Origin: Lytechinus pictus
Taxonomy: Eukaryota
Reading direction: 5' to 3'
Assembly: GCF_037042905.1 (NCBI RefSeq)
Contig: NC_087263.1
Coordinates: 6,572,001 to 6,636,000, forward strand
DNA length: 64,000 nt
Part shown: in pieces, positions 1-64,000 of the stretch
How the letters are laid out: each line of letters starts with the position of its first letter
Position numbering within the stretch: position 1 is the first letter of the stretch
The notes under the pieces: generated by a model
What the model saw: the letters and a program-made list of their open reading frames with translations, nothing else
Told to the model about the DNA's origin: nothing
Database searches by the model: none
Translations under genes and position numbers: made by a program

Positions 1-1170
1 GTTCAATGATCAATCTACTTCCTAGCAGAAGGGGGATCCTGCTGTAATCAATCCCGACCCATAAACCAACGTGGACCTTATGGAGAGAAAGGGGGAAGAA
101 AGTGTTGTTATGATATCACTTTTAATTTGCTCAGTGAAATCGATATGTTGAGCGGAAAGAAAAACCCGGAGCCATTGTTTGTGATGTAATTGCGATGTAC
201 AAGTAGAATAGAAATGGGTTTCCATTTTCAAGAGAGTGTGTTTGTATTATATATTTCCTCTTTTCTTCCAATGCGAAAATACAGTGTAACAAAACTGATG
301 TAATAAATGGTTGCGTTGGAAACAACATCTTAGTAAAGTTATAACTTAAATTTTAACTTCAGGACTGGTTGTGGGGGAGGCACTGAAAGTAGTTTCTATG
401 CTTTTTATTGAACGTGATGTTCAATAGCGCATTAACCATGTTAATTTGTTGGTTGTGGGCTTTCAAAAAGCACTCGGGTCTGCATGTAAAGAGGTGATAA
501 GTTAACGCACCTTACACATGGTTCATGAATATCATTTAAAAAAAAATCGCAGCCTCTTTCAAGTAGGATGGCTTTAATCCAACAATGATTTCTTTGTGTT
601 ATTAAATCAATTACATTTAGAAATTACATCCGTAAGCTATCATTATCAACACTTCACTTAGAGATCACTGAACACGGGCGTAAATATGGGGGATGGGGAT
701 ATATCCCCACTTATCGGAGAGGGAAAATGGCATGTTGAATCATCTCCCCACTTTTCAAGACAGAAACTTTTTTTTCCGTATCAATTATGTTAATACGTGG
801 ATTCATCTTTAAGACAATGACTGCGGTAAAAATTCTTGAATTTGCCCAATTTTGCAGTCTATAAACGCAAAATTTCTCATGCGGTCTTACGCTCTCACGT
901 TCAATGTATTCTTACAAGAATGTGGTCAAGGTAGATCCTTAGTTTAAGTTTATTGCAAAGTTCTTATAAGTTATCATGAGAGTATGTTTATAATAAACCC
1001 ATTTATGAATTGAATAATTCAAATGACTTTTGAATATACTGGTTACAATTTTGTTCATAAAACAATAAAAACGTACACTGGCGGGGGGGGGGGGCATATC
1101 CTGGTATCATTGTGAAAGCAGGATACTTTTAATCACAATTAACACAACAAACTAATGAGTATATCAATGT

Positions 1171-1350
1171 GGAAGTGCAGTGGCCGAGTGGTCTAAGGCG
1201 CCTGACTATACGTGGAAAGTCCTGGGTTCGTTCCCCGGCCACGGCACCTATGCCCGTGAAGACAGCATTAAAATTGACAATTCTCTTTTATCCTGCATTC
1301 AAATAAATGGAAATGCTTTACGCAATCTTGGTAATTCGGTGTGCACTTCT
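1171..1350 (+). mobile_element. tRNA-derived SINE remnant
   Basis: A box TGGCCGAGTGG and B box GGTTCGTTCCC followed by a non-tRNA body; no proper cloverleaf. Duplicated at 7771. Confidence 0.7.
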
Positions 1351-1499
1351 TTAAAAAATATGAATTTTGCTCGAAATTTTGAATGTTGCATCTTCTCCAA
1401 ATATTAACTATTATTATTTTCCCCCTTTCTGCAATTTTTTTCCTTAGGTTTTCATTTCCATCATTGTGCAAATCCCGCATTTTCGGAAGCTTAAATTAT

Positions 1500-2475
1500 G
1501 GGATGTGATGGCCTTTGAATCATTTCATGAGGCACCGTAGTTTCCATAATCATGACCCTTTTTTTTTATATCCAGATCTAAAAAGGGACATTGTAAGCAA
1601 TTTTTTTTTATAATACGTACCTGTCTCGCTAAAGAAACAATACGAGCGCAAAGCGCGAGCTGAAATATTTGTATATATTGACCCCAAACAGGGACATTTT
1701 AAGGACTATATTTTAGGAATCCATTAAGAGTATACATATTTCACCATAGTCGTCTAATGCGAGTGCCAAGCGTTTGCTGATTTTAGAATTACATCTGATG
1801 TTAGAATTACATCTAATTTTAGAATAACATCTAATTTTAGAATTACATCTGATGTTAGAATTACATCTAAGCACAGGAATTAATTGTCATTGTAATCATG
1901 ATTAAGATACGCATCTCACTAATCAAATATTGCGACCGTGAAGCGCGAGCTGAAAATTTAGAAAAATTAAGACATGAAGAGTGGCATTTTAAGGATTGTT
2001 TGTAGGATCTCACGAATACCATACGTATTTCATTAATCAAACGATGCGAGCACGAAGTGTGAGCTAAAATTTCGTGTATATATTGACTCCAAAAAGATAT
2101 ATTTCAAAGACTAATTTCAAGGAATCCATTAAAAGTATACATATCTCACCATAGTCATCTAATGCGAGTGCCAAGCGCTTGCTGATTTTGTTAGAATTAC
2201 ATCTAAACACATGAAGCACTTTTTGTAGTCATTATAATCATGATTATCATACGCCTCTCACTAATCAAATATTGCGAGCGCGAGCTGAAAATTTAGGAAA
2301 TTCAGACCTGAAGAGGGGCATTATAAGGCTTGTTTGTAGGAATTCACTAAGGCCATACGTATTTTACTAACCAAATGATGCGAGCGCGGAGCGCGAGCCG
2401 AAATTTTTTGATATTCCGATCAGAAAATGGGACATATTAAGGACTGATTTGAGGAATTCATGAAGAGCAGACAAA
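1500..2475. repeat. Interspersed repeat with internal subrepeats (GCGAGCGCGxAGCGCGAGCTGAAA motif); duplicated at ~8100-9025
   Basis: The motif recurs about every 100-300 bp; blocks such as caccatagtc..tctaatgcgagtgccaagcg occur twice within the element. Confidence 0.7.
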
Positions 2476-3253
2476 AGATGTTAAACACACTCCAGAGTTA
2501 AACGTATCAGTTTCAATTGCAAAATTCATTATAGAATAATTGATCTTTTCACCCCGTCAGCAAAGTTTAGGTTCGAAAGTACAATCATCTATATACTACA
2601 TGGTGTTTGCTCTGTTTGGTTCGCTTACCCCTGCATACAAGAAACAGTTGGTCTCTGTAAAAGGTCTTTGTGATTTTCAGAATCAACGGGTGATGGATGA
2701 AGGGTATTCCACTACCTGCTATTCAACTTTCAAACAGGTTATTTGTTAGGATCCTGCACACCAAAAACCAAAATATTATACATATTTGCACCTATCTCCG
2801 ACTGCATTATCAGATGCAACTTTCCTCATGGGAAGGGGTTAGTACTTATGCCTGGATTTCCATTGTATTCGCTGATTCTTATACCTGGCATACCTATTTG
2901 CCACATTAATTTCCATTGCAGTCAAATCTAAGCAAAGTGCCAAGAGTAGCCACGATTTTTTGCACGTTCAATCAGAATTTACATGTCATTGCCCTTCATA
3001 CGGGGCGCCGGCTTTTCAAAAATGCACGGTGTTCAAACATCTGCAGACGAAATTCAGGACGTTAAAAAGGACAGAAAGATGAAACGGTTTTATTAGTGAA
3101 TAAATTACAAACTGAGTTTGCTTTTCGAAAGGTTCATGTAACATGAATAAAACATAATGCCGATCTTCACATAAGATGGCAATCATTCGGCTGATTTATC
3201 ATTTGATTTGTTTCAGACTGTGTAGCCTTTTTGATCGCAATAAAAGAAGCATT

Positions 3254-3545
3254 GATTGATTGATTGATTGACAACGAATTTATTCATTCCAAAATTTCAA
3301 CAAAGTTACAAAGTAAAGCAAAATATAATATAACATTTTGAAATGAAATAGGAACCTTCTGGAAAGCAAAGCTTGTTATTGAAGGTTTCCTTCAATAAAT
3401 AAGACTTAATGCAAAAAAACAATATATATGTATAAAATACTAATCATATCGTTCTTGTTGAAGTTCAAAATAGATACAATAAACAAGTCATCATATCTTT
3501 CTTGTAAAAAATATATGTAAAAATTATATGTAAATCCTTGTTAAA
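3254..3545 (-). mobile_element. 5'-truncated non-LTR retroelement 3' end flanked by a 45-bp direct repeat (also at 10122-10413)
   Basis: (ATCA)n tail on the minus strand, stem-loop ggaaccttc...gaaggtttcc, and direct repeats at 3209-3253 and 3546-3590. Confidence 0.7.
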
Positions 3546-4111
3546 TGTTTCAGACTGTGTAGCCTTTTTGATCGCAATAAAAGAAGCATTATTTTTAGGT
3601 GTGAAGCAGAAGGAAGAGAAAACGAAGTTAGAAATATAAGTTATTTCTGTTCAAGTTCTAAGTGAGTGACAGAGCTATATCATTCTATGGCTGTGCATCT
3701 TAATATTTTAAAAGAAATGTATTACTCAAAGTATAACTAGCAGGGGGGGGGGAAAGCAAATCTTATCCAACATCTAACTGTGAGAGATTGAGCTGACCAA
3801 GTCCTAGAAACTCTACAGGGGCCGAGTGGTTCATAGGCACCTTTACCTTCTTTGCATAATTTTGCAGGACTTTCGGGTCAGCGGCTTTCACAGAAGTTTG
3901 TTATTGCTGTTGTTGCCATTTTATACCTGACAGGGAAAGAGCAGAAAATGACACGAAACAGTATTCCCACTTCATAGCACGATTACTATCATATTAATGT
4001 TGCTCAAACTAACTGTCACCTAGATACACCATTTATACAACTTTCCATTTTGTATGGTTTCTCTTCCAAAAGCAAAACAAAAGTTATAAGAACAGAAAAA
4101 TAACAACAGCA

Positions 4112-4428
4112 ATAATAATAATGATAATGATAATGAATATTAGGCATTTGTATAGCGCCATCTTTCTAGAAACAATCTATTTCGAGGCGCGTTGTTTTTA
4201 TATTTATCATCATTAATATTACCACGGCTTTAGCTCGAGGTGCCTTTCAGCGCTTGTGCATTCAAGGAATTAAACCTGCCGGGTACCCATTCACCTCACC
4301 TGGGTCGAGTGCAACACGGTGTGGATAAATTTCTTGCTGAAGGAAAACACGCCATGGCTAGGATTCGAACAAAAGACCCTCTGCTTGAAAGGCGAGAGTC
4401 AGAAACACTAGACCACAACGCACCCACA
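4112..4428 (-). mobile_element. tRNA-derived CORE-like SINE with L2-type tail
   Basis: Minus strand: A box TGGTCTAGTG, B box GTTCGAATCC, CORE-like cct..gcaag..tttatccac...gaatgggtacc, then tail ggcgctatacaaatgcc plus (ATT)n. Confidence 0.8.
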
Positions 4429-4647
4429 CGCAATAATACCGACTGATAGACAGACAACGTTGGGTTTACATAAGATCTTTGAACTAAGTAAAGAACATGT
4501 CTCTTGCACGCCTAAGAAGTTGGCCAGTTCTCGGTGTTGGTTTGCTGATCAGTCTGACTGATATGAGTCCTCAAATTTGACTAAGGAAATCAAACAAGAA
4601 AAACAAGCATTTCTTTCTCTCATTTCGAATCTCGAGTTATCATAACG

Positions 4648-5946
4648 TTACTTATTGGCATTGTCAATAATGCTATCCTCGTTCTTGGTACTTATTTTGA
4701 ATCGCTTGAAATCGAATTTCCATCTATTCAGTCCCAAGAATTGGCGAAAATTCCTACTAAAATGGACGTTTGTAGCAGCGTAAATGAAAGGATTCAAAGT
4801 GGAGTTACACCAAAGTAAATTACTGACAGTTTCCCACACACGGTCAGACACACATTCAAAGCCACAGATAGAAAACACTACACTGGTTATGTTATATGGT
4901 AGGTAGCAGATAGTGTAACAACCGACAAGTACTGTAAGAACGAGGGCAGCTCTGCGATGCCTCACTAAAGTTTTGTTATCCTTCTTACTAGGCCAATTGT
5001 TATTTTCTGATTCAGGATTGGGATCCTGCTGCCGAGCTTGGGCAACACTGGGATCTTCTTTCCAGCAGCATTTGGAACGCTTGGTCTCTAAAGCTGGGTC
5101 CAATGAAGATTCAATTCCTTCAAGCTGCTCCGTTGCTCCTTCGGATGATGTGCTTCTTGGTCCGCTTTGTTGTCGGTTTTGTGTAGATTCTTGCTCTATT
5201 CTTGTATTCTGAAATCGCGTTGTCGAGGCGCCATACGAGAGCATATCTGGGTTGATCCTATTTCCGACGAAACCTTTCGAGCGCCGTTTTATGTAAACAA
5301 ACACACCTACGTAAACCACCACCAGTATGGCGAATGGTAAAATGAACTCCAAAAGGTTTACTACAATTGTAGCAGATAAGTGTGTAAGAAACTCCATTTC
5401 ACATTCTTCATCATAGTTCACGTTGTGTTCCCCTGATATGGAACTCCAAGTGAATGCCAATATGCTATATACAGTTATCAATCCGATCCAAAGAGACACG
5501 ACGGTGTAGGTCGTTCTTTTATGACCACGGTTCCTGATGTATTTCACCCCCTTGGTCAAAAGGCAGTAGCGGTCCCAACTGATTAACAGCATAGTCATGA
5601 TCGATACCATGCTTAGGGTGTGATCAATGATGCACCATAGTTTGCAGAAGACCTCTCCGAATGGCCAGTAGTCTAAGATAACCCATGCCAAATTGACGCT
5701 CATTATGACTGCACCAACTAGAAAGTCCGAAATGGCCATATTCAGAATGTATATATTAGCAACGGTTATTCTTATTTTCGGATCGCGAAAATAAGCAAGT
5801 ACCACGAAGATATTCCCGATAACAGTAATTAAAGCAATTGCTGTCAAGATGAGAGGCACAGACCAAGTTGTTGAAAATGGATACTCGTCCAGAGAACCGC
5901 TGGTCGTCGTATCCTCATACTTATCAAAATCCGATGTATTAGACAT
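4648..5946 (-). CDS. Class A aminergic GPCR, histamine H3/H4-like, copy A1 (intronless CDS, ~432 aa from first ATG)
   Basis: Seven hydrophobic segments. Motifs: GN (TM1), NMAISD (TM2), CKLWCIID with D3.32, SWDRY, ECL2 CEMEF, EFILPF (E5.46/P5.50), CYLPY, LLWCNSTLNPFIY. The ORF track starts at a non-ATG codon (5967); the first ATG is at 5946 (MSNTSDF, with an N-glycosylation sequon). Confidence 0.93.
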   Translation of the reverse strand: MSNTSDFDKYEDTTTSGSLDEYPFSTTWSVPLILTAIALITVIGNIFVVLAYFRDPKIRITVANIYILNMAISDFLVGAVIMSVNLAWVILDYWPFGEVFCKLWCIIDHTLSMVSIMTMLLISWDRYCLLTKGVKYIRNRGHKRTTYTVVSLWIGLITVYSILAFTWSSISGEHNVNYDEECEMEFLTHLSATIVVNLLEFILPFAILVVVYVGVFVYIKRRSKGFVGNRINPDMLSYGASTTRFQNTRIEQESTQNRQQSGPRSTSSEGATEQLEGIESSLDPALETKRSKCCWKEDPSVAQARQQDPNPESENNNWPSKKDNKTLVRHRRAALVLTVLVGCYTICYLPYNITSVVFSICGFECVSDRVWETVSNLLWCNSTLNPFIYAATNVHFSRNFRQFLGLNRWKFDFKRFKISTKNEDSIIDNANK

Positions 5947-7770
5947 ATTTGCAGCCAGTATGATCAAACGGAATCAGTAGTAGACAGTTCATGTAGTACT
6001 TGAAGGAATGTCTGCACGATCGTTATACCCTTATCTAATTATTTTGTATAAATTACGATCCTCTCGATCCGGTCACCAGCAAGAATTCCCAAAGCAAAAT
6101 GAAAATAAAGGAGTGTTCACTTGAATGAAGGAAAATGTATTTTGCTTGTTATAACTGAACAACACTTACAGAATTCCCAGCAGGTTTATGAACCTCGGTG
6201 CATCAGAACCAACACCATTCTCTATTCTTGTTGCATCAGCTCTCTTTCACTTTCACTGTTTACTTTTTAACTGCTAATAACAATCAAATTGAACGAAGTC
6301 AGTGACAACCATGACAAGGGCAAAAAAGGCATTGAGAGAGGCCAGAGTACTGGTTTTAATTAAAAAGCTTCGTTTGGCGTTCACGTAAAATGATTGGAAT
6401 ACAATCATGATACCGTCTCGTGATAATCTAAGAAAATGACATCTGTTACTCCAAAGCACAGCTTTTATATGCAATATGAGTGTTGCCCAGGAAACTGAGA
6501 TACTAGTTTCCACATCATCTACATCTTGCGTGATGATGATTCCTATTTAGGGAACAGCCTATCGTCAGATCGAAGCTATACTGTTGACCATGTTGATACT
6601 TGGTTGACTTGATCAATGTTGATTATGGTTCAATGATCCATCTACTTCCTAGCAGAAGGGGGATCCTGCTGTAATCACTCCCGACCCATAAACCAACGTG
6701 GACCTTATGGAGAGAAAGGGGGAAGAAAGTGTTGTTATGATATCACTTTTAATTTGCTCAGTGAAATCGATATGTTGAGCGGAAAGAAAAACCCGGAGCC
6801 ATTGTTTGTGATGTAATTGCGATGTACAAGTAGAATAGAAATGGGTTTCCATTTTCAAGAGAGTGTGTTTGTATTATATATTTCCTCTTTTCTTCCAATG
6901 CGAAAATACAGTGTAACAAAACTGATGTAATAAATGGTTGCGTTGGAAACAACATCTTAGTAAAGTTATAACTTAAATTATAACTTCAGGACTGGTTGTG
7001 GGGGAGGCACTGAAAGTAGTTTCTATGCTTTTTATTGAACGTGATGTTCAATAGCGCATTAACCATGTTAATTTGTTGGTTGTGGGCTTTCAAAAAGCAC
7101 TCAGGTCTGCATGTAAAAAGGTGATAAGTTAACGCACCTTACACATGGTTCATGAATATCATTTAAAAAAAAATCGCAGCCTCTTTCAAGTAGGATGGCT
7201 TTAATCCAACAATGATTTCTTTGTGTTATTAAATCAATTACATTATCAACACTTCACTTAGAGATCACTGAACACGGGCGTAAATATGGGGGATGGGGAT
7301 ATATCCCCACTTATCGGAGAGGGAAAATGGCATGTTGAATCATCTCCCCACTTTTCAAGACAGAAACTTTTTTTTCCGTATCAATTATGTTAATACGTGG
7401 ATTCATCTTTAAGACAATGACTGCGGTAAAAATTCTTGAATTTGCCCAATTTTGCAGTCTATAAACGCAAAATTTCTCATGCGGTCTCACGCTCTCGCGT
7501 TCAATGTATTCTTACAAGAATGTGGTCAAGGTAGATCCTTAGTTTAAGTTTATTGCAAAGTTCTTATAAGTTATCATGAGAGTATGTTTATAATAAACCC
7601 ATTTATGAATTGAATAATTCAAATGACTTTTAAATATACTGGTTACAATTTTGTTCATAAAACAATAAAAACGTACACTGGCGGGGGGGGGGGGCATATC
7701 CTGGTATCATTGTGAAAGCAGGATACTTTTAATCACAATTAACACAACAAACTAATGAGTATATCAATGT

Positions 7771-7950
7771 GGAAGTGCAGTGGCCGAGTGGTCTAAGGCG
7801 CCTGACTATACGTGGAAAGTCCTGGGTTCGTTCCCCGGCCACGGCACCTATGCCCGTGAAGACAGCATTAAAATTGACAATTCTCTTTTATCCTGCATTC
7901 AAATAAATGGAAATGCTTTACGCAATCTTGGTAATTCGGTGTGCACTTCT
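7771..7950 (+). mobile_element. tRNA-derived SINE remnant (duplicate of 1171-1350)
   Basis: Near-identical to 1171-1350. Confidence 0.7.
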
Positions 7951-9653
7951 TTAAAAATATGAATTTTGCTCGAAATTTTGAATGTTGCATCTTCTCCAAA
8001 TATTAACTATTATTATTTTCCCCCTTTCTGCAATTTTTTTCCTTAGGTTTTCATTTCCATCATTGTGCAAATCCCGCATTTTCGGAAGCTTAAATTATGG
8101 AATGTGATGGCCTTTGAATCATTTCATGAGGCACTGTAGTTTCCATAATCATGACCCTTTTTTTTAATATCCAGATCTAAAAAGGGGCATTGTAAGCAAT
8201 TTTTTTTAATCATAATACGTACCTGTCTCGCTAAAGAAACAATACAAGCGCAAAGCGCGAGCTGAAATATTTGTATATATTGACCCCAAACAGGGACATT
8301 TTAAGGACTATATTTTAGGAATCCATTAAGAGTATACATATTTCACCATAGTCGTCTAATGCGAGTGCCAAGCGTTTGCTGATTTTAGAATTACATCTGA
8401 TGTTAGAATTACATCTAAGCACAGGAATCAATTGTAGTCATTGTAATCATGATTGAGATACGCATCTCACTAATCAAATATTGCGACCGTGAAGCGCGAG
8501 CTGAAAATTTAGAAAAATTAAGACATGAAGAGTGGCATTTTAAGGATTGTTTGTAGGATCTCACGAATACCATACGTATTTCATTAATCAAACGATGCGA
8601 GCACGAAGTGCGAGCTAAAATTTCGTGTATATATTGACTCCAAAAAGATATATTTCAAAGACTAATTTTAAGGAATCCATTAAAAGTATACATATCTCAC
8701 CATAGTCATCTAATGCGAGTGCCAAGCGCTTTCTGATTTTGTTAGAATTACATCTAAACACATGAAGCACTTTTTGTAGTCATTATAATCATGATTATCA
8801 TACGCCTCTCACTAATCAAATATTGCGAGCGCGAGCTGAAAATTTAGGAAATTCAGACCTGAAGAGGGGCATTCTAAGGCTTGTTTGTAGGAATTCACTA
8901 AGGCCATACGTATTTTACTAACCAAATGATGCGAGCGCGGAGCGCGAGCCGAAATTTTTTGATATTCAGATCAGAAAATGGGACATATTAAGGACTGATT
9001 TGAGGAATTCATGAAGAGCAGACAAAAGATGTTAAACACACTCCAGGGTTAAACGTATCAGTTTTAATTGCAAAATTCATTATAGAATAATTGATCTTTT
9101 CACCCCGTCAGCAAAGTTTAGGTTCGAAAGTACAATCATCTATATACTACATGGTGTTTGCTCTGTTAGGTTCGCTTACCCCTGCATACAAGAAACAGTT
9201 GGTCTCTGTAAAAGGTCTTTGTGATTTTCAGAAATCAACGGGTGATGGATGAAGGGTATTCCACTACCTGCTATTCAACTTTTAAACTGGTTATTTGTTA
9301 GGAACCTGCACACCAAAAACCAAAATATTATACATATTTGCACTTATCTCCGACTACATTATCAGATGCAACTTTCCTCATGGGAAGTGGTTAGTACTTA
9401 TGCCTGGATTTCCATTGTATTCGCTGATTCTTATACATGTCATACCTATTTGCAACATTGATTTCCATTGCAGTCAAATCTAAGCAAAGTGCCAAGAGTA
9501 GCCACGATTTTGTGCACGTTCAATCAGAATTTACATGTCATTGCCCTTCATACGGGGCGCCGGCTTTTCAAAAATGCACGGTGTTCAAACATCTGCAGAC
9601 GAAATTCAGGACGTGAAAAAGGACAGAAAAATGAAACAGTTTTATTAGTGAAT

Positions 9654-9966
9654 TTATTTATTTATTTATTCATTAAAATATCTTTATACAGGATAACAGG
9701 CTCAGGTTAACTGTTTTTCAGCCTGGTCCTGTTAACATAAAATAACAATATATACATAATAGATAAAAGAGTAACTTGGGTAATGTACAGTAATGAGTGT
9801 ATTCAATAACATTTAAAATCAGAATTATCATTAATACAAAATTGTTTAGAGATAAAATACACTACCAGTCACAATTTCCAGACTCAGCACCACCTGCCTC
9901 AGCCAGAGAACAATAGAATCAGCATGATCAGTGGACCAAATCCATTGCTCTCCGGCCGAAAAAGGC
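9654..9966 (-). mobile_element. Copy-specific 313-bp insertion, probable non-LTR retroelement 3' end
   Basis: Absent at the homologous site (~3100). AAT duplicated at the flanks, (TAAA)n tail, and hairpin cagga..caggct...agcctg.tcctg. Confidence 0.75.
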
Positions 9967-10962
9967 AATAAATTACAAACTGAGTTTGCTTTTCGAAAGG
10001 TTCATGTAACATGAATAAAACATAATGCCGATCTTCACATAAGATGGCAATCATTCGGCTGATTTATCATTTGATTTGTTTCAGACTGTGTAGCCTTTTT
10101 GATCGCAATAAAAGAAGCATTGATTGATTGATTGATTGACAACGAATTTATTCATTCCAAAATTTCAACAAAGTTACAAAGTAAAGCAAAATATAATATA
10201 ACATTTTGAAATGAAATAGGAACCTTCTGGAAAGCAAAGCTTGTTATTGAAGGTTTCCTTCAATAAATAAGACTTAATGCAAAAAAACAATATATATGTA
10301 TAAAATACTAATCATATCGTTCTTGTTGAAGTTCAAAATAGATACAATAAACAAGTCATCATATCTTTCTTGTAAAAAATATATGTAAAAATTATATGTA
10401 AATCCTTGTTAAATGTTTCAGACTGTGTAGCCTTTTTGATCGCAATAAAAGAAGCATTATTTTTAGGTGTGAAGCAGGAGGAAGAGAAAACGAAGTTAGA
10501 AATATAAGTTATTTCTGTTCAAGTTCTATGTGAGTGACAGAGCTATACCATTCTATGGCTATGCATCTTAATATTCTAAAAGAAATGTATTACTCAAAGT
10601 ATAACTAGCAGGGGGGGGGGAAGCAAATCTTATCCAACATCTATCTGTGAGAGATTGAGCTGACCAAGTCCTAGAAACTGTACAAGGTCCAAGTGATTCA
10701 TAGGCACCTTTACCTTCTTTGCATAATTCGGGTCAGCGGCTTTCACAGCAGTTTGTTATTGCTGTTGTTGCCATTTTATACCTGACAGGGAAAGAGCAGA
10801 AAATGACACGAAACAGTATTCCCACTTCATAGCACGATTACTATCATATTAATGTTGCTCAAACTGTCACCTAGATACACCATTTATACAACTTTCCATT
10901 TTGTATGGTTTCTCTTCCAAAAGAAAATCAAAAATTATAAGAACAGAAAAATAACAACAGCA

Positions 10963-11280
10963 ATAATAATAATGATAATGATAATGAATATTAGGCATTT
11001 GTATAGCGCCATCTTTCTAGAAATAATATATTTCGAGGCGCGTTGTTTTTATTTTTATCATCATTAATATTACCCCGGCTTTAGCTCGAGGTGCCTTTCA
11101 GCGCTCGTGCATTCAAGGAATTAAACCTGCCGGGTACCCATTCACCTCACCTGGGTCGAGTGCAACACAGTGTGGATACATTTCTTGCTGAAGGAAAACA
11201 CGCCATGGCTAGGATTCGAACAAAAGACCCTCTGCTTGAAAGGTGAGAGTCAGAACCACTAGACCACAACGCACCCACAC
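10963..11280 (-). mobile_element. tRNA-derived CORE-like SINE (duplicate of 4112-4428)
   Basis: Near-identical to the A1-unit copy. Confidence 0.8.
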
Positions 11281-11498
11281 GCAATAATACCGACTGATAG
11301 ACAGACAAAGTTGGGTTTACATAAGATCTTTGAACTAAGTACAGAACATGTCTCTTGCACGCCGAAGAAGTTGGCCAGTTCTCGGTGTTGGTTTGCTGAT
11401 CAGTCTGACTGATATGAGTCCTCAAATTTGACTAAGGAAATCAAACAAGAAAAACAAGCATTTCTTTCTCTCATTTCGAATCTCGAGTTATCATAGCG

Positions 11499-12815
11499 TT
11501 ACTTATTGGCATTGTCAATAATGCTATCCTCGTTCTTGGTACTTATTTTGAATCGCTTGAAATCGAATTTCCATCTATTCAGTCCCAAGAATTGGCGAAA
11601 ATTCCTCCTAAAATGGACGTTTGTAGCAGCGTAAATGAAAGGATTCAAAGTGGAGTTACACCAAAGTAAATTACTGACAGTTTCCCACACACGGTCAGAC
11701 ACACATTCAAAGCCACAGATAGAGAACACTACACTGGTTATGTTATATGGTAGGTAGCAGATAGTGAAACAACCGACAAGTACTGTAAGAACGAGGGCAG
11801 CTCTGCGATGCCTCACTAAAGTTTTGTTAACCTTCTTACTAGGCCAATTGTTATTTTCTGATTCAGGACTAGGATCCTGCTGCCGAGCTTGGGCAACACT
11901 TGGATCTTCTTTCCAGCAGCATTTGGAATGCTTGGTCTCTAAAGCTGGATCCAATGAAGATTCAATTCCTCCAAGCTGCATATAATTAGGTGTTGCTCCT
12001 TCGGATGATGTGCTTCTAGGTCCGCTTTGTTGTCGGTCTTGTGTAGATTTGTGCTCCATTCTTGTATTCTTAAATCGCGTTGTCGAGGCGTCATACGACA
12101 GCATATCTGGATTGATTCTATTTCCGACAAAACCTTTCGAGCGACGTTTTATGTTAACAAACACACCTACGTAAACCACCACCAGTATGGCGAATGGTAA
12201 AATGAACTCCAAAAGGTTTACTACAATTGTAGCAGATAGGTGTGTTAGAAACTCCATTTCACATTCTTCATCATAGTTCACGTTGTGTTCCCCTGTTATG
12301 GAACTCCAAGTGAATGCCAATATGCTATATACAGTTATCAATCCAATCCAAAGAGACACGACGGTGTAGGTCGTTCTTTTATGACCACGGTTCTTGATGT
12401 ATTTCGCCCCCTTGGTCAAAAGGCAGTAGCGGTCCCAACTGATTAACAGCATAGTCATAATCGATACCATGCTTAGGGTATGATCAAGGATGCACCATAG
12501 TTTGCAGAAGACCTCTCCGAATGGCCAGTAGTCTAGGATAACCCATGCCAAATTGACGCTCATTATGACTGCACCAACTAGAAAGTCCGAAATGGCAATA
12601 TTCAGAATGTATAAATTAGCAACGGTTATTCTTATTTTCGGATCGCGAAAATAAGCAAGAACCACAAAGAGATTCCCGATAACAGTAATTAAAGAAATTG
12701 CTGTCAAGATGAGAGGCACAGACCAAGTTGTTGAAAATTGATATTCGTCCAGAGAACCGCTGGTCGTCGTATCCTCATGCTTATACATCATATCAAAATC
12801 CGATGTATTAGACAT
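11499..12815 (-). CDS. Class A aminergic GPCR, histamine H3/H4-like, copy A2
   Basis: Close paralog of A1 with the same motifs and small in-frame indels in the N-terminus and ICL3. First ATG at 12815. Confidence 0.93.
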   Translation of the reverse strand: MSNTSDFDMMYKHEDTTTSGSLDEYQFSTTWSVPLILTAISLITVIGNLFVVLAYFRDPKIRITVANLYILNIAISDFLVGAVIMSVNLAWVILDYWPFGEVFCKLWCILDHTLSMVSIMTMLLISWDRYCLLTKGAKYIKNRGHKRTTYTVVSLWIGLITVYSILAFTWSSITGEHNVNYDEECEMEFLTHLSATIVVNLLEFILPFAILVVVYVGVFVNIKRRSKGFVGNRINPDMLSYDASTTRFKNTRMEHKSTQDRQQSGPRSTSSEGATPNYMQLGGIESSLDPALETKHSKCCWKEDPSVAQARQQDPSPESENNNWPSKKVNKTLVRHRRAALVLTVLVGCFTICYLPYNITSVVFSICGFECVSDRVWETVSNLLWCNSTLNPFIYAATNVHFRRNFRQFLGLNRWKFDFKRFKISTKNEDSIIDNANK

Positions 12816-15327
12816 ATTTGCAGCCAGTATGATCAAACGGAATCGGTAGTAGACAGTTAGATGTAGTACTTGTAGGAAATTCTGCACGATCGTTATACCC
12901 TTGTTTAATTATTTTGTATAAATTACGATCCTCTTGATCCGGTCACCAGCAAGAATGCCCAAAGCAAAATGAAACTAAAGGAATGTTCTCTTGAAAGAAG
13001 AAAAATGTATTTTGCTTGTAACAACTGAACAACACTTACATAATTCCCAGCAGGTTTATGAACCTCGGCGCATCAGAATCAACACCATTCTCTGTTCTTG
13101 TTGCATCAGCTCACTTTCTCTAACGCTGTTTACTTTTTTGCCAGCTAATCAATTACATTCATCAAATTGAACGAAGTCAATGACAACCATGACAACGGCA
13201 AGGGCAAAAAAGGCATAGAGAGAGGCAAGAGCACTGATTTGATTAAAAAAAGCTCCTTTTGGCGTTCACGTAAAATTATTGGAATACAATCATGATACCG
13301 TCTCGAGATAATCTAAGAAAATGACATCTGTTACTCCACATCACAGCTTTATATTCAATATGAGTGTTGCCCAGGAAAGATACTAGTTTCCACATCATCT
13401 ACATCTTGCGTGATGATGATTCCTATTTAGGGAACAGCCTGTCGTCAGATCGAAGCTATACTGTTGACACTTGATTGACTTGATTGTGGTTCAATGATCC
13501 ATCTACTTCCTAGCAGAAAGGGGATCCTGCTGTATCCACTCCCGACCCATAAACCAACGTGGACCTTCTGAAGAGAAAGGGGGAAGAAAGTCTTGTTATG
13601 ATATCACTGTTACTTTTCTCAGTGAAATTGATATGCTGAGCGAAAAAGAAAAAACTGGAGTCATTGTTTGTGATGTAATTGCGATGTACAAGAGAATATA
13701 ATTGGGTTTCCATTTTCAAGAGAGTGTGTTTGTATTATATATTTCCACTTTTCTTCTAATGTAAAAACGCATTGTAACAAAACTAATATAATGAAAGGTT
13801 GCGTTGGAAACAAAATCTTAGTAAAGTTATAACTTAAATTAGAACGTCAGGACTGGTTGTTGGGGTGGTACTGAAAGTAGTTTTTATGTTTTTTTATTGA
13901 ACGTGATGCTCAATAGCGCATTAACCATGTTAATTTGTTGGTTTCGGGTTTCCAAAAAGCACTTAGGTTAGCATGTAAAAAGGTGATAAGTTGACGCACC
14001 TTACATGTATATCATACAAAACAATCGCAGCCATTTTTAAGTAGGATGGCTTTGATCGAACAATGATTTTGTTTGCATTTTTATTAAATTAAGTACATTT
14101 AGAAATGACATCCTTAAGCTATCATTATCAAAACTTCACTTAGTGATCACTGAACACGGGCGTAAATGTCGGGGGATGGGGATATATCCCCCACTTATCG
14201 GAGAGGGGGAATGGCACGTAGAATCACCCCCCCCCCACTTTTCAAGACAGAAACTTTTTTTTCCGTATCAAATTATGTTAATACGCTGATTCATCTTTAA
14301 GACAATGACTGCAGTAAAAATGCTAATTTGCCTAATATTGCATTCTAAAAACGCAAAATTTCTCACGCGGTCGCTCCTCTCCCGCGTTTAATTTATTCTT
14401 ACAAAAAATGAGGTCAAGGCAGATCCTTAGTTTTATTTCATTGCAAAAGCTTTATCCGTTATCATGAGAGTATGTTTGTGATAAACCCATTTGTGAATCG
14501 AATAATTCAAATGACTTTTAAATATATATATTGGTTACAATTTTGATCATAAAGCAACAAAAACGTTCCTTAAATACACTGGCGGGGGGGGGGGGGGGCA
14601 TATCCTGGCATCATTGTGAAAGCAGGATACTTGCCCGGCCGCGGCACCTATGCCCGTGAGGATGCTCTTTTCCAATAAATGGAAATGCTGTGCACATTTT
14701 TGGTAACTCGGTGCGCACTTGTTTGAAAAAGAAATATGAATTTTCCTCGGAAAATTGAATGTTTTATCATCTCCAAATATAATCTTAACTATTATTATTT
14801 TCCCCCTTTCTGCAATCTTTTCCTTTTCATTTGCATCATAGTCCAGGAAAAATAAGTTTTGACCTCAGACAAATTTCAACAGAATTTTTTCACCGCAATG
14901 CATTTCCATGACCTCCCCAAAATTACATACTAAAATTCCAATAAAGTCTAAGTGGTGTAAAAACGCCCTGATATGCATATATCCAAAATGGCGGTCATTG
15001 TGAGAATATTTCTTGATTATTGGTAGTAGTACAAACACCGGTCTTATCATAGCACTTTAAAAAATTATGATTTAACCATAATAATATCGGGGTATTTCAA
15101 AGCTTGTTATTACCGGGAAGGGGGGGGGGGGGGAGGGGCAATATGGCCCCTTTGAGATCTACGCCATGGGTCGCCCGATTGCCTCAAATTTTTGCACAAG
15201 GGTCAAGAATGATATAATCTACACAGTTGTATAGCTAAATTAACGAAAGTCGTTTTATTTTGTTTTATTAATTAATTTACACTCTTAGTTCTTATTAGTC
15301 AAGCGGGGGCAAAGACTTTTCGAATCT

Positions 15328-15373
15328 CACGATGCGGCAAACTGAAATTGCAATTTCAGTTTGCCGCATCGTG
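15328..15373. repeat. Perfect 46-bp spacerless palindrome
   Basis: cacgatgcggcaaactgaaattg|caatttcagtttgccgcatcgtg. Confidence 0.95.
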
Positions 15374-18300
15374 GTGAGACAACAGATTATTTCCTTTACC
15401 GATTCTTTTCTACCATGTCTACCACGATGATCAACATCTTCCGTACTAAATTGTTTTATCTCGTTTTTTTTAGAGTCACAGACGACACTGCTGTTCTTAT
15501 TCGCCGATTTTTGAAAAAGACCTCTTTGTCTTCGAAGGGCTTGTTACAATAGATTATAATCGTTCTAGAAAGCATCTGCGCAGTGATTGCAAAAAGTTCT
15601 TGTTATTTTCATATAGAAGGGTTCACTATTTCATCTCATTTCATAAAGGAAATTATGATCCTGCGAATGCAATACTTGTGTTAAAGACCAGCGATTTTAA
15701 AGAATCACCAACGTTGTGCTTTGACCGTAGTCATGGTGGTTATGGACGAATGAGTGGAGGATTCAACATCGCCATCATCGCAATCCGTGATAAACACCTG
15801 TTTGGCCAACGTTGGACTTCAACCTTTTAAGCTCTTGGAGAGTAGTCGTGTTTGTACTCCGTTCTAGTTAAGATATCATTTCCCATCATTATTATTGGTC
15901 GATGTGGTACGTGCGAATCATCCATGCATTTATCCTATCATTGGCGGAATGATTATTTCGTAAGCAAGATACATTTGATGATTTGGCCTTCATATGATTG
16001 ACCATCATAGATCACAGGGCTAAATTGTATTCCACGATACCCAATCCACAGTTGGAGTAGCTAATCTTCTGCGAGAATATCAATGTCTGCAATGTTTTTA
16101 GCTTTGACAATGTTGTCAGATCTATTTCCATTCATCAGAATTTATTGGGAATCATCATTTTTGTTATTAAAAGTTTTTCATCGAGGTAAGTCACTACGGT
16201 TTATACTTAAGGGTACCACTTTTGGGGTCGGGGAGGTTAGGTTAATAATTTAACATGGTATGTACACTGCTCTAATATGCCTATAATCTGCCTGAGATTA
16301 TGAATAAGGAGCAGGGATAGACTCATCTGTCTCTTTCCCTTCACTTTATAGTGTAGACTTGTTTTCATTTCTTTATTCTATTTATTTCCCTTTTCTTCTT
16401 TATTTGCCCCATCGTGTATTCTCGTCCTTTATTAATATTTTTCGTTATATCCTCATTCTCTTTTTTTTTTATTTGTTCTCGTCTTTTTTTTGTGTGTATC
16501 GACGTGTGTCTTCTTCATATTTTCTTGTTTTTCATCATCATCATTTTCTTCTACTACTTTTGTTTTCCTTCGCAGTCTTTCTATAATTTTTGCCAATTAT
16601 TATCATTAGTAGTAATAGTCTTGATATTATTATTATTATTGTTATCATCATTCTTTGGATTTCATTATTCTACCTATTATCAATCCCTCTTCTCCATCTT
16701 CTCCCTCTTTTGTTTTTCAGCATTTTCTGTTGTTCTCTCTGCTATCTACCTTGTAGTGTTTCATGCATTACTTTACATCTCTTCTCTCATAATTATGCTT
16801 TCATTTGTTCAACACCACCTTTATCAACTTTCTATTCCATACTTCATAATGAAAATATAATGTCTAATTTTTAAATCGACATCGCGTGCCCCTCAATACC
16901 TTCGTAGCCTTGAGACGATTAACGTTCATTTCCTACATTTTAATTAACACGATGTATACCAAGGTGCGTTGAGCGAGACATAACATTAACTAGCTACACG
17001 TTTTATCATTCAGCATTTCTAAAAGAGATGGTCTCAGAGGTGATTAATACATTATAATTGATTTACGTTTTATAACATTAATACAACATTTTGTGTAGCA
17101 CTTTTCTAAATATTTTTTTAATGAATGTATAAACATGCCCAAAGGATTTTATTTGAAATATCTGTCAAAACGTTTCAAAGAAAAAAAAAACAGTAAAAAA
17201 CTATTTTTTATACAATGGCTAATAGTTAATTTTACACAAAAATATGCCTGGATAATATCAAGACCATACATTTTCTTATTTCATAGTAATGTAAATTTGT
17301 AAAGTTCCAAAAACCAGTATTCATATTCATTTTACCTGTCAAGTAGTAATAGTATTTTGGAAAATTGTTTCTAAATTAATAGATGCTTTGTTTGATGTAA
17401 AGATTGTTTTGAATGAAAAAATATTCTGATAGGTCATGGGATATACATGTAAAAAACAAAAATGAATGTGGTTAACCTTATTTTGAATTGTACACAATTT
17501 GTAATCTGTAGGAATTATATCAGAAGATGTCTGGGAAAGGACAAACATATGGCCGATACTCTTTATTCTATTTATTAAAAAAAAAAATCGAATTTATTTA
17601 AAAAGAAAATGTAATCAGAAATGACTTGATTTAAAACAGGTCTCAAGAGTTCCTTCAATCCTTTAGTTCCTGTTTAGTGTTCATTTATGTATATTTTTGT
17701 ATGTGACTTTTGTATATAACGATTGTAAATAAATAAAGTCCTGCTTATGAGGATTAAAGAGGATAAATACAATAATATTTTCAGAACTTATACGTCATAT
17801 TTTTATGGTTTTCTTTTAAATAACTAGGGCAATCGATAAATAGAACGTTTGACAAATATATCGTAAAGAGAACCCTTTTTTAAAGAACCCATTAAAAAAA
17901 CTAGCATTTGACATCCGTAATTACGTCATTAATTTGTAATTCATATTTTATCGGTACACGCCTTTAGGCACATAATTATAACAGGATTGTCCACACAATT
18001 TATTTTTTATAAGAAACATTTTTTTTTAGCAAATGCATTTTGATGTCTAAATCTCGGTAGCATCATAATTTCTCGAGTCCTTTCATAAACCGCCATCACT
18101 CAATACCTATCTCTCTCTCTCTCTTGTTCATGCCCTGTTTTCTATATTGTAGGTGCATATTCTAAGAGGCAAACGAAAAAAGAAAGAATTAAATATCAAT
18201 TTCAAGGTAACAATTGATTGCCCTCCTTTCATCACCGCTGCAAAAAAAAAATAAATGATTTGGATCTCTTGAATATTGACTAAATTCTTCGAGATTTTAC

Positions 18301-18914
18301 AGAATAGGGTTGATGGCGGAAGGATGTACGAGAATGAATATCTATTCAATTGTGATCTTTTGCTTTGAATTTCTCTCTTGAGCAGGAAATTTCAGAATTG
18401 ATCAGAGTTAAGTCACATGATTATGTAGCTTGAAAATTAACCTAACTTGTGTGCGTGTACATGGCATGGTTTGTGTGTGTGATGATGACTTTGTGCTCAT
18501 CTGTGTGTGAGGGTTTTGTGCGTGTGTGAGGATTTGTGCGTGGTTGTATCATGATGCACGCGTGTGGGTGTGTTTCCAGTAATTACATGCACGAATATCA
18601 TGCACAATGTTCAAGGTATGTGCATAGCGTATTTGAAGTGATGATGAAGATGATGAATTTGTGCTTATCTGTGTGTGAGTGTGTGTGCGTGGGTGTGTTT
18701 TGGTGCGCAAGGTTGGGTGTGTATGGGTTTCCCTTTCTCTCCCCCCCCCCCTCCATCCCATCTTTGTTGCTCCCTCTTTCCTCATTTCATTTATTTCATT
18801 TTCCCCTTTTTTTTGTTTGTTTATTTGAATAATAATTCCTTATTTCCTATGTCTGTATTTAGGGGTCGAAATTTGTTTACAATTAAACTAGTAATGCACT
18901 CTTTAGAACTAATT

Positions 18915-19175
18915 TTTTTTTTCAATTCAATTCAAGTATTTATTTCCAAATTCATTAAAAGGAACACAATGAGAACAAAATCATATATACACAAAGAAAA
19001 AATAGATCACAACAAAAACAGAATTATCAACAGAACATAACCGGAACAAATAGAGGTAATGATAAAATAAGGGTTGACACATAATTATAAAAATATCGAT
19101 GAACAAAATAATTAATGGACATGGGGCAAGCACAAAAACGCCATAAAAATGCTTGTTAAAACGCGCATACCCGAG
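18915..19175 (-). mobile_element. Probable LINE 3' UTR remnant
   Basis: AATAAA followed by a (TTGAA)n tail on the minus strand, similar to the tail at 36650-36675. Confidence 0.4.
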
Positions 19176-19747
19176 ATGTATTAATCGTTAAAATAAAATT
19201 CAGTATACGAGATGGGTGCGGCAAGTACCAAAGAATAAATGGAATCATACTCAAAGGTGTCACTAGTCAAATGAATACAATAGATAAGTTAACCTTTATT
19301 ACACGAATAGTCACTGTAATACGACATAACACATCTTTACCTTCCGTTTGTGGGGTGGGGATGGAGGGGAGGGGTGCCTTATACCAGTCATTGTCTCTGC
19401 ATACCGGCTATTTATCTGTTCCAAGCCGTCACTAATTTGTAGAAGTCATTAGACAGAAAGAGACTGTTAAGAGATAAGAAGATGATGTCAGTAAAATGGA
19501 AGATTAATCAGTGGGGCTTAAATCAAAAACAGATTTGTAACATATGGGAATGTTTTAAATTGGCATAGCTTTATCCCGTGCAATTACATGCACGAACTTC
19601 ATGCACAATGTTCAAGGTATATGCATTGTGTTAATGAAGTGATGATGAAGATGATTGCAATTGGTGATGGTAATATAATACATGATAGAAAAGATTATTA
19701 TTTTCATATTGTGATTTTTGGTATTATCATTACTAATTTCGATATAT

Positions 19748-19825
19748 TCATCGTCATCATAATCGTCATCATCATCATCATCATTATCATCAACATCATC
19801 ATCATTATCATCATCATCATCATCC
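19748..19825. repeat. (ATC)n microsatellite
   Basis: Directly visible. Confidence 0.9.
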
Positions 19826-21074
19826 ATCTGTTGTTTCTATTTGGATTGTTTAATGGTTTAATTGTATATTTTTATTTCGATGAATTGATACTCTTGATTC
19901 CTTGGTGGACTATGAATTTACGATTTACGATATACATTCGTTGGTGAGAGTGTGTATGAGTGTGTGTTTCCATTATACGAACAACCGTCTTTTCTTTTAT
20001 TATCGTTGAGTGTCACGAAAAATGGATCTTAAAAAGAAATAAAGCATTCCTTCAATATGATATTAATCAAAATCTCAGACATGTCAACATGGTCAATATC
20101 TGACATGTAACTGACACTCTCCATATTAATTATAAAAATAACTTCTCATAGTCCCTTTCAGACCCAGGAAGAACGAATGGTAATTATACTGAATGTACAA
20201 ACAAAGCACACTTTCGGTTTATACTCCTTGGTTGACAGATAAAATGAAAGGATGAAAAACATTACCATTTGACACCCCAATCAGTTCCTGCTCAGAGATA
20301 TTAATTTCATATTTGGTATTACTTGCAGAAAGAAGTAGCATTTATAGAAGTGGAAGTATAGTAGTATAGTAGCACAAAAAGCGCTTCGTGTGAACAGGGT
20401 AATAGAGCTAGGCATAGCTGCGATGCATAGTTACCAGTAAGGACATGGGTAAACATAAACGTTTCAGAAGCAAAAATAATAATCTAAAGGCAAGTTTTGA
20501 ACGTTTGTCAAACAATAAAGATGCCATTAACTGACATGACGGTCATATGAGTAGGTGGGACATCACCTGAATTACCTGTCATCCTTGTTAGTTTTGATGA
20601 TGTACTGCTAGTAGTAGGTGATGTTATCAGTCAGGGGCGGATGCGCGATTTAGGATAGCAAGAGGGGCTCATTAAGAAGTCAACGTAAAATATAAAAGGT
20701 CATCACTCAATTTTTTTTGGAATACCCCTCCCCCCAAAAAAAACACATAATAATAATAATAATGATAAATAAATAAATGAATAATAAAAACAAAAAAAAA
20801 TCATAAGATAAAACAAATAACTTTAATAAGCAGATAAATACATTTAAAAAAAGTAAAAATACAAAAAATAGAAGCATGTGTGTGTGTGGGTGTGTGTGTG
20901 TGTGAGAGAGATGTGTGTGTGTTCTTTCATTCACACTTCCGGAAATAGCGCGTACGATGGAGCATTATATTTTTTGCACTCAGATATGGCCAATCAAACC
21001 GCTTTTTGTAGTAGCAGAAGAAGAATTGATAGTAGTAGACGTATTAGCAGTAGAATTAGTAGAAGAAGTAGATC

Positions 21075-21076
21075 GA

Positions 21077-21108
<32 letters not shown>

Positions 21109-21190
21109 TAGTAGTAGTAGCAGCAGAAGTAGTAGTAGTAGTAATAGTATATAGTAGTAGCAGAATTAGTAATAGGAGTAGTAGCAGTAG
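21075..21190. repeat. Compound (AGC)n/(AGT)n microsatellite
   Basis: Directly visible. Confidence 0.9.
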
Positions 21191-22143
21191 TATAAGTAGG
21201 CATGGTAAGTGTAGAAAAAAGGCCATCGGAGGCTCCTCGAACCGGATCGCTGATTCAAACTTGTTTCATTACACACAGGAATGATACCAGTGCTTGCCAA
21301 TATTGTGTTATGGTAGAAATGCGATTATCAGAAATTATTATCATAGAAGGTATACCTTTTTTATTGCAACTCAAAACATAATTTGCGCTATAGCGGCGAA
21401 GGGGATACCAGTACCGTTTCCTTTCTTTTGTTTTAAGAGAGAGAAAGCAGAAATGAGGCATGATGATGGCGAATGACACAGAAATAGTATTATAATGAGA
21501 GAAATGAGTTCATGAAGTATACAGTATTATTAAGTACCCCTTCAGTACCCATATCAACTCGTAGATGATCTAAATGGGATCAGCTCAATGTGCTTTAATT
21601 TTACACCCCCCCCCCCCCATCAAACGAATTTATGGTTTTTCTCCGGCGATTTCAGGCCACAGTATTTCTCATATCAAAGCAATCGTTGTTTGTACTACTA
21701 TTAGGTTGATTAACATTGATCGTAGAGGCGATAATATTATTTGACATTTAATCACGAATTGAAATATATTCATTAAAAGCCAACTCGTTTATTTCTTCCG
21801 CCCATGTCCAGGCAATTAAAGCGTGTTTAAAGCGTGGTCGGCGGTAATTTCATCGGCGATTTCCCTCAAAGTGAACGTGTTTAGAATAATCATGTAGGAT
21901 TAGAGGATTTACTTACTCAACGTGCTCATTTTTGGTTTATGATGATAAAATAATGAAATCTGATTATTACCATGGCAGTAATTTCATTTACCAAACCGCT
22001 CTGTCAGCGAAGCCTATACCATTATATTTTGTTACCAATCTACGGGCACCAAGCTAGAAAACGACCAGACCATTTGGATAAATGATTGGAATGATTTGTT
22101 CAAATTGACCTCCCGTTAATGAGGCCGGCGATTAACTTTTATC

Positions 22144-22499
22144 CATGGGCGGAAATCCCAGGGGGGGACGTGTCCCCCCTACCCAAAATAGTAGGGACAC
22201 ATGTAGACCGTTCAGACTGTCCTCCGTCACCCGGGGGAAGGGGGAGAGAAGTCTTATCTCTTCAAATGTCCCCCTACAAGTTTCGGTCTTTTGCGATGGA
22301 AAGAATGAAATTGAAATAAAACATATATTTTGGACGAGATTACCTTACTTATTGAGCGATAACCTTTTTTTTTCTTTTCAAATTTATTTCGGCGAAATGA
22401 CCTTACATTTTGGGGGATCACCCTTTTTTGCTTGTCAAATTTTCCAGCCCCCCCCCCCCCTCTAGCCCCCCTACCTTTGGAGACAGATTTCCGCCCTTG
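22144..22499. mobile_element. hAT-type MITE upstream of B1
   Basis: TIRs CATGGGCGGAAATC / GATTTCCGCCCTTG and a perfect 8-bp TSD CTTTTATC. The site is empty in the B2 and B3 units. Confidence 0.85.
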
Positions 22500-22574
22500 C
22501 TTTTATCATTAAGCATTTCCCGCCATCTGCCATATCAAACGTACCTGAAGAACGAATTAAGAAATATAAAAATT

Positions 22575-22602
22575 GCTAATGGTTTTGTTTAATATTTTAC
22601 AG
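22575..22602 (+). promoter_or_regulatory. Putative 5'-UTR splice acceptor with branch point upstream of B1 (conserved at 28703 and 33064)
   Basis: gCTAATggttttgtttaatattttaCAG, identical in all three B units, about 440 nt before the ATG. Confidence 0.55.
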
Positions 22603-23040
22603 ATGCAACAAACTAGTTTCTTTGGAAATCTTGGATATCTATCATGAAAGTCTGCTCTGATTGACAGTGCCGATAATTGAGGACATTTCACGGTTGGTCA
22701 AATGGAACCAAATTGACAGGTTACCTTGTTTCAGAACAAATACGTATATAAGCAACCAGTCTTTATATGAAACTCTCTCGTCGATGTTTGACTATTAAGT
22801 GATACCTGAGCCATTGCCACAATTTGGAGACCAAATTTCTAACCGGACTCGTCAAAAGACAGAAAAAATCAGCGAGTGTACACTGACTTTGATATCGACT
22901 GAAACCCTGCAGATCGGCAGAACATTGAAAGCGTACATGTCCTGGCCTGACAGTGTATAAGCTATTGAGCTGTAAAGGGATAAAGTAAGACCAATATCGA
23001 TTGTTTAATCTTAAATCCCTGAATTGATAGCTTAATCGAA

Positions 23041-24339
23041 ATGGAAAACGCGAGTGATATTCATCCAAACACATCCAGCTGTTGCGAATATCAAGATTTG
23101 TATGATATAAGTGAACATCCCATGCATTCGATTGCGTGGCTAGCCACTGTCCCTTCGACTCTTTCGATAATAATCGCGGTCACTGTTGTGGGGAACGCGA
23201 TGGTGATTGTAGCTTACTTTCGGGACAAACGCATCAGGGATAATGTAGCGAACCTCTTCATCTTAAACCTTGCAATAACAGACTTTGTCGTCGGTGCTTT
23301 CATCATTTCCATTGACACTGCCTGGATCATCAATGACGTCTGGACCTATGGAGAAGTGTTCTGCAAAATCTGGCTAGACGTTGATTTCGTAGTCACCATG
23401 ATGTCTTTGCTCACCATGGTACTCATCAGCTGGGATCGTTACTGTCTCCTGACGATGGGGATGCGGTACAAAACATTCCAAACGAAAAAGCGTATCTGCG
23501 TGATCCTTGCCATTTCTTGGACAATTGTTAGCCTGATATACACATTCCTTGCTTTCGCATGGAGTCCCATTACCGGTGAATATAACGTAGATTATTCACA
23601 AAACTGTGAAATGGAGTTTACATACAACGTGGCCGCAACGCTCGTCATCAACATTTTCGAATTCTTCATTCCGTTTACTATCTTAATTATCCTTAACATT
23701 TCTGTGTACAGTAACATAAAACGTAGGTCTAGGGGTACCGTCGGCCAAAGCCCTTCAATACATACGTCGGCTAGGTCACCGAAGAAAAGCTTTGGACCTA
23801 GATCTCCAAGGAGGGTAAACTACCATCCTCCAGACGGTCTCTCTGGCCCACTAGCAGATTCTCATAGCCGCGGTGGTGATGCTGTTGCAGCAAATGTAAC
23901 TATCGAGTCTACTGACAACCGCGCAGATGGAGAAAATTCCTTCACAAGAAAACTGTCAAATGAAAGAGACTCGACTCCAAAGGAAGAAGGTCGAACATTC
24001 GCTAGGCATCGAAAAGCAGCATTCGTGTTAGCCATCCTTATCGGCTGTTTCCTTCTCTGTTGGTTACCCTACCAAGTAACAAGCGTAATGTATGCAGTCT
24101 GTGATACCGATTGCGTCTCCACTCGTTTGTGGGAGGTCACGAATTTACTTCTTTGGGGTAACTCAACCATTAATCCCTTTATCTATGCTGCTACTAATGT
24201 CCACTTTCGTCGGAACTTTAGGAAGTTTTTGTTGCTTGATCGTTGGGCTTGTGACTTTAAACATTGTAAAATGAAATGTCAAAATGCAAATCAGATTCAG
24301 GTTGCCACCGGAAGCCTTAATGACAGCACGGTAACCTAA
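23041..24339 (+). CDS. Class A aminergic GPCR, histamine H3/H4-like, copy B1 (432 aa)
   Basis: NLAITD, CKIWLDVD (D3.32), SWDRY, CEMEF, EFFIPF (E5.46), CWLPY, LWGNSTINPFIY; N-terminal NAS/NTS sequons. Confidence 0.95.
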   Translation: MENASDIHPNTSSCCEYQDLYDISEHPMHSIAWLATVPSTLSIIIAVTVVGNAMVIVAYFRDKRIRDNVANLFILNLAITDFVVGAFIISIDTAWIINDVWTYGEVFCKIWLDVDFVVTMMSLLTMVLISWDRYCLLTMGMRYKTFQTKKRICVILAISWTIVSLIYTFLAFAWSPITGEYNVDYSQNCEMEFTYNVAATLVINIFEFFIPFTILIILNISVYSNIKRRSRGTVGQSPSIHTSARSPKKSFGPRSPRRVNYHPPDGLSGPLADSHSRGGDAVAANVTIESTDNRADGENSFTRKLSNERDSTPKEEGRTFARHRKAAFVLAILIGCFLLCWLPYQVTSVMYAVCDTDCVSTRLWEVTNLLLWGNSTINPFIYAATNVHFRRNFRKFLLLDRWACDFKHCKMKCQNANQIQVATGSLNDSTVT

Positions 24340-24689
24340 TATCTGCAAACGATCGTCTTCGATCTAGAGAGTTTCCTTGGAAACATGTCGGAAGGCCCAG
24401 ACAAGAAACTTTTGTCAATACAATCAGACTACTGCACATCTAGCACCTATGACTTTGTCATGCCTGTAGCCGATATAAAAATAAAAATAAATGCATTGGC
24501 ACCAATGGCTCTTATACCGTCTATTAAGGCACAGGTTAACAATGATTTGACTTTATAAAAAGCAGCTGAAAGATCCCACTCATCACCTGTGTCCGTAATA
24601 TGTTATAACAATGAAGCCCAGACAAGAAATCGTACCCGAGAAGTGCTTCAAAAGGGAGAAATATAAATTGACCAGAAACACAATATTTA

Positions 24690-24860
24690 TTTCATGATGA
24701 TGACGAGAACAGCTTTTGTTTAGCGCCATTTATCTGGAAAAAACAACAACGACATTCAGAGGCGCCAGCTCCCCAATATGTGACACGTTATTCCAAAAGT
24801 TGCAGGAAGAGAAGGGTCTTTATTTCAGATTTGAAGGTCTCAATGTCGTCACATGTCATC
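24690..24860 (-). mobile_element. L2-like LINE 3' end (shorter copy at ~30818-30968)
   Basis: Minus strand encodes TCDDIETFKSEIKTLLF, typical of the L2 ORF2 C-terminus, followed by a ggcgcta..aaa tail and (ATC)n. Confidence 0.7.
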
Positions 24861-25090
24861 CTATACAATAACATTCGTTGTATATTGATATCCTCAGGAG
24901 ATTAAAGGCTTGGTCCCATTGCACTTACGGATGCAGAGAGGATGTAAAACAGAAAATAATATTGCCATCCGTTGGAAAACGTTATGTATCCGTTGTGTAC
25001 CCGTTGCATACGTGTTTCATACGCTCTGTATGCATCGAGCATCCGTCCACTGTGATTTCATTGTTCGCCCATTTTGCAGGTTTTTCCAAT

Positions 25091-25710
25091 GAGCGCTTTT
25101 AGAAACGCACGTCGACATAGTCAACTGGTACGAGATGACGTCATTTTTTGGCGTTCCATATGCCTCAGGTCCTCACACACGTCCACTATCAGAATGGAGA
25201 ACCTCGCCACATCCATTTTGCAGTTCTCCTAAATCATAGTCGACGTGCACGTGAGTGACGTCATTTCAACCGCTCAAGCCCAGCATTAAGATCAACCTTT
25301 CCCTTTTAAAACACAGTTTTCAGTGACTTTTTCACAAAATTAATGTAAGTTGTACGATGCATTATGTTTATCATATTTGAAATTGCTTTCTGATCTTCAA
25401 AATACATATCGATATGTATCCTAACTCGCGTAAAAAGGAATCAAAGCAAGTGAAAGGGCAAGTGTGCACAAGTTGCACCTTCGCATCACCCGACCGGTCC
25501 GCCAGGCGATGGTAAGCCAGATCTTTCGGGTCGGGCAGCGTGTCATGACCCGCTGGTTATCGCACTGTTTCACTTTGACGTACGTACACGTACAAGTCGA
25601 GTGAAATCTAAAGTATTCGCATCTGTAGTGAACAAGTGCAGACGACGACGTTGACTCGAACGATCAAACGACTGCTACGCCGTTCTCGTTCACTGCTCCT
25701 AAAAGTCTCT
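25091..25710. mobile_element. 620-bp nested DNA-transposon-like insertion with AT target duplication (ISL2EU-like)
   Basis: Absent in the B2 unit (caat|tgtc). Imperfect TIRs gagcgcttttaga / cctaaaagtctct, with AT on both sides. Confidence 0.65.
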
Positions 25711-26454
25711 ATTGTCTGGAGCGGATGAAAACGGATGGAGCCACCTCGAACTTTTGCTTGTCCGCTGTATTCGTTATGGATACGTTTTGTGTCCGTCGGC
25801 AAGTGGGACCAGGCCTTTAAAGGCCTGGTCCCACTGCACTTACGGATGCAAACCGGAAGTAAAGCGTGACAAAATCTTGCCATCCGTTGGAAACCGCTAT
25901 GCATCCGTTGTGTACTCATCGAGCATCCATCCACTGTGATTTCATCCGCGCACAAGGTTATGAGCTGCACAAAACTTTTAGAACGGATGATCTTTCCGCC
26001 GCGTACGACGTAAATCCGCAACAATACGAGAACCGGCCAACCTTCCATCTCCGTTAAACATCTGCTGTTCCTTTCTACATCTTCTGGGAATCCTCGAAAC
26101 TCATATTCACGGAAAGAGGGAGGAAAGATAAGGTACATGGAACGTCTATATATCGTTAGTAGCGCGGAAATGGAGAGGATGTATGCATCTCGTATATAAA
26201 GTCTTCAAAACCCCCGGTAACACCTTCGGAGAAGCCATCCACTTCCATCTAGACCGGGGGCTTGGAGAGTTTATTCAGCTGATCGGGTACATAAGGTTTG
26301 ATGGTCCCATCATGTTGGCATGATATCAGTGGTCAAGAAAATGTGTTGCTGCCGGGTCATATCCTGTAAGGAAAGCCCAGAGGACGCCATTTTTGTCGGC
26401 TATATTGGATTTTTCATGAAAATCAAATATTTTCAGATTTTGCACAGACAATTG

Positions 26455-26770
26455 AGATAATCAAAACACACCTTGTGCAGAGAAATGTCCTCCAGAACAG
26501 CTGGATCCTCAGTCGAGGTCCTCCTGCCAGCCATTTCGGCCCATTATCCTCGATATGGCTATGTGGCAGGAGGCGGGCCAGCAGCATCAAGACAAGATGC
26601 CACCTCCAGCTGCTTGTTTGGTAAGTTGGCTTTATATTTATTCCAAATCCAGGCTGAGGACCTTGTGGCGATCTCCATTAAGTCCAAAGCCAGCTTCCTT
26701 CTGTTGGTTGTCCCCATTCTTGAGAGGAAGAAATGGAGAGACTTTGTCGCATAACCTCTGCAGCCAATAA
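26455..26770 (-). mobile_element. 3' fragment of an R2-group (HERO-like) non-LTR retrotransposon: restriction-like endonuclease C-terminus plus 3' UTR
   Basis: Peptide IGCRGYATKSL.FFLSRMG...LMEIATRSSAWIW resembles the EVGCRGF...AE..S.W.W motif of HERO-type RLE domains (recognised from memory). Confidence 0.7.
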
Positions 26771-29152
26771 ATACGCATTTCACAATGATTTAGATTGTAG
26801 AAATCAATTGCAATCGTTTTCTGGACAGTCCGGTTAATAATTTTATTTAAAAAAACGAGAATTTATGCAAATTTTGTTTATGTTTTTGGTCAAAAATTGC
26901 ACGTGCATTGATATCTTTCTGTTTTGTCATTTATACAACTAATGCAAAATACGAATGCAAACCGGATGTAAAGTGTAAAAAAAATCTTGCCATCCGTTGG
27001 AAAATGCTATGCATCCGTTGTGTATTCATTGCATACGTGTTACATATGCTCTACCCATCGAGCATCCATCCGGTGTGATTTCATCCGCGCACAAAGTTTT
27101 GAGCTGCACAAAACTTTTAGAACGGAACAATCCGCAACATTACGAGAAACCAACGTCCCATCTCCGTTATCATCCGTTGAACGTCGGCTGTTTCCTCTCT
27201 GCATCTTCTGGGAATCCTCGAAAATCATATTAACGGAAAGAGGGAGAAAAGACAAGGCACATGGAACGTCTATATATCGTTAGTAGCGCGGAAATGGAGA
27301 GGATGTATTCATCTCGTATATAAAGTCATCAAAACCCCGGCAACGCCTTCGACTCATCCACTTATATCCCCTTTCATCCGCTAGGCATGCGATGAACATC
27401 CGTTTAAGATCCCCGCTAAATAATACCAACGTCCGTTATTTTCCGTTATGTTTTCGGCAAATTTTCGCTAATATTGTCCACTTCTGGAGCGGATTGAAAC
27501 GGATGAAGCCCCCCCCCCCCCCCCATCTCCACGAAAGTTTGCTTGTCCGCTGTGTTCTTTAGATACGGTCTGCATGCATCAGCCAGTGGATGAGGCCTTA
27601 AGTAAATAATGGTTTTTCAGTATATCCAAGGAGATATCATAACTTGAAAGTGTCTGCACGTATACCTGTATGCATTTTTCTTCTTTGTGTATATTGTTTT
27701 CATCAATAGGAACAATAATAAATTCAGCATGAATGAATGTTCAGTATTATTTTTCCCAATATGACGTTTGGAATGTTAACATATGCCTTTAATCAAAAAT
27801 AATAATGTCATCTTGTACCCATGAGAGCCACTTCAGTAAAAAAAAATGTTCTCCCAGCGGGCCCTGCTTAACATGATTACCCGGCAAAGATCGAAATTGC
27901 ACTACTCAAAAGTAGAAAATGATCGCTCTCTGAAATCGATCCGCCATCAAGGTCCTCGAATATGGAATTCTTTGAATGTCAATGTTACATCATGTAGCTA
28001 CTTAAACTGTTTTAAACGAAAGAATGTAAGTCAAGCTTGCTATCCTCTTTTAGTCATTAATTTGTCTTGGCCAGGGGACGCGTCCCCATACCAAAAATAC
28101 TAGGGGGACACAATATCAAATGTCCCCCTACTATTTTTGGTCTGTTATGATGGAGAAAAATACATCATTCACAATCGAAATAATACCTGTATTTTGGACT
28201 AAATGACCTAACATTTTGAATGAAAACCTTGGCTTTTTTGTTTTTGTTTTTATTTTTGCTTGTCAATTTTATTTGGGTAAAAATGACCTTACGTTTTGGG
28301 TGCTAAGCTTTTTTTTTTTTTTTTTGCTTGTCAAATTTTCCAGCCCCTTTTCCCCCTACCCTTTGGCATAGATTTCCCGGCGCCCACGTTCCTTCAAGGT
28401 ATGTACATGCATATTTGATATTCCTACCCCCCCCCCCCCCAATCCCTGTGTGAATGACTTTGTGATGTGAATTTATTTTCTTTTTTGTTATCACCAATCT
28501 CCGGGCGCCAAGCTAGAAAACGACAAGACCATTTTAATAAATTTGTAGAATGATTCAGCCTCTATTTGATCTAACTGACCTCCAGTTAATGAGGCCGGTG
28601 ATTACCTATCATTATTATTAAGCATTTCCCGCCATATCAAACGTACCTGAAGAACGAATATAGAAGAAAAAAATTGCTAATGGTTTTGTTTAATATTTTA
28701 CAGATGCAACGAACCAGGTTTTATGGAAATTTTGTATAACTATCAAGAAAGTCTGCTTTGATTGACAGTGCCGATAATTGAAGAAATTTCACAGTTTGTC
28801 AAAAGGAAACAAACTGGTGGGTTCAGAACAAATACGTATAAGCAACCAGTCTTTATATGAAACTCTCTCGTCGATGTTTGATAGTTGAGTGACACCTGAG
28901 CCATTACCACAATTTGGAGACCCAATTTCAAACCAGACTCGTCAAAAGACAGAATACATCAGCGAGTGTATACTGACTTTTATACCGACTGAAACCCTGC
29001 AGATCGGCAGAACGTTGAAAACGTGCATGTCCTGGCCTGGCATACTGTTCTATACCGGACAAAAACAAATAAGCTATTGAGCTGTAAAGGAATAAAGTAA
29101 ACCCAGTAACGATTATTAAATCTTAAATCCCTGATTAGATAGCTCAATCGAA

Positions 29153-30457
29153 ATGGAAAACACGAGAGATATTCATCATAACACCTCGAGCTGTTGCGAG
29201 GATCGAGATTTGTATGATATAAGTGTACATTCCGTGCATTCGATTGCGTGGCTAGCCACTGTCCCTTTGACTCTTTCGATAATTATCGCAGTCACTGTAG
29301 TGGGGAACGCGATGGTGATTGCAGCTTACTTTCGGGACAAACGCATCAGGAATAATGTAGCGAACCTCCTCATCTTAAACCTTGCAATAACAGACTTTGT
29401 CGTCGGTGCTTTCATCATTTCCTTCGACACTGCCTGGATCATCAAGGACGTCTGGACCTATGGAGAAGTGTTCTGCAAAATCTGGCTAGAAGTTGATTTC
29501 GTAGTCACCATGATGTCTTTGCTCACCATGGTACTCATCAGCTGGGATCGTTACTGTCTCCTGACGATGGGGATGCGGTACAAAACATTCCAAACGAAAA
29601 AGCGTATCTGCGTGATCCTTGCCATTTCTTGGACAATTGTTAGCCTGATATACACATTCCTTGCTTTCGCATGGAGTCCCATTACCGGTGAATATAACGT
29701 AGATTATTCACAAAACTGTGAAATGGAATTTGTATACAACCTGGTCGCAACGATCGTCATCAACATTTGCGGATTCTTCATTCCATTTACTATCTTAATT
29801 ATCCTTAACATTGCTGTGTACAGTAACATAAAACGAAGGTCTAGGGGTACCGTCGGCCAAAGCCCTTCAAGTTCAATAAATCCGTCGGCTAGGTCATCAA
29901 AGAGAAGCGTTGGGCCTCGATCTCCAAGGAGGGTAGACTACCGTCATCCCGACGGTCCATTTGGCCCAGTAGCAGATTCACCTAGCCGCGGTGGTGATGC
30001 TGCTGCAGCAAATGTAACTACCGAGACTACTGACAACCTCGCAGATGGAGAAAACCCCATCACAAAAAAACTGTCAAATGAAAGAGCCTCTACTTCAAAG
30101 AAAGCAAGTCGAACATTTGCCAAGCATCGAAAAGCAGCCTTCGTGTTAGCCATCCTTATCGGCTGTTTCCTGCTCTGTTGGCTACCTTACCAAGTAACAA
30201 GCGTAATGTATGCAGTCTGTGATACCGATTGCGTCTCCACTCGTTTGTGGGAGGTCACGAATTTACTTCTTTGGTGTAACTCAACCATTAATCCCTTTAT
30301 CTATGCTGCTACTAATGTCCACTTTCGTCGGAACTTTAGGAAGTTTTTGTTGCTTGATCGTTGGGCTTGTAACTTTAAAAATTGTAAAATGAAATGTCAA
30401 AATGCAAATCAGATTCAGGTTGCCACTGGAAGCCTTAATGGCAGCACGGTTACCTAA
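29153..30457 (+). CDS. Class A aminergic GPCR, histamine H3/H4-like, copy B2 (434 aa)
   Basis: Paralog of B1 with intact ORF; GFFIPF (G5.46). Confidence 0.95.
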   Translation: MENTRDIHHNTSSCCEDRDLYDISVHSVHSIAWLATVPLTLSIIIAVTVVGNAMVIAAYFRDKRIRNNVANLLILNLAITDFVVGAFIISFDTAWIIKDVWTYGEVFCKIWLEVDFVVTMMSLLTMVLISWDRYCLLTMGMRYKTFQTKKRICVILAISWTIVSLIYTFLAFAWSPITGEYNVDYSQNCEMEFVYNLVATIVINICGFFIPFTILIILNIAVYSNIKRRSRGTVGQSPSSSINPSARSSKRSVGPRSPRRVDYRHPDGPFGPVADSPSRGGDAAAANVTTETTDNLADGENPITKKLSNERASTSKKASRTFAKHRKAAFVLAILIGCFLLCWLPYQVTSVMYAVCDTDCVSTRLWEVTNLLLWCNSTINPFIYAATNVHFRRNFRKFLLLDRWACNFKNCKMKCQNANQIQVATGSLNGSTVT

Positions 30458-30968
30458 TATCTGCAAAACGACCGTCTTCAATCTAGAGAGTTTCCTTGCA
30501 AACATGTCGGAAGGCCCAGACACGAAACTTTTGTCAATACAATTATCTGACTGCTGCACATGTTGCGCCTATGGCCCTGTCATGCCTGTGGTGGATATAA
30601 CATTTTAAAAATGAATGCTTTGGCACCAATGGCTCTTATAACGTGTATTAAGGCACAGGTAAACAATGATTTGACTTTTAAAAAATGAAAGCAGCTGAAA
30701 GATCCTACTTATCACCTGTGTCCGTGATATGTTAACAATGAAGCTAAGACAAGAAATTGTACCCGAAAAGTCCTTCAAAAGGGTGAAATGTAAATTGACC
30801 GGAAACACAATTTTTATTTCATGATGATGATGAGAACAGCATTTGTATAGCGCCATTTATCTGCAAAAAAACAACAACGACATTCAGAGGCGCCAGCTCT
30901 CCAATATGTCACACGTTATTACAAAAGTTGCAGGAAAAGAAGGGTCTTTATTTTAGATTTAAAGGTCC

Positions 30969-31939
30969 TACTGCACTTACGGATGTAGAGAGGATGTAAA
31001 ACAGGAAATAATCTTGCCATCCGTTGGAAAACGTTATGTATCCGCTGTGTACCCTTTGCATACGTGTTTCATACGCTCTTTATGCATCGAGCATCCGTCC
31101 ACTGTGATTTCATTGTTCGCACATTTAGCAGTTTTGTCAATTGTCTGGAGCGGATGAAAACGGATGGAGCCACCTCGAAATTTGGCTTGTCCGCTGTATC
31201 CGTTATGAATACGTTTTGTGTCCGTTGGCCAGTGGGACCAGGCCTTTAAAGGCCTGGTCCCACTGCAATTACGCATGCAAACCGTATGTAAAGCGTAAAA
31301 AATCTTGCCATCCGTTGGAAAACGCTATGCATCCGATGTGTACTCATTGCAAACGTGTTACATACGCTCTACCCATCGAGCATCCACCCACTGTGATTTT
31401 ATCTGCGTACAAAGTTTTGAGCTGCACAAAACTTTTAGAACGGATGAACGTTCGCCGTGTACGACGTAAATCCGCAACATTACGAGAAACAAACATCCAA
31501 TCTCCGTTATCATCCGTTAAACGTCCGTTGTTTCTCTCTGTATCTTTTGGGAATCCTTGAAGCTCATATTCACTGCAGCGGAACACCGGAAAGAGGGAGG
31601 AAAGATAAGGTACATTGAGCACGGAAATAGAGAGGATGTTAAAGCGTATGCATCTCGTATAAAGTATTCAAACCTCTCCGGTAACACCTTCGGAGGAGCT
31701 ATCCACTTTCATCACCTTTCATCCGCTAGGCATCCGATAAACATCCGTTTAACATCCCCGCTTAATTATACCAACGTCCGTTATTTTCCGTTATGTTTTC
31801 GGCAAATTTTCGATAATTTTGTCAATTTCTGGAGCGGATAGAAACGGATGAAGCCCCCCCCCCCCCACCCCCTCTCTCTGAAAGTTTGCTCGTCCGATGT
31901 GTCCTTTATTGATACGGTCTGCATCCACCGACGAGGCCT
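30969..31939. mobile_element. Same Harbinger-like element pair in the B2 unit (junction TTAA at 31246-31249)
   Basis: gtgggaccaggcct-ttaa-aggcctggtcccac junction; lacks the B1 nested inserts. Confidence 0.7.
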
Positions 31940-32412
31940 TTAGTAAATAATGGTTTTTCAGTATATCCGAGGAGATATTTTATCTTGAAAGTGTCTGCAC
32001 GTATCCATGTATGCATTTTTTTCTTCTTTGTGTATTTTTTTTAATCAATAAGAACAATAATAAATTCAGCATGAATGAATGTTCAGTATTATTTTTTCCA
32101 ATATGATGTTTGTAATGTTAACATGCGCCTTTAATCAATAATAATAATGTCATATTGTACCCATGAGAGCCACTTCAGTTCCAAAAACTGTTCTCCCTGC
32201 GGGCCCTGCTTAACATGATTACCCGGCAAAGATCAAAATTGCACTACTCAAAAGAAGAAAATGATCGCTCTCTGAAATTGATCCGCCATCAAGGTCCTCG
32301 AATATGGAATTCTTTGAATGTCAATGTTACATCATGTAGCTTCTTAAACTGTTTTAAACGAAAGAATGTAAGTCAAGCTTGCTATCCTCTTATAGTCATT
32401 AATTTGTCCTCA

Positions 32413-32751
32413 CATGGGCGGAAATCCCAGAAAGGCCAGGGGACGCGTCCCCCTACCAAAAATAGTAGGGGGACACAATATCAAATGTCCCCCTACTATT
32501 TTTGGTCTGTTATGATGGAGAAAACTACATCATTCACAATCGAAAAAATACCTGTATTTTGGACTAAATGACCTTATATTTTGAATGAAAACCTTGGCTT
32601 TTTTGTTTTGTTTTTATTTTTGCTTGTCAATTTTATTTGGGTTAAAATGACCTTACATTTTGGGTGCTAACCTTTTTTTTTTTTTTTGGCTTGTCAAATT
32701 TTCCAGCCCCTGGTTCCCCTTTCCTTTGGCATAGATTTCCCGGCGCCCATG
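32413..32751. mobile_element. hAT-type MITE of the same family as 22144-22499 (5'-eroded counterpart at ~28068-28390)
   Basis: CATGGGCGGAAATC...GATTTCCCGGCGCCCATG. It interrupts the LINE fragment that is uninterrupted at ~36310. Confidence 0.75.
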
Positions 32752-33507
32752 TTCCTTCAATGTATGTACATGCATATTTGATATTCCTACCCCCCCTCCC
32801 CCCATCCCTGTGTGAATGACTTTGTGATGTGAATTTATTTTCTTTTTTGTTATTACCAATCTCCGGGCGCCAAGCTAGAAAACGACAAGACCATTTTAAT
32901 AAATTTGTAGAATGATTCAGCCTCTATTTGATCTAACTGACCTCCAGTTAATGAGGCCGGCGATTACCTATCATTATCATTAAGCATTTTCTGCCATATC
33001 AAACGTACCGGAATAAGGAATTTACAAAAAAAAAATGCTAATGGTTTTGTTTAATATTTTACAGATGCAACGAACCAGGTTCTATGGAAATCTTGGATAT
33101 CTATCATGAGTCTGTTTTGATTGACAGTTCCGATACTTGAGGAAATTTCAGTTTGTCAAACGGAAACAAATTGGTGGGTTCAGAACAAATACGTATAAGT
33201 AACCAGTCTTTATATGAAACTCTCTCGTCGATGTTTGACTATTAAGTGATACCTGAGCCATTACCACAAATTGGAGACCAAATTTCAAACCGGACTCGTC
33301 ATAAGACAGAATACGTCGCGAGTGTATACTGACTTTGATATCGACTGAAACCCTGCAGATCGACAGAACGTTGAAAGCGTACATGTCCTGCCCTGACTAG
33401 TGTTCCATACCGGACAAAAACAAATAAGCTTTTAAGAACTAAAATGATTAAGTAAGTCCAGTATCAATTATTCAATCTTAAATCCCTGATTTGATGGCTT
33501 AATCGAA

Positions 33508-34812
33508 ATGGAAAACACGAGTGATACTCATCGAAACACCTCCAGCTGCTGCGAAGATCAAGATTTGTACGATATAAGTGAACATCCCATGCATTCGATT
33601 GCATGGCTCGCCACTGTCCCTTTGACTCTTTCGATAATAATCGCGGTCACTGTAGTGGGGAACGCGATGGTGATTACAGCTTACTTTTGGGACAAACGCA
33701 TCAGGAATAATGTAGCGAACCTCTTCATCTTAAACCTTGCAATAACAGACTTTGTCGTCGGTGCTTTCATCATTTCGATTAACACTGCCTGGATCATGAA
33801 GGACGTCTGGGCCTATGGAGAAGTGTTCTGCAAAATCTGGCTAGACGTCGATTTCGTAGTTACCATGATGTCTACGCTCACCATGGTACTCATCAGCTGG
33901 GACCGTTACTGTCTCCTGACGATGGGGATGCGGTATAAAACATTCCAAACGAAAAAGCGTATTTGCGTGATCCTTGCCATTTCTTGGACAATTCATATTC
34001 TGATATACACATTCCTTGCTTTTGCATGGAGTCCCATTACCGGTGAATATAACGTAGATTATTCACAAAACTGTGAAATGGAGTTTACATACAACCTGGT
34101 CGCAACGATCGTCATCAACATTTTTGGATTCTTCATTCCATTTGCTATCTTAATTATCCTTAACATTGCTGTGTACAGTAACATAAAACGAAGGTCCAGG
34201 GGTACCGTCGGCCAAAGCACTTCAAGTTCAATAAATACGTCGGCTAGGTCACCAAAGAAAAGCTTTGGGCCTAGATCTCCAAGGAGGATAAACTACCGTC
34301 ATCCCGACGGTCCATCTGGCCCAGTAGCAGTCTCGCCTAGCCGCGGTGGTGATGCTACTGCAGCAAATGTAACTACCGAGCTTACTGACAACCGCGCAGG
34401 TGGAGAAAACCCCCTCACAAGAGAACTGTCAAATGAAAGAACCTCTACTTCAAAGAAAGCAGGTCGAACATTCGCTAGGCATCGAAAAGCAGCCTTCGTG
34501 TTAGCAATCCTTATCGGCTGTTTCATTCTCTGTTGGTTACCCTACCAAGTAACAAGCGTCATGTATGCAGTTTGTGATACCGATTGCGTCTCCACTCGTT
34601 TGTGGGAGGTCGCGAATTTACTTCTTTGGTGTAACTCAACCATTAATCCCTTTATCTATGCTGCTACTAATGTCCACTTTCGTCGGAACTTTAGGAAGTT
34701 TTTGTTGCTTGATCGTTGGGCTTGTGACTTTAAAAATTGTAAAATGAAATGTCAAAATGCAAATCAGATTCAGGTTGCCACTGGAAGCCTTAATGACAGC
34801 ACGGTTACCTAA
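33508..34812 (+). CDS. Class A aminergic GPCR, histamine H3/H4-like, copy B3 (434 aa)
   Basis: Paralog of B1/B2 with intact ORF; GFFIPF (G5.46). Confidence 0.95.
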   Translation: MENTSDTHRNTSSCCEDQDLYDISEHPMHSIAWLATVPLTLSIIIAVTVVGNAMVITAYFWDKRIRNNVANLFILNLAITDFVVGAFIISINTAWIMKDVWAYGEVFCKIWLDVDFVVTMMSTLTMVLISWDRYCLLTMGMRYKTFQTKKRICVILAISWTIHILIYTFLAFAWSPITGEYNVDYSQNCEMEFTYNLVATIVINIFGFFIPFAILIILNIAVYSNIKRRSRGTVGQSTSSSINTSARSPKKSFGPRSPRRINYRHPDGPSGPVAVSPSRGGDATAANVTTELTDNRAGGENPLTRELSNERTSTSKKAGRTFARHRKAAFVLAILIGCFILCWLPYQVTSVMYAVCDTDCVSTRLWEVANLLLWCNSTINPFIYAATNVHFRRNFRKFLLLDRWACDFKNCKMKCQNANQIQVATGSLNDSTVT

Positions 34813-35104
34813 TATCTGCAAACGAGCGTCTTCGATCTAGAGAGTTTCCTTGGAAACATGTCGGAAGGCCCAGACAAGAAACTTTTGTCAATACAATCAG
34901 ACTTCTGCACATCTTGCGCTTATGACCCTGTCATGCCTGTGGTGGATATAAAAAAATGAATTGGCACCAATGGCTCTTATAACGTCTATTAAGGCACAGG
35001 TAAACAATGATTTGACTTTAAAAAAAAAGCAGCTGAAAGATCCCATTTATCACCTGTGTCCGTGATATGTTATAACAATAAAGCCCAGAAAATAAATCGT
35101 ACCC

Positions 35105-35865
35105 GAAATTTGGCTTGTCCGCTGTATCCGTTATGAATAAGTTTTGTGTCCGTCGGCTAGTGGACAAGGCCTTTAAAGGCCTGGTCCAACTGCACTTACG
35201 CATGCAAACCGGATGTAAAGCGTGAAAAAAACTTGCCATCCGTTGGAAAACGCTATGCATCCGTTGTGTACTCATCGCAAACGTGTTACATACGCTCTAC
35301 CCATCGAGCATCCATCCACTGTGATTTCATCCGCGTACAGAGTTTTGAGCTGCACAAAACTTTTAGAACGGATGAACGTTCCGCCGTGTACGATGTAAAT
35401 CCACAAAACTACGAGAAACCAACGTCCCATCTCCGTTATCCGTTAAACGTCCGCTGTTTCTCTCTGCATCTTCTGGGAATCCTCGAAACTCATATTCACT
35501 GCAGCGGAACAACGGAAAGAGGGATGAGAGATAAGGTACATGGAACGTCTATATATCGTTAGTAGCGCGGAAATAGAGAGGATGTATGCATCTCGTCTAT
35601 AAAGTCTTTAAAACCCCCGGTAACGCCTTTGGAGCAGCCATCCACTTCCATCCCATTTCATCTGCTAGGCATCTGATGAACATCCGTTTAACATCCCGCT
35701 AAATACTACCGACGTCCGTTATTTAACGTTATGTTTTCGGCAAATTTTCGCTAATTTTGTCCATTTCTGGAGCGGATGAAAACGGTTGAAGCCCCCCCCC
35801 CCCGAAATTTTGCTTGTCTACTGTGACCCTTAGAGATACGTTCTGCATCCAGTGGGACGAGGCCT
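35105..35865. mobile_element. Same Harbinger-like element pair in the B3 unit (first element mostly deleted)
   Basis: Junction at 35173-35176; second element 35177-35865. Confidence 0.7.
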
Positions 35866-36109
35866 TTAGTAAATTATTTTTTTCAGTTTATCTTGAAAGT
35901 GTCTGCACGTATACATGTTTTTTTTTTCTTCTTTGTGTATGTTTTCTCATCAATAAGAACAATAATAAATCCAGCATGAATTAATGTTCAGTATTATTTT
36001 TTTTCCAATTATGACGTTTGCAATGTTAACATGCGCCTTTAATCAATAATAATAATGTCATATTTTATCCATGGTAGCCACTTCAGTTCCAAAAACTGTT
36101 CTCCCAGCG

Positions 36110-36675
36110 GGCCCTGCTTAACATAATTACCCGGCAAAGATCGAAATTGCGCTACTCAAAAGTAGAAAATGATCGCTCTCTGAAATTGATCAGTCATCAA
36201 GGTCCTCGAATATGGAATTCTTTGAATGCCAATGTCACATCATGTTGCTACTTACACTGTATTAAAGGAAGTGTAAGTCAAGCTTGCTATCCACTTATAG
36301 TCATTAATTTGTTTTCCTACAATGTATGCTCATTCATATTATACCCCCCCCCCCCTCCATGTGTGATTGACTTTGTGGTGTGATTTTTTTTCTTCATTTT
36401 TTTTCCTTCTGTTTGTTGAGATTCTTTTGTCTTTTGTGAACACAGTTCACCTATTTTTCTTACTGGGGTAGCGTTTTAACCCACAGGCGTTGCCCTTTAG
36501 TTCCCCCTTTTCCACATCGACTTTGTACATGAATGATTTATGGAATGCATTTGTCATCTACTGTATTTAAATATGTTTATTTCTAATGATTTGAATTGCA
36601 TTTATATGATCTTTTGTGTTGTAGATTTGTAAAGTTTGAATGTGTTGGAAATAAAGACATTGAATTGCATTGAAA
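36110..36675 (+). mobile_element. CR1/L2-group LINE 3' fragment (interrupted copies at ~27860-28488 and ~32205-32850)
   Basis: Encodes RSLKxIxHQGPRIWNSLNxNVTSCxxLxCxK, a typical ORF2 C-terminus, then AATAAA plus (TTGAA)n at 36650-36675. Confidence 0.75.
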
Positions 36676-36998
36676 TTATTACCCCGGCTTTAGCACGGCC
36701 TAATCAATGTTATGTTACAGCCCCACAAATTGACTGTAGATCAATAAAGAATGCCACGTTATTACCCATGGCAGATAATCGCTCGGCTTTGGAATCGGTT
36801 TGTTTTACATAATTACGAAAAATTATTTGTGACTCGTTTAAGAAATGTTCCAAGTGAATATAACCATATAAATTTTTTTTTCTTCGATACAATTTGGTCA
36901 CATTCTATGAAAATTATATGTAATGGCACATGTTTATAATCTTATTTCAATACCTCGCTTCCTCCCGCCTGCCTGCAGTTTCCAAAGTTTACAATTAA

Positions 36999-37498
36999 AG
37001 GGGAAGTTCACCCTGACAAAAATTTTATTATAAAAATAGCAGAAAAAATTATTTAAAAAATAATTCCTAAGGTTTAAGAAAACTCGATCAAAGAATTAAA
37101 AAGTGATTAGAATTTCAATTATTTGATTTGTGACGTCATATGCGAGCCGCATTCCTACAAAGCGAATGGTAAATCATGAAATGTCCTTTTCTCAGAAAGT
37201 GGTAAATTATTTTTTACTGTACCTATTGTAAATCAATAGACAAATCGTTTCACACCCGATCATGAAAAGAAAACAAAAATAAGTCATCAGAAACCTTTAA
37301 AAAGTAAAATACATGCATTTTATATTACATGACATAGGGGGTAGCTGCTCATTTATGACGTCACAAATCCAAAACTTAGAATTCTAATAACTTTTTTAAT
37401 CCTTAACGGATTTTCCTCAAAATCTTCACCAATATTTGTTTTAATCATTTTTCTCTGCAATTTTTAGAATAAACTTTTCTTTAGGGTGGACCGCCCCT
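36999..37498. mobile_element. TTAA-flanked MITE (Kolobok/T2-like)
   Basis: ttaa|AGGGGAAGTTCACCCTGA ... TTAGGGTGGACCGCCCCT|ttaa, with long imperfect inverted arms including tgacgtca motifs. Confidence 0.8.
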
Positions 37499-37729
37499 TT
37501 AACTGGTAGCTACATGTATATACGCGACATATTTTTTTAAAAGAATATCGACCACTGTTTAGGACATATAATGTAAAAAACGGTAACCATGGTAACAATG
37601 CATTGACGTGACCCTTCTATTAGTCTAGATCTGGACGTTGGTACTTATTAGTTCGGAAAACCTAAATTCACTCATTGCATATGGTATACACACCAATACA
37701 CCAGTCCTTCCTCTTTTCCCCTTCCCTTA

Positions 37730-37874
37730 CACCTCGGTCACATTTCCCCTACGGCGGCACTACGGCGAGTCGAAATGAGCCGTTTAATTCATTTAAAACC
37801 ACCTAATATGTCGCTGGTACAAAAATGTTTTCGACTCGCCGTACGGCCGCCGTAGGGGAAATGTGACTGAGGTA
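37730..37874. mobile_element. 145-bp Harbinger/Tourist-like MITE
   Basis: ~45-bp TIRs (acctcggtcacatttcccctacggcgg...) and TTA on both flanks. Confidence 0.85.
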
Positions 37875-37918
37875 TTACTGAGTGGAGGGTCTTCGTTGCG
37901 AACAACTACTACCGTCGA

Positions 37919-38077
37919 GGGATCCGCTACACAAAGGTTTGCGATGAATCGGAAATATGAAAGATCCGCAATGATTGGTTCCCGGTCAGTATTTTAATCA
38001 GAGTAAGCATGCAACGATTATCTTGATTGGTCATCGGTATTTAGTGATTGATTGCAAACCTATGTGTTACGGAGCCA
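37919..38077. mobile_element. Small degenerate MITE
   Basis: Imperfect TIRs ggatccgctacacaaaggtttgcgat / attgcaaacctatgtgttacggagcc. Confidence 0.6.
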
Positions 38078-38099
38078 AGATATAAACTACCCTTCTATA

Positions 38100-38262
38100 C
38101 AGGGGCCGCGGAACGGTTTTCAAAGTGAGGGGGGGCTGAGCCAAAAGTGGGGGGGCTGACCATGCTAAAAATCACAATCATATGGTAATTTTTACGTTTT
38201 TGGAAAAAAGTGGGGGGCTGAAGCCCCCCTCCAGCCCCCCCCCCCCGGTTCCGCGGCCCCTG
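38100..38262. mobile_element. MITE with CAGGGG termini
   Basis: Perfect 15-bp TIR CAGGGGCCGCGGAAC; CTATA on both flanks. Confidence 0.8.
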
Positions 38263-38512
38263 CTATAAGCATAAGCGGAATACAGTAAGATAAGCACTTC
38301 GCGTTAGATTTTGATGTGTGATTTCTACCGGGTGATATAAAAAAAAAAGGTACACTTTACAATAATATTGGTCAATTTAATCAGATATTTGTCACGAATA
38401 ATTATAATAAATATTATCTGTCCGGAATGAGTAATGTGTCCTACATGTCTTATGTAATGTGTAACAGTTACGCTATGGTATTGATGAAATATTCAAAGAC
38501 TTGATATTATCA

Positions 38513-38735
38513 ACACTCTAAAATAAAATTTACCCAATATTGGGTAAAATGGGAACATGCATGTTTGTTGGGTAAAAAAAAACACCAAATATTTCATAAT
38601 TTTTTTTGCAATGTTGCGTTGATATTTACCCTTCAAATATGCATTTTACCCAATGTCATTAATATTTGGGGGAAAATCACCCAGTTGGCCTAAACATGCA
38701 TGTTCCCTTTTTACCCAATATTGGGTAAATTTTTT
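38513..38735. mobile_element. CACT-initiated foldback element (CACTA/EnSpm-like MITE remnant)
   Basis: Starts CACTCTAAAA; ~40-bp inverted arms aatttacccaatattgggtaaaa.gggaacatgcatgttt. Confidence 0.6.
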
Positions 38736-39684
38736 GTTTCTGTTTAGATTGAATCGGCTTGTACAAACTGCCATGAATAAATTTTGTCGACAGTCATTGA
38801 AACCATAATTGGAATAGAGCTGAAATATTTTCAATGACATTTATGTGAGAGGTGATAGTGATAGTGTCAATTTTATATTCCCCTAATTTCAAAGTTGAAA
38901 ATCATCTTGCAATTACTTTCTGCAAATCTTTTAGGATAACGGCTTCATGGGAAATAGATTCATTGCAGTGCACTGACTGGGGGATCTTCAGATTTAGTAG
39001 CTAAATTAATAAGTAAATGGATGACATGAAAAACAGCAGCTTATATCACACATATTGGAGAGGGTTTTCTGAAATTAGATGATGTCTCTCCTTTCCCGAA
39101 ATTAATAATAGATTAACATTACTTTCAACTGAATAAGTAGAAACTATATCAATCTGGATTTAACCCTAGAACCGAGATCAAAGATTAATGCAAAATAAGA
39201 TTTTTGTATTTTTTCTTGATTTCACTTATTTCGAATTTAGTACTATATATTTTCGTAATTATACAAGATATGTAAATGGGCTAAAATTCAAAGCTACAAC
39301 TGTCTAATCTTTGTTAACAAGGAATTAAAGAATTTAAATAGATTTAATCGGAACTTCACTATTTATCCAGGATATTGGAACGTTAGATAATCATTAAACC
39401 CTTACCATGCTTACCAGCATGAGTGGGTAGATGATTCGATATGCAAACATCTTATTGCGAGTTTGACACTTAAAATCATCTCTCACTGACAAAAGGTGGC
39501 GACATTATATTTAAAGAATTATGTGGGTTGAGTTAAAGATGATTCGAAAACACAGTTTGAGGACAACGCGCTCCGCAAATCAAAGAGGGCACTTAAAAAA
39601 CCGCAAACAATCATGTATGACCCTGCAGAAATGGAGGTACAGTATGTATACCAATATTCACACTTTTTGCGAGTCTTAAATCTG

Positions 39685-40500
39685 CAGTGTAGGGAAAGGC
39701 AGGGTAAGTTGAGCATAGGAGCAAGTTGAGCCACCAGCCCCAGGCCAATAATAAATGAGTCAGACATTGTGGTGGTGTCATGTATTGATGACCCATTGCA
39801 TAACCCCTAACCACACTACATTGTTTTCAACTTTGAAACAAAAAGTACTTATTTAGAGGGAAAATACAAATTTCAGCCAAAAAAGCAAAAAAGGATGTGA
39901 AATAGATAAGTGCTTTTACAAACACACGTCTTCAAATAAAGACATAAGAACAGCATTGTTAGTCCAGGTATGGATCTTCATTCTTGTCATGGTCTTTTAC
40001 ATGATGGATGCATAAGAAATGTGTTGATGCAAAATTATCGCATAAAGTTCGGACTGGGGTAAGTTGAACCATGGTAATTCTTATGGTAATATATATAATA
40101 AAAAACATATCTTTAAAAGCCATCGGTTTGCAGGCAGAAATGAGCAAATATACTGACTGTTGTTTTCCTTTTAGAGGACGGTAGTTTTTATAGAGAATTA
40201 GCAAGTGAAAACACTTTAAATAAAAAAATGACATGCTGGTTCTTCCCACATACATTTTGTACATAGATTTTGTTGCTCAACATACCTCACAGATGGGGCA
40301 AGTTGAGCCATTTGACATCTCTTTTTTCAAAGGTGACAATGACTTTCAGTGTTTGGGTAGAAAGTTATACATAGGTGAAAAATATTTCAGAAGAAATGTA
40401 TTTTAAGGCAAGGTACTTATTTCTTCAAGATTATTAATCATATCAATTCTAACATGCAAAAGGCAAAATGTGTCACAACTTACCCCGCCTTCCCCTACTG
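39685..40500. mobile_element. Non-autonomous DNA transposon (pogo/Tigger-like TIRs)
   Basis: gtagggaaaggcagggtaagttg ... caacttaccccgccttcccctac, with internal ggg(t/c)aagttga repeats. Confidence 0.7.
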
Positions 40501-40840
40501 ATCTTATATTGGTGAGTTTTTGCTTCCATGACGTCGTCAGGATATAGAAAATGTATTATTGAATACCTGCCTTGCATGTTCATGACAAAGCAGTCTTTAT
40601 AAAAAAAAAAGTGAATCAAAACAGCAGTTTCTTCTGTGACTAGATCTGGACAAACATATCATATTCATGTGCAAATTTTCGTCAGCTCCGAAACGTAGGA
40701 CAACTGCTGTAATTGGGTCACCAGTTTACAGCAAAGACCGCCCAGCTCAGTGTCCATTGTTAATTAACGGTAGTTTGAATACATTTCTGTGTTCTTGAAT
40801 GCGTCACCGCTGCAGGTGCCAAAACTTCTTTTATATTATA

Positions 40841-41644
40841 CAGTGCGTCCCAGAAAAAACGAAACCGAGATTTAGCGATGATTTATCATAACTTAATCAC
40901 AAATATAATAGACAAATGACCTACCAATGTAAAGCTTAGAATCTCCTCTTTCATCTGATATTACTTAGATTATTCCTCATCCACGCATGAGTGAGCAAAA
41001 AAATTTTGAAGAAAGGATACCAAAAACTCATTTGGCGGGGGTATCTGAATTTTAAAAATAAATTCACATGCCTAAAAAGTTCAATATCTGCTCTTTAATT
41101 TGATACCTTAATCACAAAAAATGGTCATGAAGTAAAAAAGTTACTTTCGCTCGAAACAATGCTTGTATTTCCATAATTTCATTAAATAAACGTGTTTTCA
41201 CCGGTTTCCCACAGAAGCTATCGCATGGTTAACAAAAGACTTCATGCATGGCTGATCGTCAACAAAAAGGAGTGTCGAGTGAGTTTGAACGCTAGCCTGT
41301 AAAACCTCTTCATTTTATGAAATTATTGAAATTCAAGCCTTATTTCAAATAACCAGAACTCTCTTATTTCTCGACCATTTTCTGTAATTGAGGTATCAAA
41401 TTAAAGAGCAGATATTGAACTTTTTCGAAATGTGGTTTTCTTTTTGAAACCCAGATACAGCCCGCCAAATGACTCTTCAAATTGTTTTGCTCATTCATGC
41501 GTGAATGAGAAATAATCTCAGTAATTTCAGATAAAAGAGGAGATTCTGAGCTTTACAATGGTAGGTTATTTGTCTATTGTATGTATTATTAAGTTATGAT
41601 AAATCATCGATAAATCTCGGTTTCGTTTTTTGTGGGACGCACTG
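40841..41644. mobile_element. Tc1/mariner-type foldback MITE
   Basis: TA|CAGTGCGTCCCA...TGGGACGCACTG|TA, with inverted arms of nearly 300 bp. Confidence 0.9.
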
Positions 41645-42140
41645 TATAGTCGACTATTAGTATGTTTTCGCACAACGACGCGAGCGGACCTTTGCGACGC
41701 AAGTTGATTTTGGAAGAGACTTTTGACCCCGTCGTAAAAAGCTGTTGAATAACCATTTTGCAAGCCCTGCAACGCAAGCTGTGTGGCATGTAAAAATTCG
41801 TCTTTCTTTCACATACGACCGCTCAAGCCAGCAGCCCGGAACTGCACCCCGGGCTAGATATGTCCTCAGAATCGATCATGATGCATTATGGCATAGATAG
41901 GAAAGTGGTTCTTCAAACAAATTGAGTACATTTCAAGGGAGAAACAAATGATTAAGGCTTAGATCTATAGCATTACAGTCTATCCATAGAGATAGCTCTA
42001 TGGTCTATCGTATCGATATTGCATCTATTGGTGGGTAGCTGGCAATTAAATTCGTGGGTCACAGTCTCCTGTCTAGCTAAACCGTATCAAATGCGCTGAT
42101 CTACACATCTAAAATCCGTCTGACTCCGATCGTCGGTGTA

Positions 42141-42456
42141 CGGACTTTTCGCAGTTACTACGGATACACTCTCTACACGCACCAATTTCTTTTGAAAATG
42201 CAAGTTAAATCACAATGGAGAGTTGTGCGGCTTTTTTGTCGAAAGTTTTTGGATCGGAACAGCATCGGAATCTCTTGACTCTGGACAACGACATATTTGC
42301 AATTGTTCGTCCGGTGCAAATTTTCGGATGATCTGCTGTCCCCTGTCCACCAACTTTCGACAAATGCCTCTAAGCTCTCCATTGTGATTTTAATTACATT
42401 TTCAAAGGAATTGGTGCATAGTAGAGAGTGTATCCGTAGTAAATGCGAAAACTCTG
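42141..42456. mobile_element. TA-flanked foldback MITE
   Basis: Inverted arms of over 110 bp (ttttcgca.ttactacggatacactctctac...); TA at both ends. Confidence 0.8.
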
Positions 42457-43359
42457 TAATATCATATCTGTGTCACATAGCAGTTGAAGGCAGCCATGAA
42501 TGGCGCCGCCTCAACAATTGAATGAAACAAACTCGTGCCCAAAACCCAGATCGACAAAGTCTATTTTTGCTTTTCTATTGGCATGTAATCCATCGGTTCG
42601 GAATCGGTTTTGTTCGCGTGGGTGGTGAGCTTTTAGCAGCTGGAGGACTCCGTTGTGGAACGTTATGCTGCATTGCGGCCCAGTCTCCGGACTTTGAAGC
42701 AGAGGGTCGACATGGCGTAACTTGTTTCGCAGGTGCGACTGACGCCAGGGTAATAAATAGTGCGCCACGAAATAGGAAAGTAGATAATCTGCGGGTAAAA
42801 AAAATTATATATCATTATTGATAAGGAGGAGTTTACCAGCGAATGTTTAGTTTCAGAGGTGAAAAATCCATCCCGCGGGGAATTTCTTCGACACGGAGGC
42901 CAATGTCAACACAGAGTAAACCCGGAGAATCATCATTATTGAGTTATTTGACTGGTCGAGGATGAACTTGTCAGAGTATCGTATCATGTTTGTATTGAAA
43001 ATAAAACTGCACGATAAGGGGCATTGAACAGGCGGAGTGGACATAGATCGCAAGTACAAATTTGATATTTCAACGACAATGACGGCAAAATGAATAATCT
43101 AACACCGATTTCCATCTTGTTGGTCGTATATGTACCCCTCCTCCTCCCATAGTTATGGCACTGCTGGTTTCTATTTTGAAGCAGAGATCAATACATTCAA
43201 ATGAAACAAGTCAATCTAGTTCAAATGAAAGAATATTTTCTCACACACGTTTAACAAAACGGAATATTGAACAATGCTAAACTGATGAAACTAACTCGTT
43301 GGAAAAAAATCCTCATGAAAAAAGAGAAGGACCAAAACGTTATTATTATTATAATTATT

Positions 43360-43628
43360 AGTATGAAAATAAAAATCCATATTTTATTGTTCGAAATAGA
43401 CATGAAATGAAATACTCCGAAAATTCGCTTTGCCCCATTGATCGTGGGCCCGACAGCCGCTGTGCAGTGCCAGATCGACGAGGCTCTATCCCTTTAATCG
43501 TTGAACGCCAAACAGGGTAGCAGCAACTGCCATCTTTTAACGTCTTTTGGTCTGACGCGGCCGGGGTTCGAACTCCTGACCTTCCGGTTGTGAGACGGAC
43601 GCTCTACCAACTGAGCCAACACACTGGT
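43360..43628 (-). mobile_element. tRNA-derived SINE with Meta-like central domain
   Basis: A box TGGCTCAGTTGG and B box GAGTTCGAACCC, then gtcagaccaaaagacgttaaaagatggcagttgctgctaccctgtttggcg; the head lacks a pairing acceptor stem. Confidence 0.8.
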
Positions 43629-45540
43629 AATCATCATCATCATTATTACTATTATCATTATTATCATCATCATCATCATCTTCATCATTATTGTTATTAT
43701 TCAGACAGAAACCTGCGTAAATTGCTTTACCTGATAATCAAATAATGTAGTTTTTTTATTTGCCTAAGACTAAGGCTCATTATACCTGTGTGAATTAGAC
43801 CTTAGAAAGCATAATCTATGAGAAATACGTAAAATTATTATTCGTACAGTTTCATTATATTGCAACTTTCAGAAGAAATGTTTAATTAAAACAAGCACTG
43901 TATTCAGATTATAGGTACGATGGCAACCATTTAATTATAAACCAATGCACATGATGTAAACAAATTTGTAAATTAGATGGTCATCCAGGAAACTATACCA
44001 TGTATACCATGATTCCAAAATTGTATCGTTCCTTACAATGGGTACCTTCGCTCAAATTCTAATTAAAACGCTGGGTCATTACATAGGCCTAGTTTTAGTT
44101 TGTAATAGATTTGGGATCTTTCTTCAGAATGACAATAATACTTGACCGATTTCATATCTCAGGGGACTCTTTGCAAAGCTCTTCCGATACACGATTGACG
44201 AATAAGAGCTTTGCCCACTTTCATATCAAGGAGAAACTACTCTGCTTGCTCAATTTGTGTGGTCACTTTTGCCTTGAAGGCTGATCTTAGATGTATTGAA
44301 TTGATGTCATTCTTGATATCCATGGATTATAAAAAGCAATAATGCTATCATCTCCCTCACACGTCATATCTTTAGAATCAAGATGACTCCGGCGATCCAC
44401 ATCAAGTAAAGTTCGACAGAAGAGCTACACTATATACGCTGAAAATGATCAAACATTTACATTAAACTGTTTAATCGGTTTATCGAAAAATAACGAAAAC
44501 AATATCATATTCTGTTGGGTTGTGAATATTGGAAACGTGTCATGTATGCATTTTGACAGTTGTAATGCCGTGTGAAGGATGACAAGATGAAAAGCATCCA
44601 ATACAACGCCTGGGAGATATGTTTTCCATTTAGACGAAATTCAAGGATTGCCAAAGAGAGTAGATCGACACTTTAGCATTTCTCAAAACTTTGTACCTCA
44701 GAATTATTTACTTTAAAATTTAGAGAAAAAAACTATGAATAGGAAAAAGAAAATACTAGAAACTATATACATAACTACAGATACCGCAGTGATGGGAAAG
44801 TTCCGTACTTTTCGTTCTCGAGGGGCATTTCGTCTTAATAATTTAAGATGGATTCTTATGTATCACTTATTCATTGATAATGCCAAGATACGTGATAAAA
44901 ATGACATATTTCCACCCCCCGGGGGAATAAGGGGGAGTAAGCCAATCAGAGAGTAAGTCAATAATTTTGCGGGTTTTTTTACAGTTATTACAATTTATGG
45001 TACAATCATACCAATCCTTCAATAAATAAGTTGTTTGAATTTGTACCGGTGTATTGTACTCTTTCAACAAACACCCAAACTAATAATCAACGAAACAATC
45101 GGCATTTAATAACGAGATTTTTCATTAAGTGTAGTCATATGATTAATAGGCAATGAAATGAACATTTAGCCGAAGCAAGGACTCGATAATTTCCTGTTTT
45201 CTTTTTTTCAACTGAAGGCTTTATTGGATGCTCGGGTGAAGCAAAAATATATTCGGCAATATACAAACGACTCATAAATCCTGGTTGTTTTGATGCGTCG
45301 CATAAAAACGGATTATTCTTGAATTGAAAAAAGGAGAGAGAGAGAAATTCCAAGACGAATAAAAAGTGTGTGACAGATCTTTATTAAATACTAGATTAAA
45401 GTCATATAAATAAGAAATGATAAAAACACACAAGTAACGAATATTGTAATTAAACCCACGTTTGCATTAGCAACCCCTCCCTCATAAGCACACATACACA
45501 CACACACACACTGAGTCGTTTGCGTTGAAAGCGTAAACAT

Positions 45541-45712
45541 CTGGGGGTGTTTCATGAAAGTTTTCAGCACTGACTAAATTGTCGGTGCTGACAATTTCAG
45601 TGAAATCCTTGGTTTTGATTGGCTGTGAGCATTTGCCTCTGACTGTTACTATGGTAACTGTCGGAGAAAGCCAACTTGTCAGTGCTGACAACTTTCATGA
45701 AACGCTCCCCAG
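45541..45712. mobile_element. Palindromic MITE
   Basis: ctgggggtgtttcatgaaagtt.tcagcactgac ... gtcagtgctgacaactttcatgaaacgctccccag. Confidence 0.8.
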
Positions 45713-46928
45713 ATGTCACCAGTTATTCGTTCTCTCCGAATTTCTACATGTTAAATGAGCTGACACACACATACCCATTTATATCCATAATTTTCCGGAC
45801 GCAAACAAAATGAATTGAATTGAACATTGCTTAATTCTGGCATTTGGCATTATAATTTAGTTACCTACCCATGACCCTTTATACTGTCTCTTATCCAATT
45901 AAAAATTATTCTTACTTGCGATTCGAATAGAGAATAGTCATTTGATAAATACAACAACGTGCATGCATCCCTCCATAGAGAACAAAGTTTTCTGAGTCGG
46001 TTATGGTTGGAAATCAGTGAATACAATAAATTTCATTCCAAGTCGAATTTCCGTCACTATCAATGCAAAATGAGATGAGAGATTATTCTTAAAATGAAGC
46101 CTTACATGGAGATGTTCGAAATCTAAGAAAAAAAACCCCGATGAACTTCAAAACTTTAATAATAAATCAAATATGAATAATGATAGAGGAATAAGGAACC
46201 TTGCATCTCAACAATTTCTTAGGTTTTGGTCCTGTTTGCGTTTTAAGATAATATGCCTTGTGGCAATATAGGGTTAATCGGATTAAAGTGGATATAGGCA
46301 TATTGCTCCATTCTTTCTTTGTACGCACCATAATAAAATGAAACCGATGCTATGAAATAAGCTTTTAAGGGGCTCAAGCTCTTATTCAACTTAACATTTG
46401 ATCTCAACGTAGATACCTTGCCCTTAACTATAGTTTTTCTCAACTAACCAAAAACCCACCTTGATGTGGTATACATACATGAATAAACACCTTTAGAATG
46501 AAGAATATGACCTTTGAAAAGATCAAAAGGAGTTGACTGAAGTTAAAATTCAGAAAATCCAAGAGTTGAATATAGCACGAGATGGCTTTGGAATCGATTG
46601 GTCAGCCAAAGGTTCCTTTCATCCATACAAGCCCCTCCCATATTGCTATCAATAATTTTCGCGCGCAAAGCGCTATCTTCATGAGCAATATTAACCTGGT
46701 GCGTTTGACATGACGCTGATAAAACTCATGGGCATTTGTCAGGTTGACACCAAAGTTCGGATGCAACCTGGGAATGGGTGCTTCAACAGACTAGGAGGAG
46801 GTGAAAATTTCACTTTTTACTGATAAACTTTTTTATCTTCCAACCTGTCTAAGGAAAATAGAATTCCCTGTTACAGTGGCTAGTTTTTGTTTTAATCATT
46901 CGTTGAATACCACGAACTGTTGAAGCTG

Positions 46929-46981
46929 TATAAATACAACCCTGGTGTCTCCCGAAGCTGCACGTGCTGGCAGAGGTAAGT
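46929..46981 (+). promoter_or_regulatory. Candidate TATA box and short leader-exon donor for GPCR copy C
   Basis: TATAAATA at 46929, followed by GAG|GTAAGT at 46975/46976, 1.8 kb upstream of the ATG. Sequence-only inference. Confidence 0.35.
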
Positions 46982-48812
46982 TAGGGTGTTTAAAACGTTA
47001 TAATGTGTAAGGTAATATTTCAAATCTTTCACCCTGTCTTGGATCCTCTTCTCCCTAAAAACATAGAAACAGTTATAAGCTAGCATGATAATAATATTAA
47101 TACTAACAATGAAAATGATGATAATAATAATGTTAATAATGACTTTAATATTCATGATAATAAACAAAAAAATAATAATGATAATAATAACAATGATAAT
47201 AGTTCTTATTTACCAAGGGTAGCCCCTTTAGGTGTATATAAATCTTTTACTAGAGGGTGATACAAAACACAATGTTAGTGCAATTTGATTGTAATTATTA
47301 ATGTACACTTAGGTCGATCTTTAGATTGTTTTAATTATTGACATTATTATTATTTTTTATTTGGTTTTATTTTGTTTATGGAATACACAAGACAACTGTT
47401 TTATGAGCTAGCGCTATATCTTTCGAAAGTGCGTGCGGTCTTTAAATCCAAACAATAATACATTCTTCATACTAACTCGAAAAAGCGTAAAAATAATGTT
47501 GCTTGGATAAAGGTCATTGCTTTATTCTCGACGAAATTAAACAACCGCGGCTTCCCCAGTTATGTATATATATATATTTTCTGAATCACTGTTAGTATCG
47601 GAACCCTTGTGCTTTGAAATATCTACAAGAATTGTCACTAGTGTGGAAAATTCTAAGCGGTTCAACTTCTTCCCCGTCGGAACTACGTTATGTATTACGC
47701 AATAGAAGATTTATTGAATAATTATATTATTGATTGCTTGTGAAACTGCATTTGGCGTTGTTTGCTGGGAAGACATTGCTGCCGTTTGGGGGACGGTCGG
47801 GTCTTTTCTTGCTCATGATTAATATCGATTTTCTTATTGATAGCCTAAGTGAATCTTGAAGATTTGTTTGAAATTTGCATTTCTTCAAGCTATATTAAAA
47901 CAATGAGGTGGCATATGCTCCAAGCTGGTTCATAATACAGTATGTGCTGAATAGTGCTTCAACGTACTCTCATATTGTACATTAGAAACGGAATATACCA
48001 TGGAACCTTCGACATGAAGCCCTCGCCTTGTTCAGGATGCAGTAAAGAGAGTGTGTCAAACGGTGCTATTATACAGGAAAAAAAATTTACCATGCGCAAT
48101 TTCATACAAAGAAATAGTAATAATAATAACAATGACAAACTGTGAATAATAAAACAGTAGGGGGCGAGCCCCGCTTGCGTGAACCCTATTCTGAAAATTG
48201 TTGTCAAAATTAAATGTTTCCGTTGTTTGTTTGTTTTACACATAATCATGACAATTTTACCATTCTTTCTTTACCCCCCCCCCCACCCCCGACCTTAACG
48301 TTGATCTAGAGACGTCAAGAAGACTTCGTACCAGCCTGACATCCAATGGCAACACTTTTAATTACGAACTTGGATTTGGAGACCAATGCATCGAAACTAC
48401 TTCACTCTTCCCATAATTGTGTAGTGCTTGAATCATAAATTAAAATAAGGAATAACTTGAATTTCGACAATTCAAGGGTATTGCAAAATATATATATATA
48501 TAGCTGCTATACTCAAGTTGAAACACTTAAATGCTTTCCGGAAACTCCCCAGTGCATGTGTTTGCATGGTTAGCTAAGTATGATGGTAATTGGTACAGAA
48601 ATAACCGCAAGATTTGCCTTCTATTAAGATAATGAATCGATGTAATTACAATTAATAACAAATTAAATGCCTTTGAATCGTAGACTTTGTTTTGTTGCAT
48701 AATGACTGGTTTCTGAGCGTGGACACGCTAAATATATGCTTAGCAAGGTTGAATCAACCATTTAGATGCCAATTTGAACGATTGTCCAGAGAAGTACGCA
48801 CCTAAACCAACC

Positions 48813-50126
48813 ATGGTTTTTAGTAGTTCAAGTGGCTCGGCAGTAGCGGGAAACGGGAGTGCCATCTCCGAGTCTGTGGACAGTTACTCCTCCGATTACA
48901 ACGACAGCCTTTCTTCGGACCACACTTTCGATTACTCATCAAGCTATTTCTCTTCGTACACCTACGAGTATCCATTCTCTTCAACGTGGCTTGCCATTGT
49001 TCCAATGGTTGTTTCCATCTTCAGTGTCGTGACGTTCATTGGAAACCTTTTTGTCATCCTTGCTTACATCCGGGACAAACGCATACGGGCGAGCGTGGCA
49101 AACATCTTCATCCTTAACCTCGCAATGACTGATATCATAGTAGGAGCTCTGGTCTGGACGATCAACCTATCATGGCTCATAAAGGACCAATGGATACTTG
49201 GCGAGATCTTCTGCAAGCTTTGGTTGGTGTTAGACTACTCGGTTGTCCTCATATCCGTCTGGACAATGGTCCTGATAAGCTGGGACCGCTACTGTCTTCT
49301 GACGATGGGTATGAGGTACCAGACTTTCCAGACCAAGAAAAGAATTGGTGTCATACTTGGCTGCGTTTGGGCAGCTACATTCATCTGGTACTTCATCCTT
49401 GCGTTTGCATGGGATTCTATAGCAGGAGAAAACAAGATAGATTATACTGACAACTGTGAGATGGGGTTTGCGGTTAGTTTCTCGGGGACAATGCTCCAGA
49501 ACGTGATCTCATTCTTCATACCGTTTTCAGTTCTGATATTTTTCAATCTTGCGGTGTATGCTAACATCAAACGTAGATCGAGGGGTGTCGTAGGGCAGAG
49601 TCCTCCCTCAAACAAATCCAACCAAGCAACACAATCTACCGGGGTCAGTCAAGAAGGAATGGGCTCATCGGAAGGTCAAGGAAACAGTCCTCTCAGGGAT
49701 ATGAACGTTGCCGAGTGTTCAGAACCAGGCCCATCAACTTCTAGTTTTCGTACAACTGTCCAACATATCCGGCTCCCAGAAGACAAACCAGTCAGTGGTC
49801 GAATCGCAGTTGTGCCGAATACAGAAGAAAGAAGTTTTGCAAAGCATCGCAGAGCTGCGATCGTCCTGAGCATCCTCGTGGGTTGTTTTTTGATCTGTTG
49901 GTTACCTAGCCAAGTGTCCACTTTCATGTACGCAATCTGTGGAACCGACTGCGTCACCGACTTAACATGGGAAGTCACAAGTTCATTTGTTTGGAGTAAC
50001 TCGACTATAAATCCCTTTATATATGCAGCTACAAATAAGCTCTTTCGTCGTAATTTCGTGCACAGTTTATGCCTTGATCGATGGAGCTGTGACTTGAAAC
50101 GGTGCAAAGTCAAGCGCAAACGTTAA
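48813..50126 (+). CDS. Class A aminergic GPCR, histamine H3/H4-like, diverged copy C (~437 aa)
   Basis: First ATG at 48813 in good Kozak context (aaccATGg). NLAMTD, CKLWLVLDY, SWDRY, CEMGF, SFFIPF, CWLPS, VWSNSTINPFIY. Shares SWDRYCLLT, IKRRSxG and NPFIYAATN with the A and B copies. Confidence 0.93.
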   Translation: MVFSSSSGSAVAGNGSAISESVDSYSSDYNDSLSSDHTFDYSSSYFSSYTYEYPFSSTWLAIVPMVVSIFSVVTFIGNLFVILAYIRDKRIRASVANIFILNLAMTDIIVGALVWTINLSWLIKDQWILGEIFCKLWLVLDYSVVLISVWTMVLISWDRYCLLTMGMRYQTFQTKKRIGVILGCVWAATFIWYFILAFAWDSIAGENKIDYTDNCEMGFAVSFSGTMLQNVISFFIPFSVLIFFNLAVYANIKRRSRGVVGQSPPSNKSNQATQSTGVSQEGMGSSEGQGNSPLRDMNVAECSEPGPSTSSFRTTVQHIRLPEDKPVSGRIAVVPNTEERSFAKHRRAAIVLSILVGCFLICWLPSQVSTFMYAICGTDCVTDLTWEVTSSFVWSNSTINPFIYAATNKLFRRNFVHSLCLDRWSCDLKRCKVKRKR

Positions 50127-52005
50127 TACATTAGTCCAGCAGTATGACTGTGGAGCAAGAGGTGAAAACACTTTAAGCAAAATACTGAACAATTTCCTGA
50201 TTAACCAATTTTAATTCTTGGTTAAAGTAACTTATAAGAATTTAAAATTTCTAATTAGATAAATACACGCCAACTCCAATATTAGTTATATAATTATTAG
50301 ATTTTGTTATGTTAGATGATACCCGAAATCTAATTCCCTTTATTGACAGAACATGCTCAATTTCATGTTGTTTTGGGGGATGGGTTACCTGTTATGGTTG
50401 CATTGCAAAGAGGAAGAAATAATAATGATTAAAAGAAATGTAGATAATGGGGAAAACATATATTATTGTAGCTTCATTAACGCCATCCTTATGTACATGT
50501 ATGTGTAATATATTGTATATTTCTCAATTTATTATTCTTTATATGAAGTTGATGTGTGCAATTGTAGTAATAGAATGTATTCTTGTTGGTCGTAAACTTT
50601 GTTTAATTTGTACATCTATTACCTGACCCCCTTCTCTCTCTCTCTCTCTCTCTTTCTTTTACTCTCTTTCTCTTTATATTTCTTGCATTTAGCTATAGCT
50701 ATGCTATAGGGAGACTGATGGTAGATTACTGGTAGTGATAGATTGATTTGATTGTAATTAAATGTTGCCATTAAAAACTTGCATTTCATAATGATTAGAT
50801 TGTAAATATTTTTATTTTGTAAGGAGAATAATGCAAAATATTCAGCTTTTACCTCCAACGAAAGTTGCATCAAGGATTTTAGAACTTTTGAATATTTTCT
50901 TTAATATACAATACTTCTGAACGTGTTGTTTGATTTTAATTGGTTTATTTCAATTGTGAATCGTTTTGCATATTGATGTTTAAAGATTAAATGCAAAAAA
51001 AAATTAAGAAATGTGTTATTCTTATTCTATTTCAGTCAAATCGGTCACTATGAAAATAACAGTCTAATCGGGATAAAATGTGAGAGATTAAAGGAATGCT
51101 GTAGTTCTGTATCGATTAATCAATATGAAAATGATATTTTTCTTAATATTGTTTCGTGCAATAAAAAACCCGATTCATGTATCACACGAGAGGAAAAACA
51201 CCCCATATGTCAAGAAAAATTGGTTCATAATCATATGGGTCATTATAGCTTCCTGAATATATGTGGATGTTGACCGTTTTTTTTTTCATCATTTATTTCA
51301 TAGTCCAATAAAATATTACTGTTAGCATGGTAAGCAATTTGAAGTCTATTCATAGTACCTTTGAGTATTACAATTTGTACAGTTGAATATAGAGCAACTA
51401 TATTGAATAACAAACGAATATGCAAATGTAATATGGAATTTAATCACAAATATCGAAATTATCAAACCAAACGTAAAATCTTGATTATTATCTGAAAGAA
51501 GGGAAGTAAAGCAAATCCATGGATGAGCAGAGTAAGCGCAACTATCATTCATCAAAAATAGAAAAAATAATTTAATGAATACAAAAACTGATATTCTGTC
51601 AATTTAGGTTTTTTTTTTGTTATGCAACGGGTCAAATATTGTGAGCAATACATCGTGTAGTGTGTCTAGACTCCTCCTTGTTAGGGGTTTAATATAGTGA
51701 TTAAAATTATGTTAAATGCATTACGCAATATCAGTTCATTGCACTAGGCCATTGTAATACCAATCGCCTTCTCATTAGATAGAAACGCTTGCCATAGAAG
51801 ACAGCTCAACCATGAAAATTGTGTTTAAGGCCAGCAATTTACCTGGATTGTGTTGATGACATGCTTTTAAGCTGAATTCGAGAAAAATTTCACCCCAAAA
51901 AGGTGCTCTTGCACTAGACAAACATATTAAAACAACCGATTTGCTGTTGTTGGTGTTGTTGTTTCAAAGTACAGTGAATAAGAGGGCTGAACGGAAGATG
52001 ACCAA

Positions 52006-52520
52006 CAGGGGGGGGCACTCAGTATATAATGCATAGTGGGTATGTGCCGCGGAGGGGACCCCCATTTTTACACTCAAATTTCCGTTCCGAGGCATAGCAT
52101 TTTTGTCTTATTGAGAAAAAGAACAAAGAAAGCCGCTCCAAAGCATAGCATTTTCTTCTTCTCGAGAAAAAAGAAGGAAAAAAATCCGCTCCAGGGCTTC
52201 GCATATTTTCCGGTACGCCGTTCCGGTCGCAATTTTGGTGAAAAGCGGCCGCAGCTCGCTGTCCGACCATCGCCTCTGCGCTAGCGCGCCCGTCAGTCGC
52301 GCCGCCGGGCTAGCTGCATGCACGTTCCATAGGGATGCATACGCACTCGCACGCAGGCGACCCGTTCCAAGGACCCCCGTTTTCACAAACATTTGTAGTT
52401 TCGAAGCCCGTTCCGAGGACCCTCCTTTTTACAATTCGCCCGCTCCAAGGCCCCCGTTTTTTGTCTCGCCCGCGGCACACCCCTACCACTTTTTTGGTCG
52501 AGTGCCCCCCCCCCCCCGGG
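52006..52520. mobile_element. GC-rich non-autonomous DNA element with GGGGGGCACTC termini
   Basis: TIRs GGGGGGGGCACTC / GAGTGCCCCCCC; sharp GC-rich island in AT-rich flanks. Confidence 0.7.
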
Positions 52521-53238
52521 TAAACGTCGCTCTAAAATGTGCAAGAACACATTTTGTCATGTAAACACCAGCGCAAACTTCACAGTCCGTTTGCAATCTG
52601 ATTTTGCAATAAGCAGTGTGAAGATATAAGTATACATTAGGACCCTATATTTATATTGATAGTGTATATTGCAAAATATACATAGAATTTCGCTCGATGT
52701 GTGCTCGATCGCCGTGATCGCTCCGCTCTAAAATGTTGACCCATATCGCCATGGCTTACCCCATCAGAATGTTTCACGCATTAAGCCTCTGTAGCTGGCA
52801 TAGATGGCATATTGATGGTTTCCATGCTAAATCGGGACTTTCTATTCTCGAAAGGTAAAAAGATGGAACAGTGCGTGGTAGTCTTATTCATCGCGTGCAG
52901 CGACCTGTAAACCAAGCATTTAGAAATATGGTCTGAAAACATAAATTGTGTCCCATTTTGTCTTGTTTGTGCATCGATCCTATGGACCTAGGTCCATGGT
53001 TAACCGTAGCTATTTATCAGGCGAATCAGGAACCAGATAGTGTCATTGATCTCAAGATATTAGCTTAGCGATAGACTTTTTTTATTTTTATGTTTCATTG
53101 GACTTAGCGATAGACTTTGATACAAAGCAGATCATTTCCTAAGATATCCGGGTAAATGTCACTCGTTTTGGGCCTACCCGAATAAAGGCCTATCATACGT
53201 GGATTGTCCTTATAGTTACATGCTTACGCATTTCGATT

Positions 53239-55226
53239 ATGGCGGGAAATGTGGACGTTGAATCTGTAGTCGACCGAATCTTCAGGCTGTTCGATGACCA
53301 CGGCAGTGAAGATTACATAGGGGAGCCGGTTTCGCAGACTGAACACATGATCCAATGTGCTATGCAGGCAGAGAAGGGTGGTTACGGGGAGGAGGTAAGC
53401 GAGTTTTTATATTATATAGTCACTTGTTGTCTGTATGGTTTAGAACAGTACAAAGTCTACATTTTATTTAACAAACAGAATTGCTAATTATTCTGCAGGC
53501 GTAGACCCTATACCGTCAGCAGAATATGAGATATTGATGACGGTTTGACAAGAAAAATGAAAAATATAGCTACTGATATTCAATATTTGATTTCGTGACG
53601 TCATATATGCACCGGTAACACCATCATCTTTTTTGAGAGAGATAGAGAGAGGGGGGAACGGAATTTTATCATGGAGTATCACAATTACACACAAAAGTCC
53701 TGGCTTAAAATAGGTCCATAATCTAATGAAAAACATGAATGTCCAGTGGTATTTGTGTTATTGGTTACAAATTTGAAATTTTAATTATTTGTACATTTAA
53801 TTGCTACATACATGTACCATTAGCCGAGCTCGTGTTTAACTGCATGATCAGAGGTTCGGTGCAAAGTTGTGATGTTTTTCAAATGAAATTATTCGAATTT
53901 GCTATTATTGTTATTTTTGCTGTTTTAGTATAGCTTGATGATTCCATGACCTTGCATTAAATTGCAAATGAAATAGCTCTCAGTCGGTTTATATTGCACC
54001 GTTTTTCCTAGACTTTGCCATAATGTAGTGGTAGCATTGATGGCCGACTTGTTATTCGAATAAAGCTCTTTATACTTATTTGTTTACTAATCCAATTATT
54101 ATCAAACTTTACATTTAAAGGTCATATTAGGTGCGCTGCTACACGACATTGGGCATCTCGTTGGCATGGAGCAAGGCTCATCTCGCATGGAAACAGGCGG
54201 GGTTGCTTTGGGAGCAGCGAATCATGAGATCTTGGGATAGAGGTTCCTGCTCGACCTCGGTCTTCCGGAAACAGTTTGCAAGCTGGTCAGAGGTCACGTG
54301 GACGCCAAAAGATACTTGGTTTACAAAAACGAAAAATATAGAAAACGTACGAATTTGATAGAATTGTCTATTGACTTTAGCAAAATTATTGTGGTAAAAC
54401 TATGAATGTCACGTTTTTAACATCCCAGTTTGTTTTTTTATATTTGTATGTTTTATTAAACTTTTTTTTATTATGAAGCCTTCAACAAAATAAAATTAAT
54501 TGAAGGTTGAATGGAAGAGAAATAAAGCAGAATAAAAATGCGGAAAGGAATGAAACCATAAGCGCATATGCTGCTAAGACCCCTTCGGATTCTCTTATAG
54601 TAAACGTCATGGAAACGTCCTGTTGTGTATTCTATATAAAGTAGGGCCATCTATACTTTCTGATGTAACAAGTAAATTTGAAATATTACTTCATACGAAG
54701 TACAATCTGCGTTTAATTGAATGTTTCTTCCTTGCCAAAAAATTATAATGTGGAAAACAAATATAGAAAGTCAAAAGGGGCCTAAGCTTTCGATCCTAGC
54801 AGAATCTTCGTCGGAGGCAAAATGACAAATATAGTGAAGGCCTGAACGTCCATGACGCCGTATATTTAAAAAACAAATAGGTGGGTCTTACCATTCCTGT
54901 AAATGTTACGACATTTTAAACCTTATGTAAAATCGGAAGGCTGTCATTGTGTGCATCAAAATATTCATCTTCAAACTTTGCCATTGTACCTGGGTTTTTT
55001 TTTCACTCTAGAACTGTCTGAAGCAAGTAAGATGACGCTTGTACACCAAGGCGGCCCCATGGATGCTGATGAAGCGGCATCCTTTGAGGCGTCCCCACAC
55101 CATGACCTCATCCTTCAAATGAGACAATGGGATGAAAGGGCAAAGGTCAAGGGGTTACCGATTGACCCACTCCAGAAGTACAAGGAAATGTGCAGGAGAG
55201 TTGTTGGAAACTGTGGCAAAGTGTGA
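53239..55226 (+). pseudogene. phnZ: PhnZ-like HD-domain di-iron phosphonate dioxygenase, 3 exons (53239-53394, 54121-54346, 55012-55226; 198 codons), interrupted by in-frame TAG at 54238-54240 (null allele, young pseudogene or base-call error)
   Basis: Manual splicing with GT-AG introns (phase 0, then phase 1) gives YIGEPVSQTEH...LLHDIGH...NHEILG*RFL...GHVDAKRY...LSEASKMTL.QGGPM...RQWDERAK. This is the PhnZ/TmpB motif order at the expected length. Confidence 0.85.
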
Positions 55227-56589
55227 ATGATTTAATGGATTTGACGAATTTTCATTAATTCAACAGCAATTGATTGCTGTGAAGATCAACCATGCCGTTT
55301 GGATTTATCTTACGTGACGATTTCTTGCCTTTAAACGAAGTTGGGATTGTTTGACGTCATCAATTACCATTTTTGCATTATAGTCCTATCAATCCCAAAT
55401 GATGTGTTTTTCACTGGTTTTTGCAAACAAAAAAGTGTGACATAAATATTTCATAAATTTATTGTAGGCCTATTATTATCCGATGTCGATGAAATGATCA
55501 TGGCAATGCTCGTATTTCTTTTTGCCTTTGCATTCAAATATATATATATATATAATTTTACATTTCGCTTCAGCGTCTCTTCAATCCCCTCTCTCACTGG
55601 AAATTATGGTTTATGGCCATCCTTTCCCCGGACAAGTTCCCGCCTTACACACACACATGCAACCTCTCTCTCTCTCTCTCTGTCTCTCACTTTCTTACTA
55701 TATGTTTGTCCCACCCCCTTCTCTCTTTTTCTTATTATTTTCAAACCTATGCCTTCTCTCGAAGACTAATTTTATGTATTATGCATTTTGTCTTACACTT
55801 TATTAAGGTGGTTGCGATAATGATAATCATGATAATGATGGCGGTGATAGCGGTAACATCATTGTTATCACCATCATATATATATTGATATTACAATTAA
55901 AATAAAATGATAACAAAATATAACTTCAACATAAGGGCAGTGTCATTTTACTCATAATAATTGATGATTATTCATTAATCAATGACTGAACAAGTTCTTG
56001 TGAAAAAATACATTAACATAGGAAAATAAAGCTATTCGGCGCCGAATTAGACCATGTACAAAGAATGAAAGAAACAAATATTGAATGGGACAGCTATTCA
56101 AGATATCTCCATCGTATTGTATTGAGTAAAAGTAATAAGGCCACGGTCAAGTACTTGCCATTTAGGCATTCATGGATTTTTTTTTCTTCAAAATTATCAT
56201 TATTACCACTATTATTATTTACCGGCAGGCACATCCGTTTACTTTCATAATCTCAATCCTCAAATATATTAGTCTCCTATTTTATATATTTTCATTCATT
56301 ATTTCTATAGAGGGAGTAACCGAAGCAAAGAAAATATAGGAAAGACTGTGTGGCGGCACCAAGCTGAAGTTTAAAATGCGGAGTAAACGGAAATAAATGA
56401 GGTGGACGCGGGGAAAAACAAAAACTAAATCATAATTCAAGGGACATAACATGAATGCAATCATGGGTGTTTGTATTTTGGAAGGCGGTGGGCGGGCTTG
56501 CAACTGGTAGGGAGCAATGTTCTAACTGGAGAATCATCTTTTTTTTTATATGGTCCCTTCTATCTTGGTACCGCCATCGTCTTAGTGAA

Positions 56590-59500
56590 TTAAATGATAT
56601 TGCTGAGAGCGCATGCCGTGCAGATGACACTTGCTGCGGCAGAAGCTAGGCCATCACAGAACAAGGCAGAGAGAGTCATGTCAAAAGCATCGAAGATTTG
56701 ACGACAGGTCTCAAGTGCCTGGTTAGGGGAGCATGACGTTTCGCATGCCTCTATAACGGCGATTGGTGCAACTGTTGTGCTGCTGGTTGAAACAACGGGG
56801 GTGGTTGTAATGGGTTGAGTTCGAACTGCTGTGGTCACTACTTCGGTTGGAGTATTAGTGGTTGCCTCAGTAGGGGCATTGGTAGTTGCTTGGGTGGGAG
56901 CATTGGTTGTTGCTTGAGTAGGAGCATTGGTTGTTGCTTGAGTGGGAGCATTGGTTGTTGCTTGAGTGGGAGCATTGGTTGTTGCTTGAGTGGGAGCATT
57001 GGTTGTTGCTTGAGTGAGGGCGTTTGTTGAGGCTTGAGTAGGAGCATTGGTTGTTGCTTGAGCAGGAGCATTGGTTGTTGCTTGAGTGGGAGCATTGGTT
57101 GTTGCTTGAGTAGGAGCATTGGTTGTTGCTTGAGTGGGGGCGTTTGTTGAGGCTTGAGTAGGAGCATTGGTTGTTGCTTGAGTAGGAGCACTTGTTGAGA
57201 CTTGAGTAGCAGCATTGGTTGTTGCTTGAGTTGGAGAATTAGTTGTTGCCTGAGTGGGAGCATTGGTTGTTCCTTGAGTTGGAGCATTGGTTGTTGCTTG
57301 AGTAGCAGCATTGCTTGTTGCTTGAGTAGGAGCATTTGTTGTTGCTTGAGTAGGAGCATTGGTTGTTGCTTGAGTAGGAGCATTGGTTGTTGCTTGAGTG
57401 GGAGTATTGGTTGTTGCTTGAGTGGGAGCATTGGTTGTTGCTTGAGTAGGAGCATTTGTTGTTGCTTGAGTGGGAGCATTTGTTGTTGCTTGAGTGGGTG
57501 CATTGGTTGATGATTGAGTAGGAGCATTGGTTGTTGCTTGAGTGAGGGCGTTTGTTGAGGATTGAGTAGGAGCATTGGTTGTTGCTTGAGTAGGAGCATT
57601 TGTTGAGACTTGAGTAGCAGCATTGGTTGTTGCTTGAGTAGCAGCATTGGTTGTTGGTTGAGTAGGAGCATTGGTAGTTGCCTGTGTTGGAGCATTAGTG
57701 GTTGCCTGAGTAGGAGCATTTGTTGTTGATTGAGTGGGTGCATTGGTTGATGCTTGAGTAGGAGCATTGGTAGTTGCCTGTGTAGGAGCATTAGTTGTTG
57801 CTTGAGTAGGAGCATTTGTTGTTGCTTGAGTAGGAGCATTGGTTGTTTCTTGAGTGGGAGCATTGGTTGTTGCTTGAGTAGGAGCATTGGTAGTTGCCTG
57901 TGTAGGGGCATTGGTTGTTGCTTGAGTAGGAGCATTTGTTGTTGCTTGAGTGGGAGCATTGGTTGTTGCTCGAGTAGGAGCATTTGTTGAGACTTGAGTA
58001 GCAGCGTTGGTTGTTGCTTGAGTAGCAGCATTGGTTGTTTGTTGGGTAGGAGCATTGGTTGTTGCTTGAGTGGGAGCATTGGTTGATGCTTGAGTAGGAG
58101 CATTGGTTGTTGCTTGAGTAGGAGCATTGGTTGTTGCTTGGATGGGAGCATTGGTATTTGCTTGAGTAGGAGCACTTGTTGTTGCTTGAGTAGCAGCATT
58201 TGTTGTTGCTTGAGTAGGAGCATTAGTTGTTGCTTGAGTGGGGGCGTTTGTTGAGGCTTGAGTGGGAGCATTGGTTGTTGCTTGAGTAGGAGCATTAGTT
58301 GATGCTTGGGTAGGAGCATTGGTAGTTGCCTGTGTAGGGGCATTGGTTGTTGCTTGGGTGAGAACGGATGTTGTTGTCTCTTGAGGGGCCTTTGTTGATG
58401 ATTTCGTCTCAGTAGTCTCGACAATGGTCGTTAATTCCACAGGAACAGTCGTCGTTACGACAGCTGCATTTGTTACAATGTCAGTCAGAGGTGTAATGGA
58501 AATGACATTTGAAGTTGTTGCTTGAGTTGGAGCAATTGTTGTTGCTTGAGTAGGAGCATTGGTTGTTGCTTGAGTAGGAGCATTGGTTGTTACTTGAGTT
58601 GGAGAATTAGTTGTTGCCTGAGTGGGAGCATTGGTTGTTCCTTGAGTTGGAGCATTGGTTGTTGCTTGAGTAGCAGCATTGCTTGTTGCTTGAGTAGGAG
58701 CATTTGTTGTTGCTTGAGTAGGAGCATTGGTTGTTGCTTGAGTGGGAGCATTGGTTATTGCTTGAGTAGGAGCATTTGTTGAGGTTTGAGTAGGAACATT
58801 GGTTGATGCTTGAGTAGGAGCATTTGTTGTTGCTTGAGTAGGAGCATTGGTTGTTGCTTGAGTAGGAGTATTGGTTGTTGCTTGAGTGGGAGCATTGGTT
58901 ATTGCTTGAGTAGGAGCATTTGTTGAGGTTTGAGTAGGAACATTGGTTGATGCTTGAGTAGCAGCATTGCTTGTTGCTTGAGTAGGAGCATTTGTTGTTG
59001 CTTGAGTAGGAGCGTTTGTTGAGACCTGAGTAGCAGCATTGGTTGTTGCTTGAGTAGCAGCATTGGTTGTTGGTTGGGTAGGAGCGTTTGTTGAGGCTTG
59101 AGTGGGAGCATTGGTTGTTGCTTGAGTAGGAGCGTTTGATGAGGCTTGAGTAGCAGCATTGGTTGTTGCTTGAGTAGGAACACTGGTTGTTGCTTGGGTG
59201 GGAGCATTGGTTGTTGCTTGAGTTGGAGAATTGGTTGTTGCCTGAGTGGGAGCATTGGTTGTTCCTTGAGTTGGAGCATTGGTTGTTGCTTGAGTAGCAG
59301 CATTGCTTGTTGCTTGAGTAGGAGCATTGCTTGTTGCTTGAGTAGCAGCATTTGTTGTTGCTTGAGTAGGAGCATTGGTTGTTGCTTGAGTGGGGGCGTT
59401 TGTTGAGGCTTGTGTGAGAACAGATGTTGTTGTCTCTTGAGGGGCCTTTGTTGATAATTTCGTCTCAGTAGTCTCGGCAATGGTCGTTAATTCCACAGGA

Positions 59501-60863
59501 GCAGTCGTCGTTATAACAGCTGCATTTGTTACAATGTCAGTCAGAGGTGTAATGGAAATGACATTTGAAGTTGTTGCTTGAGTTGGAGCAATGGTAGTTG
59601 CTTGAGTAGGAGCATTGGTTGATGCTTGAGTGGGAGCATTGGTTGATGCTTGAGTAGCAGCATTAGTTGTTGCTTGAGTAGGAGCATTGGTTGATGCTTG
59701 AGTAGGAGCATTTGTTGTTGCTTGAGTAGGAGCATTGGTTGTTGCTTGAGTAGCAGCATTGGTTGTTGCTTGAGTTGGAGAATTAGTTGTTGCCTGAGTG
59801 GGAGCATTGGTTGTTCCTTGAGTTGGAGCATTGGTTGTTGCTTGAGTAGCAGCATTGCTCGTTGCTTGAGTAGGAGCATTGGTTGTTGCTTGAGTGGGAG
59901 CATTGGTTGATGCTTGAGTAGGAGCATTGGTTGTTGCTTGAGTAGGAGCATTGGTTGTTGCTTGAGTGGGAGCATTGGTTGTTACTTGAGTGGGAGCATT
60001 TGTTGTTGCCTGAGTAGGAGCATTGGTTATTGCTTGAGTAGCAGCATTGGTTGTTGCTTGAGTGGGAGCATTGGTTGATGCTTGAGTAGGAGCATTGGTT
60101 GTTGCTTGAGTGGGAGCATTGGTTGATGCTTGAGTAGCAGCATTAGTTGTTGCTTGAGTGGGAGCATTGGTTGATGCTTGAGTGGGAGCATTTGTTGTTG
60201 CTTGAGTAGGAGCATTGGTTGTTGCTTGAGTTGGAGCATTGGTTGTTGCTTGAGTAGCAGCATTGCTTGTTGCTTGAGTAGGAGCATTGGTTGTTGCTTG
60301 AGTAGGAGCATTGGTTGATGCTTGAGTAGGAGCATTGGTTGTTGCTTGAGTAGGAGCATTGGTTGTTGCTTGAGTGGGAGCATTGGTTGTTGCTTGAGTA
60401 GGAGCATTGGTTGTTGCTTGAGTAGGAGCATTGGTTGCTACTTGAGTGGGAGCATTTGTTGTTGGTTGAGTAGGAGCATTGGTTGTTGCTTGAGTAGGAG
60501 TAGCAGTTGCTACCTGAGTTGTTGCTGGCGTTGCATCACTGGTTAATGATTTTGTCGTAGACTCGGATGTGGATTCGGTTGGGTTCGCACTTGTTGCTTC
60601 TGGTGACGGGCTTGATGTCCCCTCAGTTGGAAGAATTGTTGTTGTTCCAGCCTGCGTTGGCAGTTCTGTAGGACTTTCAGTCGGTAGTTGTGTAACCAAA
60701 CTACCAGCTGTCGGTGTGTTAGTTGTAGCCCCTTGAGTAGTTTGAGACTGGACATCCGTCGACAGCTTGGTTGTTGCCTCATTTGGAATCGTTGTAGTTG
60801 CTGCGAATGTGGTCGTTGAACACATATCAATGCAGGTCTGAACACATGCTGATGGAGTTGTAA
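56590..60863 (-). CDS. Mucin-like Thr/Ala/Pro/Gln/Asn-rich protein, large terminal exon with Cys-containing flanks
   Basis: 4.3 kb open frame. Acceptor ttggttttgttttcAG ends at 60864. CxxxCxxxC lies before the repeats and a 6-Cys segment before the stop. Confidence 0.85.
56845..60515 (-). repeat. 24-bp coding tandem repeat (TQATTNAP)n, roughly 140 units, with two duplicated non-repeat islands
   Basis: Plus-strand unit approximately AGGAGCATTGGTTGTTGCTTGAGT; the unit count is estimated from length. Confidence 0.95.
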
Positions 60864-61884
60864 CTGAAAACAAAACCAATAATAAAACAGACAATATACT
60901 TATTTATAATTTATCACCAATAATCATATTTTTATATATAGATAGTTGCATCATACGGCAACGTAAAGAAAGGTTCGCCTAACTAGGCGTAATGCTTTGA
61001 TTATTTCAAACGAAAGAATTAACATCATATTTAAATAATTCAGTTATAAGAGAACATCATTCGTTGTTGTTAACTAGACTTCTTAAAATTTTCTAAATAA
61101 ATTAAAGAATCTAAGCTGCAACCAAAAATGGCTTGCAAATTTATGTATAACCCGATATTTTCGCTTGCATGAATATTTAATTTTATAATATTGTTATCAA
61201 CATAGACTCCAAGCTGAAAATAATCTGATTCGATCAGGCAGGGTAAAAATCAGGCAAAGGAACACTAAAACTTCATCAAAATCAGACATGAAACAACAGT
61301 AATGTCATAAAAATTGTAAAGAATGAGTTACATTATTTCTGTGAAACAATAATAAGCAATTTGATGGTGTCTTACCTCCCACATATACTTCTGAATACAA
61401 TCATTTTCATTTCAAATTTTGTCCATCAAGAATAAATAAAAATGAATTGAAAACTGCTTTTATGAATAAGATGTTCGTTTCTGTTACTTATTCCGTTACA
61501 AGAGAGACATTTCGTACACACGTATGAAAATATCAAATAATTATGATTTTTTTTTATATATATAAATAACGAAAGGAAGTGGGGACATGACATCATCCTC
61601 CAACTTAATGAATAATCATTACTGCGTGCAAATAACTGTTTAAAAATATTGTTAAACTATGAAATTCAATAACTTCGTAATTTGTTATCGGATTTTGATG
61701 AAATCATCAGCGTTTTACTCAATGGATTGCATTCCATTTATGTAGATTTAATCATTTTCAGCCTGAAACGTCTTAAAGATTAAAAGGAAAGCAGTAGGTC
61801 CCCGGCTTGCAGAGTACTATGTAAATCATGTCCACCCAATTGAAGTGGCAATATAACTACAAAGCATACAGACAGAAAACTATA

Positions 61885-62886
61885 CAGCGCGTCCCCAAAA
61901 AAATGTCCCTCTGACATACGGCTGAATTAATTATAAAATGTGGTAGTATTCTCAAATAAATGTTCATTAGTAGAAAGCTCATCTCGTGATCTAACTTCTA
62001 TGAAAATTTTGAATGCTCACGCTGTTATGTAACAGTGGTGCATTTTAGCTTATTTCAAGTTTGCAGCATTGATGCATTTCTGCATTGTCTATGGCATATC
62101 AACCCCAATTTTTACATCCAGGATCTGAGCAGGGACATTTCCCTTATCATATCTAGGCTCATCAAATCATAAACTTTGGCATGTTCAGAAGGATAAGAAA
62201 CATAAAAATTATGATTGTTTGATGATTGATAAGGGGGATCAGTGCACCATCTTGGAAAGAAAATGTGAATGATGGATGAGTAAAATAAGCTGAAAAATAA
62301 AGGGTAATCCACAAGTTAATTACCCTTTGCGAAAAGGAACTTTACCAGAGAAATATTTGACATTTGACAGTTACATTGGATTAACTTAACCACAGTAGCT
62401 TATTAACTGAAAAAAATAATAAGAACAAAAATGTAGTATTAAGCATGAATTAGGCATGAAACAGACATGACCTGTTGTCCTAATCATTGTGCATCTGTTA
62501 TCAAACACGAAATGGACTGTCAAATATTGTTTTTGCCCTTCTGATCATGTTCATGGTTGTGATGTGATGAGCCTGGTTAGATCATGGAGATTTCCCTGGT
62601 CAGATCAGGGAATTCCTTGGTCAGAATGTTCAAAGGGGGTTGATACGATAGAAAGTGCAGAACACACAGCAGTGCTGCATACATGCAAACTTGGAATGGG
62701 CTGATAAGCACCACTGTTACATAATAGACTGTGTATTCAAAACCACTGAAGCGAGACCAATGAAATGTTTATAGAAGTTAGAACATGATGTGAGCTTCCT
62801 AAATCCATACATTTCATTGAAAATAATTTTTATTTTATGAGGTAATTTAGCCGCATATCAGAGGTACATTTTGGGGGGACGCGCTG
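61885..62886. mobile_element. Tc1/mariner-type non-autonomous element in the mucin intron
   Basis: TA|CAGCGCGTCCCC..AAAATGT.CCTCTGA ... TCAGAGGTACATTTTGGGGGGACGCGCTG|TA. Confidence 0.85.
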
Positions 62887-62917
62887 TATAGCTATCCAAA
62901 CTACGGAGGTTTCATAC

Positions 62918-63037
62918 ATGTTTGCGTCGAGCTAGTTGTCGCCATGGCCTGGATAGTTGTAGGTTTTAATCCAGTGGTTATGACAGTGGCAGGCTGAGTC
63001 GTCGTTGGCGCTCTGGTAGTTCGCCTCCGTCGCTTAC
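62918..63037 (-). CDS. Probable upstream exon of the mucin-like gene (KRRRRTTRAPTTTQPATVITTGLKPTTIQAMATTSSTQT)
   Basis: 120-nt Thr-rich exon with a pyrimidine-rich acceptor (tttttaaatcAG) and a GTATGA donor. Phase 1-1, in frame with the large exon. More 5' exons were not identified. Confidence 0.65.
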
Positions 63038-63082
63038 CTGATTTAAAAATGGTAAATTTAAGAAAATTAAATGAAATGGCAT

Positions 63083-63307
63083 CAGGGGCGGCGTCGGGAT
63101 ATTTTGGTGGGGGCGTCATGTGAAGTTGTTAACAAGGCGTCATAATTTCATCAGTGTAAATATGGGGGTATGATAGAGTAACACGATTTCCTTTTATACT
63201 CTTCTTTTTTTTATTTGCTTCCCATTTCCTCCATATCATTCCCCGTCTTAACTACTTGAAAAAAAATCACAAGAGAGACAAACACCCTGCCCCCGGTGCC
63301 GCCCCCG
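63083..63307. mobile_element. hAT-type MITE
   Basis: CAGGGGCGGC...GCCGCCCCCG termini; 8-bp TSD aatggcat / aatgtcat (one mismatch). Confidence 0.7.
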
Positions 63308-63939
63308 AATGTCATTGATGTTATTCATTTTATTTTGATTATACAATATCACATAGGTCTATATATTACCCACACAATGTACAATTTTCTTGGAAGGAAC
63401 CGATTCTTCCTCGCTCTTCTGCTCATGCAACATTATTTCTGAATTTGATTATTTTGATTATTGTTTTATTGTTTTTATTTTTTATTTTAGTTTATTTCGT
63501 TTTGTTTCTTATACATTTATTCTATTCTATTTTTTTTTCTTTGGGGGGAGGGGGCAAGAGGCGGGTAATCTAATTATGTAACACTTCACATGCAATTGCA
63601 GTGCCATGGTATTTTTATAAAAGAAAAAAGGATGGCATGATGAACTTATGGAAATGTAATCAGTCATGCCCTTAATGCCGACCAAATCGTTCACGTCATA
63701 CCAGAGACATACAATAGATCGCTTTGAAATATTAATTGTAACTGTATTTTAATTGTTACCGACTATCAGAATCGTTCAATGAACTGAATCACATTTTGGC
63801 CAAATAATAGACATTGTATAATTGATGTGTGTATATTATAAACTAGTTGGCCCCGGTGATTACTGAAAAATGATTATATGTAAGGTCTATTATCATTATT
63901 AGTGTTGATATTTTTTATTGTTATCATTATTTTTATTAT

Positions 63940-64000
63940 CATTATTATTATGGTAATAGTAATAGGCAATGCGCCATCTATTTAGAAATAATCTATTCCG
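63940..64000 (-). mobile_element. Tail of the same SINE family as 4112-4428, cut by the window edge
   Basis: taggca..gcgccatct.tt.tagaaataatctattccg matches 4141-4185. Confidence 0.55.

Follow-up and report, generated by a model that had tools for sequence, protein, structure and literature searches.

The six receptor genes carried by the window, a stretch of 64,000 nucleotides of the Lytechinus pictus genome, are likely to encode functional aminergic receptors of an ambulacrarian lineage, sister to the canonical histamine H3 receptors, in which recent triplications have been added to an old cluster of subtypes. All six are intact, intronless class-A GPCR reading frames of 432-438 aa, complete from ATG to stop, lying at the places, and falling into the three subfamilies, given for them in a preliminary description of this DNA. 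Subfamily A is represented on the reverse strand by A1 (4648..5946, a single exon of 432 aa; Pfam 7tm_1 at 1.6e-49) and by its paralogue A2 (11499..12815, 438 aa), with 94% protein identity. On the forward strand follow B1 (23041..24339, 432 aa), which keeps Glu at position 5.46, its paralogues B2 (29153..30457) and B3 (33508..34812), both of 434 aa and with a derived Gly5.46, and the single-copy subtype C (48813..50126, 437 aa). The vertebrate histamine H3 receptor, H3R, is the closest relative so far characterized, and is the top PDB sequence match for each subfamily (1e-41 for A1, 2e-51 for B1, 1.9e-48 for C).

All six reading frames cover the full length of the 7tm_1 profile (PF00001), with E values from 1e-48 to 1e-52, and contain the DRY and NPxxY motifs, accompanied by CWLP in B and C and by CYLP in A. 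Public gene models have the same lengths as the corresponding reading frames (P0001, 432 aa, is 100% identical to B1, and P0024, 437 aa, corresponds to C), and the coding sequences are thus single-exon. Protein identity is 88-90% among B1, B2 and B3, falling to 51% between B and C and to 42% between A and B. The array extends upstream past the window start with a third A copy (A3), a gene D, whose residue 3.32 is Glu and not Asp, and a gene E, for a total of at least 9 genes over about 105 kb. The expansion of the family proposed in the preliminary description is borne out at the genome scale, at least 31 intact members being found in this genome.

Phylogenetic position was assessed with IQ-TREE (LG+C20) on 85 sequences picked by similarity to B1, with the root placed on 5-HT-, dopamine- and adrenergic-like genes of the same genome; reference sequences came from an exhaustive search of representative proteins, and clades were named via cluster look-ups. 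An H3-type clade of 70 sequences was recovered with 100/100 support, leaving muscarinic, H1-like and 5-HT/dopamine-like receptors outside. It is made up of canonical H3 receptors (100/99; fish, newt, amphioxus, hemichordate, nemertean and rotifer sequences), of lophotrochozoan H3-like receptors, and of an ambulacrarian family comprising only echinoderm and hemichordate sequences (100/100), within which C groups with paralogues from other chromosomes. A single group joining the ambulacrarian family to the deuterostome canonical H3R was rejected by the AU test (p = 0.008), the grouping having been named only after the tree was seen. A midpoint-rooted FastTree had apparently set the family apart from H3R, a result overturned by rooting on a real outgroup and by IQ-TREE.

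The label "H3-like", originally assigned to these genes from sequence alone, holds therefore at the superfamily level, given the support for the H3-type clade, and fails at the level of the canonical H3/H4 orthogroup, because of the AU result. Nor is the family an expansion of the H3/H4 orthologue itself, as had been suggested, because hemichordates carry a canonical H3-type gene as well as members of the ambulacrarian family, in addition to the outcome of the AU test. The hemichordate canonical H3 sequence, used as a query, found no canonical H3R orthologue in this genome, although an intron-split gene could escape this search; it matched the H1-like gene, then muscarinic genes, and then B1. 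Ravhe et al. (2021) reportedly state, in their title, that H3-H4 originated in early vertebrates. The H3-type lineage appears to be older and more complex, with a canonical orthogroup reaching hemichordates and some protostomes, and a sister lineage that has multiplied within Ambulacraria. A search of the literature found no report of an echinoderm H3-type expansion, of an S. purpuratus Hrh3, or of an aminergic surreal-GPCR or starfish olfactory receptor (OR).

Residues of the ligand pocket were numbered by anchoring on the conserved N1.50, D2.50, R3.50, W4.50, P5.50, P6.50 and P7.50, and every pocket residue previously listed was reproduced for the six genes. D3.32 and W7.43 are invariant in the window. 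In the order A1, A2, B1, B2, B3, C, position 3.33 reads H/H/F/F/F/Y, 3.36 S/S/T/T/T/V, 5.46 E/E/E/G/G/S and 7.40 N/N/L/L/L/S; 6.51 is Tyr in five genes and Ser in C, and the second extracellular loop contains C-E-M-E-F in A and B, and C-E-M-G-F in C. The A1 pocket consists of D3.32, H3.33, S3.36, E5.46, Y6.48, Y6.51, S7.39, N7.40 and W7.43, and that of A2 is identical save for F6.44; C features Y3.33, V3.36, S5.46, S6.51 and S7.40. The aminergic signature, Asp3.32 combined with aromatic residues at 6.48 and 6.51, is present, C being the exception at 6.51. Besides the upstream extension of the array and the closeness of A1 to A3, two pocket features had escaped the first reading: the toggle residue W6.48, kept in B and C, is replaced by Tyr in subfamily A and also in gene D, and F7.39 of H3R, a residue which stacks on the imidazole ring of histamine, is gone in all six genes.

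In H3R, histamine contacts D3.32, E5.46 and W7.43, which are essential, as well as C3.36, Y6.51, F7.39 and L7.42, and replacing E206, D114 or W402 by alanine abolishes Gi activation (PMC11187927). A1, A2 and B1 retain the essential triad, as do A3 and E outside the window; gene D keeps E5.46 and W7.43, with Glu at 3.32. E5.46, common to the H3-type clade and missing from muscarinic and H1-like genes, is lost in B2 and B3, where it is replaced by Gly, and in C, where it is replaced by Ser. A1-A3, B1, D and E are thus predicted from their residues to bind histamine, or else an amine or diamine of similar cationic character, and B2, B3 and C, having lost Glu5.46, would probably recognize another ligand. 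Even where E5.46 is present, histamine binding is not assured, because F7.39 and W7.40 are absent throughout the family. Signalling would proceed via a heterotrimeric G protein, as suggested by the intact DRY, CWxP/CYxP and NPxxY motifs.

The same two absences, along with the replacement of the toggle tryptophan in A and D and the lack of D3.32 in 4 and of E5.46 in 12 of the 31 family members, may be taken to mean that the family no longer recognizes amines at all, its ligand being of another kind, and that its H3-like residues survive only as an inherited scaffold. We regard this as the least probable of the explanations considered: D3.32 is retained in 27, W7.43 in 29 and E5.46 in 19 of the 31 genes, and two pocket acids kept through hundreds of millions of years are what would be expected of selection for a cationic ligand.

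Self-BLASTN identified two tandem A units (3099..14632), each about 6.6-6.9 kb long and 92% identical, non-coding flanks included, a third A unit, 97% identical, which begins upstream and crosses the window start, and three tandem B units (22526..35108), about 90% identical with their flanks and spaced, start to start, by 6.1 kb and 4.35 kb. In L. variegatus the same three-gene B tandem is found intact (locus L039), with matching E/G/G at 5.46: B1 is the 1:1 counterpart of LvBa, and is nearest to the single B gene of S. purpuratus, B2 corresponds to LvBc (support 98/96) and B3 to LvBb, the latter two L. variegatus genes also carrying G5.46. The E5.46G replacement, one of just six fixed replacements separating the B types, had a single origin, and has been retained in four genes across two species. 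In S. purpuratus, the orthologues of A and D are direct neighbours, with B no more than about 30 kb away; D and its orthologue P0032 are identical at 34 of 34 pocket sites, E3.32 included, and the A pocket motif is kept in Diadema. The cluster of subtypes is old; A and B were triplicated recently. Two layers may accordingly be envisaged: subtypes A, D, B and C, with E farther off, would have been clustered before the Lytechinus-Strongylocentrotus split, and A and B would each have undergone a recent segmental triplication in the Lytechinus lineage. Since the pocket of each subtype is kept between species, a ligand preference of its own is probable for each.

Selection on these genes is purifying, with overall omega values of 0.15-0.6: 0.31-0.62 among paralogues, 0.28-0.33 between Lytechinus orthologues (0.30 for B1/LvBa, 0.33 for B2/LvBc, 0.28 for B3/LvBb) and 0.15-0.28 in comparisons with S. 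purpuratus. For A1 and A2, dN/dS is 0.34-0.42, at a dS of 0.06-0.08. It could be argued that the A and B triplets are redundant by-products of segmental duplication, some of them drifting to loss, the A1/A3 pair being possibly an artefact of an assembly holding two haplotypes. Several observations agree with this: in the duplicated units the non-coding flanks are about as identical as the coding sequence, omega is higher for paralogues than for orthologues, and hardly any RNA reads fall on B2 and B3, as detailed below. At least one family pseudogene, interrupted by an internal TAG, is found elsewhere in the genome (C1:28815121), and A1 and A3, with a dS of 0.03 and a protein difference of only 2%, are close enough that they may be a haplotype-duplication artefact. 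On the other hand, all copies are intact reading frames with complete motifs, the window contains no N gaps, and L. variegatus keeps an intact B trio with E/G/G and an omega of about 0.3, so that redundancy appears an improbable account of the array.

The preliminary description had interpreted the cluster as a repertoire similar to that formed by TAARs (trace amine-associated receptors), and had predicted an excess of replacements in the pocket. No such excess was found among recent duplicates: replacements affect 1/34 and 3/34 pocket sites, compared with 7/176 and 18/176 other transmembrane sites (Fisher p = 1), an outcome which that description had itself named as counting against its interpretation. 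Across the whole family, the ratio of pocket to non-pocket variability is 0.98-1.0, a relaxed but not elevated value; in the canonical H3, lophotrochozoan H3-like and muscarinic clades it is 0.62-0.78. The pocket of this family is merely less constrained than in single-ligand families.

TAARs, to which the comparison is one of analogy only, are likewise derived from aminergic receptors, mostly single-exon and arranged in tandem clusters, with pockets differing by subfamily. Their origin is different, and they carry a TM7 fingerprint, NSxxNPxx[YH]xxx[YF]xWF, which a regular-expression search detected in none of the nine genes of the array, so that an identification as TAARs does not hold; no TAAR was found among the best 60 PDB matches listed for B1. 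The lack of introns, also put forward as a chemosensory mark, loses its value, because every 5-HT-, dopamine-, muscarinic- or H1-like gene retrieved from this genome is a single reading frame as well.

The receptors of a TAAR-like chemosensory array would be expressed, in larvae or tube feet, by sensory cells facing outwards, and each would respond to a dissolved amine of its own, the histamine settlement cue among them. This is compatible with the tandem, single-exon arrangement and the copy number of at least 31, with a family pocket varying as much as other transmembrane sites, and with the presence, and retention, of E5.46G among so few fixed B-type replacements. Dissolved histamine induces Holopneustes to settle, and thioperamide, an H3 antagonist, does so in S. 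purpuratus; in sea urchins, both compounds affect settlement and the competence for metamorphosis (PMC3460732). Such an array is nevertheless unlikely, as recent duplicates show no pocket excess, stable 1:1 orthology with conserved pockets does not resemble rapid birth and death, an intronless coding sequence is found in every aminergic gene sampled, the TAAR fingerprint is lacking, and the known echinoderm chemoreceptor candidates belong to other families, the surreal-GPCRs (PMC7042368, PMC5442662).

In three rRNA-depleted RNA runs with coded tissue labels, reads over positions 29100-34900 mostly fell on intergenic repeats, as partial fits only, and about 0-3 covered B2/B3, a weak negative: essentially none for B2 in any of the three runs, and a few per run for B3, in sense orientation if the library is of the standard stranded type. 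Run searches found no RNA-labelled run containing B2/B3 or C. Run X1 behaves like low-depth DNA, and an apparent joint in it, going back 4351 positions, reflects mere paralogy between what follows downstream of B2 and of B3. Sparsely expressed chemoreceptors would also yield very low signals in bulk RNA; with the three runs near-empty over B2/B3, a chemosensory, TAAR-like role stays a speculation. An internal neuromodulatory or paracrine role is somewhat favoured for these receptors, and is ranked above a dedicated chemosensory one, to which we assign a rather low probability.

Whatever their role, the genes fall in a fully supported clade with vertebrate H3R (HRH3; PDB 8YUU, 7F61), whose solved structures give the best sequence match for all three subfamilies, and share with it D3.32, an aromatic residue at 3.33, W7.43, E/D7.36 and the C-x-x-E-F pattern of the second extracellular loop; E5.46 is shared in A, B1, D and E only. 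They differ from H3R in forming a separate sister lineage, in the loss of F7.39 and W7.40, in the replacement of C3.36 by S/T/V in all six window genes, in the loss of E5.46 in B2, B3 and C, in Y6.48 in A, and in being single-exon genes present in at least 31 copies, as opposed to one or two. Like the surreal-GPCRs of sea urchins and the OR-like GPCRs of starfish, they are a lineage-specific, clustered expansion of rhodopsin-class receptors in echinoderms (PMC7042368, PMC5442662). Those families, however, count hundreds of genes, are expressed in tube feet and pedicellariae and have not been described as aminergic; the words "histamine" and "aminergic" are absent from both reports, and the distinction is by description only.

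Earlier authors found clear mammalian equivalents for receptors 1 and 2 only (PMC3460732). The present genes provide a defined set of candidates for settlement pharmacology, in which the members keeping the histamine-binding acids are named. It is conceivable, though doubtful, that the ambulacrarian H3-type family evolved independently into an amine-chemosensor repertoire, the echinoderm analogue of TAARs, with dissolved histamine, the settlement cue from algae, detected by E5.46 members and other waterborne amines by G/S5.46 members; settlement triggered by thioperamide would then be explained. The E5.46G switch, which is conserved and separates paralogues of near-identical sequence, constitutes a natural experiment on ligand recognition by H3-type receptors, and L. 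pictus is genetically tractable.

Muscarinic and H1-type receptors form the next-nearest clades, muscarinic receptors having A5.46 and Y7.43, and the corresponding genes of this genome (L031-L033 and L030, respectively) cluster apart from the ambulacrarian family. Many members of the latter are automatically annotated as "muscarinic M3/M5-like" or "H1-like".

Six receptor genes, each an uninterrupted ORF from ATG to stop, are found in the window at the places proposed in the preliminary description: A1 (4648-5946) and A2 (11499-12815) lie on the reverse strand, B1 (23041-24339), B2 (29153-30457), B3 (33508-34812) and C (48813-50126) on the forward strand. The Pfam 7tm_1 profile is covered end to end by all six proteins, for which L. 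variegatus is the nearest other species by protein search. Public gene models exist for B1 and C and are of the same length as the ORFs, indicating that the coding sequences are single-exon. Residue numbers, which give the position relative to the conserved anchor of each transmembrane (TM) helix, were reassigned from the seven conserved anchors, and all the pocket residues previously listed proved correct. Two further features, not in that list, are the replacement of W by Y at 6.48 in subfamily A and the loss in all six genes of F7.39, the residue that stacks against histamine in human H3R. What was first read from the sequence is correct and errs, if at all, on the side of understatement.

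Whole-genome search and fetched flanks extend the array to at least 9 genes in about 105 kb of the same chromosome (C19). Three lie upstream of the window: A3 (C19:6570026-6571324, reverse strand), 98% identical to A1; D (C19:6564226-6565563, reverse strand; L006:4227-5564 in the fetched locus); and E (C19:6517116-6518339, forward strand), whose pocket is the most H3R-like (D-Y..C, E5.46, W6.48, Y6.51). D features Y at 6.48, a long third intracellular loop, and Glu at 3.32, where an aminergic Asp is near-universal. Its S. purpuratus orthologue, P0032, shares the residue at each of 34 pocket sites; the P0032 gene model is 14.9 kb long, suggesting that an exon lies upstream.

Among solved structures, the best sequence match is human H3R for A, B and C alike (A: H3R 1e-41 vs M4 1.6e-40; B: H3R 2e-51 vs M4 1.7e-42; C: H3R 1.9e-48 vs M5 1e-37), H4R being far weaker for B1 (4.5e-32). 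A careful tree (IQ-TREE, LG+C20, 85 sequences, 380 columns) was built from the best 150 representatives found when HMMER was run exhaustively against 1.8 billion proteins, with clade members named via cluster look-up and L. pictus paralogues added; L. pictus genes best matching 5-HT1A/beta-adrenergic, D2 and 5-HT1 receptors served as outgroups. H1-like receptors branch first, followed by muscarinic receptors and by an H3-type clade (100/100), in which canonical H3 receptors (100/99) are sister to lophotrochozoan H3-like sequences plus an ambulacrarian (echinoderm and hemichordate) family (100/100), to which the array belongs. The proposed grouping with H3/H4 thus holds at the level of the H3-type superfamily, but the genes form a sister lineage rather than part of H3/H4 itself. 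The canonical clade contains pike and newt H3R, amphioxus, and sequences from two hemichordates, one nemertean and one rotifer, while other hemichordate sequences sit with the echinoderm family; since hemichordates have both kinds, the family is a separate lineage. The AU test rejects a single group of the family and deuterostome canonical H3R (delta lnL 57, p = 0.008), a grouping named only after the tree had been inspected. When the L. pictus genome was queried with the canonical H3-type protein of a hemichordate, an H1-like gene came first, muscarinic genes next and B1 after them; no canonical H3R orthologue was found. A literature search found no paper describing the ambulacrarian H3-type family.

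In S. purpuratus, the A and D subtypes each have one orthologue, the two being separated by about 6 kb on one strand, and the B orthologue is found on the other strand within about 30 kb of them, the same arrangement as in L. pictus. The A-type pocket (D-H at 3.32-3.33, E5.46, C-Y-L-P-Y) is also found in a Diadema protein, and together these observations indicate that the subtype cluster is old. The A and B units are recent segmental duplications: by self-alignment, three A units of about 6.6–6.9 kb are 97% and 92% identical, flanks included, and three B units are about 90% identical. The suggestion that an H3-like receptor had been independently expanded is right in outline, for an H3-type lineage, but it concerns a sister lineage and an old cluster of subtypes, of which only A and B have been copied recently. 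L. variegatus carries three tandem B genes, each nearest to a different L. pictus copy and matching it at 5.46: the counterpart of B1 has E, those of B2 and B3 have G. Of these pairings, that of B2 alone has strong support (98/96). Because E5.46 is also found in the B gene of S. purpuratus, the change from E to G is derived, with a single origin, and it persists in four genes across two species. Just six amino-acid differences are fixed between E-type and G-type B copies, this change being one of them, and two of the six fall within TM5.

The receptor genes are under purifying selection. Pairwise dN/dS is 0.31–0.42 for A copies, 0.44–0.62 for B copies and 0.28–0.33 for Lytechinus B orthologue pairs; against S. 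purpuratus it is 0.15–0.28, with dS near saturation. Replacements between recent copies cluster in the N-terminus, the third intracellular loop and the C-tail, and the excess expected in a diversifying pocket is absent: variable pocket sites are 1/34 in A and 3/34 in B, vs 7/176 and 18/176 at other TM positions (Fisher p = 1.0). Across the family, the ratio of pocket to other-TM variability is 0.98–1.0, compared with 0.78 for the canonical H3 clade, 0.62 for the lophotrochozoan one and 0.78 for muscarinic receptors, but the pocket still varies less than the extracellular half of the helices outside it. Between subtypes the pocket is under weaker constraint, in keeping with different ligands; it falls short of hypervariability, and each subtype conserves its own.

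In human H3R, E206(5.46) binds the amine of histamine, D114(3.32), W402(7.43), C118(3.36) and F398(7.39) contact the imidazole ring, and signalling is lost when E206, D114 or W402 is mutated to alanine (PMC11187927). The D3.32/E5.46 acid pair and W7.43 are kept in A1-A3, B1 and E; D retains E5.46 and W7.43, with Glu in place of Asp at 3.32. All of these receptors would be expected to bind a cationic amine or diamine, with histamine as the leading candidate, an assignment made uncertain by the loss of F7.39 and W7.40. B2, B3 and C, where E5.46 is missing, are not expected to bind histamine as H3R does. Signalling through G proteins is predicted, because the DRY, CWxP/CYxP and NPxxY motifs are intact.

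Intronless coding sequences had been taken as a chemosensory mark, but this feature is uninformative, every 5-HT-, dopamine-, muscarinic- and H1-like gene fetched from the L. pictus genome being a single ORF too. The TAAR fingerprint is absent from the receptor genes. In three rRNA-depleted L. pictus RNA runs (about 1.3 Gb each, tissue labels coded), B2 has essentially no reads and B3 a few per run, oriented as sense transcripts would be, provided that the library is of the standard stranded kind; run searches found no RNA-labelled runs containing B2/B3 or C. Such scant RNA is compatible with sparse expression in sensory cells and also with expression at stages outside those sampled. Many reads, part-fitting and with loose ends, fall between B2 and B3 (31040-31430 and 32010-32790), and look like the product of dispersed repeats that are transcribed, not of local genes. 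In S. purpuratus, histamine modulates competence and thioperamide induces settlement; three receptor types have been reported in the genome, only 1 and 2 clearly assigned to mammalian counterparts (PMC3460732). H3-like mRNA has been reported in early embryos (PMC12467107). The published candidates for echinoderm chemoreceptors belong to other families (PMC7042368, PMC5442662). The sequence analyses and RNA runs lend no support to the proposed TAAR-like array of amine chemosensors whose pocket diversifies, though that reading may yet be right.

The genome contains at least 31 intact family members, with paralogues also on C1, C7, C8, C13, C15, C17, C18, C19 and C21, and at least one pseudogene. 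L004 (C1:28814500-28817000), a family paralogue 53% identical to B1 that carries an internal TAG and lacks any uninterrupted ORF of 280 aa or more, is probably a pseudogene. Three near-identical pairs, with members 0.1–2 Mb apart, are found on C1 (L001 and L002, 6.05 and 6.17 Mb) and C21 (L011 and L012, 7.11 and 9.07 Mb; L005 and L015, 7.65 and 8.54 Mb), and could be either very recent dispersed duplications or assembly duplications. Some divergent members lack Asp3.32, having S in L023 (C7:23.26 Mb) and L034 (C8:5.45 Mb) and N in L038 (C15:22.6 Mb), with a degenerate DRY motif in L023 (HRR) and L038 (FRL); these lineages may no longer bind amines in the classical way or couple to G proteins.

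Beside the array, a 334-aa forward-strand ORF (C19:6560779-6561783; L006:780-1784) matches GIY-YIG weakly (E 0.003, short of the Pfam cut-off) and may be a Penelope-like retroelement fragment. Within the window, a highly repetitive, Thr/Pro-rich ORF of about 1,400 aa on the reverse strand (56590-60894), with a period of about 24 nt and strong GC skew, looks like a mucin.

What the first reader, a model, noticed from the sequence alone, without database searches (positions are those of the whole stretch)
53239..55226. Intron-containing animal homolog of the bacterial C-P bond-cleaving enzyme PhnZ
Seen: three exons splice to a 198-codon HD protein with Y-x-x-E, H, HD-x-x-H, HE, H-x-x-x-K-R-Y and R-x-x-D in the PhnZ arrangement. 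Canonical introns and host repeats argue against contamination. Known: PhnZ works with PhnY* to cleave (R)-2-amino-1-hydroxyethylphosphonate to glycine and phosphate; TmpB is a related enzyme; many marine invertebrates contain aminoethylphosphonate. Inference: this animal lineage has, or recently had, its own oxidative phosphonate catabolism, by ancient inheritance or old horizontal transfer. No PhnY-like partner is in this window.
Basis: partly seen in the sequence, partly recalled or inferred. Interest (0 to 1): 0.75.

Follow-up and report, generated by a model that had tools for sequence, protein, structure and literature searches.

The report
Sea-urchin PhnZ-like gene, stop allele
This is a real, spliced sea-urchin gene for a PhnZ-type iron enzyme that probably cuts carbon-phosphorus bonds; public databases already name it in this species, and the copy in this assembly is cut short by one premature stop codon.

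Summary
Three exons (53239-53394, 54121-54346, 55012-55226) with GT..AG introns give 198 codons. RNA contigs confirm both splice junctions. All four coding pieces match the PhnZ family model TIGR03276 in order.

It is a host gene. It lies at 6.6 Mb on a chromosome-scale contig, has a dispersed host repeat in intron 2, and keeps the same neighbours in Lytechinus variegatus.

It is not new. The read-through product is 98.5% identical to RefSeq XP_054774415.1, [quoted passage not shown] of Lytechinus pictus. Similarly named orthologues occur in echinoderms, hemichordates, amphioxus, cnidarians, a crustacean and a bryozoan; mollusc, brachiopod and annelid orthologues carry generic names. These form one well-supported clade that shares an intron position between urchin and sea anemone.

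The TAG at 54238-54240 replaces Glu92. That codon is GAG in L. variegatus, GAA in a more distant relative and Glu in the RefSeq protein. dN/dS against L. variegatus is 0.10, so this is a recent null allele, not an old pseudogene. An RNA contig also carries it.

No PhnY*/TmpA-specific partner and no PEP mutase were found. The genome does hold intron-split PhnW and PhnX homologues, which supports host phosphonate catabolism. Enzyme activity is untested.

The parts
53100..53238 (+). 5' untranslated region (minimum extent)
   Evidence: RNA contigs of runs X1 and X2 begin at or before 53100 and 53111 and run into exon 1.
53239..53394 (+). Exon 1, codons 1-52. Holds the YxxE loop (Y26, E29; 53314-53325) and the first iron ligand H36 (53344-53346).
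   Evidence: Translation. TIGR03276 positions 2-44, E 4e-13. Aligns to PhnZ Y24, E27 and H34.
53395..54120 (+). Intron 1 (726 nt, GT..AG, phase 0)
   Evidence: Spliced out in RNA contigs of two runs. Ptychodera flava has an intron at the same position.
54121..54346 (+). Exon 2, codons 53-128 (first base of codon 128). Holds H60-D61 (54142-54147), H64, H87 (54223-54225), H111 (54295-54297) and K115.
   Evidence: Translation. TIGR03276 positions 46-70 and 82-113. Aligns to PhnZ H58, D59, H62, H80, H104 and K108.
54238..54240 (+). Premature stop TAG at codon 92 (Glu92 to stop)
   Evidence: The codon is GAG in L. variegatus and GAA in a more distant relative. RefSeq XP_054774415.1 has Glu here. 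The TAG is present in an RNA contig with 0 differences. It lies 106 nt upstream of the last exon junction.
54347..55011 (+). Intron 2 (665 nt, GT..AG, phase 1), partly retained in RNA
   Evidence: The junction 54346|55012 is seen in run X2. Other contigs run through the donor site. Ptychodera and the sea anemone Exaiptasia have an intron at the same position.
54754..54833 (.). Dispersed host repeat inside intron 2
   Evidence: 95-99% identical copies lie on many chromosomes; 636 first-look candidates. Summed RNA contig depth is about 10^4. No Rfam match.
55012..55226 (+). Exon 3, codons 128-198 plus TGA. Holds S133, T136, Q140, R165 and the last iron ligand D168 (55131-55133).
   Evidence: TIGR03276 positions 116-179, E 4.6e-18. 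Aligns to PhnZ 122-182, including S126, T129, Q133, R158 and D161.
55227..55400 (+). 3' untranslated region (minimum extent)
   Evidence: RNA contigs continue to at least 55400.

Best explanation
This locus is the single-copy sea-urchin orthologue of a PhnZ-like HD-domain diiron oxygenase gene found across animals. The species is Lytechinus, most likely L. pictus.

The intact protein has 198 residues. It carries the full H...HD...H...H...D ligand set for a mixed-valent Fe(II)/Fe(III) centre and the YxxE gating loop. It also carries the residues that, from my own knowledge of the PhnZ structures, bind the phosphonate in PhnZ.

By analogy with PhnZ and TmpB it should bind a 1-hydroxy-2-amino(alkyl)phosphonate, activate O2 at the second iron, and cleave the C-P bond to give phosphate plus glycine or a related acid. 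This step is inferred, not shown.

The allele in this assembly has a G-to-T change that turns Glu92 (GAG) into TAG. Translation would stop after 91 residues, before ligands H111 and D168, so this copy cannot make an active enzyme. It is a recent null allele, apparently segregating or specific to one line, in a gene that is otherwise under strong purifying selection.

The urchin appears to lack phosphonate synthesis but has PhnW and PhnX homologues. The likely role is therefore salvage of phosphorus, and of glycine, from dietary phosphonates.
For: Gene model and splicing:
- The model follows from the sequence, and RNA contigs confirm both junctions.

Family:
- The pieces match TIGR03276 in order.
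- The intact allele P0274 scores 200.3 bits over model positions 2-178 of 179.
- P0274 scores 125 bits to the PhnZ structure 4MLM and 118 bits to the TmpB structure 6NPA.

Catalytic residues:
- All are present, and all are invariant or nearly so in 26 animal sequences.
- Their roles follow PMC8177086.

Identity and copy number:
- The read-through product is 98.5% identical over 198 residues to XP_054774415.1 of L. pictus, which has Glu at codon 92.
- Only one locus in the 812 Mb genome matches the family.

Host origin:
- The order GPCR, HD gene, large minus-strand gene is the same in L. variegatus.

Age of the stop:
- Codon 92 is GAG in L. variegatus and GAA in a more distant relative.
- dN/dS is 0.10 (dS 0.109) against L. 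variegatus and 0.13 against the more distant relative.

Phylogeny:
- The animal clade has UFboot 100 and SH-aLRT 95. Echinoderms, hemichordates, molluscs, cnidarians and crustaceans are each recovered within it.
- Intron positions are shared with Ptychodera and Exaiptasia.

Pathway context:
- The genome holds intron-split PhnX (C19:13835649-13839995) and PhnW (C7:30516790-30523538) homologues. Every exon that was scanned (four of each gene) best-hits those equivalog models.
- No PEP mutase was found.
Against: - No PhnY*- or TmpA-specific hydroxylase was identified, so the source of a 1-hydroxyphosphonate substrate is unknown.
- The animal proteins fall slightly below the curated TIGR03276 cut-off and well below the TmpB and PhnZ1 equivalog cut-offs. 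Substrate identity therefore cannot be read from sequence.
- The nearest bacterial homologues sit beside PhnX-like HAD hydrolases and DUF5690 or FAD-oxidase genes, not beside a 2-oxoglutarate dioxygenase. Their own substrate is unproven.
- The frequency of the TAG allele is unknown. One RNA data set carries it, and contigs can hide a second allele.
- Expression in the 2026 raw-read RNA runs is very low: a few reads in one run and none in the other, with about 6% of each run read.
Confidence: 0.8

Rival explanations
1. The gene is a true pseudogene: the function has been lost in this species and the locus is decaying.
For: There is an in-frame TAG at codon 92 that an RNA contig also carries. 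Expression is low in two RNA runs. The window allele also carries a derived E124K change.
Against: The stop is the only disabling change. Splice sites, the start codon, the stop codon and all catalytic residues are intact. dN/dS is 0.10 against L. variegatus. The RefSeq protein of the same species has Glu92. An RNA sample shares the RefSeq P180S allele in exon 3, which shows several alleles in the population.
Confidence: 0.1
2. The TAG is an assembly or sequencing error and the individual really has GAG.
For: It is a single-base difference from every relative.
Against: An RNA contig from run X2 (depth 16) spans the codon with 0 differences. That sample is not simply the assembly haplotype, because it differs from the window at 9 positions further 3'.
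Confidence: 0.03
3. The stop is bypassed by translational read-through or by A-to-I editing of UAG to UGG, so a full-length enzyme is still made.
For: The mRNA is made and spliced despite the stop.
Against: No edited base is seen at 54239 in the RNA contig. From my own knowledge, the context UAG-AGG-UUC is not a known read-through context. Relatives have Glu here, not Trp.
Confidence: 0.03
4. The animal clade is an HD-domain enzyme with another job, such as a phosphohydrolase or an oxygenase acting on a non-phosphonate substrate. The PhnZ name would then be only an annotation transfer.
For: Scores fall below all three curated equivalog cut-offs. No hydroxylase partner was found. There is no conserved neighbour in the three animal genomes examined. 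No experimental paper on an animal member was found.
Against: The six-ligand diiron motif and the YxxE loop are specific to PhnZ and TmpB among HD proteins (PMC8177086). Both features, and the residues aligned to the PhnZ phosphonate pocket, are conserved in 25-26 of 26 animal sequences. The same genome holds PhnW and PhnX homologues.
Confidence: 0.2
5. The locus is bacterial contamination or a very recent transfer.
For: The family is mainly bacterial, at 45-50% identity.
Against: The gene has two spliceosomal introns confirmed by RNA and a host repeat in intron 2. It lies at 6.6 Mb on contig C19, one of 368 contigs in the 812 Mb assembly (C19 is 15.8 Mb). Synteny with L. variegatus is kept. 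The animal clade follows animal phylogeny.
Confidence: 0.01

Closest known systems
RefSeq XP_054774415.1, '2-amino-1-hydroxyethylphosphonate dioxygenase (glycine-forming)-like' [Lytechinus pictus], and XP_041453331.1 (Lytechinus; encoded on the L. variegatus assembly GCA_018143015.1)
   Same: It is the same gene. The product is 198 residues long and 98.5% (L. pictus) or 97% (L. variegatus) identical. The exon structure is the same and the neighbours are the same in L. variegatus.
   Different: The window allele has TAG where the RefSeq protein has Glu92. It also differs from it at residues 124 (Lys for Glu) and 180 (Pro for Ser).
PhnZ of marine bacterium HF130_AEPn_1 (PDB 4MLM, 4MLN, 4N6W, 4N71)
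   Same: The intact allele aligns over PhnZ residues 9-182 (125 bits). Y24, E27, H34, H58, D59, H62, H80, H104, K108, S126, T129, Q133, R158 and D161 are all conserved.
   Different: The two share well under half of their residues. The urchin protein has a five-residue longer loop between H64 and H87. The urchin gene is not next to a phnY* gene and has introns. Activity is untested.
TmpB of Leisingera caerulea (PDB 6NPA; NCBIfam NF049941)
   Same: It has the same fold family, the same ligand set and the YxxE loop. The PDB score is nearly as good, at 118 bits.
   Different: It scores 154 bits against a cut-off of 300. The TmpA-linked bacterial clade lies far from the animal clade in the tree. 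No exon tested was TmpA-specific.
PhnZ1 hydroxymethylphosphonate dioxygenase of Gimesia maris (NCBIfam NF052439)
   Same: It belongs to the same HD oxygenase family.
   Different: It scores 119 bits against a cut-off of 300.
Bacteroidota TIGR03276 proteins (for example Cyclobacterium salsum)
   Same: These are the closest bacterial sequences, at 48-50% identity, and they neighbour the animal clade in the tree. They score closer to PhnZ than to TmpB (165 against 121 bits).
   Different: They pass the family cut-off (218 bits). They are intronless and sit beside a PhnX-like HAD hydrolase (TIGR03351) and DUF5690.
myo-Inositol oxygenase (MIOX), the one well-studied animal HD diiron oxygenase
   Same: It uses a mixed-valent diiron HD-domain oxygenase mechanism (PMC8177086).
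   Different: MIOX lacks the YxxE loop. No sequence match to MIOX appeared in the family or PDB searches.

Membership tests
[quoted passage not shown] | Six-residue diiron ligand motif H...HD...H...H...D | tested here: met
   H36, H60, D61, H87, H111 and D168 align to PhnZ H34, H58, D59, H80, H104 and D161. The five that were tallied are present in 25-26 of 26 animal sequences; H87 was not tallied. The motif definition is from PMC8177086. In the window allele the TAG comes before H111 and D168.
[quoted passage not shown] | YxxE substrate-gating loop (Y24/E27 in PhnZ, Y30/E33 in TmpB) | tested here: met
   Y26-I-G-E29 is in exon 1. Y is present in 26 of 26 and E in 25 of 26 animal sequences.
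[quoted passage not shown] | Residues lining the phosphonate pocket (PhnZ K108, S126, T129, Q133, R158; roles from my own knowledge of the PhnZ structures) | tested here: met
   K115, S133, T136, Q140 and R165 align to them. They are conserved in 25-26 of 26 animal sequences.
NCBIfam TIGR03276 (phosphonate degradation HD-domain oxygenase, hypothetical equivalog) | Whole-protein score at or above the curated cut-off of 214.6 bits | tested here: not met
   The intact allele P0274 scores 200.3 bits (E 1.8e-59, model positions 2-178 of 179). Other animal proteins score 194-203 bits. Bacterial members score 215-222 bits. This is a near miss at full coverage.
TmpB equivalog NF049941 and PhnZ1 equivalog NF052439 | Score at or above 300 bits | tested here: not met
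   The scores are 153.9 and 118.8 bits.
PhnY*/PhnZ or TmpA/TmpB two-enzyme oxidative pathway | A dedicated Fe(II)/2-oxoglutarate hydroxylase partner (PhnY* of the PhyH family, or TmpA of the BBOX-like TauD family) | tested here: inconclusive
   None is in the window or on C19. The genome has at least 10 BBOX/TMLD-like loci and about 5 PhyH loci. All 10 exons tested score higher as BBOX or TMLD than as TmpA. No PhnY*-specific model or seed was available.
PhnY*/PhnZ or TmpA/TmpB two-enzyme oxidative pathway | O2-dependent cleavage of a 1-hydroxyphosphonate to phosphate plus an acid | not testable with these tools
   This needs an enzyme assay.
Host (metazoan) gene rather than contaminant | Spliceosomal introns removed in RNA, host repeats, conserved synteny, and a gene tree that follows the species tree | tested here: met
   

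The most novel reading that the evidence does not exclude
Marine invertebrates from cnidarians to echinoderms have vertically inherited their own C-P bond-cleaving oxygenase. It would work without a bacterial-type PhnY* partner, for example on 1-hydroxy-aminophosphonates from food, or on products of one of the urchin's many BBOX-like dioxygenases. It would act beside host PhnW and PhnX, so animals themselves, not only their microbes, would mineralise phosphonates. The Glu92-stop allele in Lytechinus pictus, a laboratory genetic model, would then be a natural knockout for testing this.
Probability: 0.45. Interest if true: 0.6.

Novelty: already known. Interest (0 to 1): 0.35.

Why it matters
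Phosphonate breakdown is treated in the literature as a microbial trait (PMC10574752). Apart from a 2026 preprint on PhnW/PhnX in corals, which does not mention PhnZ, I found no paper on animal PhnZ homologues.

Here the gene is conserved across animals. In this urchin it is accompanied by PhnW and PhnX homologues and no PEP mutase. Together these point to host-encoded use of dietary phosphonates.

This is worth a biochemical test, and the natural null allele in a model urchin makes a genetic test possible.

As a scan finding it is ordinary. The gene is already predicted and named in RefSeq for this species, and the new element is a single nonsense allele.

Tried and rejected
- Contamination was rejected on introns, host repeat, synteny and tree.
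- A second, intact paralogue was sought. Only one locus matches TIGR03276 in the genome.
- PEP mutase was not detected with TIGR02320 or PF13714.
- DUF5690, the neighbour of the closest bacterial homologues, was not detected.
- For a TmpA partner, many BBOX-like loci were found but none of 10 exons prefers the TmpA model.
- A PhnY* seed was sought in four bacterial neighbourhoods. They held PhnX-like HAD, FAD-oxidase and transporter genes, or unrelated genes in one case, but no PhyH gene. A PhnY*-specific search of the urchin genome was therefore not done.
- No conserved neighbour was found in animals (L. variegatus, Ptychodera, Exaiptasia).
- The intron-2 repeat has no Rfam match.
- The apparent TAG inside one PhnX exon match is the intron's acceptor AG overrun, not a stop within the exon.
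- AU tests did not reject placing the rotifer Adineta in the animal clade (p 0.28). They also did not reject joining the animals with the Cafeteria group (p 0.17). Transfer versus ancient eukaryotic inheritance is therefore unresolved.
- Three primary PhnZ and TmpB papers (DOI 10.1021/acs.biochem.9b00044, also tried as PMC6503667; PMC3839769; PMC3986159) are not held. Pocket-residue roles therefore rest on my own knowledge plus PMC8177086.
Full report
**1. The observation.**
Reading the window gives a three-exon gene on the + strand.
- Exon 1 is 53239-53394. It starts with ATG and is followed by GTAAGC.
- Exon 2 is 54121-54346. It is preceded by TTAAAG and followed by GTACGA.
- Exon 3 is 55012-55226. 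It is preceded by CTCTAG and ends in TGA.

The spliced CDS is 597 nt, or 198 codons, with a single in-frame TAG at codon 92 (54238-54240).

The four stop-free pieces match NCBIfam TIGR03276 ("phosphonate degradation HD-domain oxygenase") in order, at model positions 2-44, 46-70, 82-113 and 116-179 of 179. The next-best families are always TmpB (NF049941) and PhnZ1 (NF052439). Pfam sees only a weak HD hit in the short pieces.

**2. RNA evidence.**
Contigs of two public runs of the same organism skip 53395-54120 exactly at GT..AG. One run also joins 54346 to 55012.

A 490-nt contig of run X2 (depth 16) covers 53111-53392 joined to 54119-54326 with no difference from the window, so the TAG is in mRNA.

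Other contigs run through the exon 2 donor into intron 2, which indicates partial retention of that intron.

In X2 the 3' end differs from the window at 9 positions. One is 55167 C>T, which gives P180S, the residue found in the RefSeq protein. So several alleles circulate.

Two 2026 raw-read RNA runs, each about 6% sampled, gave only a few reads on exon 1.

**3. It is host DNA.**
- The window is C19:6572001-6636000 of an 812 Mb assembly, and only this locus matches the family.
- A core of about 75-80 nt in intron 2 occurs at 95-99% identity on many chromosomes.
- The neighbours are an intronless 7TM receptor upstream and a large repetitive mucin-like gene on the opposite strand downstream. In Lytechinus variegatus the HD gene likewise sits between an upstream 7TM receptor gene and a large gene on the opposite strand.

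**4. Identity.**
A search of 1.8 billion representatives with exon 3 found mostly exon-sized fragments plus full-length bacterial proteins.

Word-indexed searches with full-length hits then brought up named animal proteins. RefSeq calls them [quoted passage not shown] in these groups:
- hemichordates: Ptychodera, Glandiceps;
- echinoderms: Lytechinus pictus, Diadema, Asterias, Amphiura;
- amphioxus;
- the jellyfish Rhopilema;
- the lobster Panulirus;
- the bryozoan Watersipora.

Unnamed or generically named orthologues occur in corals, Exaiptasia, molluscs, Lingula, krill, an annelid and a rotifer.

The window's read-through product (X at the stop) is 98.5% identical over all 198 residues to XP_054774415.1 of L. 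pictus. It differs only at residue 92 (stop for Glu), 124 (Lys for Glu) and 180 (Pro for Ser). It is 97% identical to the Lytechinus protein XP_041453331.1, which is encoded on the L. variegatus assembly.

The gene is therefore already predicted and named in this species.

**5. The stop codon.**
Codon 92 is GAG in L. variegatus and GAA in a more distant relative. That relative's genomic contigs show the same intron boundaries and an open exon 2. TAG is thus a single G-to-T change.

Nei-Gojobori estimates are as follows:

| Comparison | dS | dN | dN/dS |
|---|---|---|---|
| Window vs L. variegatus | 0.109 | 0.011 | 0.10 |
| Window vs more distant relative (exons 2-3) | 0.67 | 0.088 | 0.13 |

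Nothing else is broken. The stop aligns to PhnZ A85, five residues after ligand H80. The product would have 91 residues and would lack H111, K115, S133, T136, Q140, R165 and D168.

The stop lies 106 nt upstream of the last exon junction. By the usual rule (my own knowledge) this makes the mRNA a candidate for nonsense-mediated decay.

The best reading is a recent null allele, not an old pseudogene and not an assembly error.

**6. Family features.**
PMC8177086 defines the HD oxygenases by the H...HD...H...H...D diiron motif. It defines PhnZ and TmpB in particular by a YxxE loop. The Tyr of that loop caps the second iron until substrate binds, and the Glu contacts the substrate amine.

The urchin protein has Y26/E29, H36, H60/D61, H64, H87, H111 and D168. 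It also has K115, S133, T136, Q140 and R165, aligned to the PhnZ phosphonate pocket. Of these, the 16 that were tallied (H87 was not) are conserved in 25-26 of 26 animal sequences.

Scores of the intact allele:
- against solved structures: 125 bits to PhnZ and 118 bits to TmpB;
- against curated models: 200.3 bits for TIGR03276 (cut-off 214.6), 154 for TmpB (cut-off 300) and 119 for PhnZ1 (cut-off 300).

Family membership in the broad sense is secure. Equivalog membership, and therefore the substrate, is not.

**7. Phylogeny.**
The tree was built with IQ-TREE under LG+C20+F+G4 from 113 sequences and 197 columns.

25 of the 26 named animal rows (24 database proteins plus the window's read-through product), with 17 unnamed and one transcriptome sequence, form a clade with support 100/95. 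Support for the groups inside it is:

| Group | UFboot/SH-aLRT |
|---|---|
| Echinoderms | 99/81 |
| Hemichordates | 99/95 |
| Molluscs | 96/93 |
| Cnidarians | 97/90 |
| Crustaceans | 99/88 |

Intron 2 is at the same position in urchin, Ptychodera and the sea anemone Exaiptasia. Intron 1 is shared with Ptychodera. The gene was therefore present before cnidarians and bilaterians split.

The clade sits in a poorly resolved group of Bacteroidota-rich sequences that score nearer to PhnZ than to TmpB. The TmpA-linked clade is distant.

The rotifer sequence falls outside the animal clade, but forcing it inside is not rejected (p 0.28). Joining the animals with the Cafeteria group is also not rejected (p 0.17). 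Old transfer versus ancient inheritance remains open.

**8. Pathway context.**
Not found:
- PEP mutase;
- DUF5690.

Present but not specific:
- at least 10 BBOX/TMLD-like TauD loci and about 5 PhyH loci;
- all ten TauD-family exons tested prefer the BBOX or TMLD models over TmpA.

The closest bacterial homologues lie next to PhnX-like HAD hydrolases (TIGR03351), DUF5690 and FAD oxidases rather than next to a 2-oxoglutarate dioxygenase.

Following that lead turned up two further host genes:
- a five-exon phosphonoacetaldehyde hydrolase (PhnX, TIGR01422) homologue at C19:13835649-13839995;
- a seven-exon AEP-pyruvate transaminase (PhnW) homologue at C7:30516790-30523538.

Every exon that was scanned on its own (four of each gene) best-hits those equivalog models. 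A TAG inside one PhnX match is only the intron's acceptor site.

A 2026 preprint reports PhnW and PhnX in coral genomes and does not mention PhnZ.

**9. Verdict.**
The inference that the lineage has its own phosphonate catabolism gains support from the PhnW and PhnX homologues. The oxidative branch, however, lacks an identified hydroxylase and any assay.

The gene is already in RefSeq under this name for this species, so novelty is low. The allele-specific stop is the only new item. The unexplored biology of the animal-wide clade is the part worth following.

Noticed in passing
G000:C19:13835649-13839995 (+), outside the window; loci L030-L035, L044-L046: A five-exon homologue of phosphonoacetaldehyde hydrolase (PhnX, TIGR01422) covers model positions 1-251 in order. 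The four exons scanned on their own all best-hit that equivalog model. It lies on the same chromosome as the PhnZ-like gene, 7.2 Mb away.
   Followed up: partly
G000:C7:30516790-30523538 (-), outside the window; loci L036-L043: A seven-exon homologue of 2-aminoethylphosphonate-pyruvate transaminase (PhnW; TIGR02326, NF010006) covers model positions 4-359. The four exons scanned on their own best-hit PhnW models by a wide margin. A separate exon on C14 looks like an ordinary AGXT-type aminotransferase.
   Followed up: partly
G000: C11:18.07-18.13 Mb, C2:70.09-70.22 Mb, C9:17.29-17.31 Mb, C9:2.12-2.31 Mb, C2:46.39 Mb, C7:32.08-32.12 Mb, and single hits on C15, C16 and C18: The gamma-butyrobetaine/trimethyllysine-hydroxylase-like (TauD) family is large and partly tandem, with at least 10 loci. 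TmpA, the partner of TmpB, belongs to this family, so one paralogue could act on phosphonates.
   Followed up: partly
window 54754-54833 (intron 2): A short dispersed repeat has hundreds of 95-99% identical copies on many chromosomes and very high summed depth in RNA contigs. It has no Rfam match.
   Followed up: partly
window 54347-55011: Intron 2 is partly retained. RNA contigs of two runs read through the exon 2 donor, while intron 1 is cleanly removed.
   Followed up: no
L012:5005-6564, L013:1123-3768, L026:787-4570 (bacterial loci): The bacterial TIGR03276 genes examined in three of five neighbourhoods (two of them closest to the animal clade) sit beside a PhnX-like HAD hydrolase (TIGR03351). 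DUF5690 and/or an FAD oxidase is often present too, but no PhnY*-type dioxygenase. Their substrate is probably not settled.
   Followed up: partly
L028:10001-13038 and 20413-23038 (Ptychodera flava): The acorn worm has two tandem copies of the PhnZ-like gene, 67% identical to each other.
   Followed up: no
window 48774-50126 (+) and 56590-60894 (-): The flanking genes are an intronless aminergic-type 7TM receptor and a 1434-residue Thr/Ala/Pro-rich octapeptide-repeat mucin-like ORF. In L. variegatus (L025) the gene is likewise flanked by an upstream 7TM receptor gene and a large gene on the opposite strand.
   Followed up: partly
P0353 (Adineta ricciae) in the tree: The bdelloid rotifer homologue groups with Cytophagales bacteria rather than with other animals. 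This could be a separate transfer, but the AU test does not reject animal monophyly (p 0.28).
   Followed up: partly
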